Source: Candidatus Marinacidobacterales bacterium
GTDB taxonomy: Bacteria > Acidobacteriota > Vicinamibacteria > Marinacidobacterales > SMYC01
NCBI GenBank assembly: GCA_965224085.1
Contig: CBDCYI010000005.1
Span: forward strand, 640,001-704,000
Reading direction: 5' to 3'
DNA: 64,000 nt
Shown in pieces: positions 1-64,000 of the stretch. A program made the translations under genes and the position numbers. Numbering within the stretch: the stretch's first letter is position 1; every line of letters begins with the position of its first letter. The notes under the pieces are model-generated. The model had not been told where the DNA came from. It searched no databases and was given only the letters and a program-made list of their open reading frames with translations.

Positions 1-1458
1 AGACTCAACGGCTCCCCGCCGGCGAGGAGCACGCGCCGTCCGGCAATCGCCGGAATCCAGGGGGCGTAGCTCGCGCCCGCCACGAAGACGGCGTCGGGCT
101 CGGTCTTCTCACGGATCGCGTCCGACATAGATAGAAGGTTCCCCGAGAGCGGCGCGACGCTTGCCACGTAAGTCGGATCCATGCGAACGGGCATCCACCA
201 GTAGGGAAAACACCAGGGGAGGGAAAGAAGAAAGAAGGCCGATAGCCCGACCCGCGCCGCGGAGTGCCGGCGCAAGCTCCGAGGTACGAAGCCCCACTCT
301 TCTGGAAGCTCCGGATAAAGCGAGCCCGCGTGCGCCAGCCCTCGATAGAGTCCATAGGCCGCCGTCACCGAGAGTAGCATACGCACCGACGCGCTGAGCG
401 TGCGGAGACCTAGCGTTTGCGCCATGGCGGGAGAACAAGACGCGAGCGTCCATAGAGCGAGGACGACGAGAGTACACGTTCCGAGAAGAGTTTCTCGAGG
501 CCGGCCGGAGCGCAACAAAAGCCCGACGCCGATGACGGCAAGCAGAAAAACGAGCCCTAGATCCACGGTGACCGATAAGATGCGGCTGACCGCGTCGTAC
601 CAGCTTCCAAAAGTTACGGGCAAATCGATCCGGGGAGGCGCAGCGCGAAAAGGAAAGAAAAGGACAAGACCCGAGGCCAGTACGAGAACCTGGCGCCATC
701 CTTTCGCCTATCAGCCAGGGCAAAGCACCGGCCGCGAGAAGCAGAGCGAGACGAGGATCCATCCATCCCACGAAAGCAAAGGAGACAACGGCCGCGATCG
801 ACGCGGCAAGAGAGTTGTCGGCAAGCCATCGCAAAAACAGGCAGAGGGCGGCCAGAGCGATACCCAGTTGAGGCGTGCTCCAGAAGGACTCCGACCAGAA
901 TGTCGACTCCGGTTCGTGGAAGCTCAGACGATGCGAGCTCAGAAACAGGACGAAAAAAGTGGCGAGGCCCGGCAGCGTGCCTCGTTGTAGCTGCTCGCGC
1001 TCGCCGAGAACGTCCGAGAAGAAGGCGACGGCGCACCCGAGACAAAGCAGAGAGAGCCAAGGCACGAAACGGTACAGCCTCCACAAACGCTCTCCATCGA
1101 ATCCAGACATGGCAGCCAGAATCAATCCCCACAACGGCTGGGGATTCGCCTCTCCCACCACACGCCCGTCGCCGGTGACACCACGCGTCGCCGTGACCAT
1201 GACGTGACCCAGGTCTTCGAGACCGCGTCCTTCTTCGATGACACCGTATGGCCGTCCGAGCGGCCGTTCAAAGCCCACGAAGGCGACGGACGCCAGGACG
1301 AGCGTACCCGGCAGAATCCAGGCCGGGCGCGGCCAACGGAAGGACCCCGCGGCAAAGACGATGAGCAGGAGGAAGAAGAGATACTTGAAGTAGACGAAGT
1401 AAGTACCGAGAGACGTCGATGGACCTCCCGGCCACAACTCGATGATCTCACCCAGCAC
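1..1458 (-). pseudogene. Multi-TM membrane protein (putative GT-C type), frameshifted near 700-710, runs off the left edge
   Basis: Hydrophobic to ...PWLIG. Another frame continues GWRQVLVLASGLVLFF...FPYWWMPVRMDPTY...EKTEPDAVFVAG to the edge. Resembles 26591-28007. Confidence 0.65.
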
Positions 1459-1698
1459 AGCTCAAGTAGATATCACATCAACCGCCACGTCCCGTGCTAT
1501 TTTCCGCTTACCGCGCAGAGAAGGAAAATCTGTGTTGGTGGTGAGAGCTCGGCTGAGGCAGTACACCCTCGAGCTTTTGGTGGCATCGAGCTCCGCAAGC
1601 AGGTGCGGGCGATGAAACACCCGCGCCAGTGATGAGTAACACGTTCACTGCATCAAGCCGGCCCGAGCCGGGGAGATTGTCTCGCACTTTGCCGTGGT

Positions 1699-2688
1699 TC
1701 ACTGTCGCGATGTCGTCCGCCGGCCGTCAGAAATATTGTTGCCAACGGAGCCGCGACTTTCGTACACCTCGTCGACGATGTACATAGGCCTCTGCTTTAT
1801 CTCGTTGAAAATTCGTCCTATGTACTCTCCCATGATCCCCAAGCAGATTAGTTGCACCCCTCCTAGAAACAGCACTCCCACCATGATGGTGGCCCAGCCT
1901 TGAACGGTATACCCCAAGATCTTTTGGACAAAAACACTGATTGCATAGAGGAAAGCTAGCAGGGACGCGAAGTATCCCAGCCACGTCGCGAACTGTAGCG
2001 GTATCGTAGAAAACGAAGTCACACCATCCATGGCGAAATTGATCATCTTCTGATATGGGTATTTCGTCTCCCCCGCGTAACGCTTATCCCGCGAATATCG
2101 AACACCAATTTGTTGGAAGCCGACCCAGCTAACCAGACCTCTCACGAACCGGCCCCGTTCCTTCATGTGATTCAGCTGCCGCACAACACGTTTGCTCATC
2201 AACCTGAAATCGCCAGCATCCAACGGGATATCGATCTGAGCTAGAGGTTTGAGGGCACGATAGAAAAGGTTGGCCGTCACAAGTTTCAACCAACCCTCTC
2301 CTTGCCTCTTTTCACGAACACCGTAGACCACATCATAGCCGCTTCTCCATTTTTCGACGAATGTCCTGATAACCTCGGGAGGGTCCTGAAGGTCCGCGTC
2401 GATCACAACGACCGCGTCACCTCGCGCTTCGTCGATCCCGGCAGTGATGGCTATCTGATGTCCAAAGTTTCTGGAGAGCTTAATGATCCGGACGCGTGAA
2501 TCCGAATCCGTGATCGCCTTCAATTGTTGACACGAGTCGTCGCTACTCCCATCGTCTACGCAAATCACTTCGTACGACATAGATTCCAGCGAATCGACGA
2601 CCTTTTTCAATCGCTCGAAGAAGGCGGGAAGCACTTCCGCTTCGTTGAATACTGGCACGACAACGGATAACAACTGATTCTCGGACAT
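1699..2688 (-). CDS. GT2 polyprenyl-phosphate glycosyltransferase (GtrB/ArnC-like)
   Basis: SVVVPVFNE, VDDGSSD, SRNFGHQ, IDADLQDPPE, DAGDFRLM; two C-terminal TM helices. Confidence 0.93.
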   Translation of the reverse strand: MSENQLLSVVVPVFNEAEVLPAFFERLKKVVDSLESMSYEVICVDDGSSDDSCQQLKAITDSDSRVRIIKLSRNFGHQIAITAGIDEARGDAVVVIDADLQDPPEVIRTFVEKWRSGYDVVYGVREKRQGEGWLKLVTANLFYRALKPLAQIDIPLDAGDFRLMSKRVVRQLNHMKERGRFVRGLVSWVGFQQIGVRYSRDKRYAGETKYPYQKMINFAMDGVTSFSTIPLQFATWLGYFASLLAFLYAISVFVQKILGYTVQGWATIMVGVLFLGGVQLICLGIMGEYIGRIFNEIKQRPMYIVDEVYESRGSVGNNISDGRRTTSRQ

Positions 2689-2719
2689 GGCTATCACCCC
2701 GCGCTGAGCCAAACAGGAG

Positions 2720-2947
2720 CTACGACTCCGGGCTCAGCGTCAATGAGCGGACCGCAGTGACCAGAAGGCGTGGCGGGACGGAGAAGGCGGCGTCGCTCCA
2801 ACCCGACACGAGCTCGCACCCGCCCACGTCGGTTCCGTTGTCGGCCAGATCCATCGCGGCCGGTCGGTTCTCGAGCTCGGACCGAGCGTGGAAAAGCGCC
2901 TTCGAGTCGTCCGGTCGCACCACCGGAACGCGTAGGGCTGGGTTCAT
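2720..2947 (-). pseudogene. Orphan, internally deleted copy of the C-terminal beta-domain of the GT-C paralogs
   Basis: LRVPVV..FHARSELENRP..NGTDVG..GWSDAAFSVP..VRSLTLSPES aligns with the C-terminus of 14366-15649. Confidence 0.7.
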
Positions 2948-2949
2948 CG

Positions 2950-5136
2950 CTAATCTTGCCGCTCCATCTTTAGATATTCCACAGCCATGACGGTATTCCT
3001 GCCTTGGTGCTGTGGATCGTCTTGCCACGGTACCCTGGAATACGTGAAAAGAAAACTGTTCACCCCGGATCTCAATGAGCGAGCGGGAACCCGGAAGTGG
3101 TAATCCCTGAAACCTTCGGCTAGGCGCGCTCTGCCGACCGGCGTCCCATTCACGCTGAGCTCGAACGTCACCGGCCTCGTGAACCACTCCAGTCTGGTGC
3201 GGACGATGGCGCGAAATTCCCCGGGCACGCGGATTGGCACTCGCAACCAGGACCGCCGACCGCGAGAGCGGCGAAAGCTCATTCCTCCTTCGGATTCCGG
3301 CTGAGACCACCCGGGCCCCACCAGATCGCTCCCTGGTGCTCTGCCCAAGTCGAGCCTTCCGAAAAGAGACGACGAACTGTCGTCGAGCCAGATATCCTTC
3401 CGCCGCCAGATGACATCGTGGTCGAAGGGCTCGTAGTTTTTCTCGACGAACTCGGCGACGTCCGAAGAGAACAGCCTCAAGTTTCGATCCAGGAAAACGA
3501 GTTTGGGCGTAGCTCTTCCCGATCTCAGATCGGCGAGAAGCCCGACCCGCTGTTGTCGGGTAACCACGGGGAACTCCTCCTGCAGAAGCCAGTAAAAATG
3601 GGCGTGGGGACGAAACACGCCCCACCCGGTGAAACCATCCATGACCGGATCGGTTGGTTTGGTGTTCTCCATGACAAAAGCGATCTGCTGGAGCGTCTCC
3701 TTGTATTTCGTGTTGAGGGGACTCAACGCTCTGAACATTCGATTCAACGGACCGACACTCAAAGCGGCCAGGCAAATCACGAGTACCCAGTCACGCTTTC
3801 GCGCCAGGAAGAAAGGAAGGCTGGCCACCACTGCGCTCACCCAAAGCCAGATATAGGAGGGCTCGATGAGGACGGGCGGTCCTACCCACCGTATCAAGAG
3901 CCATAGGCCAGCACCGGTCGAAAACGTCAGTGTTATTCCGAGCCGCGCCCAACCATGCCCCCGCTCCCCTCGTCCGAGAGCAGCCACGAAGAATTCCACA
4001 AGTTGGACGAGAGAGGTTGCGGCGAACAATGCGAGCAGGGGTAGGAACATCACGTAATATTGATGGTAGGGAAGTGGCGTCAAGAACAGTCCCACGAACA
4101 GGGACATCGCGGACAAAACCAGGACATAGTCCGCCCGTCGCAAGTTCACACTCCCGAACATCTCAAAGAAGCCTCGCGCGAACCCGATCAGTCCCAGGAC
4201 GACGATGAAGGGGCTCTCTCGCAGGAGGAATTTGAGCAGAGGCAGTGGTGACATGTCAGTCGTCGCGCCATAGGTCAGGTTCAGCAACAGATTGAACCAG
4301 ATGAACTCCCGTAAGGCACCACGAGAAGCGAAGTAGCCCATCGTCAGGGCGAGGGGCACGGCAAAACCTATCGATTGCCAGATGACATCTCTCAGCCTGT
4401 GTCCGAAATTTCTCTGTCCGCGGGGATCACAAACGTACCAGAGCATTGCCAATGCAAAGCCTGGCCCCATCAGCAATATCTTCGGATGGAACATGAGTGC
4501 CGCGCCAAGGAACGCTCCGGACAATGCAAACCGACTGCGTACACCAAGCCCGGATCCCTCGGAGCGAATCGCGCCGATAACAGTAATCAGGCATGCCAAG
4601 AAAAAGGGTAGTGCGGGAACGTCCGGCCGGATTTCGATGGTCTTGTCCAGGAATACCGTCGTAAGGCTGAGAAAAACCGTTCCCACCCAAGCGACCGGAG
4701 CATTTCTCCAGAGTATTCCGAGACGAAAGGTCAATACGAGGCTTATGCCCGCCGCAAGCCACATCAAGTACCTGGCGCCAAAGAAAAAGGAGAAGGCGTC
4801 CGAGATGTTGGTCTCGACGCTGAAGAAGGAGAAAAGAGGTGCGACGAGGAAATAAAACCATGGGGTATGGTTTTCGAAGAAGTCCCGGTATATCAACATG
4901 CCCTTTGACACAGACCAGGCGCAGTGCAAGTGCGACAGCTCGTCGGGATCGATTGGGGAGACGCGCAAGAGCGGCAGGCGCAGGCCGAAGAGAAATAATG
5001 TCATGGCGAGCGCCACGATCAACAACGGCAAGCCTGTTTCGACGCCAATCGAGTCCGCGAATCTCGGGAATCGCCTTTTCATGCTCTCAAGGACTGCTCC
5101 AGGTGCCAGGAGGGATCTACCATGCGGGCGATACAT
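2950..5136 (-). CDS. ArnT/PMT-like (GT-C) membrane glycosyltransferase with C-terminal periplasmic beta-domain (start may be 5082)
   Basis: DPDE acidic loop, IYRDFFENHTP, EIRPDVP, many TM segments. Confidence 0.8.
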   Translation of the reverse strand: MYRPHGRSLLAPGAVLESMKRRFPRFADSIGVETGLPLLIVALAMTLFLFGLRLPLLRVSPIDPDELSHLHCAWSVSKGMLIYRDFFENHTPWFYFLVAPLFSFFSVETNISDAFSFFFGARYLMWLAAGISLVLTFRLGILWRNAPVAWVGTVFLSLTTVFLDKTIEIRPDVPALPFFLACLITVIGAIRSEGSGLGVRSRFALSGAFLGAALMFHPKILLMGPGFALAMLWYVCDPRGQRNFGHRLRDVIWQSIGFAVPLALTMGYFASRGALREFIWFNLLLNLTYGATTDMSPLPLLKFLLRESPFIVVLGLIGFARGFFEMFGSVNLRRADYVLVLSAMSLFVGLFLTPLPYHQYYVMFLPLLALFAATSLVQLVEFFVAALGRGERGHGWARLGITLTFSTGAGLWLLIRWVGPPVLIEPSYIWLWVSAVVASLPFFLARKRDWVLVICLAALSVGPLNRMFRALSPLNTKYKETLQQIAFVMENTKPTDPVMDGFTGWGVFRPHAHFYWLLQEEFPVVTRQQRVGLLADLRSGRATPKLVFLDRNLRLFSSDVAEFVEKNYEPFDHDVIWRRKDIWLDDSSSSLFGRLDLGRAPGSDLVGPGWSQPESEGGMSFRRSRGRRSWLRVPIRVPGEFRAIVRTRLEWFTRPVTFELSVNGTPVGRARLAEGFRDYHFRVPARSLRSGVNSFLFTYSRVPWQDDPQHQGRNTVMAVEYLKMERQD

Positions 5137-7801
5137 GAAAGGCTTCGAAATTTACGACTAGGGAATAGATTGTTGCGCCGTTCCATATCAGGATGCCTGA
5201 AAACAAGATGCCGACGAGGCCGAGTCGACCCTTTCCCATCGTCGCCCACTGGACCGGGGCGAGATGCAAAGGAAGCATGAGAGGCATCAGGTGCTTGGTC
5301 ATTCTCCAGTCCACCATACTGAAGACGACGGCAGTCAGCGCCGACCATGCCAGCCAAAGGCCGAGCGATGACCGGGTCGTCTGTCGTTTGAGATCATCGC
5401 GAGTGCCCAGCATCAGAGCCAGAGCTCCCAAGGGCAGCAAAGCATACCCGGTGTGCCGCCAAAATTCGATCCATAGTTGTAGCGGGTTGGGGTACCCTTG
5501 GTATCCGAGAGGATTATGATGCGTGAGCCGGTCGGCCAGGTGGGTTCGCACGTGATCCACCCAGAACCCTTCGAAGTCTACGGCCAGGCCATACGCCCAG
5601 AACGCTGCGGAGCCAAAGGCGAAACCGAGGATCACCGGATGCAGTGGAATCCTCAAAAGATTCCTCCCGTTCCAGGGCTTCGGCATCCCCCAGAGCTCGA
5701 GCCATAGCTTGAGAAAGATGATGGAGATCGGTAGCAGGACCAATTTGTGATTGGCCAAGGCGGCCAAGAACGCCGTCAGGAAGCAAGTCGCGAACGAATA
5801 CGCATCGCGGCGGCTTGACCATCTCTCTATGGCCAACAAGATCAACAGCAGACAGAAGTTCGAGACCGCGAAGTATCCCCCGTAGCTCGACCGAACGAAG
5901 ACCTCGGGGCTCGTTGCGTAGGAAAGGCCGACAAGGATGGCAAACCATACCGGCGCGATCCTATGAACCCAAACCCCGAGGAGCGCCACCGTAAGTGCGG
6001 CCATGAAGACGTTTGGTGATCGCGTAGTGAGTCTGTGCGGACTGCTAGCGTAGTGCCCATAAATCATTCTCTGTTCGAGAGCTTCGACCGAGATGCGGCG
6101 GCTTCCGTTCTCGAACGGTGGGTCGACGACGTAGTTTGGACCCTCCACCCTGAGGATTCGGCGCTCGCTCGTTCTAGTAGGGTGGGTAAAGGGCTCACCC
6201 CTCGATGCCGCCAATGCCCGCTGCGAGGCGTCGTCGTAGTAGGCCAAGTGGTCGATCTGATTGAAGTAAAGGAATGTTCCGGCCACGTAATAGTGCAGTA
6301 GGAAGGGGTGGGCAAAGTAGTAGAACGTTCCGCGATCCGTCAGCAAGAGCGGTTCCAACCGCGTTAGCAGGCCGTAGCCCGTCCCCTGGACCTCCAGATC
6401 GTGATCCGATTGCGGAGGCACGACTCGGCTGGCGCCGAAGAAGTAGAGGAGGTAGGCGATCAGGAACAAAGTACCGCCAACCGTCCACCTACGCATGTCG
6501 AACGAGAGGGCCCAAGTGGTCGGTCTACCCGAATGCACGCACACGAAGAGGCCGATGTTGGTCACGATCCAAGTTGCATTCCAGGCTCTATCGCTGCTCA
6601 GCGGCCAGCCGGCGAGGTGGAAGAGGGTCACAACAGCGACGAAGATACCGAACGACAAGGCCACGGCCCACGCTAGCCCTAGTCCGGGTTTCCTGCGTCC
6701 GAAGATGGCGCCAGCGAAAGGTATGCCGGGGACGAGGAACAAGACGCCGTTGATCGCGAAGGAGCGCAGGAGTGGAAGCTCGACGAGCGCCCATTCTGGA
6801 TGGAACAGCACGAACGGCAGGTTGAGCATTGCCGCCGACAGAAAGGCCGCGGCGAACACCGAGATCCCGTTGCTTGTAGATTCATCGTCGGGGTATTTTT
6901 CCCAAAGCTTTGGCGAAGTCGGCGGCTGCTCTCTTGGCCCGTCGGGCGCGTGGCGGCGGCGGACAACCCAATATCCACGGGCCCTCGCGCCTACCAGAAC
7001 GAAGAGGGAGATCGTGCAGAGCCACGAGGCAATTCCCAAAAAGATGCGAAAAGCGCTGGTCGAGATTTTTGAGCGCCGGGCGTCGGCTGACAGAAGGCCG
7101 ACCTCATGACTGACGTAGTGATCGAGGGGGAGGAACTCCAAGAAACCGGGTCGATCCCACGCCACCGCCAGCGCGGCTGGTCCGGCTTCTTGCTCGTAGT
7201 AAAGCCTGAAGCGGTGGATTCCGGCCTCCAGAAAGACTTCGGCAGCCGCTGAGCCCGCCTCGTTCAGAACCCTCGCGCTGCCGATTCGGAGCGAACAACG
7301 GTCATTGCATTCGGTAGTGAAACGATGGGTCCCGGATTCCGGCACGATCAGGTAGCCAGAGAATTCCACTCCGACCATTCTTCTTCGTCCGGCGATCCGA
7401 TTTAACTGCTTGCGACTCTCGATTTGCATGGAATCGATCGAACCCGTCCGCTCTTGTGCGGATCCGGTTCGCGGGAGGTGGTAGACGGACACCGCCTTCG
7501 GGGGAGCTTCGCCCCCGTTTTTTTCGAGCCAAATGGACAGGGACCAGGCAAGCACGGTGAGAGCCAAGGTGACACCCAACAGCCGATTCGGGCGTAGCCG
7601 CAAAACAGAAGGGGGGTTGAGAAACAAGGCTATGGCACAGGGAAAAAGTAACCACCACAGGCTGATCTCGGGAACGAGCGCGCCGACTTGGATCTCTTGG
7701 CGGCCCAGAGCTCGAAGACCGGCTACCATCGTGACAAAGCAGAACAACAGAAAACTTGGAAAGATCCCTCCGATCCCCAGTAGCAGGTTCCTGCGCTCCA
7801 T
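5117..7801 (-). CDS. Large multi-TM protein with PA14-like domain, putative GT-C
   Basis: FSGYLIVPESGTHRF..NDRCSL..LEAGIHRFRLYYEQ..W (PA14-like), acidic QSDHDLE loop, many TMs. Confidence 0.7.
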   Translation of the reverse strand: MERRNLLLGIGGIFPSFLLFCFVTMVAGLRALGRQEIQVGALVPEISLWWLLFPCAIALFLNPPSVLRLRPNRLLGVTLALTVLAWSLSIWLEKNGGEAPPKAVSVYHLPRTGSAQERTGSIDSMQIESRKQLNRIAGRRRMVGVEFSGYLIVPESGTHRFTTECNDRCSLRIGSARVLNEAGSAAAEVFLEAGIHRFRLYYEQEAGPAALAVAWDRPGFLEFLPLDHYVSHEVGLLSADARRSKISTSAFRIFLGIASWLCTISLFVLVGARARGYWVVRRRHAPDGPREQPPTSPKLWEKYPDDESTSNGISVFAAAFLSAAMLNLPFVLFHPEWALVELPLLRSFAINGVLFLVPGIPFAGAIFGRRKPGLGLAWAVALSFGIFVAVVTLFHLAGWPLSSDRAWNATWIVTNIGLFVCVHSGRPTTWALSFDMRRWTVGGTLFLIAYLLYFFGASRVVPPQSDHDLEVQGTGYGLLTRLEPLLLTDRGTFYYFAHPFLLHYYVAGTFLYFNQIDHLAYYDDASQRALAASRGEPFTHPTRTSERRILRVEGPNYVVDPPFENGSRRISVEALEQRMIYGHYASSPHRLTTRSPNVFMAALTVALLGVWVHRIAPVWFAILVGLSYATSPEVFVRSSYGGYFAVSNFCLLLILLAIERWSSRRDAYSFATCFLTAFLAALANHKLVLLPISIIFLKLWLELWGMPKPWNGRNLLRIPLHPVILGFAFGSAAFWAYGLAVDFEGFWVDHVRTHLADRLTHHNPLGYQGYPNPLQLWIEFWRHTGYALLPLGALALMLGTRDDLKRQTTRSSLGLWLAWSALTAVVFSMVDWRMTKHLMPLMLPLHLAPVQWATMGKGRLGLVGILFSGILIWNGATIYSLVVNFEAFHVSPAW

Positions 7802-8065
7802 TGGGTGATGTCTTGAGATTCCGTCGAAGAAGAATGGTGTATGGTTCCCCCGACTCAAAATCGTTCCGAAAAGGTCGGAAAAAGAGAACCTTACATCATG
7901 AGGCAAGGTACTACCGAGTCAGCGATTACTCAAGCGGCCGTCTTGCGACGCTCTGAGCTCGGCCGCCCAGCGTGTCGACCGCTTCTACACCGCGGAGAGC
8001 ATCGTGACGCGCATCCCTGTTGGAGTACGCGGCGTTTGGCCCACAGCCTGTGTGAGTGAGAGGCG

Positions 8066-9916
8066 ATGAAAGTAAACAAAAAACGGTTGATGACACTTAG
8101 CTTCTTGCAAATTGCGATTTATTTTCTCCTGATCGAATCCATTTCTGTTCTTCGTTCTACATCTTTTGACTCTGTCGTCATCGACATTTCAGGCGATCTC
8201 TTTTCGAGAACTCTGAACATCCTGGCATTGATAATCGGCATTCCTATCATTTATTTTACGCCTGGCTTTCTCTGGATTACCAAGAAGAAGGACTGCACTC
8301 TGTGGGAGCTGACAATAAAATCTGCGCTTCTCTCCGTCGTTTTTTATACCGTAGCTTTCTCCATCCCGAAGCTCGTCTTTGCAATTGAGTTGTCCAGAAG
8401 TTGGATGCTATTGACGTGCTCGGGTATCACTGTAAGCTGGGCCATCCTGGACAAAAGACAATTCGAGATAAGTTTTTCAAGAGAAGAGATCCGCTCTGCA
8501 TTGATTGGGGGTCTCACGATCATCTTCTTGATTGTCATCTTCCACGGAAAGATCTTCCTCGAAAATTTTACCGGCGACGGGACGGAGGCCTTCGAATTTT
8601 CGCGAAGTCTCAAGACAAAAATACTTCCATACTGGGACCTCGAGAATGGCAGGTGGGGATTTTATCCCCGCTTCATGTTCTTTGCGTACCCTAACATCTT
8701 GTCTATTTTGCATCTCGGTGAAACAGAGGCATCGGTACGCTTGCCATTTTTCATATTTTTGTTTTGCATCCACCTTCTGATGGCAGCTCTCATACAACAC
8801 GAATCTGGTCGCTCAAAGGCCAGTGCCTCGGACAGCCTATTCGTCAGCGGGGCCATCCTGCTTTTTGCGATATTCAACATTTTCTATTCAACGTGGCACC
8901 CGTACTTTGCCGACATTGCAGAGCCAACCCATGTGGACACCATGGTCGTGTTGTACTTTCTGGCCGCTATTCTTTTCTTGTTGAACGAGCAACAAGAATG
9001 GTTGTTGCTTTGTTGTCTTTTTACTTGTCTATCGGTAGCCAATGGTGTCGCCGTGACTTTTTTATTGTTTTCGACGTTCTTCTTGCTGGGGAGAAACAGG
9101 AAACGAATCTTCTATTTCGGATTGAGCTTCACGGTGGTTTATCTCGCCTATCTGGGATTCGTAGCGATTTACGACGCATTGCATCCCTTGGGGTTCCAGC
9201 GGTGGTCGCTTCAAGGAATGCGGGAATATTTCTCGTGGGATGATTTACTTAGTCCGAACAGATATTTTCTTCATCTCAAGTATCTCTTGTTGATGACTGG
9301 CGTGATTCCGGTCTTCTTCTTTCCCTTCATGAGAAAGAGCGATGATCTCGCCATCAAGGTCTATCTTATTTCCGCCTTATATACTTCGGGGATATTCTTG
9401 TTCGATCGCTACAATCCTCATTATTTTACTAGCGTGGCACTGTTGTTTTTCATTCCCTTTTTGAGAACGGTCAATGGGATGGAGAGAAAGAACGCGCAGT
9501 ATGCAAAATTAAGCTACGCCGTCGTGGTCGGCATAATCCTATTGTCGATTTTTCCTTTTCGTTACACTTTGAACCAGACGGCACGCTATTTGGGAAGCCA
9601 AACCTGCATCGAAGCAACCGACTATCAGGCTCAGGTCGGATTGGCCGAAGTTGTCCATCGTGTGTTCCCATTCAGGAGATATGGGGTAGGGCACCACACG
9701 CTGGTTTACTATGCCGCAAACGGGCAGTGTCCGGGGGACGAGCACAACTACATCTTCACGACAAGAGACCCCTCGGAGGCATTCATCTCAATCGACGACA
9801 TTGATGTATTGATGCGGAAAGGGGTGCAAAAGCCAGACCCTCCTCGTAAGAAATATGAAGGCAATTACAGGTACTTACTAAGAGAGATATACCGCAGAAA
9901 TCGAAGAGATGACTAG
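8066..9916 (+). CDS. Multi-TM membrane protein, putative GT-C/polymerase; lower GC
   Basis: 616-aa hydrophobic ORF with acidic loop GDGTEAFE; visibly AT-richer than flanks. Confidence 0.65.
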   Translation: MKVNKKRLMTLSFLQIAIYFLLIESISVLRSTSFDSVVIDISGDLFSRTLNILALIIGIPIIYFTPGFLWITKKKDCTLWELTIKSALLSVVFYTVAFSIPKLVFAIELSRSWMLLTCSGITVSWAILDKRQFEISFSREEIRSALIGGLTIIFLIVIFHGKIFLENFTGDGTEAFEFSRSLKTKILPYWDLENGRWGFYPRFMFFAYPNILSILHLGETEASVRLPFFIFLFCIHLLMAALIQHESGRSKASASDSLFVSGAILLFAIFNIFYSTWHPYFADIAEPTHVDTMVVLYFLAAILFLLNEQQEWLLLCCLFTCLSVANGVAVTFLLFSTFFLLGRNRKRIFYFGLSFTVVYLAYLGFVAIYDALHPLGFQRWSLQGMREYFSWDDLLSPNRYFLHLKYLLLMTGVIPVFFFPFMRKSDDLAIKVYLISALYTSGIFLFDRYNPHYFTSVALLFFIPFLRTVNGMERKNAQYAKLSYAVVVGIILLSIFPFRYTLNQTARYLGSQTCIEATDYQAQVGLAEVVHRVFPFRRYGVGHHTLVYYAANGQCPGDEHNYIFTTRDPSEAFISIDDIDVLMRKGVQKPDPPRKKYEGNYRYLLREIYRRNRRDD

Positions 9917-11239
9917 ATGTCACCGACGAACTTTACTCGTGGTAAACTTTCTCGCGAAGTTTTTCTTACCATGAATCAACCAAGCCAGAGAAGGTGTGGG
10001 ATTCTCGGAACGCTGCTGGCCGTTGTAAGCTCGTACTGCCAATCGCCCAGCCCGAGCTCAGAGCCTAGGCCGACGCCTGCGCCCGAGTTTCTTGTCGAGA
10101 CCGTCCTCGAGGATCTTACCCATCCCGTGAGTCTGAACTTCGCTCCCGACGGGCGTCTCTTGATTCTCGAGCGCGGCCAAAGCGTGGATGGGATGGAAAT
10201 TCCGGCCAAATTGAAAATTTTCAACTCGGCGAACGGGAAGATAGTCGAAGTTTCTGGCGCGCCGGAGGCTTTCCCTCAATTTGATGACGAAAGCATCAAC
10301 CTGGGCGGCGCCGTCGGAATGGAGCTCGATCCCGACTTCGCCCAAAACCACCGCCTCTATATCTGCTACCACAGGCGAGTTGCGCCTAAAGTGTTCGAGA
10401 ACCGCTTGTCCGCCTTTACTTTGGAACCGGGCGGGCTCACGCAGGAACGTGTCATCGTCGATCACGTCCCGGGCGACCCCGCACACAACGGCTGCCGTGT
10501 GGTCGTCGGGCCCGATGACAAACTCTACTACTCGACCGGTGAGGCTGCCTTGAGTAGCAACGCACTCGACCTGAGCTCGCTAGCCGGAAAAATCTTGCGG
10601 GTCAATCGAGACGGGTCGGTGCCTGAGGATAACCCTTATCCCGATTCTCTGGTGTGGAGCTCCGGCCATCGAAACCCGCAGGGTCTGGGATTCCATCCGG
10701 ATACTGGAGACTTGTGGTCGACGGAACACGGTGCTCTCACCAACGACGAGCTGAACCTGATCGAAAAGGGGATGCACTACGGGTGGCCAGCTTGTCGCGG
10801 CGAAGCGAAGCTGGGCGAGCGGTTCTGGGTTCGTCGACCCGACGGGCGAGTGAGGCGAGTGAGGTGCCGCCTAAAGCCAGCTCTTCGCGACAACTATCGA
10901 CCAGCGGTCAAGGCCTACAAGCCCAAGGAGACGCTCGCCATCTCCGACCTGACCTTTTACCGCGGTGACGCTTTTCCGCAATGGAACGGCAACCTCTTCT
11001 TCGTTACGTTGAAAACGGGCCAGCTCGTCCGCGTGGCGCTCGACGGACATTCGGTGAAGCAAGAGCAGAGGCTCATCACCGGTGAAGGGGAGGCCTTCTA
11101 TGGCCGCCTTCGAGACGTAACCGTCGGGCCCGATGGATTCATCTACGTCGTGAGCAATGCCGACGCGTGGAGGAGGGGTCACCAGACCGGCCTTCTCCTC
11201 CGTGTTCGCCCACCCAAGAGCATCGATGCGGGAACCTGA
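9917..11239 (+). CDS. PQQ-dependent sugar dehydrogenase (GSDH/YliI family)
   Basis: HNGCRVVVGPDDKLYYSTGE, SLAGKILR, GHRNPQG, EHG..DELN, GRLRDV. Confidence 0.9.
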   Translation: MSPTNFTRGKLSREVFLTMNQPSQRRCGILGTLLAVVSSYCQSPSPSSEPRPTPAPEFLVETVLEDLTHPVSLNFAPDGRLLILERGQSVDGMEIPAKLKIFNSANGKIVEVSGAPEAFPQFDDESINLGGAVGMELDPDFAQNHRLYICYHRRVAPKVFENRLSAFTLEPGGLTQERVIVDHVPGDPAHNGCRVVVGPDDKLYYSTGEAALSSNALDLSSLAGKILRVNRDGSVPEDNPYPDSLVWSSGHRNPQGLGFHPDTGDLWSTEHGALTNDELNLIEKGMHYGWPACRGEAKLGERFWVRRPDGRVRRVRCRLKPALRDNYRPAVKAYKPKETLAISDLTFYRGDAFPQWNGNLFFVTLKTGQLVRVALDGHSVKQEQRLITGEGEAFYGRLRDVTVGPDGFIYVVSNADAWRRGHQTGLLLRVRPPKSIDAGT

Positions 11240-11409
11240 CTCTTGCGGCGGACAGGAGGCTCGCAGGCGGGCCGCTCCGCTCGCGAAGCCGCCAAACCAA
11301 ACCGGCCGGGTCAAGAGAACTCGAGCAGCGTAACTGGTCATTACAAGTAGAGCCTGAGCTCGTGGCGGCCGTCGACAAGCCACGCTTCGAACGCGTGGCG
11401 CCCTAGAAT

Positions 11410-13266
11410 ATGCGAAACGTTGCGCAGTGGATCGCGCTCCCGGTCGTCGCTTTCGTCGCCACGGCCGCGCTCTACCGGAGCGCGTCCGAGATCGTCGTCG
11501 ATTTCGAGCGCGGCTATGAGGACGCGTTCGTCGAGAATTTCCATCCCCGCGAGCGCGCGGACGATTTCTATTTCCGGTGGACCCAAACCGTCTCGAGCCT
11601 CGTCTTCAGGCATCTGCCTGCGAGCGGTGATATCGGTGTCGAGGCGACGCTCGCCGCAGCGCGCCCTCGAGAAGGAACGCACCCGCTCATTCGCTTCACC
11701 GTCAACGGCGTGACCGTCCACCAGTCGGAAAGCCGCGCCGGAAAACACGACTATCGCTTCGATTTCCCCGCTCCCGGCACCTCGGTAACGATCGGGATCG
11801 AATCCGACACCTTTAGCGCCGCGGACGGTCGAGCGCTCGGTGTTCAAGCTCGGCAGGTGAAGCTCACGCGTCCAGACGGCGGCTCTTGGCCGTTGCCTGC
11901 GCTCTTGATGGCACTCGCCTGCGCGCTGCTGTTCGGCGCCGCCAGGCTTGCCGGCGCGCCGATCGCGGGCGCCGTCGGCTTTTCCGGAACGTTCACCGCA
12001 GGCTTCCTGTTTCTGCTCATGCAGCAGGGCCTGCGCTTTTCGAGCTATCCAAGCGAGTTGGTGCTTCTCGCGGCTTTTGCTCTCGTCATCACGGCCGCAT
12101 TGCGGCTCGCCTTCGATCGCAGCGACTGGCTTCACGTTTCGGAAAGGCCCCTCGTCACGCTCGTCATCGTCGGGAGCTTTCTGCTCAAGATCGGGACGCT
12201 CACCTACCCGCTGATGCTCAGCTCTGACGCGCTCTTCCATGCGAATCGCCTCAGCGAGCTTCTGGCCGGCAACTGGTATCTCACATCCGTCACGCAGCAC
12301 GCCCCTCCGTTTCACATTCCATATCCCTTCGCGCTCTTTGCGATCTCGGCACCGCTCGCTTCGATGGGGCTCGATCGGGTGCTCTCGCTAGAGCTTGTTG
12401 CCGGCCTCACGGACGTCGCTGCTGGACTCGCCATCATCTTCTTGGCGCATCGCTTCCTCAACGACGTCCGCGCCGGCATTCTCGGCGCCGTCTTGTATCA
12501 GCTCGTGCCTCTGAACGGCCTCGCGTTCTCCGCCGGCAACTTGTCGAATCTGTTCGCCGCCGGTACCACGACCATCGCGTTCGCGCTTTTCGCCGCCGTC
12601 ATGTCGCGCCCTCGCACCGCCACATCCGTCGGTTTGTTGCTTCTCGTGAGCCTATCGCTCACGGCACATTTCGGGATGTTCATCGAAGGCATGGTGCTCT
12701 GGCCGGCGTTCCTCTTGCTCGTCGGCTTGGCCGTACCGCCGCGTCCGGGCGCCCTCAGCCGGAGACCGGTCGTCTTGGCGACGACGGCGGCGCTCGTTCT
12801 CGTCCTTTTGTACTACGCAGGCTACTGGAACCTCTTCATCGGACAGTGGGAGCGCGCCCTGGAGCGCGACTACGCTTCGGGCGCCGCCGCCGTGTCTGGA
12901 CCCCTCGAGAAGCTACGCTTCAATCTCAGCAATCTTTTCGAGCAGCTCGGTCCGGTATTCGGGGCACTCGCGCTGCTCGGAAGCGTCGGTGTTGTGAGCG
13001 CGTTCTCGCGCACGCCGTTTCACGCCGGCGCGGCGGCTTGGCTCGTGACAACGTTCCTATTCTTCTTCGTCGATTTGCTCTCGGCGCTCGAAGTCCGCTA
13101 CGCGCTTCAAGTGCTCTCGCTCCTCGCGCTTCTGGCCGGGGTCTATCTCTCTTCGGCGTGGGAGCGCGGCGGGGTCGGGCGGCTCGCTGCTTGGGCGGCG
13201 ACCGCCTACCTCGCACTCGCGGGGCTCTGGAACCTCTATGAATGCCTCTTGTTTCGCTACCATTGA
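11410..13266 (+). CDS. Multi-TM protein with N-terminal periplasmic beta-domain, putative GT-C
   Basis: Beta-domain (FHPRE..FRWT..FTVNG), SSDALFH loop, many TMs. Confidence 0.65.
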   Translation: MRNVAQWIALPVVAFVATAALYRSASEIVVDFERGYEDAFVENFHPRERADDFYFRWTQTVSSLVFRHLPASGDIGVEATLAAARPREGTHPLIRFTVNGVTVHQSESRAGKHDYRFDFPAPGTSVTIGIESDTFSAADGRALGVQARQVKLTRPDGGSWPLPALLMALACALLFGAARLAGAPIAGAVGFSGTFTAGFLFLLMQQGLRFSSYPSELVLLAAFALVITAALRLAFDRSDWLHVSERPLVTLVIVGSFLLKIGTLTYPLMLSSDALFHANRLSELLAGNWYLTSVTQHAPPFHIPYPFALFAISAPLASMGLDRVLSLELVAGLTDVAAGLAIIFLAHRFLNDVRAGILGAVLYQLVPLNGLAFSAGNLSNLFAAGTTTIAFALFAAVMSRPRTATSVGLLLLVSLSLTAHFGMFIEGMVLWPAFLLLVGLAVPPRPGALSRRPVVLATTAALVLVLLYYAGYWNLFIGQWERALERDYASGAAAVSGPLEKLRFNLSNLFEQLGPVFGALALLGSVGVVSAFSRTPFHAGAAAWLVTTFLFFFVDLLSALEVRYALQVLSLLALLAGVYLSSAWERGGVGRLAAWAATAYLALAGLWNLYECLLFRYH

Positions 13267-13352
13267 TTCGGTGGAGATCTGGAACTGTGTAGAAGCGAAC
13301 CCGACAAAGAAGAATCGCAACAACCCCGCTCCTGAGTTAAAGTCGCCATCAC

Positions 13353-14171
13353 ATGCGATTTCCTCGTTTTCCCGTGTTCTTCGCGCTCGTTCTCTCCGGC
13401 CCGCTGTACTTGTTGGCCTATCAAGCGAACCCGTCGCGACATTTCGGCATTGGTTATTGGGACAGCTTTTTTCTAGCCGATGAAGAGAGTTTCTATCCGC
13501 CGCTCCGGACGAGCGGGCCGTTCCGCCATCCCGATCAATCCGTCGAGATCAGAGAGTTCGTCGGTCGGCTCACGCGAAGAGACGCGGGCTTCCGAATCCC
13601 GTATCACGCACTCAGAACCCCACTTCGTCTGTCGATGCGGTGCCATCGGTTCGGGCTTTCGGGCAGCGTTGCGCTCACGGTCAACGGAGAACGCATCGAT
13701 GAGTTCGTCTTCACCGAACGCTCCTATCCTTGGGGCGGCATCCGGGCGATCGTACCTCAAAGCGTCGCCGAAAAAGGTCCGCTGAGAATCGACCTTTCGA
13801 CGAAAGGCGGGACGCCGCCACCCGCTCACCTGCCACCGGATCTTGGTCTCGGAGTGGACTGGCTCGAGGTCGAGCCGATGTCCGAGGGCGTCTTGTTGCT
13901 TCCCACGGGGGCCGAGTGGATGCGACTGTTCCTCTTCCTTTTGCTCGCCTTCGTGTTTCTGCGCTTCCTCGGAACGAAACCGGCTGCGGCTGCGGCGGTG
14001 ATGTTCGTGCTCGTCGCGGCGGTCGCCGCGGCAGTAGCGATTTATCCAGTCATCACGTCGAGAATGCTTGCCTCCGCGTGGTTCGGCTTTCTCGGGCTGA
14101 TGCTTCTGATTGGGCTAGCCGAGCTTTCCGACCGGCGCTCCCCCGTCGCGGAGGTCGCTCGGGGTCGTTGA
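13353..14171 (+). CDS. Membrane protein with periplasmic beta-domain, possibly truncated
   Basis: N-terminal TM, LTVNG beta-domain, three C-terminal TMs. Confidence 0.55.
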   Translation: MRFPRFPVFFALVLSGPLYLLAYQANPSRHFGIGYWDSFFLADEESFYPPLRTSGPFRHPDQSVEIREFVGRLTRRDAGFRIPYHALRTPLRLSMRCHRFGLSGSVALTVNGERIDEFVFTERSYPWGGIRAIVPQSVAEKGPLRIDLSTKGGTPPPAHLPPDLGLGVDWLEVEPMSEGVLLLPTGAEWMRLFLFLLLAFVFLRFLGTKPAAAAAVMFVLVAAVAAAVAIYPVITSRMLASAWFGFLGLMLLIGLAELSDRRSPVAEVARGR

Positions 14172-14365
14172 GAGGCGTGGCCCTTGAATCGGCTTCAGGA
14201 AAGAGCTAGCGCGGGGAGTGTCACAGAGGTCGTGCCCACCGACCCACTCACAGCGGCGTCGCAGCTCGCACCTCGCTTGGAGCGGGAGACGCAAGTGTTC
14301 AAAGCCGATGCTCGAAAGCTGGAGAGATTGAAGCCACGCGTCGAGCCCACGGCGCCGAAGAAGGG

Positions 14366-15821
14366 TTATGACTCCGGGATCAGGGTCAGTGACTGCACGG
14401 CAACGACCGTGTTCCGCCCGCGGCGCTCGGGATCGATCTGGTACGGGGTCTTGGAATAGGTCAGAACGAACGCGTTGAACCCCACCCTCAGAAGGCTTCG
14501 CGGGACGGAGAACGCGTAATCACGCCAGCCCGACAGGAGCTCTTGCGCACCCACGGCGGTTCCGTTGACGGCCAGCTCCATCACCACCGGTCGGTCCTCG
14601 AGCTCGAGCCTGGCGTGGAAGACCGCATTCATGTCGTCCACCTGCATCACCGGAACCGCCAGATGGGAGCGTTTGCCACGTGAGCGTCGAAAAGCCATGG
14701 CACCCTCTTGCTCGGCGTCGTGCCAACCCGCCTCGACCAGGACATAGGGAGAGGAAGTCGACGTTTTCGCGATGAAGGGAGCAGTTAGAAGTCGGGGCGT
14801 TTTCTCCTCCCAACTCGAAGGCAGGACTCGTGCGCGAATCGGATCGTGTCCCACCGGCAGATAGTGCGTCTCGATGAACGCCCTCAGCTCCAGCGGAACC
14901 GCCTGGAGATGTCGATCATAGAGGACGAGCTTGGGCGAGATCGTGCCGTTCTGCAGCCCGGTTGCGAGTCGCTCCCAATCCCCTTCCTCGAGCATGGGAC
15001 GGATCTCGTTATGAAGAAAGAAATAGAAGAACGCATGACGGCGAAACACCCCCAAGCCACTGAACCCATCCAGGATCGTCTCGTCGGGGCTCACGTTTTG
15101 GATAACCCAGGCGATATTCTGAAGGGTCGTCCAATTCCTCCGCTCCCAAAACACCAGCGATTGGAAGAAAGGATAGACGGAGATAGCTAAGAGTATCGCG
15201 GCCATGGTCCCCGGCCGTGACCGCCTGGCCTCGAGGACGGGTCCGTTCACTGTCGAAGCACGCCGCCGAGTGGCTCGCTGAACGACGTCGTCGAGCGCTC
15301 CCCCGGCAAAAACGGCGATGAGGGGCAGGAACGTGAGAGCGTACTGCCGGTGCGGAACCGGAATGATGAAAGCTCCCACGACGAGAGACAGGGCGGTTAG
15401 GACCGGAAAGCTATCACCGCGAAACCGAGCCGAGGGTCGACTCATGGCCATCGTTGCCTTCAGCAACCCAACGGCGCCCAACACGAATACGAACGGATTC
15501 TGGAGAAGGAGCTCCTGGAACAGAGGCCAAGCGTCGAGTCTCGTTTTCCACCCGAGGTTCATGAGGGAAGTTGAGCTCGATGAATGGCGCCAGGGCTCCA
15601 CTGTATGTGAAGAAGCCGAGAGTGACGAGAATCGGAAGAGCGAAGCCAAGAGCTAGCCACGCCGCGCCTCGCGAACGCTGCCCGCGCTGGCCGGCCTCTC
15701 GCCCATCGTACAGATAGAGAGCGAGAGCGGCCGCGAAGCCAGGGATGGCGAAAAGCACCTTCTGCGTGAACATCACGGCGCTCCCGAGGAGGACTCCGCT
15801 CAGAAGGAAAGGCCAATGCCC
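14366..15821 (-). pseudogene. Paralog of 2950-5136; 5'-truncated by IS, frameshift near 15565
   Basis: Two frames (MFTQKVLF.. / ..DGFSGLGVFRRHAF..FRRSRGKRS..GRNTVVAV) match 2950-5136. Confidence 0.8.
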
Positions 15822-16185
15822 TGCCTTGGTGCACAACTCGCGATCTCGGTCCACAATTGTCCTGTACTCGCGGATACGAGGTTCCCCATGAGCATTTTCA
15901 AACGCACTCAGCGGAAGTATGTGAAGAAGGCCTATCGCGTGAGGAATTGGCGTGAATATGAGGCGGGTCTACGCAACCGCGGGAGCCTGACCGTCTGGAT
16001 CTCGCTCACCGCCGGCAAGCTTGTGAACTGGGACGCGCCCCGGCCAAGGAGGAGGAAACCGGGCCGTCAACGCAAGTACTCGAACCACGCCATCGAGACG
16101 GCTGTCACCCTGGGCATGGTGTTTCATCTGTCGTCTAGGCAGAGCGAGGGATTGCTGCGATCGTTGTTCGCTCTGATGAAGCTAG

Positions 16186-18187
16186 CCCATGTTTACCCTT
16201 TATGGGCACCCTAACGCTCGTAAGTGACTGAATTCAAAGGAACGGGGGTTGAATTTGCCCAAAACGTAGAGACAGATATTGTGCTTTGAGCGCCATTAAT
16301 ACGTTGTAATCGTGGACAATGATATGTAGTATGCGTGAGGACAGGTTATGTTCTTCCGCATCGTTCGGGCCGCAGGCGGCAAAGGGGTTCAACATGAGTA
16401 TGTCCGCCTGGTCGAGTCGTATCGGGAGCACGGCAAGCCGAAGCAACGCGTAGTGTGCAACTTGGGGCGCAAGGATCTCCTAGTTGCCAATCTCGACTCC
16501 CTCAATCGGTTGCTTGGGGCCGGTGAACCGGCCGACACCGAGCGAGCAGCCGAGCAGATCGCGGGGGCAGACGCGTGGGATTGGGGTCCGATGGTGGTGA
16601 CGGCGACGCTGTGGCGCGAGCTCGGACTGGAGCAGATTCTCGACCGGCTCGGAGGCCGCGGCAAGCGCGACGGAGTGGCGCTAAGCGAGCGAGCTTTGGT
16701 GCTGGTCGCCAACCGGCTATGTGCTCCGTCAAGCGAGCACGGTCTGGCGCGCTGGCTCGAGACCGACTTCGTCTGCGACCGGCAGGGGCGGCGGTGGGTG
16801 CCGCAGTGGCGCGATGATGGGGAGCGGCGAGCGAGTCGCTCCCCGCGGGTTCGCGTGGAGTTTTGCCAACTCAAGCAATGGTACCGAACGCTCGACCAGC
16901 TGCATGCCCGCAAAGAACAGATCGAGAAAGAGCTGTTTTTGCGCTTGCGGGATCTGTTTTCGCTTGAGGTTGACATGGTGTTTTACGACCTGACGTCGAC
17001 GTACTTCGAAGGTCAAGGCCCTCCGGGGCTCGGCGCCCACGGCTACAGTCGCGACCGCAGACCGCGTAACCGGCAAGTGCTTGTCGGTCTGGTGATGGTG
17101 GACGGTTGGCCGATCGCCCACCATGTTTTCGCCGGCAACTGGCGTGACGCGAAAACGGTGCCGCAGGTGCTCAACGATCTCAACGAACGATTCGGTTTGC
17201 ACCGCGTGGTTTTTGTCGGCGACCGAGGGATGGTAACGAGCGACAGCCTGGCGGTGGTGCGCTCGCGCAAGCAGGGCTATCTCGTCGGGCTGCAAAGACG
17301 ACGGCGCGAGGAGGTCTATCGTTACATCGAGCGCGCCAGCGGAGAGTGGATCGACTGCCCTGGTGGCATCACGGTGAGCGAAAAAGCCGAGCCACCTAAG
17401 ACTCGTGTGCAAGAAGTCCGCTCCGAGCAGTCTGGCGTGCGCATCTTCGTCGTTCACAGCGACGAAAGGCTCGCCTACGAGCGCGGGCAGAGGCTGCGGG
17501 CCATGGGACGTGCCCGTGCGGCATTCGAGGCCCTCGAGCGCCGCGTGCGCGAGGGACGATTGAAAGCCCCCGAGAAAATCGGTGCCGCCGCCGCGCGCAT
17601 ACAGGCACGCCACCACGGTCACCGTTACTACGACTGGGAGTACAAAAACGCTCGCTTCCGCTTCTTCGAGCACCCGGACAACCTCAAGCGCGAGCAAGCC
17701 TACGAGGGTAAGTACGTTATTCAAACCGAGGAGCAAAACCTCTCTCCGGTCGACGCCGTGCGCCTTTACAAGGACCTAAACGAGGTCGAGCGAGCCTTCT
17801 CATGCCTTAAGGATGTCATTGAGATGCATCCCGTTTACCACCAGACCGATGAGCGTGTGGAGGCACATCTTTTCGTAGCTACGCTGGCCTTCCTTGTGCA
17901 TCGGGCTCTTGAGAAAAAGCTCAAGGTCGCCGAACTCGACCTGTCCGCAACCGAGGCACTACAAGCGCTACGCTCGGTCCGGCTCGTCGACTTACAGCTG
18001 GGTTCTGGGCGGACCAAGCGCGTCGTCACGCGCGGCACCGCTCGCGCCAACTCGATCCTGACTGCACTCGGAATCGTTGAACGCGACCCGCCAGCCTTCT
18101 CCGAGGAGGTGCTGTCAGCGTAGAGACAAACCGCGGATCTCAGTCCTTTGTTTATGATGACTTAGAGACCTAAAAGGGAAACATGGG
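16186..18187 (+). mobile_element. IS1634 family element
   Basis: Imperfect TIRs CCCATGTTTACCCTTT / AAAGGGAAACATGGG; flanks CTAG / CTCG; the empty site is seen in copy 2. Confidence 0.88.
16348..18123 (+). CDS. IS1634 family DDE transposase
   Basis: YVRLVESYR..GKPKQRVV, FYDLTSTYFEG, VFVGDRGM, VERAF..LK. Confidence 0.92.
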   Translation: MFFRIVRAAGGKGVQHEYVRLVESYREHGKPKQRVVCNLGRKDLLVANLDSLNRLLGAGEPADTERAAEQIAGADAWDWGPMVVTATLWRELGLEQILDRLGGRGKRDGVALSERALVLVANRLCAPSSEHGLARWLETDFVCDRQGRRWVPQWRDDGERRASRSPRVRVEFCQLKQWYRTLDQLHARKEQIEKELFLRLRDLFSLEVDMVFYDLTSTYFEGQGPPGLGAHGYSRDRRPRNRQVLVGLVMVDGWPIAHHVFAGNWRDAKTVPQVLNDLNERFGLHRVVFVGDRGMVTSDSLAVVRSRKQGYLVGLQRRRREEVYRYIERASGEWIDCPGGITVSEKAEPPKTRVQEVRSEQSGVRIFVVHSDERLAYERGQRLRAMGRARAAFEALERRVREGRLKAPEKIGAAAARIQARHHGHRYYDWEYKNARFRFFEHPDNLKREQAYEGKYVIQTEEQNLSPVDAVRLYKDLNEVERAFSCLKDVIEMHPVYHQTDERVEAHLFVATLAFLVHRALEKKLKVAELDLSATEALQALRSVRLVDLQLGSGRTKRVVTRGTARANSILTALGIVERDPPAFSEEVLSA

Positions 18188-18914
18188 CTCGACAATGATG
18201 TGCCCGATCACACCACGATCTCGAGGCGCAAGGCGAAGCTGGGTAAGGTCCCCTTCTACCAAGACAAGCAGAAGACGCCGTTGCACATCTTGATCGACAG
18301 CAGCGGTCTCGCTGTCCACGCCGGCCAGCTGCGCAGAGCACCAAATAGCAGGGACTATCGCAAGCTCCATCTGTGTGTCGACGAGCAGACGGGCGAAGTC
18401 GTCGCCGGCGAGCTGACGAGCAAAAGAGCCCGCGATTCATCGCGGGTTGCATCGCTTGTCGGACAGAGCGACAGTCCCATCTCATCGGCCAGAGCTGACA
18501 CCGCATACGACGCCAGCGGCGTCTATGAGGCAATCGAGAATCACAGCGCTCATCGCTCGCCGAGGGTGCTGATACCGCCGCGCAAGGGCGCCCAGCTCGC
18601 ATCGGGGCCGGCGAGCAGCCGACAGCGCAATCGCAACATTGCAGCACAAGCTCGGCTCGGCAAACGAAAGTGGCACACAGAATCGGGCTACAGCAAACGG
18701 AGCAAAGTCGAGACAACGTTCCATCGCTACAAGGCTATCGTGGGCTCAGCGATGCGAGCGAGAGGGTTGGCGGCACAGAGAGTCGAGGCAAGGATCGGGT
18801 GCAAGATTCTCAACACCATGACGGCGCTCGGGATGCCTGATAGCGAGATGATCGGATGATGGGAGTCGGGGCCAAGCGAGCTCTCGGCCTCTATCGGAGT
18901 TGTGCACCAAGGCA

Positions 18915-19611
18915 ACGGGGTGGCGGTTTTCGTGAGCGGCCGCGTGCCGGCCTATCCGTTGCTGGCGGATACGTCGCTGTATACGCCGGGCGGCAACATT
19001 CTTGACGTGGTCCTGGGAGGGACGATACCGAATCAGTCTCCGGTGGCCGAGCACGGGGGTCCCTACAGCGTGGAGGTGAACTCGTCTCTGACGTTCGATG
19101 GCAGCGCCTCTCACGATCCGGACGGCCTGGTGACGAGCTATGCCTGGGATTTTGGAGACGGAGGCTCGGGCACGGGGGTAAGCCCGAGCCATACCTATAC
19201 GTCCACAGGGAACTACACGGTAACGCTGACGGTGCAAGACCAGGATGGCGCGACGGGCAACGCGACGACGGACGTGACGGTGACGGCACCGCTGCCTAGC
19301 ACGAACGTGGTCTGGACGAACCTGGTTCGAGCCTCGGCAAGCGGCAACGACTTGACGAAGACGGGGACGAGCTTCACCTACGACGCGGGCGCCTCCTCGA
19401 CGAAGTCTCTCCCTTCGGGCAACGGTTACGTGGAGTTCACGATGCCGGATACGACGGCCTATAGGCTGATTGGTCTGAGCAATGGCGATACGAACCAGAG
19501 TCTGGCGGACGTGGACTTCGGAATCTTCACGCGGGCAAACGGCACCTTCTCGGTCATGGAGAACGGAGCGGTCCTCAACACCCAGAGCTACGCTGGGGGG
19601 GATCGCTTTCG
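18915..19611 (+). pseudogene. Internal fragment of a PKD-domain surface protein
   Basis: FDGSASHDPDG..YAWDFGDG..HTY..GNYTVTLTV; cut at both ends. Confidence 0.85.
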
Positions 19612-19746
19612 GAGATGCATGAGAGCGAATCAGTCGATGTCGACGGTCCCGACGATCTGGCGCTCGCAGAGTTTTGGCTGCGCTACAGAGCCACGAAAGA
19701 CGAGGAGGACGCTCGTCGCGCGAAAGGTAGTGGTGACGCCCCTTGA
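19612..19746 (+). pseudogene. 3' fragment of acylneuraminate cytidylyltransferase (NeuA/PseF-like)
   Basis: Manual translation EMHESESVDVDGPDDLALAEFWL...*; stop overlaps the next gene's start. Confidence 0.6.
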
Positions 19747-20684
19747 GCTCGTCGGCACCAAAGCAGGCAGCGTCCTCGTCCGGTTCAGGTCAGGTCGCGC
19801 CGTCGCCGCTCCAACCGGCGCGGGCTCCGCGGATCCCATTTGCCGAAAACGTCTATGGCAAGGTCAAGCGAGTGCGAGTCTTCTGGAGCTGGATCGAGCG
19901 ATTTCGAGCGGCGCGAGGAGGCGGCCGTCTCGAAATCCTCGACTTCGGCTGTGGGACGGGAGTCGATCTAACGTCGCCCATCGCTCACGCCGGCGATGAG
20001 ATCCTCGGCGTTGATATTCATGTGCCCTCGATCGAGCGGGCGCGTAAGATGCACCCTCTTTCCAATCTGAGGTTCAGCCACGAGTCTGCGGCCGAGCTCG
20101 AGGAGCGAGGCGCGCGCTTCGATGTCATCATGTGCTCCGAGGTGCTCGAACATACTTTCCAGCCTGCGCAGCTCCTGCAGCAGTTCCATGGCCTGCTTCG
20201 TGGCGAGGGGCTGCTTATCGTCTCCGTGCCCAACGGCTGGGGAGCCTTCGAAAACCTGCAGCGCATGGACAAGCTTCTGCATCGGTTGGGGATCGGGTAT
20301 ATCATCGACTATGGAGGATGGCTCGTGCGAGCCTCTTATTCCGTGGAGAGAAGCAGGACGTTACCCGCGAGACCGGGCGCCCGCGTGGTCGAAAACGAGG
20401 CAGCCGGATATTTGAACTTCGACTCGAAGCACGTTCAGTTCTTCAGGCTCCAGCGTCTCGAAGGGCTCTTTCGCGAGGCGGGGTTCGCGATCGAGGATCG
20501 CCGCGGGCGCATTCTGCTGTGCGGGCCCTACGCGGACTTCTGGGCGCGCGTTTTGGCTTCCGCCCGCGTCTTGTTCCGTCTCAACAACTGGCTCGCCGAT
20601 TGGCTTCCCTTTGGCTGGGCTGCGGACTGGATGTTTGCGCTGCGACGGGTACCGAAAGACAGGCATGGAGCCGCGTCCCGATAA
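19743..20684 (+). CDS. Class I SAM-dependent methyltransferase
   Basis: ILDFGCGTG, FDVIMCSEVLEH, VSVPN. Confidence 0.88.
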   Translation: MSSSAPKQAASSSGSGQVAPSPLQPARAPRIPFAENVYGKVKRVRVFWSWIERFRAARGGGRLEILDFGCGTGVDLTSPIAHAGDEILGVDIHVPSIERARKMHPLSNLRFSHESAAELEERGARFDVIMCSEVLEHTFQPAQLLQQFHGLLRGEGLLIVSVPNGWGAFENLQRMDKLLHRLGIGYIIDYGGWLVRASYSVERSRTLPARPGARVVENEAAGYLNFDSKHVQFFRLQRLEGLFREAGFAIEDRRGRILLCGPYADFWARVLASARVLFRLNNWLADWLPFGWAADWMFALRRVPKDRHGAASR

Positions 20685-22017
20685 CCTTCCCCGCGTGCTC
20701 ATCGTGAGCTCGAGCGTTTTCAATCCCTACTCTGGGGGCGGCATCACGCTGACCAATCTCTTCAGCGGCTGGCCGAGGGATAAGCTCGCCACCGCTCATG
20801 CCGATAGCTTCGAGCCAGACGAGACGATATGCCGCAACTTCTATCACCTTTCGGCCGACGAGATAGGTTGGGTCTGGCCTCTGAGCCTGCTGGCAGGTCA
20901 CACTCGGAAGGCGGCGCCGCCTGGAGGCGAGGTTTCGGGCGGTGCGCCGGAGCCGCGCCTCAGCAGAAGATCGGTCGTCCAGTCGTCGGCAGGGAAGACC
21001 GTGAGACGCGTTCTGGGCGCTCTGGTATGCGATGAGGGGCTTCAGGACCGTGTGCGGATTTCCAGCGGGCTCGTGTCGTGGGTCGAAGATTTTCGCCCGC
21101 AGCTCATCTATACATTGCTGGGCTCGTTGGGCTTCATCCGGCTGGTACGACAACTCTCAACCTCTTCCGGTGCCGGAGTCGTCGTCCATATGATGGACGA
21201 TTGGCCGACCACCCGATACAAGACCGGCATGCTCGGCGCTTTCTTCCACCGCCGAGCCGAACGGGAGCTTCGCGCGATGCTGGCGGCGGCCTCCGTACGG
21301 CTCGCCATCTCCCAGTCCATGTGCGAAGCCTACGGGCGGCGATACGGCTTACGCTTCCTGCCCTTCCATAATGCTCTCGACCTGGACGATTGGACGTCCC
21401 AAGCGCGTGGGAGCTGGGAGAAGAGTGCCACCTTTCGGATGCTCTACTCGGGCTCCATCGAGTCCTACGCCCAGCTGGAAAGTCTGGCCGATGTCGCACG
21501 CGTTACCGGCCAGCTGCATCGCCGCGGCGAACCGGTGGAGCTTACGATCCGAGCCCCGGCACATTGCCTGCAGATCCATCGCGCCCGATTCGACCTGTCT
21601 CCGGCGGTTCAACTAAAGCCCGCTCCCGAGCCCGACGAGATAGCTCGCGTGCTGGCCGGGGCCGATTTGCTCGTGCTGCCCGTCAACTTCGACCGCCGTT
21701 CTTTCAACTACATTCGCTACTCCTTTCCTACCAAGCTTCCCGCCTATCTTGCCTCCGGAACCCCAGTGCTCGCCTATGGACCGCGCGGCGTAACGCAGAT
21801 TCACTTGGCTGAGGAACAGGGCTGGGGACGCGTGGTTTCTCGTCGCGACGATACCGAGCTCGCGGCTGCGATTCGTGGGCTCATGTCCAACCAGACGGAG
21901 CGAGAAGCCTTTGGTCGACGCGGGCTCGAGATCGCCAGCTCGCTCCATACCGCGGCCAGGGTGCGACCGGCGTTTCAAGATGTGTTGGCACGGGCGGCCG
22001 AGCCCCGAGCGTCATAG
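20665..22017 (+). CDS. GT4-like glycosyltransferase
   Basis: HMMDDW, YSGS, ADLLVLP, PTKLPAYLASGTPVL. Confidence 0.88.
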   Translation: MEPRPDNLPRVLIVSSSVFNPYSGGGITLTNLFSGWPRDKLATAHADSFEPDETICRNFYHLSADEIGWVWPLSLLAGHTRKAAPPGGEVSGGAPEPRLSRRSVVQSSAGKTVRRVLGALVCDEGLQDRVRISSGLVSWVEDFRPQLIYTLLGSLGFIRLVRQLSTSSGAGVVVHMMDDWPTTRYKTGMLGAFFHRRAERELRAMLAAASVRLAISQSMCEAYGRRYGLRFLPFHNALDLDDWTSQARGSWEKSATFRMLYSGSIESYAQLESLADVARVTGQLHRRGEPVELTIRAPAHCLQIHRARFDLSPAVQLKPAPEPDEIARVLAGADLLVLPVNFDRRSFNYIRYSFPTKLPAYLASGTPVLAYGPRGVTQIHLAEEQGWGRVVSRRDDTELAAAIRGLMSNQTEREAFGRRGLEIASSLHTAARVRPAFQDVLARAAEPRAS

Positions 22018-22022
22018 CCCCT

Positions 22023-22736
22023 ATGAAGCCGAGCTCGAAAACCTACTTCGACTCGATCGCGCGGGGCTTCGCGCGACAGTACGAGACCGGCGACCCCATC
22101 TTTCGCGAGCGTTACGAAGTATGGACGGCGACGATCGATCGCTACCTGGAACGTCTCGAGGGTGGGCTTCTATGTCTGGACCTCGGCTGCGGCCCCGGCC
22201 TGTTCAGCCTTCACGTGGCTCGACGGGGGTATCGAACGCTCGGCATTGATCAGTCCGAGGTGATGGTGACATTGGCCCGCGCGAACGCACAGGAGGCGGG
22301 ACTCGAAGGCTCCCTGGAGTTCCGTATCGGCGAGCTGCCCGTCTCGACGGCGCGGGACGAATCGCTACAGAATCGCGCCGGATTGCTGTTGTGCTCGAGC
22401 GTGCTGGAATATATCGAGGACCCGGACGCGTTCGCGCGCTCCTTTCGTGAGCTTCTGGCTCCGCAAGGGGTCGCCCTGGTATCCGTTCCCAACCGGGAGG
22501 CTCGCTACCGCAGGTACGAGCGGCTGAGGAGCCGACTTCGCGCGAAGCGTCAGTCTTGTTTGAGATGGCATCGACACCTGTTCGGGCTCACAGAGGCGCG
22601 AGCGATGCTCGAGCGTAATGGACTCCGGTTGCTCGAGCATCGCTATCTTGGACCGCCTCCGCTCGCTCTGGTCTTTGGACGACAGCCTGGGCCGAGCGTC
22701 TCGACCATGATCCTATTGATAGCCGAGCTGGCTTGA
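22023..22736 (+). CDS. Class I SAM-dependent methyltransferase
   Basis: LDLGCGPG, CSSVLEY, VSVPN. Confidence 0.88.
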   Translation: MKPSSKTYFDSIARGFARQYETGDPIFRERYEVWTATIDRYLERLEGGLLCLDLGCGPGLFSLHVARRGYRTLGIDQSEVMVTLARANAQEAGLEGSLEFRIGELPVSTARDESLQNRAGLLLCSSVLEYIEDPDAFARSFRELLAPQGVALVSVPNREARYRRYERLRSRLRAKRQSCLRWHRHLFGLTEARAMLERNGLRLLEHRYLGPPPLALVFGRQPGPSVSTMILLIAELA

Positions 22737-22942
22737 TTGATTTACGTCCTCAGACGATGAGCTTCGGAAAGGTTAGGCCGCCGCGGGCGCCAAGTAGCCT
22801 TGAGCGCGCACAACTCAGCGAGGATCCGGCACGCCTTCCAGCAGTCCTCGCCGAGGCGGCCGAGTCGAGCCGAACTTCAGTACAATGCCCCTAATGCTTT
22901 CGAATCCATCGCGACACGGGTAAAGGAGTTAACGGCCCGCGC

Positions 22943-25051
22943 GTGCGCATTTCGGAATTTCTGAGACGCGGCTCGGCATACATCCGCCGAGTTTCACCCC
23001 GCGAAGCCCCATCGGGGATACGTCACCATCTTTCCAGGGCGGTACGCCTGGCCCGAAGCCGCCGGGACTTCCGACGCGGAACCGCTTCCGTGACGGAAAC
23101 GGAACTGGCCGGCGCGCTACTTCCTTACACGGTTACAGATGTGGCGAAGAGCCTTGGGCGACGAGCGCCGGGAGTCGCCGCCCTGGACGCCGACGCTCGC
23201 CGTCAGTTTTTCAAGGAAGTCGCGAAGCGCTACCCATCGATTACAAGGCGCATCATCTCCCAGGCCAACGATGCCTGCGCGCACCGCTTCGACGTGTTGG
23301 GTTCAGGTCCTGTGGAACTCGGTGAAAACATCGACTGGTCTTGCGACTTCAAGACGGGATTTCGATGGCCCCAGGGGTTCTACTCAGACCTGGTCCCGGT
23401 TGACTTATCGAATCAAGCCGACGTGAAGGTGCCCTGGGAGCTGAGCCGCTGCCACCACTTCGTCACTTTAGGACAAGCCTATTGGCTCACTGGTGAAGGC
23501 CACTACGCTCGAGAGTTCAGAAACCAGCTCCGCTCCTGGATCGATACGAACCCTGTCATGGGCTCGATCAACTGGGTTAATGCCATGGAGCCGGCGATCC
23601 GGATCGTCAACTGGCTCTGGGCTTGCGCGCTCTTCCGGGACGCTCAAGAGTTTACGGAGTCGGACCGCAAGCGTCTGCTGGCGAGCGCTCTCGAACATTG
23701 TCGGTTCATCGTCGATAATCTGGAGTTGCTTCCCGGAAACCCGCCCGGAAACCATTACATCTGCAATCTAGTGGGGCTCCTTTACCTGGGGATTTTGCTT
23801 CCGGAGTTTCAAGAGGCGGGTCGGTGGCTCGACGTGGGTTTATCCGGCCTTCTTGGCGAGCTGGATAAACAGGTGCACCCGGATGGTGTGGATTACGAGT
23901 CGTCTACCGGCTACCACCGCTTGGTCACGGAGCTATTCGCTTCGGCCTTCCTACTCTGCCGCCAAAACGGCGTTACCGTGCCAAAGTCGGCATGGGAGCG
24001 GCTGGAGAAGATGGTCGAGTTCACCTTGTGGTACACACGGCCCGATGGACATTCTCCCCTACTCGGCGATGCCGATGATGGGCGCCTCCACAAATTGACG
24101 CCGGCCGAGCCCGACGACCATCGCCACCTGCTTGGAATGGGCGGCCCCCTATTCGAGCGACCGGACTTTTCCGCAGCTGCCGGAGAGACATCACACGAAG
24201 CAGCCTGGTGGTTTGGTGTCGACGGCGCGAACGCCTTTGCACCCTCGGCAACTGCGGCGAGCACCTCTGAGCTCGAATCGCGAGCTTTCCCTGACGGAGG
24301 CTTCTATGTAATGCGCAAAGACGACCGGTACTTGATCGCAGACTGTGGGCACCCTCTCGAGCACAGCGGGCACGCCCATAACGATACGTTGAGCTTCGAG
24401 CTCGCGGCCTTGGGGCGCTCGTGGATCGTGGACAGCGGAACCTATGTCTATACCGCCTCGCGTGAGTGGAGGAACCGATTCCGCTCGGCGCAAGCCCACA
24501 ACACCGTGATCATCGATGGCCTCGAGCTCAACACCATCGTACCAGACGAACTCTTCGACTTGGCGCGCGAGGCGCTCCCCATCGTACACCAGTGGGAGTC
24601 TACTAAAGCTTACGATCTCCTCGACGCGCAGCACAGCGGGTACGAGCGAATCGCCACGGGAATCGTCCACAGGCGACGCATCTACTTCGACAAGCACGAT
24701 GGATACTGGAGGCTCGAGGACTCCGTGACAGGCGGAGGTATCCACCGCATAAACGCCTTTTTGCACTTTGCGGCTGGGCTGCGCCTGGAGCATCAGACGC
24801 CCTCCTCTCACATCGTGGTCGGAGAGGGGCCGGCGGGGCTGGTGGTGGCCCTGGAGTCGACCAGCCCCACTTGCAAGCTGTCACTGCGGGAAGATTGGAT
24901 TTCGACGGAATACGGCCGGAAGTCTCCGGGTTATGTTTTGGAGCTCGAGATGAACGAGCACCTGCCGGTTAAGTGGAGCTGGCTGCTTCTACCCGTGGTC
25001 GACCGGAGCGTCATAAAGCTTCCCAATCGGCGATCGCTTCCCGCGTCATGA
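22943..25051 (+). CDS. Heparinase II/III family protein
   Basis: KVPWELSRCHH, GNHY, ESSTGYH, GDADDG, GHAHND.LSF, DSGTYVY, AHNT. Confidence 0.9.
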   Translation: MRISEFLRRGSAYIRRVSPREAPSGIRHHLSRAVRLARSRRDFRRGTASVTETELAGALLPYTVTDVAKSLGRRAPGVAALDADARRQFFKEVAKRYPSITRRIISQANDACAHRFDVLGSGPVELGENIDWSCDFKTGFRWPQGFYSDLVPVDLSNQADVKVPWELSRCHHFVTLGQAYWLTGEGHYAREFRNQLRSWIDTNPVMGSINWVNAMEPAIRIVNWLWACALFRDAQEFTESDRKRLLASALEHCRFIVDNLELLPGNPPGNHYICNLVGLLYLGILLPEFQEAGRWLDVGLSGLLGELDKQVHPDGVDYESSTGYHRLVTELFASAFLLCRQNGVTVPKSAWERLEKMVEFTLWYTRPDGHSPLLGDADDGRLHKLTPAEPDDHRHLLGMGGPLFERPDFSAAAGETSHEAAWWFGVDGANAFAPSATAASTSELESRAFPDGGFYVMRKDDRYLIADCGHPLEHSGHAHNDTLSFELAALGRSWIVDSGTYVYTASREWRNRFRSAQAHNTVIIDGLELNTIVPDELFDLAREALPIVHQWESTKAYDLLDAQHSGYERIATGIVHRRRIYFDKHDGYWRLEDSVTGGGIHRINAFLHFAAGLRLEHQTPSSHIVVGEGPAGLVVALESTSPTCKLSLREDWISTEYGRKSPGYVLELEMNEHLPVKWSWLLLPVVDRSVIKLPNRRSLPAS

Positions 25052-26403
25052 TGGAAGGAAAGCAGCGACGCCGGTTTGTCTATCTGGTCTCGGGTGGACT
25101 TGCCTCAACCGTTATTGACTCCCAGGTGATCACGGTCTTGCAGCGCATGGCTGAGCGTGGGATCGTCTTCGACCTGTTTATTTACCAGGTCAGACCGCAC
25201 GAGGGCGAACGAGCTGCCGCGTCGAGACGTCTGGCGGAGGTGCGGCGTCTGCTTCCCGGAAAGGTCCGTTTGTGGACGTGGCCCAATGTGCAGTTCCTAG
25301 TGAGGCGAACCATTGACGTCACCGAGTCGACCGAGAAGCCCGCCCAGCCTCGTGCAACCGGGTCGCTGGAGCGCATCCTCGGCGCCGTTCGTATAGAAGC
25401 GCTCAAGTGGAGAGGGCTCGTGATGCAGGCTGTGATTGTTGCCTGTGTAGCCCGGTCCATCTGGCGCCGTGAAGTCATCGTTCTTCACGCCCGCGGTGGG
25501 ACTTTCGACGTCGCCATGGGGTTGAAGCGCTGGTACTCTGGTTTTCGCGTCCTCGCGGACTTCAGGGGAGACGCCCCCGCCGAATACCTCTACAACGCTG
25601 CTAGGCACGGGCTCTCGCTGGACGATGCTAAGGTGCGACGTGAGCACACGCTGCTGCGAGAGCTGGACGGAAGGGTCCTGGTGGGCGCGGACGGTGTTCA
25701 CTGTGTCTCCCAGGCGCTCAAGAGCCACTTGGAGGGCGAGCACCAGGTAAGACGGGCGAGAATTCGCGTGGTGCCGGGTTTGGCGGACGAGGGAAAGTTC
25801 TATTTCGATGAGGAAGCACGCAAGCGAGTGAGGCAAGACCTTGGTCTGGAAGGCAAGAGTGTGTTCATTTACGCGGGCTCGATGTTGGCCTGGCAAGCAC
25901 CGCACGCGCTTCTGCGAGTGTGGAAGCACCTGAGCGGTCGACTCGCATCCGTTCAGCTCGTCCTTCTGACCCCCGAAGAAGATCGGGCAAGGATCCTGGC
26001 TCGGAGAGCGGGGCTCAGCGAAGGGCGGGGGTTGATCATCTGCTCGGCACACCACGATGACGTTCGAGGGTACCTCTCCGCGGCAGATGTGGGCTTGCTT
26101 CTTCGCGAAAGCCACCCGCTCAACCATGTAGCATCACCTACGAAGTTTGCGGAATACCTCTTGTGCGGACTGGCTGTTTTGATCAGTCGCGGCATCGGGG
26201 ATAGCGCTGAAATTGTTACGGGAGATGGCCTCGGCGTGATACTGGACAGTGACACGAACCTAGCCGAGGTGGAACGGAAGGCGGTGACCGCTATCCAGAT
26301 AGCTGATGACGGACGGCGCAAGGAACGAGCTCGTCGGGCGGCAGAGAAGCTCGGATTGCACACGCGTTTCGACTCCTGGGTTGCGCTGTACAAGCAACTG
26401 TGA
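25048..26403 (+). CDS. GT4-like glycosyltransferase
   Basis: YAGSMLAWQ, ADVGLLLR, SPTKFAEYLLCG. Confidence 0.88.
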   Translation: MMEGKQRRRFVYLVSGGLASTVIDSQVITVLQRMAERGIVFDLFIYQVRPHEGERAAASRRLAEVRRLLPGKVRLWTWPNVQFLVRRTIDVTESTEKPAQPRATGSLERILGAVRIEALKWRGLVMQAVIVACVARSIWRREVIVLHARGGTFDVAMGLKRWYSGFRVLADFRGDAPAEYLYNAARHGLSLDDAKVRREHTLLRELDGRVLVGADGVHCVSQALKSHLEGEHQVRRARIRVVPGLADEGKFYFDEEARKRVRQDLGLEGKSVFIYAGSMLAWQAPHALLRVWKHLSGRLASVQLVLLTPEEDRARILARRAGLSEGRGLIICSAHHDDVRGYLSAADVGLLLRESHPLNHVASPTKFAEYLLCGLAVLISRGIGDSAEIVTGDGLGVILDSDTNLAEVERKAVTAIQIADDGRRKERARRAAEKLGLHTRFDSWVALYKQL

Positions 26404-26590
26404 GCGCTTGAATCGGAAGTCCTAAACGCGGTGGCGCTCGACTGCGCGAAAACGCCCTGGTCGCAAATAGATGACTTTCCGGGAGACCTATCCAGCCTGT
26501 CCGAGCGGTCCGCGTTTGGTGTCGGGGCGGCGATGTTCTCCTTGACGCCGCGTCAGGCTCTTTGCAAAATATGTGCGGAGTGCATGAGTC

Positions 26591-28007
26591 ATGATCCTCT
26601 TTTCAGGCGACTTCTTCAACGCTGCCGCTGCTGAGCCGCTAGTACGCTTCGGAGTGGCGACGGGAGTCCTCCTCTGGGGTCTACTGAGCCTTCGCGGAGG
26701 TAGGCCGGTCGCGGTCGTGCTTTTCGGGGCACTGCTTACCGGGCTTGTATACGGATACTGGATGATGGCGCTCCCTCGTCCCTACGGGATGCTCACCGAT
26801 CCTCATATCACCGAGCGCATGGCCACTGCCTCGGCCATCGCCTCCACCGGAGATCCCACTCAAACGAGCCACTCCAAAGATCCGAATCCACACCCTCTTC
26901 GGGACTGGGTGCTGGCGGTGCTCAACCCGGAACCGCGAACTTTAATGGCCGTTTTCCGTCTCGGGCCCGTCCTCCTCGCGCCTCTGCTCGCGCTGGTCCT
27001 TTAATGGATCCATCCCGCGAGGTCACACGCCTTGGTCACGTCGGTCAGCATTCTCCTCTTTTGGTCCGCTGGCTCTCAAATGCTTCCCGAGGAAGCCCTT
27101 CTCCCTCCCATTCTATTTTGGGGGGATCCCTGGGGCGGTCTGGGCTTGTGCGTGATGGTGGTAGGAGCGATGGCCCTGGATCATCGGTCGTGGTGGGTGC
27201 GAGTCCCCGTCGCGATTCTTTGTCTGCTCCTCGCTTGCTTTCTTGATTCTAATCTCAGTGTGGTTCTCTTCGCTTTTTGTTTTGGCGCGTTGTTGCTACA
27301 GGCTGTACCCCAGACTCGCGCAGATCGTTGGCCCGCTTTGGCACTCTCCCTGACCGCCATGGTCGTCCTGGTCGCGAAAGCGATGTTCTCGTCTCCGCCG
27401 GAGCTCTCCATCGAGAGAGCCGTTCTTGCGGACCTCTGGACCTGGGCCACGCTGGGGCAGCCTATTTGGGTGGCCCTCGCGATTCTTGCAGTGAAACGAA
27501 GACCCCTCTCCGAGCTGAGACCGGGCCATCGAATGTTAGCCGGCAGCGTCGCGCTCCTGCTGGCCCACGAGCTCGGTCTCTTTCCCATACCGCTCGGGTC
27601 AGTCTTGGCCACGTACCGCCTCGGCCTGATCTACACCGCCGCCCCCATGGTCTTTGAGTTCACCGCGGCCTTGGGTCGCCGATTGTTCTCGAATGTCCCT
27701 CCTGAGCGAAGCTTCATCCGCAGCCAAGCTGTGATTCTCGTTGTCGCCGGGGTCCTTTCGCCACTAATACGCCTTCAGCCCGTTCTTGATGGATGAAGAT
27801 TATCGATTGGGCTGTCAGCCGATGTCCTTGAGCCAAGTCGGCGCGGCTCAGAGGGTCCACGAAAATACGCCTCCCGATGCGGTTCTTGTGGCGGACACGG
27901 ACCTTGCTCCGATTCTTAGCTATCGTTGGGGACGTCGGCTGCTCCGCACCAACAGGCTCCCGGAAAGGCCAGATGACCTTCCGCATTTGGTGACGAAGAG
28001 CCCTTAA
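26591..28007 (+). pseudogene. Multi-TM protein, paralog of 1-1458; in-frame stop at 27002-27004 and frameshift near 27790
   Basis: Shared motifs RPYG and TPPDAVLVA..GRRLL across three ORF pieces. Confidence 0.65.
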
Positions 28008-28040
28008 GTCAATCCGTAATCCTCCAGGGGCCATCCGCTT

Positions 28041-28443
28041 CTAGGTTTTGAAACGCTCACAGGCTTCCAGAAGCTCCGTCCAGGTGCGGGTGGCGTTTTC
28101 TAAAGAGTATTCGTACGATCGTTCCTTTCGAATCTGCAGGGCGTTCAACGACAGCCGGCGACGGAGCTCCGGGTCGGTGAGTAGGCGTTTGATGCTTCGC
28201 GCAAATCCATCGATGTCCCCCACCGGTACCAGCAAAGCATTGTGCTCATGTTTCGCCACCATCTTGATGTCTCCATCGTCGGGTACGATGCACGGCAAGC
28301 CGCAACTCATGGCTTCGATCATGGCCATGGGAAGCCCTTCCGCTTCGGAAGTCATGATAAAGACCTTGGCCTGCGGAAAGAAGGGATAGACGTCCTCGTG
28401 CTCTCCGAGAAAGTCGATGCTGCGCTCGATGCCAAGCTCTTGC
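28041..28443 (-). pseudogene. 3' fragment of a GT4 glycosyltransferase
   Basis: SEAEGLPMAMIEAMSCGLP; N-terminal domain missing. Confidence 0.85.
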
Positions 28444-28494
28444 CAATGCATTCGGGAAACTTCGTGTTTTCCAAAACCACCCGGAGGTCACTCT

Positions 28495-29139
28495 ATGAGT
28501 AACGAAAGCCCATCAAAGCCCACGAAGAAATGGGGCAACCGTCCGCCACTCCACAAGCGTCAATACATCGTCAACAAGCCCTTGCAATACCGGTTTATAG
28601 GCTTGTTGTTCACGATCTGGGGCGCCAATTCGCTGTTCTTCTCCATCGTGCTCTACCTTCTATTCGAAAGCCACATAGACCGGTTCTATGACCTCGTGCC
28701 CAAAGAAGGGATCTACCCGCTACTCACGATCCCCGCAATGCTCGCGTCTGCAGTGGCTTTCGTCTCGGTGTTCGGGGTCGTCGTGATCGGGATCATGGCG
28801 GTATTTATCAGCAATCAGATTGCCGGTCCTCTCCACCGGACGAAGCTCAGCTTGAATCGCATCATCGCGGGCGATTGGGCTTTCAACCTAAAATTCCGGG
28901 ATACGGATTTTCTCAACGATCTACCCCCTGTTTTTAATGCGATGCTGGACCACCTCCGGCAACGTTCGGCCTCCGAAATCGAGGACTTGAAGGCCATCGA
29001 AAGCGCCTCTTCGGATGACGAAGTGGTAGCCCTGGCGCGGAGAATGAGAGAGAGCAAAGAAACGCTTATCGGGATCGGCGCCGAGGGCCGTGTGAGCGAA
29101 GAGAAACATCAGGAGGTCGTTTCCGCCGCGGTTCATTGA
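28495..29139 (+). CDS. Two-TM protein with HAMP-like region
   Basis: KRQYIVNKPLQYRF, two TMs, SNQIAGPLHR..GD..FRDTD..FNAML. Confidence 0.7.
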   Translation: MSNESPSKPTKKWGNRPPLHKRQYIVNKPLQYRFIGLLFTIWGANSLFFSIVLYLLFESHIDRFYDLVPKEGIYPLLTIPAMLASAVAFVSVFGVVVIGIMAVFISNQIAGPLHRTKLSLNRIIAGDWAFNLKFRDTDFLNDLPPVFNAMLDHLRQRSASEIEDLKAIESASSDDEVVALARRMRESKETLIGIGAEGRVSEEKHQEVVSAAVH

Positions 29140-30596
29140 AAAGTCGACGACGCGCTGGGACCGGAAGGGTATTTTGTCGTATGATTGGGGCTTCCAAAAA
29201 CTCGAAGGCGACCAGTGCCTCTGACGGGCCCATGACCAAACGCAAAGACGCCGCTCTCTTCGACGAAAATGCCACCCATGGTGAGCTTCTCGGCGTCGAC
29301 CCGAGTCAGGTTCGAAGGAAAATTCGACGCAAGGCGGACACGGCCGATCGCGGCAGCCTTTTGACATCGACAGACTTGTTCGGCGACATCATCGACGACT
29401 TCAGCTCGGTGGAATCGGAGCCCGTCTCCGGGGACGCGCCCGTTCAAACCCCTTCCGAGCGGAAAGAGCGGGCGGAGGACAAGAAGGAGCTCGGCGCGAT
29501 GGAAGCGGCCGCAGAATTGCTCGGCGCCGATACCGATCCTTATCAAGGGTCGCCGCCCGCGAGGGAGGACCAATATTCGCTCCTCGACGCCGCCTACTCC
29601 ACGCTGCTCAAAGACGAGAAGCTGCAGAAAAATGTCGAGCGGCTCGACAAGTTCGCCGACGACGATTCGCAGCGCGATGAAAGCTCCGACTACGGTGAAT
29701 ATGTTCTGCTCGACCGTGTCGCCACGGGCGGGATGGCGGAGGTTTTCCGGGCCAAGCGAAAGGGCGTCGAGGGATTCGAGAAGATCGTCGCTGTCAAACG
29801 TATCCTCCCGCATATGTCAAACAATCCGGATTTCGTCGAGATGTTCATCGCCGAAGCGAAGATAGTCGCTTCGCTCACCCATCCGAACATCGCGCAGATT
29901 TTCTATCTGGGAAAGATCGCCGCTAGCTACTACATCGCGATGGAGTTCGTGGAAGGCAGGGACCTCCGGACGATTCTGAGTCGCGCCGGCGATCGCGACA
30001 CGCACCTCGGTGTCGATCTCGCAGCTACCATTGCGCCCAAAGTCTGCGCGGCGCTCGAATATGCCCATCGCCACAAAGACGAACAGGGAAAAGAGCTCCG
30101 AATCGTCCATCGTGACGTGAGCCCTCAGAATATCCTCGTTTCGAACGAGGGGGAAGTGAAGCTTGTCGATTTCGGAATCGCGCGGGCCGCCACTAAGGCC
30201 TCGCACACGGATAGCGGCTCGCTCCGCGGGAAGCTTCTCTACATGTCTCCGGAGCAGGCGTGGGGCAAGACACTGGATCGTCGCTCCGATATTTTTTCGC
30301 TCGGGTCGGTGCTCTACGAAGCACTCACGGGACACCCGCTCTTCAGCGGCAACTCGGAGATGAGCGTTATCGAGAGAGTTCGAGATGCGCAGTTCCTTTC
30401 GCCGTCCTCGTTGAACCCGGCCGTTCCCATTGAAATCGAAGCTATCGTGACGCGAGCGTTGCAGAAGAATCCCGACCAGCGTTATCAGGACGCTGCGGAA
30501 ATGCTTCTGGATTTGGACACGTACTTGAGGTATCGGCCCGCCGTGGGCTCGAGCGAGCTGGCTCGGTTCATCGGCGGACTCTTCGAAGAGAAATGA
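29136..30596 (+). CDS. Hanks-type Ser/Thr protein kinase (start uncertain)
   Basis: GGMAEV, VAVK, HRDVSPQN, DFG, YMSPEQ, DIFSLG. Confidence 0.92.
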   Translation: MKSRRRAGTGRVFCRMIGASKNSKATSASDGPMTKRKDAALFDENATHGELLGVDPSQVRRKIRRKADTADRGSLLTSTDLFGDIIDDFSSVESEPVSGDAPVQTPSERKERAEDKKELGAMEAAAELLGADTDPYQGSPPAREDQYSLLDAAYSTLLKDEKLQKNVERLDKFADDDSQRDESSDYGEYVLLDRVATGGMAEVFRAKRKGVEGFEKIVAVKRILPHMSNNPDFVEMFIAEAKIVASLTHPNIAQIFYLGKIAASYYIAMEFVEGRDLRTILSRAGDRDTHLGVDLAATIAPKVCAALEYAHRHKDEQGKELRIVHRDVSPQNILVSNEGEVKLVDFGIARAATKASHTDSGSLRGKLLYMSPEQAWGKTLDRRSDIFSLGSVLYEALTGHPLFSGNSEMSVIERVRDAQFLSPSSLNPAVPIEIEAIVTRALQKNPDQRYQDAAEMLLDLDTYLRYRPAVGSSELARFIGGLFEEK

Positions 30597-30648
30597 GACT
30601 TGTGCGAGGGCGAGTGGTTCATTCGAAACCGTCCTAGGGAGTCATACG

Positions 30649-30903
30649 TTGTCTAGTGGAACCAATCAAGACATGGCGCCTCTGACCCAAGAGGAGGCTG
30701 CAATCTTCGAAAGGCGCCTTCTAATGGCGCGGAGTCAGCTCGACGAGATCGAAGCTCAAATCGAGCGCGAGCTTGCCGACGTGCGGGAGCGCATCAGCGC
30801 GCTGCAGGAAAAACGAGCCGCCTCACTAAAGGTATACGACGCTGCGTGCACGATGCTCGGCATCGAGAACGAGCACGAAACCGAGCCTGCAGTCGCTAGT
30901 TGA
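30649..30903 (+). CDS. Small coiled-coil hypothetical protein
   Basis: RBS-like GGGAG, heptad-rich, co-oriented with neighbours. Confidence 0.55.
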   Translation: MSSGTNQDMAPLTQEEAAIFERRLLMARSQLDEIEAQIERELADVRERISALQEKRAASLKVYDAACTMLGIENEHETEPAVAS

Positions 30904-30904
30904 A

Positions 30905-30980
30905 CCCGCCTACCCGCCTACGCCCTTCGGGCTACGGCGAGGCGAGGCGCCCGCCTCGACGAAGCGTTGGCGAAGTCGGG
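30905..30980. repeat. REP-like palindromic intergenic element
   Basis: Hairpin CGCC-TA-C-GCCC-TTC-GGGC-TA-C-GGCG followed by a second GC hairpin. Confidence 0.5.
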
Positions 30981-31035
30981 CAGTCGGGTCCTTGACCCCC
31001 CTTAGATGCGGTTGCTAGGATCCTGGGCTAACGTT

Positions 31036-31947
31036 ATGAGTTGGTTCAAGAAGGAAAAGGCTCCGCTGGCACCGATCCAGCAAAGCCGGATGCCGGAGGG
31101 GCTCTGGACCAAGTGCCGCGAATGTTCGGAAATCCTCTACACGAAGGAGATCGTTCGAAATCTGAGTGTCTGCCCCAAGTGCAACTACCACATAGGCCTC
31201 AGCTCGGTGGAGCGCGCGAAATCGATTCTTGATGACGAGAGATTCGAAGAGATAGAGACCGGTCTCCTTTCGAACGACCCGCTCTCCTTCTACGACACCA
31301 AGAATTACGGCGACCGGCTCAGCCGCAGCAAGAAATCGACTGGCCTTGATGATGCCGTTCTCATCGCTCGCGGGTGCATCGACGAAGTCCCCGTTGTGCT
31401 CGCGGCCATGGAATATGGTTTCATCGGTGGAAGCATGGGCGTTGTTGTCGGCGAAAAGATCACGAGAGCCATCGAGCACGCTCTCGAAGAGCGCGCGCCG
31501 CTCATCATCGTGTCACGGTCCGGAGGAGCGCGCATGCAAGAAGGGGCTATCTCCCTCATGCAGATGGCCAAGATCAGCGCGGCGCTCGCGCGTCTCGACG
31601 ACGCGAAGGTCCCCTACATCTCCATCCTCACCGATCCCACCACCGGAGGCGTGACGGCGAGCTTCGCGATGCTCGGAGATCTCAACATTGCCGAACCCAA
31701 GGCTTTGATCGGATTTGCCGGCCCACGCGTGATCGAGCAAACCATCCGCCAGGCTCTGCCTCCGGGTTTTCAGCGCTCCGAATATCTACTCGAGCACGGT
31801 ATGCTCGACATGATCGTCGAGCGCAAGGACATGCGGGGAACGCTCGGAAGAATGCTGCGCTTCTTCACACACTCGGCGAAGCCTGCCACTGGTAGCGGCT
31901 CGGCCGCCGAGACGTCGAGGGTCCGCAAGGAAGAGTCCGTTTCTTGA
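31036..31947 (+). CDS. accD: Acetyl-CoA carboxylase carboxyltransferase beta subunit
   Basis: Cys4 zinc finger, FIGGSMG, SGGARMQEG, DPTTGGVTASFA. Confidence 0.96.
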   Translation: MSWFKKEKAPLAPIQQSRMPEGLWTKCRECSEILYTKEIVRNLSVCPKCNYHIGLSSVERAKSILDDERFEEIETGLLSNDPLSFYDTKNYGDRLSRSKKSTGLDDAVLIARGCIDEVPVVLAAMEYGFIGGSMGVVVGEKITRAIEHALEERAPLIIVSRSGGARMQEGAISLMQMAKISAALARLDDAKVPYISILTDPTTGGVTASFAMLGDLNIAEPKALIGFAGPRVIEQTIRQALPPGFQRSEYLLEHGMLDMIVERKDMRGTLGRMLRFFTHSAKPATGSGSAAETSRVRKEESVS

Positions 31948-33248
31948 CGCGAACCTACGACGAGGCTGTCGCCTACCTGAGCAGCCGCGAGAAATTCGGC
32001 ATTAAGTTTGGGCTCTCGAATATCAACCAGCTCGCGGAAGCTTTGGGTCGCCCCGAACGCTGCTTCCCGTCCATCCTCATCGCGGGCACGAACGGCAAAG
32101 GCTCGACGGCCGCGCTTTTGACTTCCGTTCTGCGCTCTGCTGGTTTTCGTGCCGGCCGCTACACGTCTCCTCATATCCGACGCCTCACGGAGCGGATCCA
32201 AGTGGATGGTGCGCCCATCTCGGTCGATGCGATGACGGCGGTCGTGAGCCGCGTCGCCGAAGCGTCGTCGCGGGTGGGGGAGCCGACGTTTTTCGAAGCC
32301 GTCACTGCCTGCGCCTTCGCCTATTTCGCCGAACAATCGGTCGACATGGCCGTTGTCGAGGTTGGGATGGGCGGGCGTTGGGACGCCACCAATATTGTGC
32401 CCGCGGCTATTTCGGTTATCACGCCCATCGGTTTCGACCACGAAAAGTTTCTCGGTGACACGCTGGGCGCCATCGCGGCGGAAAAGGCCGCGATCATCAA
32501 AGAAGAACGGCCGGTCGTCGTGTCCAAGCTCGACGGCGAAGCGCTCGACGTCGTGCGCGAGCAAGCCCAGCGCAAGCGCGCAAAGCTCGTTCTCGCGCAC
32601 GAGGGTGTTCAGATTTCCGCGCGAGCGACTGAAACCGGCCATCTCGTGTCCTTGAAAACGGCCAAGATGGACTATGGCGAGCTCGGATTTCCACTTCACG
32701 GTGTGCATCAGCTCGACAATCTCGTTTTGGCTGTCCGCGTCGCCGAGATTGCGCATCCTGATCTCGAAGCCCATCATGTCCAAGAGGGCGTCGCCCAAAC
32801 GGCTTGGCCCGGTCGCCTCGAGCGGATAGCGGGAAGCCCTCCTCTTCTGCTTGACGCCGCGCACAACGTGATGGCGGCCGAGCAGCTCGGTCGGTTCCTT
32901 TCGGCGAATCCGCGCGAGAAGCGCGTGCTGCTCTTCGGGGTCATGAAGGATAAACGCGTGCACGAGATGCTGTCCCAACTTCTGCCGCACGTATCTCGCT
33001 TCGTGGCCACGCGTCCCGAAATGTCACGGGCGCGCGGGCCTGTGCCGCTCGCCGAGTGGGCACAGGACCAAGGCACACCATCGGAAGCGGTTCTTTCATC
33101 GCCTCTAGCGCTTGCCCGGGCGCGCGCGATCGCGGGCCCATCGGGAGAAATCGTCGTCGCGGGCTCGATCTTCCTGCTCGGCGAGATTGTCGAGGCTCTC
33201 GAAGGCGCGGCTAACGCGCCTCACATGGCCGCGCAAACTCCAGCGTGA
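31944..33248 (+). CDS. folC: Folylpolyglutamate/dihydrofolate synthase
   Basis: AGTNGKGST, YTSPH, EVGMGGRWDATN, WPGR, LDAAHN; follows accD. Confidence 0.95.
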   Translation: MTRTYDEAVAYLSSREKFGIKFGLSNINQLAEALGRPERCFPSILIAGTNGKGSTAALLTSVLRSAGFRAGRYTSPHIRRLTERIQVDGAPISVDAMTAVVSRVAEASSRVGEPTFFEAVTACAFAYFAEQSVDMAVVEVGMGGRWDATNIVPAAISVITPIGFDHEKFLGDTLGAIAAEKAAIIKEERPVVVSKLDGEALDVVREQAQRKRAKLVLAHEGVQISARATETGHLVSLKTAKMDYGELGFPLHGVHQLDNLVLAVRVAEIAHPDLEAHHVQEGVAQTAWPGRLERIAGSPPLLLDAAHNVMAAEQLGRFLSANPREKRVLLFGVMKDKRVHEMLSQLLPHVSRFVATRPEMSRARGPVPLAEWAQDQGTPSEAVLSSPLALARARAIAGPSGEIVVAGSIFLLGEIVEALEGAANAPHMAAQTPA

Positions 33249-33666
33249 AGTAGAGAAAGCCGTCGTCGCCCCGAGCGATGCCCACGCCGAGCATTTCGAA
33301 TCTCGTGTCCAGTAGGTTTTCGCGGTGGCCAACGCTTGCCATCATGTCGCCGATGGAGTACTCGATGTTCGTATGTTTGGACACGTTCTCCCAGAACATG
33401 CAGCTATTGGGGAGGGCGTCCTTGATCCGCTCCTCCACCGACCGATCCATCTTGTGATTCACCTTTCCCGTGGCGGCCATCCGGCGGCTATAGGTACGCG
33501 CGATGGCGGCGAGCTCGCTCTTGCGCTCGAGCGGTGGGATCCCGCGCGCCTCCCGTTCCACGTTGATGAGCTCGACCATCTGGAGCTCCAGGGCGACCAG
33601 ATCTTCGATCGGGCTGGCCAAAAACTGTGGAACGAGCACCAACAACCCCGCTAAGCCCGGCATCAC
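33211..33666 (-). CDS. CAP/SCP domain protein
   Basis: LINVER, EN, MASVGHRENLL, GVG. Confidence 0.8.
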   Translation of the reverse strand: MMPGLAGLLVLVPQFLASPIEDLVALELQMVELINVEREARGIPPLERKSELAAIARTYSRRMAATGKVNHKMDRSVEERIKDALPNSCMFWENVSKHTNIEYSIGDMMASVGHRENLLDTRFEMLGVGIARGDDGFLYFTLEFARPCEAR

Positions 33667-33698
33667 CCTATCGTAGCGTGGTAAAGTTTAGGGTTGCT

Positions 33699-34193
33699 AT
33701 GAAGCATCTTTTGCATCTCAGCGTCAATGGAGAGCCGGTGGAGATCGCGGCGCCGCTCCACCATACGCTTTTGGAAGTGTTGCGGGAGGACTTGCGCCTG
33801 ACGGGCACCAAGCACGGCTGTGAGCTCGGTGAATGCGGTACCTGTACTGTTCTCGTCGACGGCGAGCCCGTTCTGTCCTGCCTCACGCTGCCAATCGAGC
33901 TCGAGAGTGCGGAGATTACGACGGTCGAGGGGTTGACCGAAGACGGACAAGCCCACCTGCTCCAGATTGCCTTTGCGGAGACCGGGGCCGCTCAATGCGG
34001 CTATTGCACGCCTGGAATTTTGATGGCGGCCAAATCGCTCCTCGCGAGGAACCCGCGACCTTCGCGCCGGGAGATCCAGGAGGCGTTAGCGGGGAATCTT
34101 TGCCGTTGCACGGGCTATATTCAGATCCTCCAAGCCGTTGAGCGCGCCGCCGCCGGTGACACCGCTGACGTTGCTAAACCGATTTCTGTCTGA
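33699..34193 (+). CDS. hcrC: [2Fe-2S] subunit, XDH family (HcrC-like)
   Basis: GCELGECGTC, QCGYCTPG, NLCRCTGY. Confidence 0.8.
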   Translation: MKHLLHLSVNGEPVEIAAPLHHTLLEVLREDLRLTGTKHGCELGECGTCTVLVDGEPVLSCLTLPIELESAEITTVEGLTEDGQAHLLQIAFAETGAAQCGYCTPGILMAAKSLLARNPRPSRREIQEALAGNLCRCTGYIQILQAVERAAAGDTADVAKPISV

Positions 34194-34197
34194 AACG

Positions 34198-36597
34198 ATG
34201 CCGACCAAGACCGACGTTACTCCCGAAGAATCGACCCCGACCCAGGAGGCGGAGCTACTTTCGATCATCGGCAAGCCGCTGATGAAAGTGGACGCGATGG
34301 CGAAAGTCGCGGGAGAGACTCTTTTCGCCGACGACCTCGCTTTCCCGCGGATGCTCTTTTGCAAAATCAAACGCAGCCCGCATCCGTATGCCCGCATCGT
34401 AAACGTGGACACCAGCAAAGCGGAAGCGCTTGCAGGAGTTCGCGCCGTGCTCGTGGGATCTGAGCTTCCTATTACGTTCGGAATCCTACCCGTGTCACAG
34501 GACGAGCACGCGCTTTGTCTCGACAAAGTGCGCTTCGTGGGTGACCCGGTGGCGGCGGTAGCTGCGGTCGATGAAGAGACGGCGGAGGCCGCGCTCGAGC
34601 ATATCAACGTCGAGTACGAAGAGCTTCAGCCCATCATGAGCATTGAGGATGCACTCGCGGACACTGCCGAGCCGATCCACGCGAGCGAGCGCATCGACGG
34701 GAACGTTCACAAAGCCGTGACACTTCAGTTCGGAGATATTGAAGAAGGCTTCGCCGAGGCCGACGTCGTCCGCGAAGAATCGTTCTTCTTCCAAGGCAAT
34801 ACCCATCTTCCCATGGAGCAACACGCGGCGATCGCCTCCTACGGTGCGGATTCTAAGATGACCGTATGGTCTTCAACCCAGACGCCGCACTACGTGCATC
34901 GGGCGATGGCGAAGGTCCTCGAAATGCCGCCATCCCACGTGCGCATCATCGCCTGTCCCAATGGCGGCGGTTTCGGAGGCAAGAGCGACCCGTTCAACCA
35001 CGAGATGGTCGTCGCAAAGCTTTCGATGAAAACGCGGCGGCCGGTGAAAGTTACGCTGACGCGTGAGGAAGTCTTTTACTGCCATCGCGGCCGGCATCCC
35101 GTGAAGATGTGGGTGAAGACTGGTATCAAGAAAGACGGCTCGATCACGGCCATGCACTTCCGTTCGTTTCTCGACGGGGGTGCCTATGGCAGCTACGGTG
35201 TGGCGAGCCTCTACTACACGGGTGCGCTTCAGACCGTTACTTACAAGATTCCACGTTACAAGTTTGAAGGCCTGCGTGTGTTCACCAACAAGCCGCCTTG
35301 CGGCCCCAAGCGCGGCCACGGTACGGTGCAGCCGCGCTTCGCGATCGAATGCCATCTCGACAAGCTTGCGGAGGAGATCCAGAAGAGTCCGCTCGACATC
35401 CGGCTCGACAAGGTAGTCGAGCCGTTCTCGATCACCGCGAACCAGCTCGAGATCCGTACGGTTGGATTGAAAGAATGCCTCGAGCGCGTCGCCGAGCGCT
35501 CCGACTTCCGCAAGAAGCACGGCAATCTCCCGCGCGGACGGGGAATCGCTATCACCGCGTCGAGCTATCTCAGTGGCGCGGGACTCCCCATCTACTGGAA
35601 CAAGCTGCCGCATAGCGGCGTGCAGCTTCAAATCGACCGCGGCGGCGGGGTTACGGCGTTTTGCGGCTCGACGGATATCGGCCAAGGCTCCGACTCGGTG
35701 CTCGCTTACGTCGTGGCCGAGGAGCTCGGCGTCGACGTCAAGGACGTGCACGTCGTGACGGCGGATACGAGCCTGACGCCCGTCGATCTCGGAAGCTACT
35801 CGAGTCGCGTAACTTTGATGACCGGAAATGCCGCTATCGAAGCGGCGAGACGACTTAAGCCGCTTTTGCTCGACCAGGCTGCGGAGAAATTGCAAGTTCC
35901 CGTTGAACGCCTCGCGATGGCGCACGGGAAGATCTTCGATCGCGGGCACCCCGACGTCTCGATGGCCTTCGCCGAGGCCGTCGTGCTCGCGGAAGCCCGG
36001 CACGGCACGCTCGGCTCGACCGGAAGTTACACGCCGCCACGCGCTCCCGGACGCTATAAGGGCGCGGGCGTGGGACCGAGCGCGACCTATAGTTATTCGG
36101 CCTGTGTGCTCGAGCTCGAAGTCGACGAAGAAACCGGGTGGGTGAAGATCGAGCAAATCTGGATTGCCCACGACGTGGGAAAGCCCATCAACCCACTGCT
36201 CGCAATTGGGCAGATCGAAGGCAGTGTCTATATGGGGCTCGGCGAGGCGCTCATGGAAGAGCAAGTTTTCCGCAAAGGTGTCCACAAGATCCCGTCGATG
36301 CTCGACTACAAGAGCCCGACCTTCGTGGACATGCCGCCGGTGGAGTCGATCCTCGTCGAAACACTGGACCCGCAAGGTCCCTACGGCGCGAAAGAATGCG
36401 GCCAAGGTCCGCTCCTACCGGTCATCCCCGCCGTGCCGATCGCGATCTATGACGCAGTTGGCGTGCGCATCGATGAGAGTCCCGTGACCCCGGACAAGAT
36501 TGTGAGCGCGCTCGAAGGTCGGCTTGCGAAACCGACCGTTCCCGAATACGAGTTCCCGCCGCCTGCCGAGGTGCCCCCGATGCGTGAAGACTCATGA
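34198..36597 (+). CDS. hcrA: Molybdopterin subunit, 4-hydroxybenzoyl-CoA reductase alpha-like
   Basis: STQTPHY, GGGFGGK, PKRGHG, DIGQGS, GSYSSR; flanked by hcrC/hcrB-like genes. Confidence 0.75.
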   Translation: MPTKTDVTPEESTPTQEAELLSIIGKPLMKVDAMAKVAGETLFADDLAFPRMLFCKIKRSPHPYARIVNVDTSKAEALAGVRAVLVGSELPITFGILPVSQDEHALCLDKVRFVGDPVAAVAAVDEETAEAALEHINVEYEELQPIMSIEDALADTAEPIHASERIDGNVHKAVTLQFGDIEEGFAEADVVREESFFFQGNTHLPMEQHAAIASYGADSKMTVWSSTQTPHYVHRAMAKVLEMPPSHVRIIACPNGGGFGGKSDPFNHEMVVAKLSMKTRRPVKVTLTREEVFYCHRGRHPVKMWVKTGIKKDGSITAMHFRSFLDGGAYGSYGVASLYYTGALQTVTYKIPRYKFEGLRVFTNKPPCGPKRGHGTVQPRFAIECHLDKLAEEIQKSPLDIRLDKVVEPFSITANQLEIRTVGLKECLERVAERSDFRKKHGNLPRGRGIAITASSYLSGAGLPIYWNKLPHSGVQLQIDRGGGVTAFCGSTDIGQGSDSVLAYVVAEELGVDVKDVHVVTADTSLTPVDLGSYSSRVTLMTGNAAIEAARRLKPLLLDQAAEKLQVPVERLAMAHGKIFDRGHPDVSMAFAEAVVLAEARHGTLGSTGSYTPPRAPGRYKGAGVGPSATYSYSACVLELEVDEETGWVKIEQIWIAHDVGKPINPLLAIGQIEGSVYMGLGEALMEEQVFRKGVHKIPSMLDYKSPTFVDMPPVESILVETLDPQGPYGAKECGQGPLLPVIPAVPIAIYDAVGVRIDESPVTPDKIVSALEGRLAKPTVPEYEFPPPAEVPPMREDS

Positions 36598-37589
36598 TGA
36601 GACTTCCGCCATTCCGGTATTTCGCGCCCAAGACGGCGCGAGAAGCGGCGAAAATGATCGCCGACCACGCGGCCGACGAAGCGATGCCGGTCGCGGGTGG
36701 CACCGACCTCTATCCCAACATGAAGCGGCGGCAGTTTACGCCCAAGGTCCTCATCGGCCTTTACCGGCTCGAGGAGAGCCGCGGCATCGAAGGGAGCAGT
36801 GAGGACGGCGACGGCGTCACGATTCGCGGGATGACGACGCTCACCCACGTCGAGAACAACGAGATGCTACGGGCGGACTATCCCGCCATCGCGACAGCGG
36901 CGCGCCTCGTGAGCGCACCGACCCTGCGCAACATGGGGACGATTGGCGGAAACCTGTGCGTCGACACCCGCTGCAACTACTACAACCAGAACTACGAGTG
37001 GCGTAAGTCAATCAACTTCTGCATGAAGAAAGACGGCGAGATTTGCTGGGTCGCACCTTCGAGTCCCCGCTGCTGGGCGGTGAGCTCTTCGGATACCGCC
37101 CCCGTGTTCATGGCGCTCGACGCAGAGTGCACGCTCGTCGGCCCCAAAGGCGCGCGCCGTGTTCCGGTGAAGAGCTTGTACCAGCACGACGGCATCGACT
37201 TTCTGAAAAAAGAGCGAGAAGAGATCTTGACCGAGATCCACGTGCCCAAGATTGACGGGACGCGTGCGACTTATTTGAAGCTTCGCCGGCGCGACAGCAT
37301 CGACTTTCCGATTCTAGGCGTCGCGGCAGCACTCGAAACGGCGAAAGACGGTACTGTCGAGAAGGCGCGCATTGTTTTGACCGCGGTCGAGTCCGCGCCG
37401 GTGCGAGCAGAAAAAGCGGAAGCGCTTCTCGTCGGCAAAAAGCTCCGCGAGGAATCGATCGACGAGGCGTCCGCTATCGCCTATCGTCCAGCAAAGCCTC
37501 TCGACAACACCGACCTCACGCACGCCTATCGAAAAAAGATGGCCCGTGTCTACGTGGCCCGGGCGCTGAGGGAATTGTCGCGCGCGTAA
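36594..37589 (+). CDS. hcrB: FAD/[4Fe-4S] subunit, HcrB-like
   Basis: AGGTDL, TIGGNL and the insertion DTRCNYYNQ..WR..FC.K..G..C......RC. Confidence 0.8.
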   Translation: MMRLPPFRYFAPKTAREAAKMIADHAADEAMPVAGGTDLYPNMKRRQFTPKVLIGLYRLEESRGIEGSSEDGDGVTIRGMTTLTHVENNEMLRADYPAIATAARLVSAPTLRNMGTIGGNLCVDTRCNYYNQNYEWRKSINFCMKKDGEICWVAPSSPRCWAVSSSDTAPVFMALDAECTLVGPKGARRVPVKSLYQHDGIDFLKKEREEILTEIHVPKIDGTRATYLKLRRRDSIDFPILGVAAALETAKDGTVEKARIVLTAVESAPVRAEKAEALLVGKKLREESIDEASAIAYRPAKPLDNTDLTHAYRKKMARVYVARALRELSRA

Positions 37590-37675
37590 CCGCGAAATGC
37601 TCGACCGCAGACAATTCCTGAGCCTTGTGCCTTACCGAGGTACTTTCGACTGACACTCCCGGCCGAAGGCATTTT

Positions 37676-39064
37676 TCATGATATGGATTGATCGGGAACG
37701 AGGCTGAAGCCGAGTCGGGTAGCTTTGCGTCGGAGATTACTCAGGAGGCGTTGCTGGTATTGCCTTTCATAGGCGTCCTGACCGAGCTCAATGAACTCCT
37801 CTCCAGTCGCAAGCATGCGGAAGTAGATGGTCGCTATTTTACGGGCGGTAGCTGTGATGGCCTTTGGAGCACCTCGTCGCGATCGGATTCGTCGATAGAA
37901 AGCGCCGAGCGCGGTTTGGGTATTGCGGACAGCGCACGCGGCGAGGCGAAAGAGTTTTGCAGCACGACTGGAGCTCATTGGGGTGGCCCGGCGAAAGATT
38001 CGACCAGCGGACTCCTTATTATTCGGTGCGAGAGCTAGCCATGAGGTGAAGTGCTTGTCACTTTTCCACGGGCTCATGTCGCAACCGGTTTCTCCTACGA
38101 GCTGCAGAACGGCATAGCTACCTAAGCCGGGAACCCTGGTTAGGTCCACCCCCGTGAGTCCCAATAGAGACTCAGCGAGCGGAAAGCGCGGCCCGTTGCC
38201 GCTACGCGCTCGCCGTGTCCGTGGTTTCGGCTTAGGCCGAGCGTCCTGAGGCCGGGTCTCCAATTTGGACAGGCATCTCTCGATCCGCTTGTCACAGTCT
38301 TCCATTTTCTCTTGATAGAAATCGTACAACTCCACCGACTGTTGAAGAGCGAAAACATGCTCGCTCCGATAGTTACCTTCTAAGGCTTTCGCGATCGTGG
38401 CCTCATCGTTGTGGCAACGTTCATGCCTCAGTTTTGCTAGGTCACGAGGATCTCGCTCTCCTCTCAAGATCGCTCGGATGATCGCAAGGCCGGTGACTCC
38501 GGTCACGTCGCGCAGGACGTGTTGTAGCTGGAGCCCCATTTGGTTGAGCGCTTTGTGCATATGCTGAATGTGGCGAGCCGCTGACTCCACCAGCGAGCTT
38601 CGTTGGCGGGTGTATGCCCTTAGCTCGCAAATCGCCGATTCCGGCCGAAAGGTTTTTGGGAGTAGCCCGAATGTATGCAGCTGTTGCAGCCACTCCGCAT
38701 CCGACACGTCTGACTTGCGCCCAGATACGTTTTTCACTTTGCGAGCATCGACCAGATAGACTTCAAATCCCTCGTCTTCCAACAACTCGTACAGTGGAAT
38801 CCAATAAACTCCGGTCGACTCCATCGCCACCGTGCACACGCCGCACGCCTTCAGCCAATTGGCCAGCTCTCGCAGCGAGCATACAAAGCTCTGAAACGTG
38901 CGGACATGTTCGCCCTCAGGAGTGCGCCCCTTCGGGACTGCCGCCACGATTGACTCCGCTCCAATATCAATCCCTGCAGCATCTAGATTTACCGTGTCGA
39001 GCTCGTGCTCCAATTTTTTCCGTCTTGCTTGACGACTGCTTTTTGTCCTGACGCGACGTGCCAT
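37676..39064 (-). CDS. IS110 DEDD recombinase
   Basis: GIDIG, MESTG, KSDVSDA, C-terminal Ser loop PNNKESAG; RBS AAAGGAG. Confidence 0.95.
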   Translation of the reverse strand: MARRVRTKSSRQARRKKLEHELDTVNLDAAGIDIGAESIVAAVPKGRTPEGEHVRTFQSFVCSLRELANWLKACGVCTVAMESTGVYWIPLYELLEDEGFEVYLVDARKVKNVSGRKSDVSDAEWLQQLHTFGLLPKTFRPESAICELRAYTRQRSSLVESAARHIQHMHKALNQMGLQLQHVLRDVTGVTGLAIIRAILRGERDPRDLAKLRHERCHNDEATIAKALEGNYRSEHVFALQQSVELYDFYQEKMEDCDKRIERCLSKLETRPQDARPKPKPRTRRARSGNGPRFPLAESLLGLTGVDLTRVPGLGSYAVLQLVGETGCDMSPWKSDKHFTSWLALAPNNKESAGRIFRRATPMSSSRAAKLFRLAACAVRNTQTALGAFYRRIRSRRGAPKAITATARKIATIYFRMLATGEEFIELGQDAYERQYQQRLLSNLRRKATRLGFSLVPDQSIS

Positions 39065-39079
39065 TTCTCGCTCCTTTCG

Positions 39080-39260
39080 GCGCAACCAGGAGAGAGGGGC
39101 GATTCAAAACATTCTTTCGAACGGGGTCATGCCTCGCGACATGCCACCACGGATACTCCCGCTAACCCTCCAGACCTTGCTGTCAAACGGGCACTGAGCA
39201 CCATCGTACCTTCGGCCTTGACTCCCGGCTGCACTCGATCGGAGTCTACTTCCTCCCACA
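39080..39260 (-). ncRNA. Putative IS110 bridge RNA
   Basis: Structured non-coding region 5' of the recombinase: GACTCC..GGAGTC hairpin and two CCCGTT-containing segments. Confidence 0.55.
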
Positions 39261-39310
39261 GATCTCAAAGGGTCAGTCTCCGATTACCTTCGCCCGCCCG
39301 GGCGATGCCA

Positions 39311-39830
39311 TTGCTGTCAAATTGAGCTGGTGACTGACAGAATGGTCCAATGAAGACCGATGCGCCAAGCTACCACGGCTATCGATTTCCACCGGAAATC
39401 ATCAGCCACGCCGTCTGGCTCTACCACCGATTCTGCGTGAGCTTTCGAAACGTCGAAGAGCTGCTTGCTCAGCGAGGCATCACGGTTTCCTACGAAGCGA
39501 TCCGACTTTGGTGCATCAAGTTCGGGCCGGAATACGCTCGGCGACTGAAGCGTCGGCAGGGTCGCCTTGGTGACACGTGGCAGCTGGTCACCGACAAACT
39601 GAGAAGCTACAGCGCCGCTCACCGCGAGGTCATGCCGTCCGTCGTCCACGACACTGACCAGTACAGAAACAACCTAGCCGAAGTCTCGCACGAACCGACG
39701 CGACAACGGGAACGACAGATGCGGAAGTTTAAAACTCCTGGGCAGGCGCAACGATTCTTGACCGTGCATGGACTCGTGCAAAACCTCTTTCGCGTCGGAC
39801 GGCATTTGTTGCAAGCGCATCATCATCGGG
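39311..39830 (+). mobile_element. Defective IS6 copy (168-bp in-frame deletion, 3' truncated)
   Basis: Near-identical to 39831-40636 but lacks the segment between TGGCACCTGG and TGGCAGCTGG. Confidence 0.88.
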
Positions 39831-40636
39831 GGTATTGTCAAATTGAGCTGGTGACTGACAGAATGGTCCAATGAAGACCGATGCGCCAAGCTACCACGGC
39901 TATCGATTTCCACCGGAAATCATCAGCCACGCCGTCTGGCTCTACCACCGATTCTGCGTGAGCTTTCGAAACGTCGAAGAGTTGCTCGCTCAGCGAGGCA
40001 TCACAGTTTCTTACGAAGCGGTCCGACTGTGGTGCATTAAGTTCGGGCCGGAATACGCTCGGCGACTGAAGCGTCGGCAGGGTCGTCTCGGTGACACATG
40101 GCACCTGGACGAGGTCTTCATAAAGATACAAGGTGAACGCCAATACCTCTGGCGCGCGGTAGACCAAGATGGTGATGTAATCGATATCCTCGTCCAGCTT
40201 CGCCGTGATCAGAAAGCCGCCAAACGATTCTTCCGCAAGCTGTTGAAGGGGCAAGGCCGTCCGCCCTGGCAGCTGGTCACCGACAAACTGAGAAGCTACA
40301 GCGCCGCTCACCGCGAGGTCATGCCGTCCGTCGTCCACGACACTGACCAGTACAGAAACAATCTAGCCGAAGTCTCGCACGAGCCGACGCGACAACGGGA
40401 ACGACAGATGCGGAAGTTTAAGACTCCGGGACAGGCGCAACGATTCTTGACCGTGCATGGACTCGTGCAAAACCTCTTTCGCGTCGGACGGCATTTGTTG
40501 CAAGCGCGTCATCATCGGGAGCTACGAGACCGCGCTTTCATCGTCTGGCACGAGGTAACGTGTGCCGCATGACGAGAGCAAAGGAAGTCAGCTCGACGCG
40601 ATAGGTTCGCTCGCTCAACGTCAACTTGACAATACC
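39831..40636 (+). mobile_element. IS6 family element; transposase 39871-40572
   Basis: TIRs GGTATTGTCAAATTGA / TCAACTTGACAATACC; YRFPPEII, WHLDEVF, YLWRAVD. Confidence 0.93.
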
Positions 40637-41250
40637 GTGTCGGCTGTTCGTGACCGATGGCTCCAAGGCGCTACGGGTCGCCGTCGACGCTGTGTTCGGT
40701 ACCCACAACAAGGTCCAGCGTTGCAGGAAGCACAAGGAGCGCAATGTGCTCGGTTATCTGCCGCAGGAGCTGAAGCCGCAAGTGCAAGCGAGCCTGCGTT
40801 CGGCCTGGCAGCTCCCAGCAAAGAAGGGCAAAGCTCGGTTGGAGCAACAGGCGAAGTGGCTTGAGGACGACTACCCCTCGGCGGCGGAGAGCATCCGGGA
40901 GGGGCTCGACGAGATGTTCACCATCAACGAGCTCGACCTCCCCGCATCTCTGAAACGCTGCCTTGGATCGACGAACATCATCGAGTCGTGCTTCAGCGGT
41001 GCGCGAGGTCGTACCCGTCGCGTCACCCGCTGGCGCAATGGCAAGATGGTTCTGAGATGGGCCGCTTCGGCTCTGCTCGCCACGGAGAAAAATTTCCGTC
41101 GTATCATTGGATACCAATCGCTACCGATCCTCGAAGCGAAGTTAGCGGAGGTCACTGAGAATCAAGCGCTCGACAAGCACGCCAAAGTCGGGTAAACATG
41201 TGTCAGGAGCCGCCACCACCTCGAACCTTCAACTATGGTGGGGGCACCTC
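40637..41250 (+). mobile_element. IS256 family 3' fragment with right end
   Basis: VTDGSKAL, QRCRKHK.RN, STNIIES; end TTCAACTATGGTGGGGGCACCTC. Confidence 0.85.
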
Positions 41251-41680
41251 CCGGTCGAGACACTCTCGACGTATGGAGAGAACGAATCTTTCCGCATATG
41301 CGTTCAGATTCGGACTATTAGCGGGAAGGCGAAGGGGCTTCACGCCTGAATCTCTCAACAGCCCACGTACCGCCTCGGTGAATAGCGGGTCCCGGTCGTG
41401 GATGAGGTATCGCTTGCCAAGGAGGAAACCATCCCACATGTCCGTGAGGTTTCTTGCCACCTGCTTCATCCACTCCCCGTTGGGGTCCGACGTTATCCCA
41501 CCGATGCACACGCAGCGAGTGGCGATATCGATGACAAACAGGACATGGTAGCGGACGAGCCCGAACGGGTTCACAACCTCGACGGTGAACAGGTCTGTCG
41601 CAGCGATGGCGCCCCAATGAGCCTTGATGAAGGTGCTCCACGACATGCTCCTGCCCCGCTCCGGCGCAGGAGCGATACCG
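41251..41680 (-). pseudogene. rve integrase-core transposase, internal fragment
   Basis: [52 protein letters not shown]. Confidence 0.85.
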
Positions 41681-42270
41681 CGTCCTGTGCCAAAACTCGG
41701 GCTTTTTGAAATAGCCTATAAATCAGCAGCTTGGTGTCTGTGTTTGCGACCAGGCCCTTAGCTCCTGGAAACAAGATTTCAACCCTTGACGAGCTTGAGC
41801 GCCCTCTTGGCAAGCACGGTCACGACCCCGGCATAAAGAGAGGTACTGACCTGATCGACGATGGCGTCCAGGGAACCGCCAATCACTTGGATGTGACTCA
41901 GTACGTCCGCACCTGCAGTAGCACCGACTGCAAGAGTCAATACCAAGTAGGCTGTCGCGTCCTCAGCGTCGATCGCCAACCCGCCATACACCAAGCCCAG
42001 AACAACCAGTGCGAGGGCCACGATCCCAGCGGGAACTGCCTCAGCGGCCAAGCCCTGCACAATCGCCAATAGCCAGATGAGGCCAACAATGATTCTGATT
42101 GCCATTTTTATCTCCTAGAATAGTTGCGCGTGATGGCCCGCTCCGTCGGCCAGCCGTAACAGTCACGGACACGGTAACAGGGCCGCCGGAATTATACCAA
42201 TACGGGGCCCCTGTTGTCATCCGAAAGAAAGAAGATCGCGTACCGCTGGATCGACTTTTTGCGGAGCACA
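41681..42270. mobile_element. Candidate non-autonomous element with one passenger gene
   Basis: Inward-facing CGTCCTGTGCCAAAACTCGG and GATCGACTTTTTGCGGAGCACA; both recur elsewhere and both cut a flanking gene. Confidence 0.55.
41779..42105 (-). CDS. Small (108 aa) multi-TM hypothetical protein
   Basis: RBS AGGAG plus ATG; hydrophobic, intact. Confidence 0.7.
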   Translation of the reverse strand: MAIRIIVGLIWLLAIVQGLAAEAVPAGIVALALVVLGLVYGGLAIDAEDATAYLVLTLAVGATAGADVLSHIQVIGGSLDAIVDQVSTSLYAGVVTVLAKRALKLVKG

Positions 42271-42557
42271 GCTATCGAGGGTTCCTCGCATCTTGCATGC
42301 TCGAAATAGGAGCCGGCGTGTACACATCGCCCCGAATGAACCGCGGCGTGCGAGAAAGAGTCTGGCGGGTCTGTGTCGACTGGTCCACGGAACTCGCCGT
42401 GGATGCGAGCGTGCTCATGACATGGCGCGACAGCAGCGCCCCGGGTGGCCAAGCGATTCTCGCGCTCGGAGAGCCCGCGAAGGAACTCTTTGACCATGAG
42501 GGTGTCCTTCTCGTTCGGCAGAAACCACACGATGCACTACCGTTCTTTGAAAACTGA
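42271..42557 (+). pseudogene. cas2: Type I-E Cas2, 5' truncated
   Basis: YRGFLASCMLEIGAGVYTSPRMNRGVRERVW..MTW....PGGQ...LGEP.KEL...EGVLLVR. Confidence 0.85.
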
Positions 42558-42586
42558 AGATTAAACGGGGGATGCGCTACAAAGAG
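42543..42586 (+). promoter_or_regulatory. Probable CRISPR I-E leader remnant, no repeats follow
   Basis: TTCTTTGAAAACTGAA...GCGCTACAAAGAG directly after cas2. Confidence 0.45.
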
Positions 42587-42644
42587 CTAGAACTTGCGTC
42601 ACGGATCCGGTGTGCGCGGCGTATTCAAATCCCAGCGGTCGTGC

Positions 42645-43731
42645 TGCCTTGGTGCACAACTCGCGATCTCGGTCCACAATTGTCCTGTACTCGCGGATTC
42701 GAGGTTCCCCATGAGCATTTTCAAACGCACTCAGCGGAAGTATGTGAAGAAGGCCTATCGCGTGAGGAATTGGCGTGAATATGAGGCGGGTCTACGCAAC
42801 CGTGGGAGCCTGACCGTCTGGATCTCGCTCACCGCCGGCAAGCTTGTGAACTGGGACGCGCCCCGGCCGAGGAGGAGGAAACCGGGCCGTCAACGCAAGT
42901 ACTCGAACCACGCCATCGAGACGGCTGTCACCCTGGGCATGGTGTTTCATCTGTCATCTAGGCAGAGCGAGGGATTGCTGCGGTCGTTGTTCGCTCTGAT
43001 GAAGCTAGACAATGATGTGCCCGATCACACCACGATCTCGAGGCGCAAGGCGAAGCTGGGTAAGGTCCCCTTCTACCAAGACAAGCAGAAGACGCCGTTG
43101 CACATCTTGATCGACAGCAGCGGTCTCGCTGTCCACGCCGGCCAGCTGCGCAGAGCACCAAATAGCAGGGACTATCGCAAGCTCCATCTGTGTGTCGACG
43201 AGCAGAGTGGCGAAGTCGTCGCCGGCGAGCTGACGAGCAAAAGAGCCCGCGATTCATCGCGGGTTGCATCGCTTGTCGGACAGAGCGACAGTCCCATCTC
43301 ATCGGCCAGAGCTGACACCGCATACGACGCCAGCGGCGTCTATGAGGCAATCGAGAATCACAGCGCTCATCGCTCGCCGAGGGTGCTGATACCGCCGCGC
43401 AAGGGCGCCCAGCTCGCATCGGGGCCGGCGAGCAGCCGACAGCGCAATCGCAACATTGCAGCACAAGCTCGGCTCGGCAAACGAAAGTGGCACACAGAAT
43501 CGGGCTACAGCAAACGGAGCAAAGTCGAGACAACGTTCCATCGCTACAAGGCTATCGTGGGCTCAGCGATGCGAGCGAGAGGGTTGGCGGCACAAAGAGT
43601 CGAGGCAAGGATCGGGTGCAAGATTCTCAACACGATGACGGCGCTCGGGATGCCTGATAGCGAGATGATCGGATGATGGGAGTCGGGGCCAAGCGAGCTC
43701 TCGGCCTCTATCGGAGTTGTGCACCAAGGCA
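42645..43731 (+). mobile_element. IS5 family (IS903 group), copy 2, intact; transposase 42711-43676
   Basis: Perfect 18-bp TIRs; NWREYE..L..RGSLTVW, PDHTTISRR, IDSSGL, ADTAYD, RSKVET. Confidence 0.94.
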
Positions 43732-43801
43732 GTTTATTGGCAGACCTATTCTTAGGCCGGCCAAGGAGCCGCCGCTACCCCAAATTCAACATCCGGCGGG
43801 A

Positions 43802-44453
43802 GTGCGCTGGGCTAACTGAAAGGAGCCTATGGGTGGAAGTCCAATCCGACCAAAAGTCGTAGCGGACAGGTCGGGACCGAGTCTTGCGGGCGTCGTGGCA
43901 ACGCGGGGTCCGAAGCGTAGACAGGGGTCGTGCAGGGTGTGTGAATGTAGCCTCGAAATGCTGAATATCGCGGAAGGCCGAGTTGATTCCCGTCAATGAA
44001 GGCAGCATGTGGGCCATCGCTATCGCGAGATGGTTACGCTCCGCCGGGGTCGTGGACCACATCACGTACGAAGAGTTCCTTTCGGGACCCAGGAGGTCCG
44101 GCCGGGTCCATCGGAATGGTCACCGATGGGGGCGTCGCGCAAGGGAAAACCGAAGCGCGGTGCTGAGCTGAGGCCGGAAGTCGGACCGATTCATAGTACT
44201 GAGGAAGCTATCGAAGGCAACGAGATGGTGGAGGGAAGGGATCGGCCTGGAGGGAACCCACGGGAGAGGGCTAAGGTCCGGACACAGCGCCGGGTCGCCT
44301 TACCGCCAAATCTCACGCGGGTGAACGAAGCAGCGAAGCGAGATAGAAAGGCTCGGTTCACTGCGTTGCTGCATCACGTGGATCACGAAGCGCTCTATCG
44401 AGCGTTTCGTCGGTTGAAGCGCAGCGCAAGCGCTGGTGTCGACGGAGAGACTG
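43802..44453 (+). mobile_element. Group II intron 5' fragment with the start of the RT/maturase
   Basis: GTGCG 5' end; GAAGCGT, GAAGGCAG and CATAGTAC..GAAG..GGAGGGAAGG motifs; ORF RFTALLHHV..AFRRLK..SAGVDGET. Confidence 0.88.
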
Positions 44454-44711
44454 TTGGAGAGCAACATCCATTACCCCACAGATAGCTCACTGCTTGCCGA
44501 TGGCATCCGGGTGCTCACCCGTAGTCTGAAGTGTATTGCAAAGGCTTGTGCTCAAGGTGCGCTCAAGGTGGTGGACCACAGCCGATCAACGAAAAACAGG
44601 CAGCTTGAGATCGACCGCGCCAGCAAGTCGTTCACCGAATCGAGCCAAGTCAAGTTCAAGCAAAGTTATCGCAAGCTCATGGGCACGGCGCGCAGCGTGG
44701 TCCGGCAAGCC
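44454..44711 (+). pseudogene. DDE transposase fragment (ISNCY/IS5-like)
   Basis: ESNIHYPTDSSLLADGIRVLTR. Confidence 0.75.
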
Positions 44712-44998
44712 GTGACAGCCGTCTCGATGGCGTGGTTCGAGTACTTGCGTTGACGGCCCGGTTTCCTCTTCCTCGGCCGGGGCGCGTCCCAGTTCACAAG
44801 CTTGCCGTCGGTGAGCGAGACCCAAACGGTCAGGCTCCCGCGGTCGCGTAGACCCGCCTCATATTCACGCCAATTCCTCACGCGATAGGCCTTCTTCACA
44901 TACTTCCGCTGAGTGCGTTTGAAAATGCTCATGGGGAACCTCGAATCCGTGAGTAAAGGACAATTGTGGACCGAGATCGCGAGTTGTGCACCAAGGCA
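44712..44998 (-). mobile_element. IS903-group copy 3, left-end fragment, diverged
   Basis: Same TIR and MSIFKRTQRKY start, with substitutions. Confidence 0.9.
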
Positions 44999-45154
44999 CC
45001 AATCCGGCAGAAACACCACTCCCCAATAGAGCTCTCTTCGGTTTTTCTTCAGAAACATGGCTACTCCTCGCTTTGAGCTCGTTTCGTCGCTTACTCATAC
45101 CGCCACTCGCACCGATGACGCACTCCGGTCCGTGTAGGCAGGCTCCGTCGAATG

Positions 45155-45169
45155 TGGTACACGTATTGC
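45155..45169 (+). promoter_or_regulatory. Sigma54 -24/-12 promoter
   Basis: TGGTAC-ACGTA-TTGC, 52 bp before the amidohydrolase ATG. Confidence 0.65.
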
Positions 45170-45221
45170 TCTGCCGTTGGAGCCGGGGTCGGTCACGGCA
45201 GGCATCGCTGGGAGGAAAGCC

Positions 45222-46738
45222 ATGCGAATGAGGAAACGAGCAAGCGTTCTTTGCCTGTTGCCCCTGTTCCTAATCGCTGCCAGCGGCGAGAGCGGGACGC
45301 AGTCGAGCCGGACGACGGCCATCGTTGGGGCCACGGTGATCGATGGTACGGGAGGTCCACCACTCCTGGACGCGACGATCGTCGTGACCGACAAACGTAT
45401 CGCGGCCGTGGGGCCGCGAAGCTCGGTGGACGTCCCGGAAGGTGCCCTCGTCGTCGACGCGAGCGGTCAATTCATCACTCCCGGATTGATCGACACCAAC
45501 GTGCATCTCTCGGTCACCTTTGCTCGGTCCGGTCCGAGCAAAGAAACGGCCGTCGTAACGCCGAGCTGACCCTCGAAGCGGCCCAGATGCAGTTGAAATA
45601 CGGCGTGACCACCGTGCGTGATAGCTACGGAGCGCTCCTTCCGCTGAAAGAGTTACGCGACGCCATCGCACGTGGGGAGGTGATCGGACCACGCATGCTG
45701 GTAGCAGGCAACATCGTGGGTTGGGGAGGACCCTTTTCGGTGAGCTTCTCGCTCGTTCGAGAGGAAGGCCTGTCCCTTTGGGAGGAGCAAATCAACGATG
45801 CGGTCACCCAGGGGAGTGGCGAAGAGCTCATGGAGATGTATCCGGAGGAGCTTCGCGAAGCCATCAGCGCCTACCTCGACAAGGGGCCTGATTTCATCAA
45901 GTTTGGCGGGACGTCTCATTGGTCGCCGACGTTCATCGGCTTTTCCGAGAAGGCGCAGCGGATCCTCGTCGAAGAAACGCACAAACGGGGACGGATAGCA
46001 GAAACGCACGCCACCAGTCCGGAAGGGCTTCGGATATCCATCGAGGCGGGAGTCGATCTCATCCAGCACCCGGAGGTGCTGGCGGGAAGGGAGATCTCCG
46101 ACGAGCTGGTCCGACAGATTCGCGAGCGCGAGATCGTCTGTTCGATGCTGGTCAACCGCTGGGGCGGGCAAGGCTATCAGGAGCACCTCGAAGCCCGGAA
46201 GGCGGCCGAAGCCCGCCTGGCGTCGGAGGAATCCGTGGCCCGGAAGCCCGGGCTGAAACGAGCGGTGAAGAGGGAGAAGGCCTCCGCGGAGCGGCGGCGA
46301 GAACGGGCGCTCCTGGGTCTCGACACCGAGATGAACCGGGGGAACGCAAAGAAACTCATCGAGGGCGGCTGCATCGTGACGGTGGGGACGGACAACGCTC
46401 CCGTGGCCGCGCCGGAGTTCTCGAGAACGCCGACCGGCTTGCGGTCCGTCTACCGGGAGCCGGGCTACGGGACCATCTCCGCCATCGAGAATCTGGTGGA
46501 GTTCGGCATGAGCGCCGAAGAGGCCATCGTGGCTGGAAGCCGAAACGGCGCCATCGCCTCGAAGGGCCTCGAGGATTTCGGCACCCTCGAGGTCGGCAAA
46601 TTTGCGGACTTGCTCATCCTGGATGCCGACCCCATCGCGGATATCTCGAATCTCAGAAAGTTGCGTTGGGTCATGAAGGAGGGCCAGAGGATCGATCCGA
46701 AGACCCTGCCCACCAACCCGATTCTCTATGAGCGATGA
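45222..46738 (+). pseudogene. Secreted amidohydrolase-family protein, frameshift near 45555
   Basis: Signal peptide, ITPGLIDTNVH, then a second frame YGVTTVRD..VGTD..GTLEVGKFADL. Confidence 0.8.
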
Positions 46739-46761
46739 TCTTTGATTTCGTCGAGGAAACG

Positions 46762-47592
46762 ATGCGAAGAATGAATGCTCGCGCGGTGCTGGCCTCGAGT
46801 GTGCTGGCCCTCCTCGGGATCGGCACCGCAACTCCACAGACCGGACTCGTCCAGAATCCGATGGAGGGAGACCCGAAGGCCCTCGAGCAGGGCATGCACA
46901 TGTACAGGCACCGGTGCGGCGTTTGCCACGGGCTGGACGGGCTCGGCTACCAGGGACCGGATTTGAAGAACGGCCCGTGGCTCCACGGCGACAGCGACGC
47001 CGACCTGTTTCGGGTCATCTCGCGCGGTGTTCCCGGATCGGAGATGGGGCCGGCTCGACTTCAGGAGGACGAGGTCTGGATGGTGATCGCTTATCTGCGC
47101 AGCTTGAGGAGCTCGGGAACGGATCAGGAGGAGCCGGGCAACGCCGCCGCAGGTGAAGAAATCTACTGGGACAAGGGCTCGTGCGAACAGTGTCACCGGA
47201 TCAACGGCCGTGGGGGACGGCTCGGCCCCGATCTGTCCCGCATCGGCGCGGCGCGCTCCAGAACGGCGTTGATGCGGGAGCTCCGAAGCGCGAGCGAGTA
47301 TTTCCCCCCCGGATACGAGCCCGTCACCGTGCTCCTCCGCGACGGGCGGCGTATTCCCGGCGTCAGGAAGAACGAGGACACCTTTTCGATTCAGTTGATG
47401 GATGTGAACGAGGAGCTGCACCTGTTACTCAAGAGTGACTTGTTGGAGGTCATCGACGAAGAGCACTCCCTCATGCCAGACTACGGTGTCGAGCAGCTCA
47501 CCGACGCCGAGCTCGACGATCTCTTGAGCTATCTCCGTACCCTGGGAACCACGGCAGCTTCCGCCAGGCCGGTGCAGCAGAGATCACGATGA
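46762..47592 (+). CDS. Di-heme c-type cytochrome
   Basis: Signal peptide, CGVCH and CEQCH, GPDL motifs, SLMP. Confidence 0.88.
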   Translation: MRRMNARAVLASSVLALLGIGTATPQTGLVQNPMEGDPKALEQGMHMYRHRCGVCHGLDGLGYQGPDLKNGPWLHGDSDADLFRVISRGVPGSEMGPARLQEDEVWMVIAYLRSLRSSGTDQEEPGNAAAGEEIYWDKGSCEQCHRINGRGGRLGPDLSRIGAARSRTALMRELRSASEYFPPGYEPVTVLLRDGRRIPGVRKNEDTFSIQLMDVNEELHLLLKSDLLEVIDEEHSLMPDYGVEQLTDAELDDLLSYLRTLGTTAASARPVQQRSR

Positions 47593-49202
47593 ACAGGCGG
47601 GCGAGCTCGGTCACCGTCGTCGGAGCGGTGTGCATCATCGCGACCTTCGGGGTAATCGCCTCCGCTCAGGAGGTTCGTCGCGAAGATCTTCTCGATGGGC
47701 TCGCGAACCCGGAACGGTGGCTGACCTATTCGGGAAACTACACCGGGCAGCGGAACAGCCCGTTGACCCAGATCACGACGGAGAACGTCCGGAGGCTGGC
47801 GCCCCGATGGACCTTTCAAACCGGGGTTCTGGGGAAATTCGAGGCAACTCCCATCGTCCTCGACGGGATATTGTTCGTCACCGGACAGGACAACCATGCC
47901 TGGGCCCTCGACGCCCGGACGGGCCGCTCCATCTGGCATTACCACAAGCCGCTGCCGGACCTCCTGAATGTCTGCTGCGGCTCCGTCAACCGTGGCTTCG
48001 CCATCTACCGGGATCGACTCTACATGGCTACGCTCGATGCGCGTCTGGTCGCGCTGGACGCGAAGACGGGAAGCCTGATCTGGGACGTGGACATCGCCGA
48101 TCCCGAGCGTGGTTACTCTGCCACCGCCGCCCCCCTCGTGGTGAAGGACAAGTTGGTGGTGGGCATTGCCGGCGCCGAATACGGTACGCGAGGCTTTCTG
48201 GACGCCTACGATACCGGTACCGGAAAGAGGCGCTGGCGCTTCTGGACGGTGCCCGAGCCCGGCAAGCCGGGCGGCGACACCTGGGCGGGGGACGCCTGGG
48301 AGCGCGGGGGAGGTTCGACGTGGCTGACCGGAACCTATGACCCCGAGCTGAACCTCATCTACTGGGGCACGGGGAATCCCGGACCGGACCTTCTCGGCGA
48401 AGTACGCCCGGGGGACAACCTCTACACGGACTCGGTGGTGGCCCTCGATGCCGACTCTGGCGAGCTGCGCTGGTACTACCAGTTCACGCCGCACGACACC
48501 CACGACTGGGACTCGAACCAAGTGCCGGTGCTTGCCGACATCGAAGGGGAGAGCGGCACGCGAAAGCTCTTGATGTTGGCCAACCGCAATGGGTTTTTCT
48601 ATACCCTCGATCGGACGAACGGGGAGCTGTTAGTGGGAAAGCCCTTCGTTCACACCACCTGGGCCACGGAGATCGGCCCCGACGGCAGGCCCATCCTCCT
48701 CCCCAACAACACGCCGAGCGCCGAGGGCACCTTCACCTGTCCCGACGTCGAAGGGGCGACGAACTGGATGTCTCCTTCTTTCAACCCCTCAACGGGATGG
48801 CTCTATGTGACGGCCCGTGAAGCCTGCGCCACCTTTTATGCGTGGCCCCAGGAGTTCATCGAGGGCCAGTACTACTTCGGCGGAACCTACCGACCTTCGG
48901 GCCCCCGTGCATACAGCGCCCTGCGGGCCATCGATCCGCTCACCGCGGAAGTGAAGTGGGAGTTCAAGTATTTTACCGCCTCGATGGGAGGCACCCTTTC
49001 CACGGATGGGGGCCTCGTCTTCGGCGGAGACATGGATGGAAACGTGATGGCGTTCGACGCCCGCACCGGTGAGAACCTGTGGCACTTTCAGACGGGTGCC
49101 TCCATCTACGCGTCACCCATCACTTACATGCTGGACGGCACGCAGTACGTCATGATTCCGTCGGGAACGACCCTCTTTGCCTTCGCCCTTCCGAAGGAGT
49201 GA
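47589..49202 (+). CDS. PQQ-dependent dehydrogenase, methanol/ethanol family
   Basis: CCGSVNRG, YWGTGNPGP, TPHDTHDWD, ANRNG, Trp-docking repeats. Confidence 0.92.
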   Translation: MNRRASSVTVVGAVCIIATFGVIASAQEVRREDLLDGLANPERWLTYSGNYTGQRNSPLTQITTENVRRLAPRWTFQTGVLGKFEATPIVLDGILFVTGQDNHAWALDARTGRSIWHYHKPLPDLLNVCCGSVNRGFAIYRDRLYMATLDARLVALDAKTGSLIWDVDIADPERGYSATAAPLVVKDKLVVGIAGAEYGTRGFLDAYDTGTGKRRWRFWTVPEPGKPGGDTWAGDAWERGGGSTWLTGTYDPELNLIYWGTGNPGPDLLGEVRPGDNLYTDSVVALDADSGELRWYYQFTPHDTHDWDSNQVPVLADIEGESGTRKLLMLANRNGFFYTLDRTNGELLVGKPFVHTTWATEIGPDGRPILLPNNTPSAEGTFTCPDVEGATNWMSPSFNPSTGWLYVTAREACATFYAWPQEFIEGQYYFGGTYRPSGPRAYSALRAIDPLTAEVKWEFKYFTASMGGTLSTDGGLVFGGDMDGNVMAFDARTGENLWHFQTGASIYASPITYMLDGTQYVMIPSGTTLFAFALPKE

Positions 49203-49229
49203 GTGTTATATGCACTTTGAACAAGGACG

Positions 49230-50314
49230 GGCGTTGTTGCACGGCCCGGAGCAAATCGCTGACCTCCCTGTGCCGGTTGCAGAGTCACCCGGCGCAGTAC
49301 GTATCGGGCATCCCGAGCGCAGCCATCTTGTTGAGTATCTCGCACCCAATTCGGTGTTCAACTCGTTGCCTCGCCAACGTTCGAGCCCGCATCTCCGGCC
49401 CGATGATCGCCTTGTAACGATAGACCGCGTTCTCCACCATGCTTCGCTTGGTGTAGCCTGAGAGCTTGTACCATTCACGTCGGCCGTGTCTTTCGATTGC
49501 ACGAATATGGCGATCTCGCTCCTGCATGGCCGTGTTCGAATTCTGACTGAGCGTCGCGTTTCGTTGCGGCGGAATCACCACGCGCGTCCTTCGTCCAGGA
49601 CTGTGCGCTTCGATGGCTTCGTAGACCGCTTCCTTGTCGTATGCACTGTCCGCCGCCACCGACACTAGAGGTGCTTGAATCTGTGTTAGCAAAGCGGGGA
49701 CTCGGGTTGCGTCGCGAGCTCGTGACGCCGTCAGTTCGGACGCAACAATGTTCCCTGTCTTGCGATCAACGGCGATGTGCAACTTGCGCCATGCGCGCTG
49801 CTTTGGCGGTTTGCGAGCGTTTCCAACATGAATCCTCAAGCCCGTGCTATCGATCATCAGGTGGATGGGTTGAGTGCTCGCGGCTTTCGGAATCCGCAGC
49901 TTCTTGCGGAGCAACCTCGAGCGCCGACACAACGCCGAGTAGTCCGGGATCTCGATACACAGCCGGAGAAGCGAGGCGATCGAGTGCAAAAAGCCTTCGG
50001 TTTGTCGGTAGGCGAGCTTGTACACCATCCGGACAACCAGGCCCGTTTCAATCGCCATGTCTGAATAGACCCGTTGACCGCCAGGCTTACCGGTCTTGTC
50101 GGCCTTCCAGTTCGCGATTGCCTCCTCGTCAAACCAGACTGTCAAATCGCCCCGGCGGCGCAGCCCTTCGTTGTATTCCGCCCAGTTGCGAACGTGGTAC
50201 TTCTTCTGCTTCGCGTGCTTGTACTGGCAGCGCTTGGGATACTTCATGCTCGAACATACCTCGGCCACCACCATAGGCGGATTTCGCTCTCAGCCAGAGC
50301 GGTGCAACAACGCC
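49230..50314 (-). mobile_element. Second IS903-group element; transposase 49285-50274
   Basis: TIRs GGCGTTGTTGCAC / GTGCAACAACGCC; NWAEYN..L..RG, IDSTGL, WRKLH; no TSD. Confidence 0.93.
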
Positions 50315-50410
50315 TCGATCAAGTAGACGATAGCGGCCTGTTGCTCACGCTGGATCCAACCGGCGACGGCGACGACGAGGAGTGTCCAGGGTTGGATAGG
50401 CGCGCTCATC
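50315..50410 (-). pseudogene. N-terminal fragment of an rve-type transposase
   Basis: Manual translation MSAPIQPWTLLVVAVAGWIQREQQAAIVYLIE, recalled as the usual N-terminus of this family; cut by IS. Confidence 0.6.
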
Positions 50411-50480
50411 ACGGATTCTACCTTGCGTTGCCAATCAAAGCGGAGACGCGTCTATCAGAAATGCCCCGGTTGACGAGGGC

Positions 50481-50646
50481 TGTGGTCCGCAAAAAGTCGA
50501 TCCAGTCTTCATTGCGGGGTTTAGACCTGCCTTCCACGAGACTTGGTGGGATCCGCCTCAGCTCTGCCTGACGGACCCGGATACGGGGATCCTCTATGGG
50601 TTCCGGGACGACAAAGCCTAGTCTGAGCGAGGTTTTCGAACACGCG
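50481..50646. mobile_element. Candidate MITE / paired end sites
   Basis: 50480-50505 matches the reverse complement of 42246-42271 at 25/26; the other end is CGAGGTTTTCGAACACGCG. Confidence 0.45.
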
Positions 50647-50745
50647 GAGGTTGCCGCCTGATCTGATACCCTGATGACCGAGTGGAGGGTGCCGTTCTTT
50701 TTCCACGGACCTCGGGACACATCCCTACGGTCTTGAGAAAACGAG

Positions 50746-51000
50746 TTACGAATCCTTGGTCTTGAGCTGGGCTTTGTTTTCTTGAATGAAGGCGCGGATG
50801 TCATCTGTCATCTCGAGCAGTTTCTCCCACTGATCCTTGTATAAGGTCACCGGGAAACGGCCCAGTCCGTAAACGGAGACGCCGCCCTTCTGGCTGACTT
50901 TGAGGGAGAGCTCTTTCTCACTGCGCTTCTTGAGCGTTTCATTCTCAGCTTGCAAGCGCTCCAGTTCTTTCTTCATTTCTTCCGGTGTCATGTCGCTCAC
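50746..51000 (-). CDS. Small conserved hypothetical protein
   Basis: RBS GGAGG plus GTG; coiled coil then LKVSQKGGVSVYGLGRFPVTLYKDQW. Confidence 0.75.
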   Translation of the reverse strand: MSDMTPEEMKKELERLQAENETLKKRSEKELSLKVSQKGGVSVYGLGRFPVTLYKDQWEKLLEMTDDIRAFIQENKAQLKTKDS

Positions 51001-51145
51001 GATTTGCCTCCGTGCTTTCGACTGTGTCGCCTCTATCCGATGAAACAGATGAGTCCCCGAGTGAGACACTAAAACGTAGCCCTGCCCCATCCCCGTCCGC
51101 GTACGATGCGGCCGGGCTTCGCTGGATAATAGCAGGTACGAGATT

Positions 51146-51517
51146 TGAACCGCCCCGGGTTTCCCGGAGACTCCAACTCTTGAGAGGATGGAGTCATGAC
51201 AAGACGAAGCAAGGTATTCACCGGAGATGAAAGAGCGCGCAGTGCGGATGGTTTTCGACCAGCAGGCTCAGCACGAATCACAGTGGTCGGCGCTCTCATC
51301 GATTGCGTCGAAGATTGACTGTACGCGGGAAACGCTACGCACGTGGGTGCGGCGAGCAGAGCGTGATGCTGGGAAACGAGCGGAACTGACGACGGACGAG
51401 CGTCAGCGGCTGAAGGAGCTTGAGCGAGAGAACCGTGAGCTAAAGCGGGCGAACGAGATCCTTCGCAAGGCGTCGGCGTTTTTCGCCCAGGCGGAGCTCG
51501 ACCGCCGACCGAAGTGA
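51146..51517 (+). mobile_element. IS3 family left end and orfA; orfB missing
   Basis: TGAACCGCCCCGG end; ELERENRELKRANEILRKASAFFAQAELDRR. Confidence 0.88.
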
Positions 51518-51604
51518 AGGTGTTTGTTCGTCGACCTCGGCTGTGGCGGGCGTGATGCCGAGCAGGGCCGCGAATTCATCCGGCCCCCCCAGGGCCTCCA
51601 AACG

Positions 51605-51696
51605 CGTCCTGTGCCAAAACTCGGATCTTTCGAAATAGACCATAAATCAGCAGCTTAGCAAGTTCGGTGCGCGCGGATGAATAAATAGAAGGCACA
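51605..51696. mobile_element. 92-bp MITE-like element
   Basis: First 52 bp nearly identical to 41681-41732; ends GGATGAATAAATAGAAGGCACA. Confidence 0.5.
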
Positions 51697-52554
51697 GCAG
51701 GGCGGTGCGTTCAGACTCCAGTCGTACTCGTGATCCAGCGACCCGTCGAAGCCTCGTAGCTGCTCCGCCAGCGCGTCGTCCGCGTACTTCAGCAGGTGTG
51801 CGAGCACCCCGGTGTCCGAACCGCCGAAATCCTCATGGTACCAGTAGTAGATGCTGGACACGACGGCGAACGCCTCGTCCAGAAACTCGACGCCGCGCGG
51901 GTGATTCACGTATTCCCGCGCGCCCTGATCGAGCATACGCTCCAGGTTGGCGGCGGTATAGACCTCCGGGGACAGATTCGGACAGCCGATGCCCGCACAA
52001 TTCACGGCGTAGTGGATCCGGTTATCCCGCCAGATGGGCCGCAGGATGTCGTGCTCGATGTTGTTCAGGGTCAGTTCTTTTCCGGCAACGGTCGCGTGGA
52101 CATCGTCCCACGGCCCCAGCAGGGGGATCAGACCCTCGTGGATCTGCTTGATCGAGTCCACGGGATACTCGCCCAGGACCACCTGCACGGTCAGCGCGTT
52201 GTAGAGATTGATCCAGTACGCCATCTGCTCCGCCTTCGCGTAGCGCCTCGGATCGAGCCCCTGGAGGTAGTCGAGATAAACGGCGAGACGCTGCTGGTCG
52301 GCGACGTTCGCCTGCAACGCCCGGTAATCGACCAGATTGACGCCGGACGGGTCATCGGTGATCAGATAGATGTCCAGGAGCGCCTGCCAGTCGCGGTGGT
52401 CGATTCGCTCGTTGCTGGCGGCGTCGTGGTCGGCCCAGGAATGATCGTCGGGCGGCGACGTACAGGACGCCGAGGCCAGCGCCAGGAGACCAATCAAGCT
52501 AGACAGCGCCGAGTCGAAGGCGCATCTTCCTCGCGCGTGCGGCGTGCGTGTCAT
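51655..52554 (-). CDS. DUF547 family putative lipoprotein
   Basis: AYWINLYNALT, TLNNIEH.ILR, RIHYAVNCA..CP.L, YDWSLN; LASASC lipobox. Confidence 0.88.
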   Translation of the reverse strand: MTRTPHARGRCAFDSALSSLIGLLALASASCTSPPDDHSWADHDAASNERIDHRDWQALLDIYLITDDPSGVNLVDYRALQANVADQQRLAVYLDYLQGLDPRRYAKAEQMAYWINLYNALTVQVVLGEYPVDSIKQIHEGLIPLLGPWDDVHATVAGKELTLNNIEHDILRPIWRDNRIHYAVNCAGIGCPNLSPEVYTAANLERMLDQGAREYVNHPRGVEFLDEAFAVVSSIYYWYHEDFGGSDTGVLAHLLKYADDALAEQLRGFDGSLDHEYDWSLNAPPCCAFYLFIRAHRTC

Positions 52555-53020
52555 CGTTGTCCTTCCGTTCCGGCTTGCTAACCTATGCACGATGACTGAC
52601 CTGCCCGGTATCACCTACAGCAGTACTGTCAAGTTTTCCACGGCCTGACGGCCACCCCGAATGAATGAAACGCGGTAGTCTCTGGAGGTGGCACCGGCTC
52701 AACACGACGCCTGAGGGAGCTCGGTTTTGACGTCACTGCCCCCAAACGCTACACCCTGAGTTTCTTATTAGTTGACGAAAAGCAATCATCTGCACCGGCT
52801 TCACCGTCGGATGCAGCACAAGCTCCTCCATCCGGGTCGCGAGCTTGAGCGTCGCTTCGAGGGCTTCCAGCGCAATTTCCAGGCGACCGGCCAGGTGCTA
52901 GGGGAGAGGTTCGAAATTGCCATCGTCGATCCAATCGAGCCAGCCGATCCAGCCGAAGACGAACCGAGCGACGATCCCGCGGTGGGCTAAACCCTTCCTG
53001 AAACCCACACGGTACAAGAG

Positions 53021-53421
53021 GGTACTTTCGACTGACACTCCCGGCCGAAGGCATTTTTCATGATATGGATTGATCGGGAACGAGGCTGAAGCCGAGTCGG
53101 GTAGCTTTGCGTCGGAGATTACTCAGGAGGCGTTGCTGGTATTGCCTTTCATAGGCGTCCTGACCGAGCTCAATGAACTCCTCTCCTGTCGCAAGCATGC
53201 GGAAGTAGATGGTCGCTATTTTACGGGCGGTAGCTGTGATGGCCTTTGGAGCACCTCGTCGCGATCGGATTCGTCGATAGAAAGCGCCGAGCGCGGTTTG
53301 GGTATTGCGGACAGCGCACGCGGCGAGGCGAAAGAGTTTTGCAGCACGACTGGAGCTCATTGGGGTGGCCCGGCGAAAGATTCGACCAGCGGACTCCTTA
53401 TTATTCGGTGCGAGAGCTAGC
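53021..53421 (-). mobile_element. IS110 3'-end fragment, second copy
   Basis: About 400 bp nearly identical to 37639-38039. Confidence 0.92.
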
Positions 53422-53455
53422 GAGGGCACCTCACCCGTCGTCTCCCTACCTAGGG

Positions 53456-54943
53456 TCATTTGGAGCTCGCCAGAGTTTCAAGATCAACGGGCCAGCGGGG
53501 ATGGCGTGCGGCCCGGATTTTTTCGATGGGACCCACGATGACCGTCACCATCTGGTCGCGCGCTAGATACTTGCCTGGCAACGCTCTTATCTGCTCCAGC
53601 GTAACTGCCCGTACTGCTTCCGGCCACTCGAGCACACGGTCCGTTGTGCCGTATCGGGCCGTCTCGACCGCGTACGTCTCACTTGCCTGACGAGCACCGT
53701 CCAGTGCCGCCTGCCACTTGCCCAGCACGAGCGCACCTTTTGCGCGTCCCAGCTCTTCCTCCGTGATGGCGTCCTCTGGCTCCTGTATTCGGTCAATCTC
53801 GTCAAGAGTGTACTTCACGAGGGGTGCGACCGATTCCAGGCGACCACCCGTGCGGACGTGCGCCAGCCCGGCCCCGCTGCCGGTCTCTGGTAACAAGAAA
53901 ACCGTTTTGTTCGCCAGCCCTCGGATCTCGCGGGCTGCGATGTTCAAGCGGATGCCGAAGATATGCGCAAGCACCGACACGGCGGCACGCTCCGATTCCG
54001 GAACCCCATCAAACGCGCACCCTACGGCTATCCAACCCTCGAGGCTCGGCGCGTCGACGGTGTGTACCAACTCCGGCTCTTTATCCAACTGAGGGAGGGA
54101 CGCCGTCTCCGGTAATCCTTTTGCTGGTTCCCACCCCATCGTCAGGTCATTCAGCGCAGCCACGACCTCGGGGCGCGGCACGTTGCCACCGATGCCTAGA
54201 ACCACAAGGTTCGCTCGCAAGCTCCGCGAGACGAGCGCCTGCACCCCCTCAGTCGTGACCGCCAGTCCAGGCTCTGGCGGCGCGAGAGGATAACCGCCAA
54301 GGATCCGCTCGAGCTCGACCTTCGGCCGGAACCCCTTGTCCGCGACACGGCGGGAGAAACCGTAACCTGGGCCGGTACGGTAGCTGCGAATAAAGCTATC
54401 TTTGAACTCGGAGCGCCGAAGGACATCGATCATCAGAGAGAGCGCCTCGCGCCAGTCCTCCGCCAGAACTTCCACCGAAATACGCGTCAAATCCATTGCT
54501 TCCTCGACCTCGAACCGGGTGGCTAAGCGATCGAGCCGCAGAGACAACGGACGCTCCGGCTCTGGCGGGCCGATTCGGGTCAGGATGCGAGTGATGAGCT
54601 CGGAAGCTCCAGCCTCGTTGGCTCGCTCATGGAGCCGGCCCAGCGGAAGAGCCGTGGTGATTCGCACAAGAGGATCCGAGCTCTCAGCGATAACGTAGGC
54701 GCGAACGCCACTATCGGTCGTCACCAAGGCCTCAGCAGGATCCGGTGGCTCGAAACGGCTCGGCGCAAATTGGTAGTCGCGGGGATGGGGCCAGTCATGA
54801 GCGAGCAAAGGGCGAGTGCGGCCTGGCAATGTTTCCTCTCTGCCCGCGGTGCCACCGTTACAAGCCACTGACCCCCAGGCGGTGATTACGGCGAATAACA
54901 CGATGAGCGCTACCGGCAAACGGCGCCACTCTTTGTTGCTCAT
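53456..54943 (-). CDS. M16 peptidase-like subunit lacking HxxEH (probably non-catalytic lipoprotein)
   Basis: M16 pattern (DPLV..GAS.L..EELGRAK..VTLEQI..VIVG), SVAC lipobox. Confidence 0.75.
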   Translation of the reverse strand: MSNKEWRRLPVALIVLFAVITAWGSVACNGGTAGREETLPGRTRPLLAHDWPHPRDYQFAPSRFEPPDPAEALVTTDSGVRAYVIAESSDPLVRITTALPLGRLHERANEAGASELITRILTRIGPPEPERPLSLRLDRLATRFEVEEAMDLTRISVEVLAEDWREALSLMIDVLRRSEFKDSFIRSYRTGPGYGFSRRVADKGFRPKVELERILGGYPLAPPEPGLAVTTEGVQALVSRSLRANLVVLGIGGNVPRPEVVAALNDLTMGWEPAKGLPETASLPQLDKEPELVHTVDAPSLEGWIAVGCAFDGVPESERAAVSVLAHIFGIRLNIAAREIRGLANKTVFLLPETGSGAGLAHVRTGGRLESVAPLVKYTLDEIDRIQEPEDAITEEELGRAKGALVLGKWQAALDGARQASETYAVETARYGTTDRVLEWPEAVRAVTLEQIRALPGKYLARDQMVTVIVGPIEKIRAARHPRWPVDLETLASSK

Positions 54944-54958
54944 GTCCCTGACCTCTCT

Positions 54959-56542
54959 CTAGTGCTCCGCGAGCGGCCTCTGACGCGATGTGGCAATCAC
55001 CCGGTTATAGGGGACAAGATATCGCTCGGCGACCCGCCGGACGTCTTCTGCCGAGGAAGTCTCGCGTGCTTCCATGTGTGAGTGGAGAACCTTCCAGCTA
55101 TCCATCACGTCGAAACTTCCCAGCACTTTGGCCAGGCTGGCGCGATTCGAGCGCAGATCGTCCCAACCCAACCGCATGTGTTTGCGTGCTCGCTCGAGGG
55201 CGCGCGCATCGATTCGTCCTTGCCGCAAGTTCTCGACCGCTCGAAGGATGGCTCTCTCGATGGCGGGGAGGTCGTCATCGCGCCGTCCAGAGCCGACAAT
55301 GCTAATCACGTACGGCACCCCAACGCGCGGCGCGGAGGCCTCGAAGTCAACCGGTTGCATCAAGGCGCCGCCGTCGCTCCCTGCCATGAAACCGGTGCCG
55401 ATCATGCCATGCGATCCTGTCAGCAGTGCCGCGATCGTGTCGAATACCGGGCGATCCGGATGACCCACACCCGGCATGCGGTAGCGAATAAAGACCCGAG
55501 GGTCCAGGGGTTCCATCCACTCGAGCCGGATGGCGCCTCCCGGAACCGGCTCCGCCTCGTAGTCCATGCGGGCGGGCGGTTCCGCACCTTTGCTCACGCT
55601 GCCGAAGTATCGCTCGGCCAGAGGTCGTACCTGAGAAAGCGTGAGGTCTCCCACGAGAACGAGTCTCGCATTGTTGGGCACAAAGTAAGCGTCGTACATG
55701 GGCAACATGTCGGCGCGATTGAAGTACGCGAAATCCCGTAAATGCCCACCGGCGGGGTGAGCCACGGGGTGAGCCAGGAATGTGACCCCGTCCAGCGCCT
55801 CATAGTCAAACCTGGTCGCCGCACGGCCCTGTCGGTTGAGCCTTTGCTCCAGCACAGTAAACCGCTGGGCCTCCCAGCCTCGAAAGACAGCGTTGACCAT
55901 CCGGTCCGCCTCGAGCCGAAAGAACAGCTCGAGGCTTTCCTTGGGCAGGTCGATATCAATCTCGATGTGCTCCTTGAAGGTGGTCGCCGGGACGGGATCG
56001 GTATGCTGCATGAGGGCGCCGTGGCGCAGATACCAGTTGTACTCTGCCCAGAAATCGCGGTACTCGGAATCCTGGTCTTCGAGCTCGTGAAGCCGGTGAC
56101 GCACCTCGTCCATGCCGCTGGTCGTCGGCCACTCGAGCTCGTCGTAGAAGACGTCTCGCTCTCGCAGGCGATTCCTCTGCCCATTCCTGATCTGCAGTAG
56201 CCTCTGCTCGGTCTCGTAAATCTCGCGGAGGATCGGCACTTCCGCTTCAAAGTCCTTGGTCCCGACCGAAGTCGTACCCTGGAACACCATGTGCTCGAGG
56301 AAGTGCGCCGCACCGTGCTCGCCCTGGGCCTCTGCGATCGACCCCACGCGATACCAGAGACTCGCGGCGACGCGGGGGACCCGGTGATCCTCCATGACTA
56401 ACACCCGGAATCCGTTGTCGAGCACGAGCTCTTGAATCTCCACCGCCGGGAATTGGGAGGAGGGGGGGCTCGATAGCAGTGCATCGGTTCCCAGCAGCAC
56501 TCCGATCGGGAACAAAGCTACCCTCATCCATGTCTTGGTCAT
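54959..56542 (-). CDS. M16 zinc peptidase, catalytic subunit
   Basis: LDNG, WYRVGS..E..GAAHFLEHMVFQGT, LEADRM, PNNA.LVLVGD. Confidence 0.88.
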   Translation of the reverse strand: MTKTWMRVALFPIGVLLGTDALLSSPPSSQFPAVEIQELVLDNGFRVLVMEDHRVPRVAASLWYRVGSIAEAQGEHGAAHFLEHMVFQGTTSVGTKDFEAEVPILREIYETEQRLLQIRNGQRNRLRERDVFYDELEWPTTSGMDEVRHRLHELEDQDSEYRDFWAEYNWYLRHGALMQHTDPVPATTFKEHIEIDIDLPKESLELFFRLEADRMVNAVFRGWEAQRFTVLEQRLNRQGRAATRFDYEALDGVTFLAHPVAHPAGGHLRDFAYFNRADMLPMYDAYFVPNNARLVLVGDLTLSQVRPLAERYFGSVSKGAEPPARMDYEAEPVPGGAIRLEWMEPLDPRVFIRYRMPGVGHPDRPVFDTIAALLTGSHGMIGTGFMAGSDGGALMQPVDFEASAPRVGVPYVISIVGSGRRDDDLPAIERAILRAVENLRQGRIDARALERARKHMRLGWDDLRSNRASLAKVLGSFDVMDSWKVLHSHMEARETSSAEDVRRVAERYLVPYNRVIATSRQRPLAEH

Positions 56543-56624
56543 CTTGCTACTCCTCTTCTTCCGAGGTTACAGAGAAGCCCGGAGAGGGATACCTGGCGGA
56601 GCCCTCCCCCGGCTTCCAGCTTAC

Positions 56625-58361
56625 TTAGAACCCTGCTGCGTGGCCGAGCCGTCGCGGATCGGTAACCCCGTGTAGCTTCCCGGTGGTTGGGTCACGCCAG
56701 ATGATTTGCATCGACCCGGTATGCCAGTTGTAGGGACCCAGGTGTTCGAGCTCGATGCCGCGCGCCGCCATCCCTTTGCGTACCTCCTCGGAAATCCTCG
56801 ATTCGATCGCGAGGACACGCTCGGCGGTGCGGAACGCGAAGAAGCGGGTTTCATCGGCCGCTTCTGTGGGATGCATGCCGAAATCGATGATATTGACCAG
56901 CACCTCCGTCACCGGCTGGGGCGGCACACCCGGAGAGCCCAGCGACAGCCAAGGTTTGCCGTCTTTGGCCACGATCGTACCGGTGCTGTTGGGACTGACG
57001 CGACGCCCCGGCCCCACTGTCTGCCCGGGGAATCCGCTACCCCTGGCTCGAATGCCATCGATGAAAGTTCCCGGAGCTCCTCCGTGCCCGGTATGCAACG
57101 AGGAGATCCAGTTTCCTTCCGCGTCCACGATCACATTGTGGTTACTCTCGTCGACTGTCGGCAGCCCCTCCAGCACGCGGGCGAGACGAGCGGCTCCGGT
57201 CTCGTTGCTTGCCGTTGTCGACTTCTCGGGCGGCGTCAGGTCCACGTTCGGCAGCACCATGGTGGCGCGCACATAGTCGGCCCCGATCTTGGCGTAGTCC
57301 TTCGAAAGCCAGATCTGGGACGGGATCTGAAAGCTCAGGGGGTCGGCGATCGCGTAGCGAAGATCGTCCTCGACCCGGCCGAAGGCGCGTGTCATGATCT
57401 CCAGCGTATCCACTGACTCGCTATAATGCCCCAGGCTCTCGAGGTCGAAGTTTTCCAGGATGTTCAAGTTGTAGCCGATCTGGATGCCGCCCTTCTTCGG
57501 AGGCGGCTCGCTGAAAATCTCATACCCCCGGTACGTCGTGCGCACCGGCTCTCCCCACCGCACCTCGAAACCTGCCATGTCCTCCATGCTCACGCAGTAA
57601 CCCTTCTTCCTGGTCTCACGCACGAACTTCTGTCCCCAGGCGCCGGTGTAAAGGTAGTCCGCTCCCTCGGAGGCGATCTTCCGCAGAGTCTCCGCTAACT
57701 TTGGCATCTTCCAGCGATGACCCACCGGGACCAGATGCCCGTCCGGCATGTAGAACTCGCTGGCCTCTTTGTTTTTCTGGATCAAGTCGCGGTTTTCCCA
57801 GGAGTTGTAATTGCTGGCGAACATGAACGAGGTGACCAGGACGCCTTCCTCTGCCGCGGCAATCGCCGGTTCGACATAGCTCGGCCACTCCCGGGTGCCG
57901 AAGCGCTTGGCCAGCGCCTCGAGGCCGAGAACTTTGCCTCCGATCGCCACCTGTGATGGGTCGCCTTCGCCGCAGCGTCCGGCGAGCGGCCGCTCGGAAT
58001 AGGACTCAAAGACGTGATACTTCCCCGTGGTTGCCTCATAGTAAAGCCCTCCCATCGCGCCGAAGAGAGAGACCTGGTGGTAGTCGACCACATTCTGCAG
58101 GAACACCGCCGTGATGAAGGCGTCGATGGCGTTTCCTCCCTCGCGCAGCACCTGGAGCGCAGCTTCCGTCACAATGGGTAGCTGCGTGCTCACCATCACG
58201 CTCTCTCCCACCGCCTCCTTCTTTGGTCCCTGGTTGAGCAGCGGATCCCTCGGATCCGTAGGTAGGTTGGCGAGACTCTTCTGCGCCCTGGTCTCCGGAG
58301 CGATGCTGCCGGCGACGACGAACGCCATGAGTGCCAAAGTCACAAATCTCAAACAACGCAC
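56625..58361 (-). CDS. Secreted gamma-glutamyltransferase-family Ntn hydrolase, atypical
   Basis: GGNAIDA, LAETLRKIA, VDAEGN, LGSPG, DPRR; RBS GGAGG plus GTG and signal peptide. Confidence 0.85.
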   Translation of the reverse strand: MRCLRFVTLALMAFVVAGSIAPETRAQKSLANLPTDPRDPLLNQGPKKEAVGESVMVSTQLPIVTEAALQVLREGGNAIDAFITAVFLQNVVDYHQVSLFGAMGGLYYEATTGKYHVFESYSERPLAGRCGEGDPSQVAIGGKVLGLEALAKRFGTREWPSYVEPAIAAAEEGVLVTSFMFASNYNSWENRDLIQKNKEASEFYMPDGHLVPVGHRWKMPKLAETLRKIASEGADYLYTGAWGQKFVRETRKKGYCVSMEDMAGFEVRWGEPVRTTYRGYEIFSEPPPKKGGIQIGYNLNILENFDLESLGHYSESVDTLEIMTRAFGRVEDDLRYAIADPLSFQIPSQIWLSKDYAKIGADYVRATMVLPNVDLTPPEKSTTASNETGAARLARVLEGLPTVDESNHNVIVDAEGNWISSLHTGHGGAPGTFIDGIRARGSGFPGQTVGPGRRVSPNSTGTIVAKDGKPWLSLGSPGVPPQPVTEVLVNIIDFGMHPTEAADETRFFAFRTAERVLAIESRISEEVRKGMAARGIELEHLGPYNWHTGSMQIIWRDPTTGKLHGVTDPRRLGHAAGF

Positions 58362-58757
58362 GACTGCCTCCTTTCTTGTCTTGCGGAGCCCGGTCCTCCT
58401 TGCGTCACGCAGACTCTCGATGATCGCAGACTGGGTGTATCGCAATCTCGATGCCAACAAGAACCCGGTTGGCAATCATCCTCTCGAGCAACGAGCTCAA
58501 GCTAGGGGCTAGTCCACTGGATCTTTGATTACTATACAAAGTTAGGCTTTTCGCCAGCCCATAAGATTCATAAGATTCATGCACTTAGAAGGGTTTCGGC
58601 AAGCTCTGCTTTATCTAGTTTTTTCTGATACAGGGGACTAGAGTACAATGGCCACCCCACCTCATCGTCACGCAACTGCGACAGAATCGCGAGGTGGCCA
58701 TACTTCCGTTCAGACCAGACCCGAACTCTTTCTATCTCCTCCAGTCCTCCAGCTAGA

Positions 58758-61604
58758 TTAGAAGGAAAACCGCGCGCCCACCCGCAGGGTACGAGGAAGA
58801 TCAATTTGGGCCGGCCTGAGGAAATTGCCATGGTCGAACCGCAGCGAATCCACCGCGAGGACGGTGCTTCTGTTCAAAGCGTTGAAGATGTCGGCCACCA
58901 GACTCAGTCTCCCCCTGCCCATTTCAATCTGTTTTTCCGCGCGGAACGAGAGCAGGTGCCGGAAGTCTTGGCGGTTCGTTCCTCTCGGCTGACCGGCGAC
59001 GTCGATGAAGCTCTCCGCGACAATCTCTGGGTGATCGCTGCGGCTGAAGCGAACCGTGTACGCACCCAGTATGTCCGACGGGAAACCCGAGTTGGGCTTG
59101 ATCGGAAAGCCGGAAATCCCCTGGTAGAACGCGCTCACCATGATTTCGTAAGGAGCCTCGTAGCTCCCGAAGAGCTTGAGCTGGAAGGGAGAGTCCAAGT
59201 CGAGCGGACCGTCAATATTAAGAAAGGTGTTCGGGTTGTCGTAGACTCGGTGCCCTCCCCAGGTGGCGCCGAAACTGTTGCCGATGTTGCCGTCGGAGCG
59301 GCCGAGGTTGAGCGAGCCAGTAAACTGCCAGCCGTCGCTCATCCGCTTGCGAGCTACGATCTCGATTCCTTTGTAGTCCCGCTTGAGAACCACCGGATCG
59401 GTGGGGTTGGTGAGAAATCGGATCCGCTGCACACCTTGAAGGCTCTCGTCCAATGCAAAGATGGTCAAGGGTTGGCCGTCAATTGGGTTGATTACAGTGA
59501 ACGGGTTATATTTGTCGAAAGGCTTGGATAGATCAATCGTTTCGATAATGTCCCGCTCTCTCTTGAAGATCCCGGCCACGGACACGACGAAGTTATCTCC
59601 CAGCTGCTGGTCCACGCCCAGGTGAAGCGTATCTACGTACGGCTGTATCAAGTCGGGGTCGAAGCGATTCAGATTTGACCGCGTATCGTTGCGCAGGGTG
59701 CCCTGCTCGCCGTCCTGGAACTTGAGGTCACCGTTGAGGTCCATCCAGTCGAACTCCTGGTAGCCGGCCTGGCCGCGGTTGGCAGTGAGAACGTGCTGGT
59801 TGAGAAGGGACATGTAATAGCGGCCATAACTCGCCTTGACAGAAGTCTTTTGATCGCCTCTGACATCCCATACCGCTCCGAGCCGTGGCGCCGTGTTGAA
59901 CCAGCTGATCTGGTCGCGTTCCTCTGGGAAGTTCTCGACGGGGAACCACATGCCCCCTCCACTTTGCTGGTCGGGCTGCCAGCCTTCGGTCCACTCGGAG
60001 CGCACGCCCAGGCTTAGTGTGACGCGGTCTCCTATGGTCCACTCGTCCTGGAGGAACAGGGCGTTAAACGTCACATTGGTTCTGGGCTCCCTCGGTGTAT
60101 TGTAGAGTCGAACCCGGTGCGGCACCCCGCTTCGAGTCCGGAGGTGCGTGTCCCCGAAAATGTCTCGGACCCGCGCAAAGGGAGAGAATTCGTTAATATA
60201 CCCTGCCTTGATGCTGTGTGTGCCAGCCCACTCATCGACGTAGTGCGAGATGTTGCCCTTGATCGTCCTCTTGTCCCGCCGGAAGGTGGGGCCCCGTGTG
60301 CCGGTCCAACCTCCAGAGTCGAGCCCGGTCACGAGGTCACGAGTGCCTACTGCGTCGAGGCCGAATTCCTCTCGGAAATTGACGAGAGCCTGGCTGAACA
60401 GCGCTTCCACGAACGTGGAGTGGCTCAGCGTGTGAATCACCGAGCCTTGAATAATGCTCTGGTCCCTGAAGGCTCGCCGCCAGGTCTCCGGTGCATCGTT
60501 GGTCCTGAAGCTGGCGTTGCCGGGAAATTCCTCGCGGTTTATCTTGGTGTAAGAGCCGAGTGCCCGGGTCTGCTCAGTGAGCTGCGCTGTGAACTTCACG
60601 AAAGCGTGCCGTTCATCGAGTCTGGGGTCGCGAGCTGGGAAGTCCGGCTGGGTCCGTTCTACATCGAACCAGCGGACGTTACCAAAGAACCAAACCCTAT
60701 CTCGCTTCAGTGGCCCGCCCAAAACGAATCCGTACTCCAAGTTCTTTTTTTCGGTCGTTCCTTTTTCGAGCCCCTGGGCACGAAGTTCGTCGGTGAGGTT
60801 GTCCCCTTGCAAGCTATCGTTCACCAAGAAGAAGTTGGCCTCGCCGCTCAGCTCGTTCCCTCCCGACTTGGTGATGAGATTGAAAACCGCGCCACTGGCC
60901 TGGCCAAACTCGGCAGAAATGCCCCCCGTGGTGATCTGAACCTCTTCCACGATGTCATATGGGATAGGCATGGCATTGTATCCGACCGTGGTGTCGTTGG
61001 TGCCGGCCCCATCGAGGTTATAGAGGTTGTCCCGAACCGAGCTACCGTGAACTGTTTGGGCGGGCGAGAAACCATACTGGCTATCGACGATGCCCGGAGC
61101 GCTAACAAGGATCTCCTCAATCCTGCGATTGGTAGGAATATTCTCGATGATTGCGGTTTCCACTGTCCGCATCGTCTCCGCGCCTCTGACGTCAACGAGC
61201 GGCGATTCTCCGATGACGGTAATGGTCTCCTCGACAGGACTCAACTTGAGGTTAAAATCGATTTTTATTGATGAACCCGCCTGCAGCTCGATACCCTCGT
61301 GAGTGATGGTCTGGAAGCCTTGAAGCTCAACCCTCACGGTGTAGAAGCCAGGGGGGAGGTTCGGCACGCGATAGGTTCCGGTCTCGGTAGTGACACGAAC
61401 CTCCGCCTCCTTGATAAACTGTGGACTGTTTATTGTGACCGTCACTCCAGGGACGGCCAGGCCGGACTCGTCGGCGACCTTCCCATAGAGGGTTCCCGTC
61501 AGCTCTTGCGAGAAGACGGTGCCCGCTCCGACTAGTAATACGAGCAGGGTCAACATAGGCGGAGGCGCCAAGTTGCGCACCACTTCGGATAACTTGTGCG
61601 GCAT
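58758..61604 (-). CDS. TonB-dependent receptor (Oar-like, N-terminal CarboxypepD_reg domain)
   Basis: GKVAD..G..VPGVTV, GGISAEFG..SG.V.NLITKSG.N, APRLG, terminal ARFSF. Confidence 0.92.
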   Translation of the reverse strand: MPHKLSEVVRNLAPPPMLTLLVLLVGAGTVFSQELTGTLYGKVADESGLAVPGVTVTINSPQFIKEAEVRVTTETGTYRVPNLPPGFYTVRVELQGFQTITHEGIELQAGSSIKIDFNLKLSPVEETITVIGESPLVDVRGAETMRTVETAIIENIPTNRRIEEILVSAPGIVDSQYGFSPAQTVHGSSVRDNLYNLDGAGTNDTTVGYNAMPIPYDIVEEVQITTGGISAEFGQASGAVFNLITKSGGNELSGEANFFLVNDSLQGDNLTDELRAQGLEKGTTEKKNLEYGFVLGGPLKRDRVWFFGNVRWFDVERTQPDFPARDPRLDERHAFVKFTAQLTEQTRALGSYTKINREEFPGNASFRTNDAPETWRRAFRDQSIIQGSVIHTLSHSTFVEALFSQALVNFREEFGLDAVGTRDLVTGLDSGGWTGTRGPTFRRDKRTIKGNISHYVDEWAGTHSIKAGYINEFSPFARVRDIFGDTHLRTRSGVPHRVRLYNTPREPRTNVTFNALFLQDEWTIGDRVTLSLGVRSEWTEGWQPDQQSGGGMWFPVENFPEERDQISWFNTAPRLGAVWDVRGDQKTSVKASYGRYYMSLLNQHVLTANRGQAGYQEFDWMDLNGDLKFQDGEQGTLRNDTRSNLNRFDPDLIQPYVDTLHLGVDQQLGDNFVVSVAGIFKRERDIIETIDLSKPFDKYNPFTVINPIDGQPLTIFALDESLQGVQRIRFLTNPTDPVVLKRDYKGIEIVARKRMSDGWQFTGSLNLGRSDGNIGNSFGATWGGHRVYDNPNTFLNIDGPLDLDSPFQLKLFGSYEAPYEIMVSAFYQGISGFPIKPNSGFPSDILGAYTVRFSRSDHPEIVAESFIDVAGQPRGTNRQDFRHLLSFRAEKQIEMGRGRLSLVADIFNALNRSTVLAVDSLRFDHGNFLRPAQIDLPRTLRVGARFSF

Positions 61605-61788
61605 TTTCCTGTCTCCTTTCAGGATTTGAATCGGACCCAGTTAACGAACGAAAGGGAAACTTCGTATGGGAGTTCATCCGACATGGACCCGTGGCGAATA
61701 AATGCTTTACCGTCAAGAGGTTCCATTGGGAATAATAAGGTTCTGTTCGGAATGAGATACACTCCTGATAACCCACTTCTTATTCGGC

Positions 61789-61803
61789 GCAAACTGTGTG
61801 CCA
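61789..61803 (-). promoter_or_regulatory. Sigma54 -24/-12 promoter
   Basis: Exact TGGCAC-ACAGT-TTGC upstream of the receptor gene. Confidence 0.75.
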
Positions 61804-61885
61804 TGTATGGGCAGACCGCCCCTGGCTGTAAGTAATTCTAATACAATGGGTTAGAGCCGAAAGGAGAAGACCGAGAGATTAACCT

Positions 61886-61923
61886 ATCCAGATGTTTGGA
61901 TGTTACTAACGATTTAGTTAACA
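61886..61923. promoter_or_regulatory. Candidate enhancer (UAS) palindromes
   Basis: ATCCA-N6-TGGAT and TGTTACTAA-CGAT-TTAGTTAACA, about 85-120 bp upstream of the -24 box. Confidence 0.4.
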
Positions 61924-62022
61924 AACCTTCACCAAAGCCATATCCCCACATCGATTTTAACCCCTTGAAAACAAGAAGATGGAAATCTCTATTCGATGGA
62001 CTTATACCTATTCAATCTTTTG

Positions 62023-62275
62023 GAGTCAAGCCCATTCTTAGTTGAAATGTTCCACGGCTCCCGGTTCGTTTAAGCAACGTTCTTCCTCGACGTATTCTTT
62101 TTCGCGGTCTCGATCTTCAGTTCACGCTTGAGTGCTTCACGCAGCTTTGGAAGGTGTCGGTAGCCCATCACCTTCCGGAGGCGCGGCTCGATGTCGGTGA
62201 GCGCGGTCGCGAGCCAGCGTTGGCGTTGGTTCGAAGTCTTCCAGTGATCGACCTTCGCGCAACGTTCCTTTACAC
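62023..62275 (-). mobile_element. IS256 family 3' remnant with right end
   Basis: QRWLATALTDIEPRLRKVMGYRHL; end ATTTCAACTAAGAATGGGCTTGACTC. Confidence 0.75.
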
Positions 62276-62339
62276 TTCGAACGGCCACATCTGCTTTAAA
62301 CGTACGGGTTTACATGCGTTTAGCCGGCGGAAGCTCCGC

Positions 62340-62562
62340 CTAGGGGGTCTCCAGTTCCGTGAGCGAGGATGTCCTCGTCGGGCACCTCAAGAACGGGGAA
62401 GCCGGGCCCTTCGAAGAGGCGGCCCCGAACTTGGGCCTCCTGGATCGCCAGCACGCCTCGGCAGAAGGGGTCGTGGTTCCAGTACCCGCGCTTGAGCGTG
62501 CCGTAGACGAAGAGTCTTAACACGCCGGAAGTGTTCTCTTTCAGGGGTTCTCTGGGTTTCAC
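62340..62562 (-). pseudogene. Gamma-glutamylcyclotransferase (AIG2-like) 5' fragment
   Basis: LFVYGTLKRGYWNH..GRLF...GFPVL. Confidence 0.8.
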
Positions 62563-63316
62563 TCAGGAGTTGTCCTCCAGTCCGTGAAAGGTGACCTGAC
62601 CCCACGGTTAGCACCACGTTGTATCTCAGTCATTCGGTGCTGACAATGGCTGGTTGAAGCCGGCGGAGCGGAGCCGGTTTCAACCGAATCGTTTCCGGCG
62701 CTGGCGGTCGGTAACCTAACGAGCTGTGGGGTCTGAAGCGATTGAACTCTTGCCGCCACCTTTCGATCAATACCTTGTCCTCCTTCAAGTGCTCAGGGAA
62801 ACAACGTCCAGAAACGGGATGTCACGCTCCCGGGCGAAGATTTGGACCCAGGTCCTGGGGAAAGATGGATATCAATAAGGCCAGGGCCGCACCTGGACCA
62901 GAACGGGCTAGGCCAGCTACGCCGCGGTAGCCCCGATCTCGATTCTGGGCCTCCCGGATGGCTTCTTTTCCGACGCTGCACGGCCCTGTCAGCGGCCCGC
63001 TCCCCCCTTTGGCGCGAACATGGCACTCGAAAATCGAGATTAGAGACGAAAACCGGTGCTTCCGCAATCAAGTGTTGGTGGCCGCCGCGTAACCCGTTCT
63101 CGTGCTAGAGGTTGAGCCTGATTTCGAGAGACGCAGTTCTTTCGGCGATGCCGGCTGCGCTGACCACGTGGTGCCTGACATTCAGGGACATCTTCGTGTG
63201 CACGCCGACATCCTTATTTATGGCGTTCGCCGACACGGGCAGGCCAACTGACACTAGCGTACCAATCACTCTGAAGTTAACTTCTCGCTCGCGACGCGTG
63301 GGCTTATACTCGCCAC

Positions 63317-63664
63317 ATGGATATGTGGGATCAACAAGATGGTGAGAGTGCGAAGGCGTGGGCGGCGTTCATCGTCTATCGTAGTATGGGCCCGAACCGT
63401 ACGTTGCGGGCGGCGGCTGCGGCTGCTGCGGAGCTTTCACCTAGCCTGAACACTTGGAAGGGCTGGGCGAATCGTGGGGCTTGGCGTGCCCGGGCAGCGG
63501 CATGGGATGCGGCGGCGGACCGCCAGGGGATGGAGGACCACACGGTGGACGATCGACCGCAGCGGAAGCAGGACTGGGGCCAGGTGCTGGACCGAGCCCG
63601 CGCGGACTCGCGAACGCGCCCCAGTGTCAGCCGCTACCGAGTACGACGCGGCCTTCCGGAATGA
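63317..63664 (+). CDS. Phage-type hypothetical (terminase small subunit-like N-terminus)
   Basis: WDQQDGESAKAWAAF.VYR.MGP.R..W..W....W..RA.AWD pattern. Confidence 0.5.
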   Translation: MDMWDQQDGESAKAWAAFIVYRSMGPNRTLRAAAAAAAELSPSLNTWKGWANRGAWRARAAAWDAAADRQGMEDHTVDDRPQRKQDWGQVLDRARADSRTRPSVSRYRVRRGLPE

Positions 63665-63746
63665 CGCGGGCGGCTACTTTCTGCCTGCCGACGCCAGCTC
63701 TCCTGCATTTGGTCGTAAACGTTCCCGCGCGGTTTCAAAGATAATC

Positions 63747-63887
63747 CGTTGTGTCCGAAACTTCCGCGCCAGATTATCCAAGTCGATGGCCTCGATCTTC
63801 GTCACGTCCAGCTTGCCCTCAACGATTGGGGCACGCTTCGCGATCTTTATGGTCTATTTCAACAGGGCCGCGTTTTGGCACAGGACG
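63747..63887. mobile_element. Candidate MITE / paired end sites
   Basis: 63846-63887 is an inverted, mostly identical copy of 51605-51646; weaker left site CGTTGTGTCCGAAACTTCCG. Confidence 0.5.
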
Positions 63888-64000
63888 GGGAAGTCCCTCG
63901 TAAATGGCACGGCAAGCCCACACGCGGTCGACTGCATCCACAGAGGACAAACCAAAAAAGGTGTTGACACAGGGCGCATTAGCCGCGCGCGAAATCGCCC

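Follow-up and report, generated by a model that had tools for sequence, protein, structure and literature searches.

The window analysed here, a stretch of 64,000 nucleotides, holds debris of insertion sequences (ISs) of the IS110, IS6, IS256, IS5 (three times) and IS3 families. An IS110-family element (37639..39270, minus strand; transposase ORF 37676-39085; Pfam DEDD_Tnp_IS110 and Transposase_20; NCBIfam IS110 259 bits), with about 10 copies in the genome, is followed by IS6-family copies that are in part a tandem duplication (39271..40637, plus strand; Pfam DDE_Tnp_IS240; NCBIfam IS6 210 bits; direct repeats D1 and D2; up to 66 genome copies), and by the C-terminal remnant of an IS256-family transposase with its end (40626..41251, plus strand; Pfam Transposase_mut, profile positions 227-376). 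Further along lie an internal fragment of an element that we call IS-A (41252..41680, minus strand), a 590-bp non-autonomous element (41681..42270, plus strand) and the 3' fragment of a type I-E-style cas2 gene (42264..42557, plus strand; Pfam Cas_Cas2CT1978, profile positions 10-86). IS5-family elements occupy 42643..43732 (plus strand; NCBIfam IS5 236 bits; 56 genome copies) and 49230..50314 (minus strand; ends GGCGTTGTTGCAC...; NCBIfam IS5 260 bits; 18 full-length copies). Between 50 and 52 kb there follow a subterminal fragment of IS-D type (50313..50479, minus strand; 75-82% identity to regions beside D tips), a left-end (IRL) fragment of IS-B type (50481..50531, plus strand; 84-91% to 13 other IS-B left ends), a truncated IS256-family right end (50621..50724, plus strand; at least 12 genome copies, 93-95%), an IS3-family orfA remnant (51146..51535, plus strand; Pfam HTH_Tnp_1) and a 92-nt MITE (51605..51696, plus strand). 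A 637-nt repeat unit that recurs whole in relatives (63253..63889, minus strand) ends in an A-type tip (63846-63887).

An earlier note had described eight transposon-end-like 20-mers in this region, and all of them were found at their coordinates and strands. They do not form one family: six are the outer tips of three sibling IS481/IS3-like ISs, namely IS-A (41681+, 51605+ and 63887-), IS-B (42270- and 50481+) and IS-C (51696-). In nhmmer searches of the genome the A, B and C tips had 83, 33 and 46 copies, respectively, each far above chance. The proposal that transposon ends on which rve-type transposases act had been seen here is supported, and the rve remnant said to lie beside one of them is the internal piece of IS-A at 41252-41680 (96.5% identity to the IS-A interior, element positions 597-1026; 98% to transposase residues 175-320 by tblastn), adjoined by an end of IS-A itself. 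Neither 50646 nor 63747 is a terminus, the former being internal to the IS256 end and the latter to the 637-nt unit, and two of the three weaker sites (50646, 51696 and 63747) are at background. The alternation of plus and minus sites holds by coordinates, but as units only the first (590 bp) and third (92 bp) pairs are real, the second (166 bp) and fourth (141 bp) being chance neighbours. The closest match of each site does fall in another pair, as expected of copies of the same IS ends. The IHF-like motif AATCAGCAGCTT is present, but it makes up positions 43-54 of the inverted repeat conserved in IS-A.

IS-A measures 1,428 bp and has 102-nt inverted ends starting CGTCCTGTGCC. One intact copy, with 102-nt TIRs and a 381-aa ORF, was found in this genome, and 9 of the 40 related genomes searched contained at least 48 full-length 1,428-bp matches at 93-98% identity; the clade of IS-A is present in two or more acidobacterial families, with DNA identities of 93-98%. 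With its fixed partner ends, IS-A counts as an ordinary and abundant IS. IS-B (1,393 bp; ends TGTGCTCCGCAAAAA; reference C5:2289044-2290436) is supported as an intact element by one copy in this genome and a duplicate of that copy, and had no full-length high-identity copy among the 5 relatives searched. The segment C5:2287636-2294793 is duplicated at C9:3732-11430 with the same spacing. IS-C is about 1,256 bp long with ends TGTGCCTTCTATTTATTC and TGTCCCTTCCATAAACTC, and IS-D is a fourth sibling with ends CGTC[CG]TGTCCAAAAAC; reading the ends showed that the right end of IS-C is not a D tip.

The transposases of IS-A, IS-B and IS-C are single-ORF proteins with HTH and rve_3 domains that stand between the IS481 and IS3 families. 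IS481 (NF033577) is the top-scoring NCBIfam IS family for all four siblings (IS-A 99, IS-B 93.6, IS-C 88.1 and IS-D-class 91.4 bits), each missing the cut-off of 224, and IS3 (NF033516) comes next with 57-86 bits, under its cut-off of 160. The Pfam domains are rve_3 with HTH_32/HTH_21, and the IS481 trait of a single ORF with an rve-type DDE core, an N-terminal HTH and no programmed frameshift is present; the two overlapping ORFs with a -1 frameshift of IS3 type are absent, IS-A having its single ORF. IS-B and IS-C have tips that start with TGT; in IS-A and IS-D the tips start with CGTCC/CGTCG, and TGT occupies positions 6-8. The transposases belong to a very large family: of 8,000 scored candidates, which carry generic names, 7,990 lie at E<=1e-20.

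Both real pairs combine tips of different siblings. The 590-bp unit opens with an A-type tip (41681-41756) and continues with 458 nt of interior, which carries a 108-aa ORF on the minus strand (41779-42105); a 56-nt IS-B MITE (42215-42270) closes it, and the outer tip of this MITE is the right terminus of the unit and cuts cas2. No match to cas1 was found anywhere in the genome. The inner tip of this complete 56-nt MITE had been overlooked earlier. The MITE is made of the IS-B IRL and IRR, is short and non-coding, carries the tips of a resident IS and occurs in 8 full copies in varied contexts. The unit itself recurs in G002 (41676-42271, 97.7%), and parts of it recur in G002 and G003; the flanks differ. 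In the 92-nt unit, positions 1-57 of the A tip are fused to positions 40-1 of the IS-C left end, and the unit extends into a DUF547 gene (51655-52614, minus strand) at its 3' end. It likewise has the hallmarks of a MITE (short, non-coding, multi-copy, resident-IS tips), with 23 full copies at 99-100% identity in 5 genomes and 16 distinct flank pairs. Identical boundaries within different flanks across genomes show that the A/B and A/C units have moved as units; the two tips of each share only a TGTGC(C) core. Ends of different siblings do pair in these discrete units, but IS-A keeps fixed partners with 102-nt TIRs; that sibling ISs swap partner ends is supported in part.

The other two pairs dissolve on inspection. 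Site 50646 lies 26 nt inside the 104-nt IS256 fragment 50621-50724, whose true tip is 50724; the full element (1,367 bp) has a Mutator-type transposase, an NCBIfam IS256 score of 311.5 bits against a cut-off of 150, and 8-9-bp TSDs, which assign it to the IS256 family. Site 63747 was considered as the D-type tip of a 141-bp mini-element, but the recurring unit is 637 nt long and the site is internal to it. The D-tip profile had no match in the window at E<=10, and thus none at 63747, and as a 14-mer with 2 mismatches the site did no better than chance, its 6 matches in the window (1.43 expected) including the three A tips. The 637-nt unit contains a 115-aa ORF (63317-63664, plus strand) and only one recognisable A-type tip; it recurs over 63253-63889 at 97.6-99.2% in G010 and G003 and from 63269 in G012, in each case with different flanks.

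According to the earlier note, a single rve transposase would draw on interchangeable ends and link DNA modules that are unrelated, shuffling them as cassettes. The two mixed-end units, the 637-nt unit with its single recognisable tip, the small ORFs without assigned function in two units and the missing TSDs are what such a system might leave behind. However, the tips derive from at least three transposase lineages that are mutually only 28-54% identical, each with its own matched end pair, only six of the eight sites are termini, only two of the four pairs are units, and the "modules" between the tips are mostly other dead ISs. The 108-aa and 115-aa cargo ORFs have no Pfam family, match only unnamed look-alike clusters in the Atlas and are not similar to one another. 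A scan of 43 ORFs (37.6-64 kb and the next 10 kb) revealed no integrase or recombinase family; since no recombinase gene was found and the sites are IS tips, the locus does not qualify as a site-specific cassette system, and we saw no sign of a benefit to the cell. We consider cassette shuffling very improbable. Ordinary catalogue-type ISs with fixed partners, which the note had itself named as the contrary outcome, are what the sites belong to, although the TSDs that it attached to that outcome are lacking.

The absence of TSDs was thus noted correctly, and it is family-wide. A TSD of at least 4 nt was found in none of 26 IS-A copies (2-3 nt in 1 of the 26) and none of 16 distinct copies of the 92-nt MITE (3 nt shared in 3 of the 16, compared with 13% of non-partner controls), and the 11 IS-C copies had no TSD. 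Partner flanks of IS-A and IS-C resemble each other no more than non-partner flanks. The A boundary is base-exact at 41681, where uninterrupted IS-A copies supply the sequence of the interrupted target (GATACCG^TGCTCG), and the IS-A boundary (tip CGTCC) is also fixed by 26 copies. A reading of CG as a palindromic 2-bp TSD, with IS-A starting from TCC, was rejected, as the interrupted target supplies its own CG before that of the element. None of the intact elements or MITEs examined had contiguous flanks, so no simple insertion event could be reconstructed from the intact elements; in both of two empty-site tests the left flank did not run on into the right one, and the flanks of one copy in G002 were unmatched in 4 congeners searched for an orthologous empty site. 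Among contigs from 22 public runs, in which rare junctions are invisible, the sole back-joint separated the ends by 18 other letters. A Dup-IS-Dup structure was dismissed, four of six loci having no similarity between their 1.5-kb flanks; the other two had short flank similarities (34-120 nt) and no immediate repeat at the junctions. As a TSD control IS5 was ambiguous (2 nt shared by 6 of 18 copies), and IS256 was used in its place: in the same genome, four of its five full-length copies have 8-9-bp TSDs, one of them inside an island. We conclude that the absence of TSDs, over 53 copies of three element types, is real and general, and that it is the one unusual feature of the clade.

Decay of conventional, TSD-making ISs without special targeting or cross-mobilisation could produce a similar picture, if homologous recombination, adjacent deletions and segmental duplication in gene-poor islands had given rise to the missing TSDs, odd flanks and mixed ends. 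Recombination between copies and adjacent deletions are described as common causes of TSD loss (PMC11708052), the copies here are 2-7% divergent and sited in islands, one segment is repeated between C5 and C9 (see above), and apparent "duplications" of 23-140 nt at four ends, rejected as such, are merely neighbouring paralogous repeats with mismatches. On the other hand, copies of the 92-nt MITE, at 99-100% identity, are too short for frequent recombination, yet lack TSDs just the same, IS256 keeps its TSDs alongside them, and segmental duplication does not yield 590-bp and 92-nt units with the same boundaries and both flanks different. Decay by itself is therefore an unlikely explanation, if somewhat less so than cassette shuffling.

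Overall, these results make it probable that the sites are the ends of several ordinary ISs and their short derivatives, stacked in an IS accretion island. Of 210 A/B/C/D ends, 162 fall in 7 of 79 100-kb bins, and the 1.7-Mb contig C11 has one. The elements insert preferentially next to or within one another: position 597 of IS-A is cut by another A tip, six of 46 C tips (four loci without the duplicated C5/C9 segment) adjoin position 20 of an A repeat, and an IS-B left tip follows position 57/58 in 3 of 83 A repeats. One IS256 is inserted within an IS-A, with an 8-bp TSD. Later arrivals and deletions truncate the older elements, which brings tips next to unrelated DNA and breaks genes; those cut by tips are the IS-A transposase gene, cas2 and the DUF547 gene at its 3' end. 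The 29 distinct A/D tips with a known uninterrupted paralogous target give the consensus aYCC|HSYY (T at +3 in 14 of 29), a modest preference with 41-48% match per position, drawn from ends in repeated DNA only and biased to IS-rich targets. Blunt insertion into CCC^GGG was discarded because the uninterrupted targets continue H-S-Y-Y, not GGG.

On this reading, deletions probably fused the ends of two nested siblings into mixed-end units, which would be mobilised in trans by a sibling transposase tolerating a partner end with the TGTGC core; it is the distribution of copies that suggests this cross-mobilisation. The missing TSD would reflect the mode of integration of the clade, and a preference for tip-like targets (aYCC|HSYY) may concentrate it into islands. 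We further propose, tentatively and at less than even confidence, that this widespread but uncatalogued clade (IS-A, IS-C and the MITEs) integrates without any TSD, each end beside aYCC and tip-like sequence, and accepts the end of a sibling as partner. If correct, the elements would be drawn to one another's ends, IS islands would build up and mixed-end units able to carry cargo would form, by a mode of integration that would be distinct for an rve-type DDE transposase.

The cassette finding as submitted is of little importance: the region is an IS graveyard, and most of its "gene breakpoints" are truncation scars. To judge by the mixed-end MITEs, one end may serve more than one sibling transposase, and this is an easy way for new non-autonomous elements to arise and for cargo to be captured. 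In annotation, the tips account for many pseudogenes and contig breaks of these genomes.

MITEs and other non-autonomous IS derivatives are short non-coding units with IS tips and high copy number that are mobilised in trans, and transposases of the IS3 and IS30 types use surrogate or IR-like ends and targets, inserting beside sequence that resembles their own ends. The 92-nt and 590-bp units differ from these precedents in that their tips come from different sibling ISs and no TSD is present. With the IS481 family the siblings share the single unfused ORF, the N-terminal HTH, the rve-type DDE core, a size of 1.25-1.43 kb, the best-scoring IS family model and, in IS-B and IS-C, tips starting with TGT. 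They depart from it in their 88-99 bits against the cut-off of 224, the CGTCC start of the IS-A/IS-D tips, the 102-nt TIR of IS-A and the lack of a TSD, as IS481 members are described as making TSDs of 2-15 bp, mostly 6 bp (PMC10045372). In the IS1202 group, IS481-related rve transposases abut sequence-specific targets, the XerCD (xrs) sites (bioRxiv 10.1101/2022.12.17.520857), and produce TSDs of discrete lengths (PMC10045372); the siblings resemble them in abutting sequence-specific targets, whereas TSDs and xrs targeting were not seen here. A further parallel is an IS481-family element of Pseudomonas fluorescens SBW25, for which transposition without a TSD was observed (Ngan et al. 2024, PMC11708052). 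As reported there, it inserted at a specific repeated target, REP, and a 4-bp "TSD" travelled with the element; the event was single and tied to a 60-kb duplication, and other copies show a putative 4-bp repeat. In our elements there is no flanking duplication within 1.5 kb at four of six loci, with only short similarities at the other two, and the absence of TSDs is general. If it is intrinsic, this clade, with transposase relatives in the thousands and an unrelated IS in the same genome that retains its duplications, extends what that report gives as a single laboratory observation to a natural, testable family.

All eight 20-mers that an earlier note had described as transposon-end-like sites (41681, 50481, 51605 and 63747 on the plus strand; 42270, 50646, 51696 and 63887 on the minus strand) were confirmed in the sequence at these positions and orientations. 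A repeat search of 38-64 kb recovered two true repeat families, i.e., a ~54-nt repeat (A) at 41679, 51603 and 63846, the last inverted, and a 32-nt inverted pair (B) at 42246 and 50474. Profile searches covering the whole 6.87-Mb assembly detected 83 copies of the A repeat (tip CGTCCTGTGCCAAAACTCGG), 33 of the B repeat (tip TGTGCTCCGCAAAAAGTCGA) and 46 of a C repeat, the sequence at 51696 (tip TGTGCCTTCTATTTATTCAT), together with 48 of a related fourth type, the D tip CGTC[CG]TGTCCAAAAAC, with none in the window, which corresponds to C5:640001-704000. The A/B/C/D ends are unevenly spread, as 162 of the 210 fall in 7 of 79 bins of 100 kb and the 1.7-Mb contig C11 holds only one. An identically spaced series of IS ends was also observed at the end of contig C5 (C5:2287636-2294793) and at the start of contig C9 (C9:3732-11430), which is either a segmental duplication or a contig-end overlap in the assembly.

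The aligned A copies are sharply delimited on the outside and differ in their interiors, of which there are several. An intact parent element, IS-A, lies at C5:1887074-1888501 (1,428 bp), with 102-nt inverted ends, both of type A, and one 381-aa ORF. Full-length matches of 93-98% identity (48 among those listed) occur in 9 of the 40 relatives searched, in two taxonomic families, so that the partner ends of IS-A are fixed and the element is active or recently active. Across genera and two families of the order (relatives G002-G033), this identity of 93-98% is found with flanking DNA that is not alignable, which suggests a recent horizontal spread of IS-A. The "rve remnant" at 41252-41680 corresponds to IS-A positions 597-1026, reversed, and is interrupted at 41681 by a second A tip; the boundary there is exact, because copies uninterrupted at this point read GATACCG^TGCTCG. 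The reference copy of IS-B (C5:2289044-2290436; 1,393 bp) has a 16-nt perfect TIR and a 364-aa ORF, while IS-C (~1,256 bp, ends TGTGCCTTCTATTTATTC and TGTCCCTTCCATAAACTC) is present in at least 13 full-length copies in five relatives. The four transposases (IS-A, IS-B, IS-C and IS-D type) share 28-54% pairwise identity and carry rve_3 and HTH_32 domains; their top family model is IS481 at 88-99 bits, far under the cut-off of 224, followed by IS3. Their relatives are extremely numerous and bear generic names only, the closest plasmid-borne ones (37-42% identity) being named "integrase core domain-containing". Positions 43-55 of the A repeat, AATCA[A/G]CAGCTTA, form a candidate IHF site matching the consensus WATCAANNNNTTR, with a perfect fit in the left repeat of the intact IS-A copy (L001 318-330) and one mismatch at 41724-41736 and 51648-51660 of the window.

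Of the four inward-facing pairs of sites, only the first and third are units. The first (41681-42270) is a genuine 590-bp unit with an A-type left tip, an interior unique within this genome and, as its right tip, the outer tip of an embedded B miniature. This miniature (42215-42270, 56 nt) consists of the left and right ends of IS-B fused and is a complete element with eight full copies in varied contexts. The entire 590-bp unit occurs in the relative G002 at 97.7%, and G002 and G003 also hold copies keeping one or the other exact boundary, in all cases with different flanks. The third pair (51605-51696) is a 92-nt MITE joining A positions 1-57 to IS-C left-end positions 40-1, found in five genomes as 23 full copies of 99-100% identity. 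Tandem repeats of ~15 nt (GAGCC[GT]GAGGCTGCT-like) lie ~95 nt inside three of the 56-nt B miniatures (C4:35395-36033, C5:1876209-1876807 and C5:705667-705963), an arrangement suggestive of another repeated unit that the B miniature terminates.

The second pair (50481-50646) was rejected as a unit: an IS-B left-end fragment merely neighbours an IS256 fragment, and no match bounded by 50481 and 50646 was found in the relatives. Site 50646 is not a terminus, being internal to a 104-nt fragment (50621-50724) with a 93-95% match to the right end of an IS256-family element (1,367 bp), the true tip of which is at the 50724 side. The fourth pair (63747-63887) was likewise discarded as a 141-bp element, the recurring sequence being a 637-nt unit (63253-63889) with one A-type tip, a different left end and flanks that differ in each relative carrying it. 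The position of site 63747 inside this unit is decisive against its being a terminus; the site comes no closer to the A/D tip consensus than two mismatches, for which ~1.4 matches per window are expected by chance, and gave no match with the D profile. The two recurring mixed-end units support that ends of related elements can partner, as the earlier note had proposed in calling them interchangeable. The cassette-shuffling system that it had built on them, joining unrelated modules through an rve transposase, is not supported and appears very improbable.

The absence of visible TSDs extends beyond the window. For IS-A, none of 26 intact copies, 25 of them from eight relatives, is bordered by a direct repeat of at least 4 nt, and one has a repeat of 2-3 nt at its junctions; partner flanks resembled each other no more than non-partner flanks did (mean longest repeat, 3.54 in both). 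No TSD was found in the 11 IS-C copies parsed of 13 fetched (3.45 vs 3.66). For the 92-nt MITE, 17 of 22 copies could be parsed into 16 distinct flank pairs, none with a repeat of 4 nt or more; 3-nt sharing occurred in 3 of the 16, compared to 13% in controls. Searches for empty sites revealed, for two intact IS-A copies, that the right flank does not continue the left, and for a third copy no homologous site was found. As a control in the same genome, four of five full-length IS256 copies, one nested in an IS-A, have clean duplications of 8-9 bp. The IS5-family element at window 49230-50314 has 18 full-length copies in this genome, whose flanks share direct repeats of at most 2-3 nt (six copies), indicating that its TSD is very short or often lost. 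Pure decay would explain much of this, yet it leaves unexplained why near-identical 92-nt copies uniformly lack duplications while IS256 keeps them, and we regard it as unlikely.

The ends also adjoin one another. C tips abut A-repeat position 20 in 6 of 46 cases (four loci after discounting the duplicated C5/C9 segment), and the IS-B left tip follows position 57/58 in 3 of 83 A repeats. An uninterrupted paralogue of the outer flank exists for 59 ends, among them 29 distinct A/D cases, in which the target, measurable only in repeated DNA and thus biased to IS-rich targets, reads a-Y-C-C^H-S-Y-Y, position +3 being T in 14 of these 29 cases. It resembles the usual flank followed by the element's own tip. 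Both ends of the 26 intact IS-A copies show the same (g)aCCc preference, with C at position -2 in all 26 and G at +2 in 22. Besides, a repeat ending in ...GTTGTACCAATGCACC, which continues as CACTCGAGGG in uninterrupted copies, adjoins an A tip at three loci (the repeat lies at C5:1886924-1887073, C9:25917-26065 and C9:528181-528301, among others), and in G003 and G010 comparable ACCAAT-containing ends are found beside A tips of the 92-nt MITE; this repeat end may be a favoured landing site.

The setting is an IS island, with pieces of IS110, IS6, IS256, IS-A, IS5 (two copies and a fragment), IS-D, IS-B, IS256 and IS3 at 37.6-51.7 kb, extending at least 8 kb past the window. A type I-E-like cas2 3' fragment (42264-42557), its 5' end cut by the B tip, is the sole Cas2 match in the genome, in which no cas1 match was found anywhere; it would seem that IS activity has erased the CRISPR-Cas locus. 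A cluster encoding an amidohydrolase, a di-haem-type cytochrome c and a PQQ-dependent dehydrogenase (45152-49202) lies between IS5-family pieces (42643-43732, the fragment 44712-45001, and 49230-50314) and may be composite-transposon-like cargo. Two more short multi-copy repeats (52624-52774 and 62791-63255; 24 and 29 genome copies) and a 33-residue C-terminal remnant of an IS-B-like transposase (62696-62794, minus strand) were also observed.

Overall, the best-supported reading, which we consider probable, is an IS graveyard of sibling IS481-like elements. These siblings would tend to land at one another's ends, truncation and deletion would put tips against unrelated DNA, and the ends of two siblings would occasionally fuse, giving non-autonomous units that are still mobile. 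No TSD-less clade of IS481-like elements came up in our literature search. Duplications of 2-15 bp are reported for IS481 members (PMC10045372). Another study (PMC11708052) sets out how the lack of a TSD is usually explained, and describes a single IS481 transposition, observed in the laboratory, into a REP target that left no TSD.
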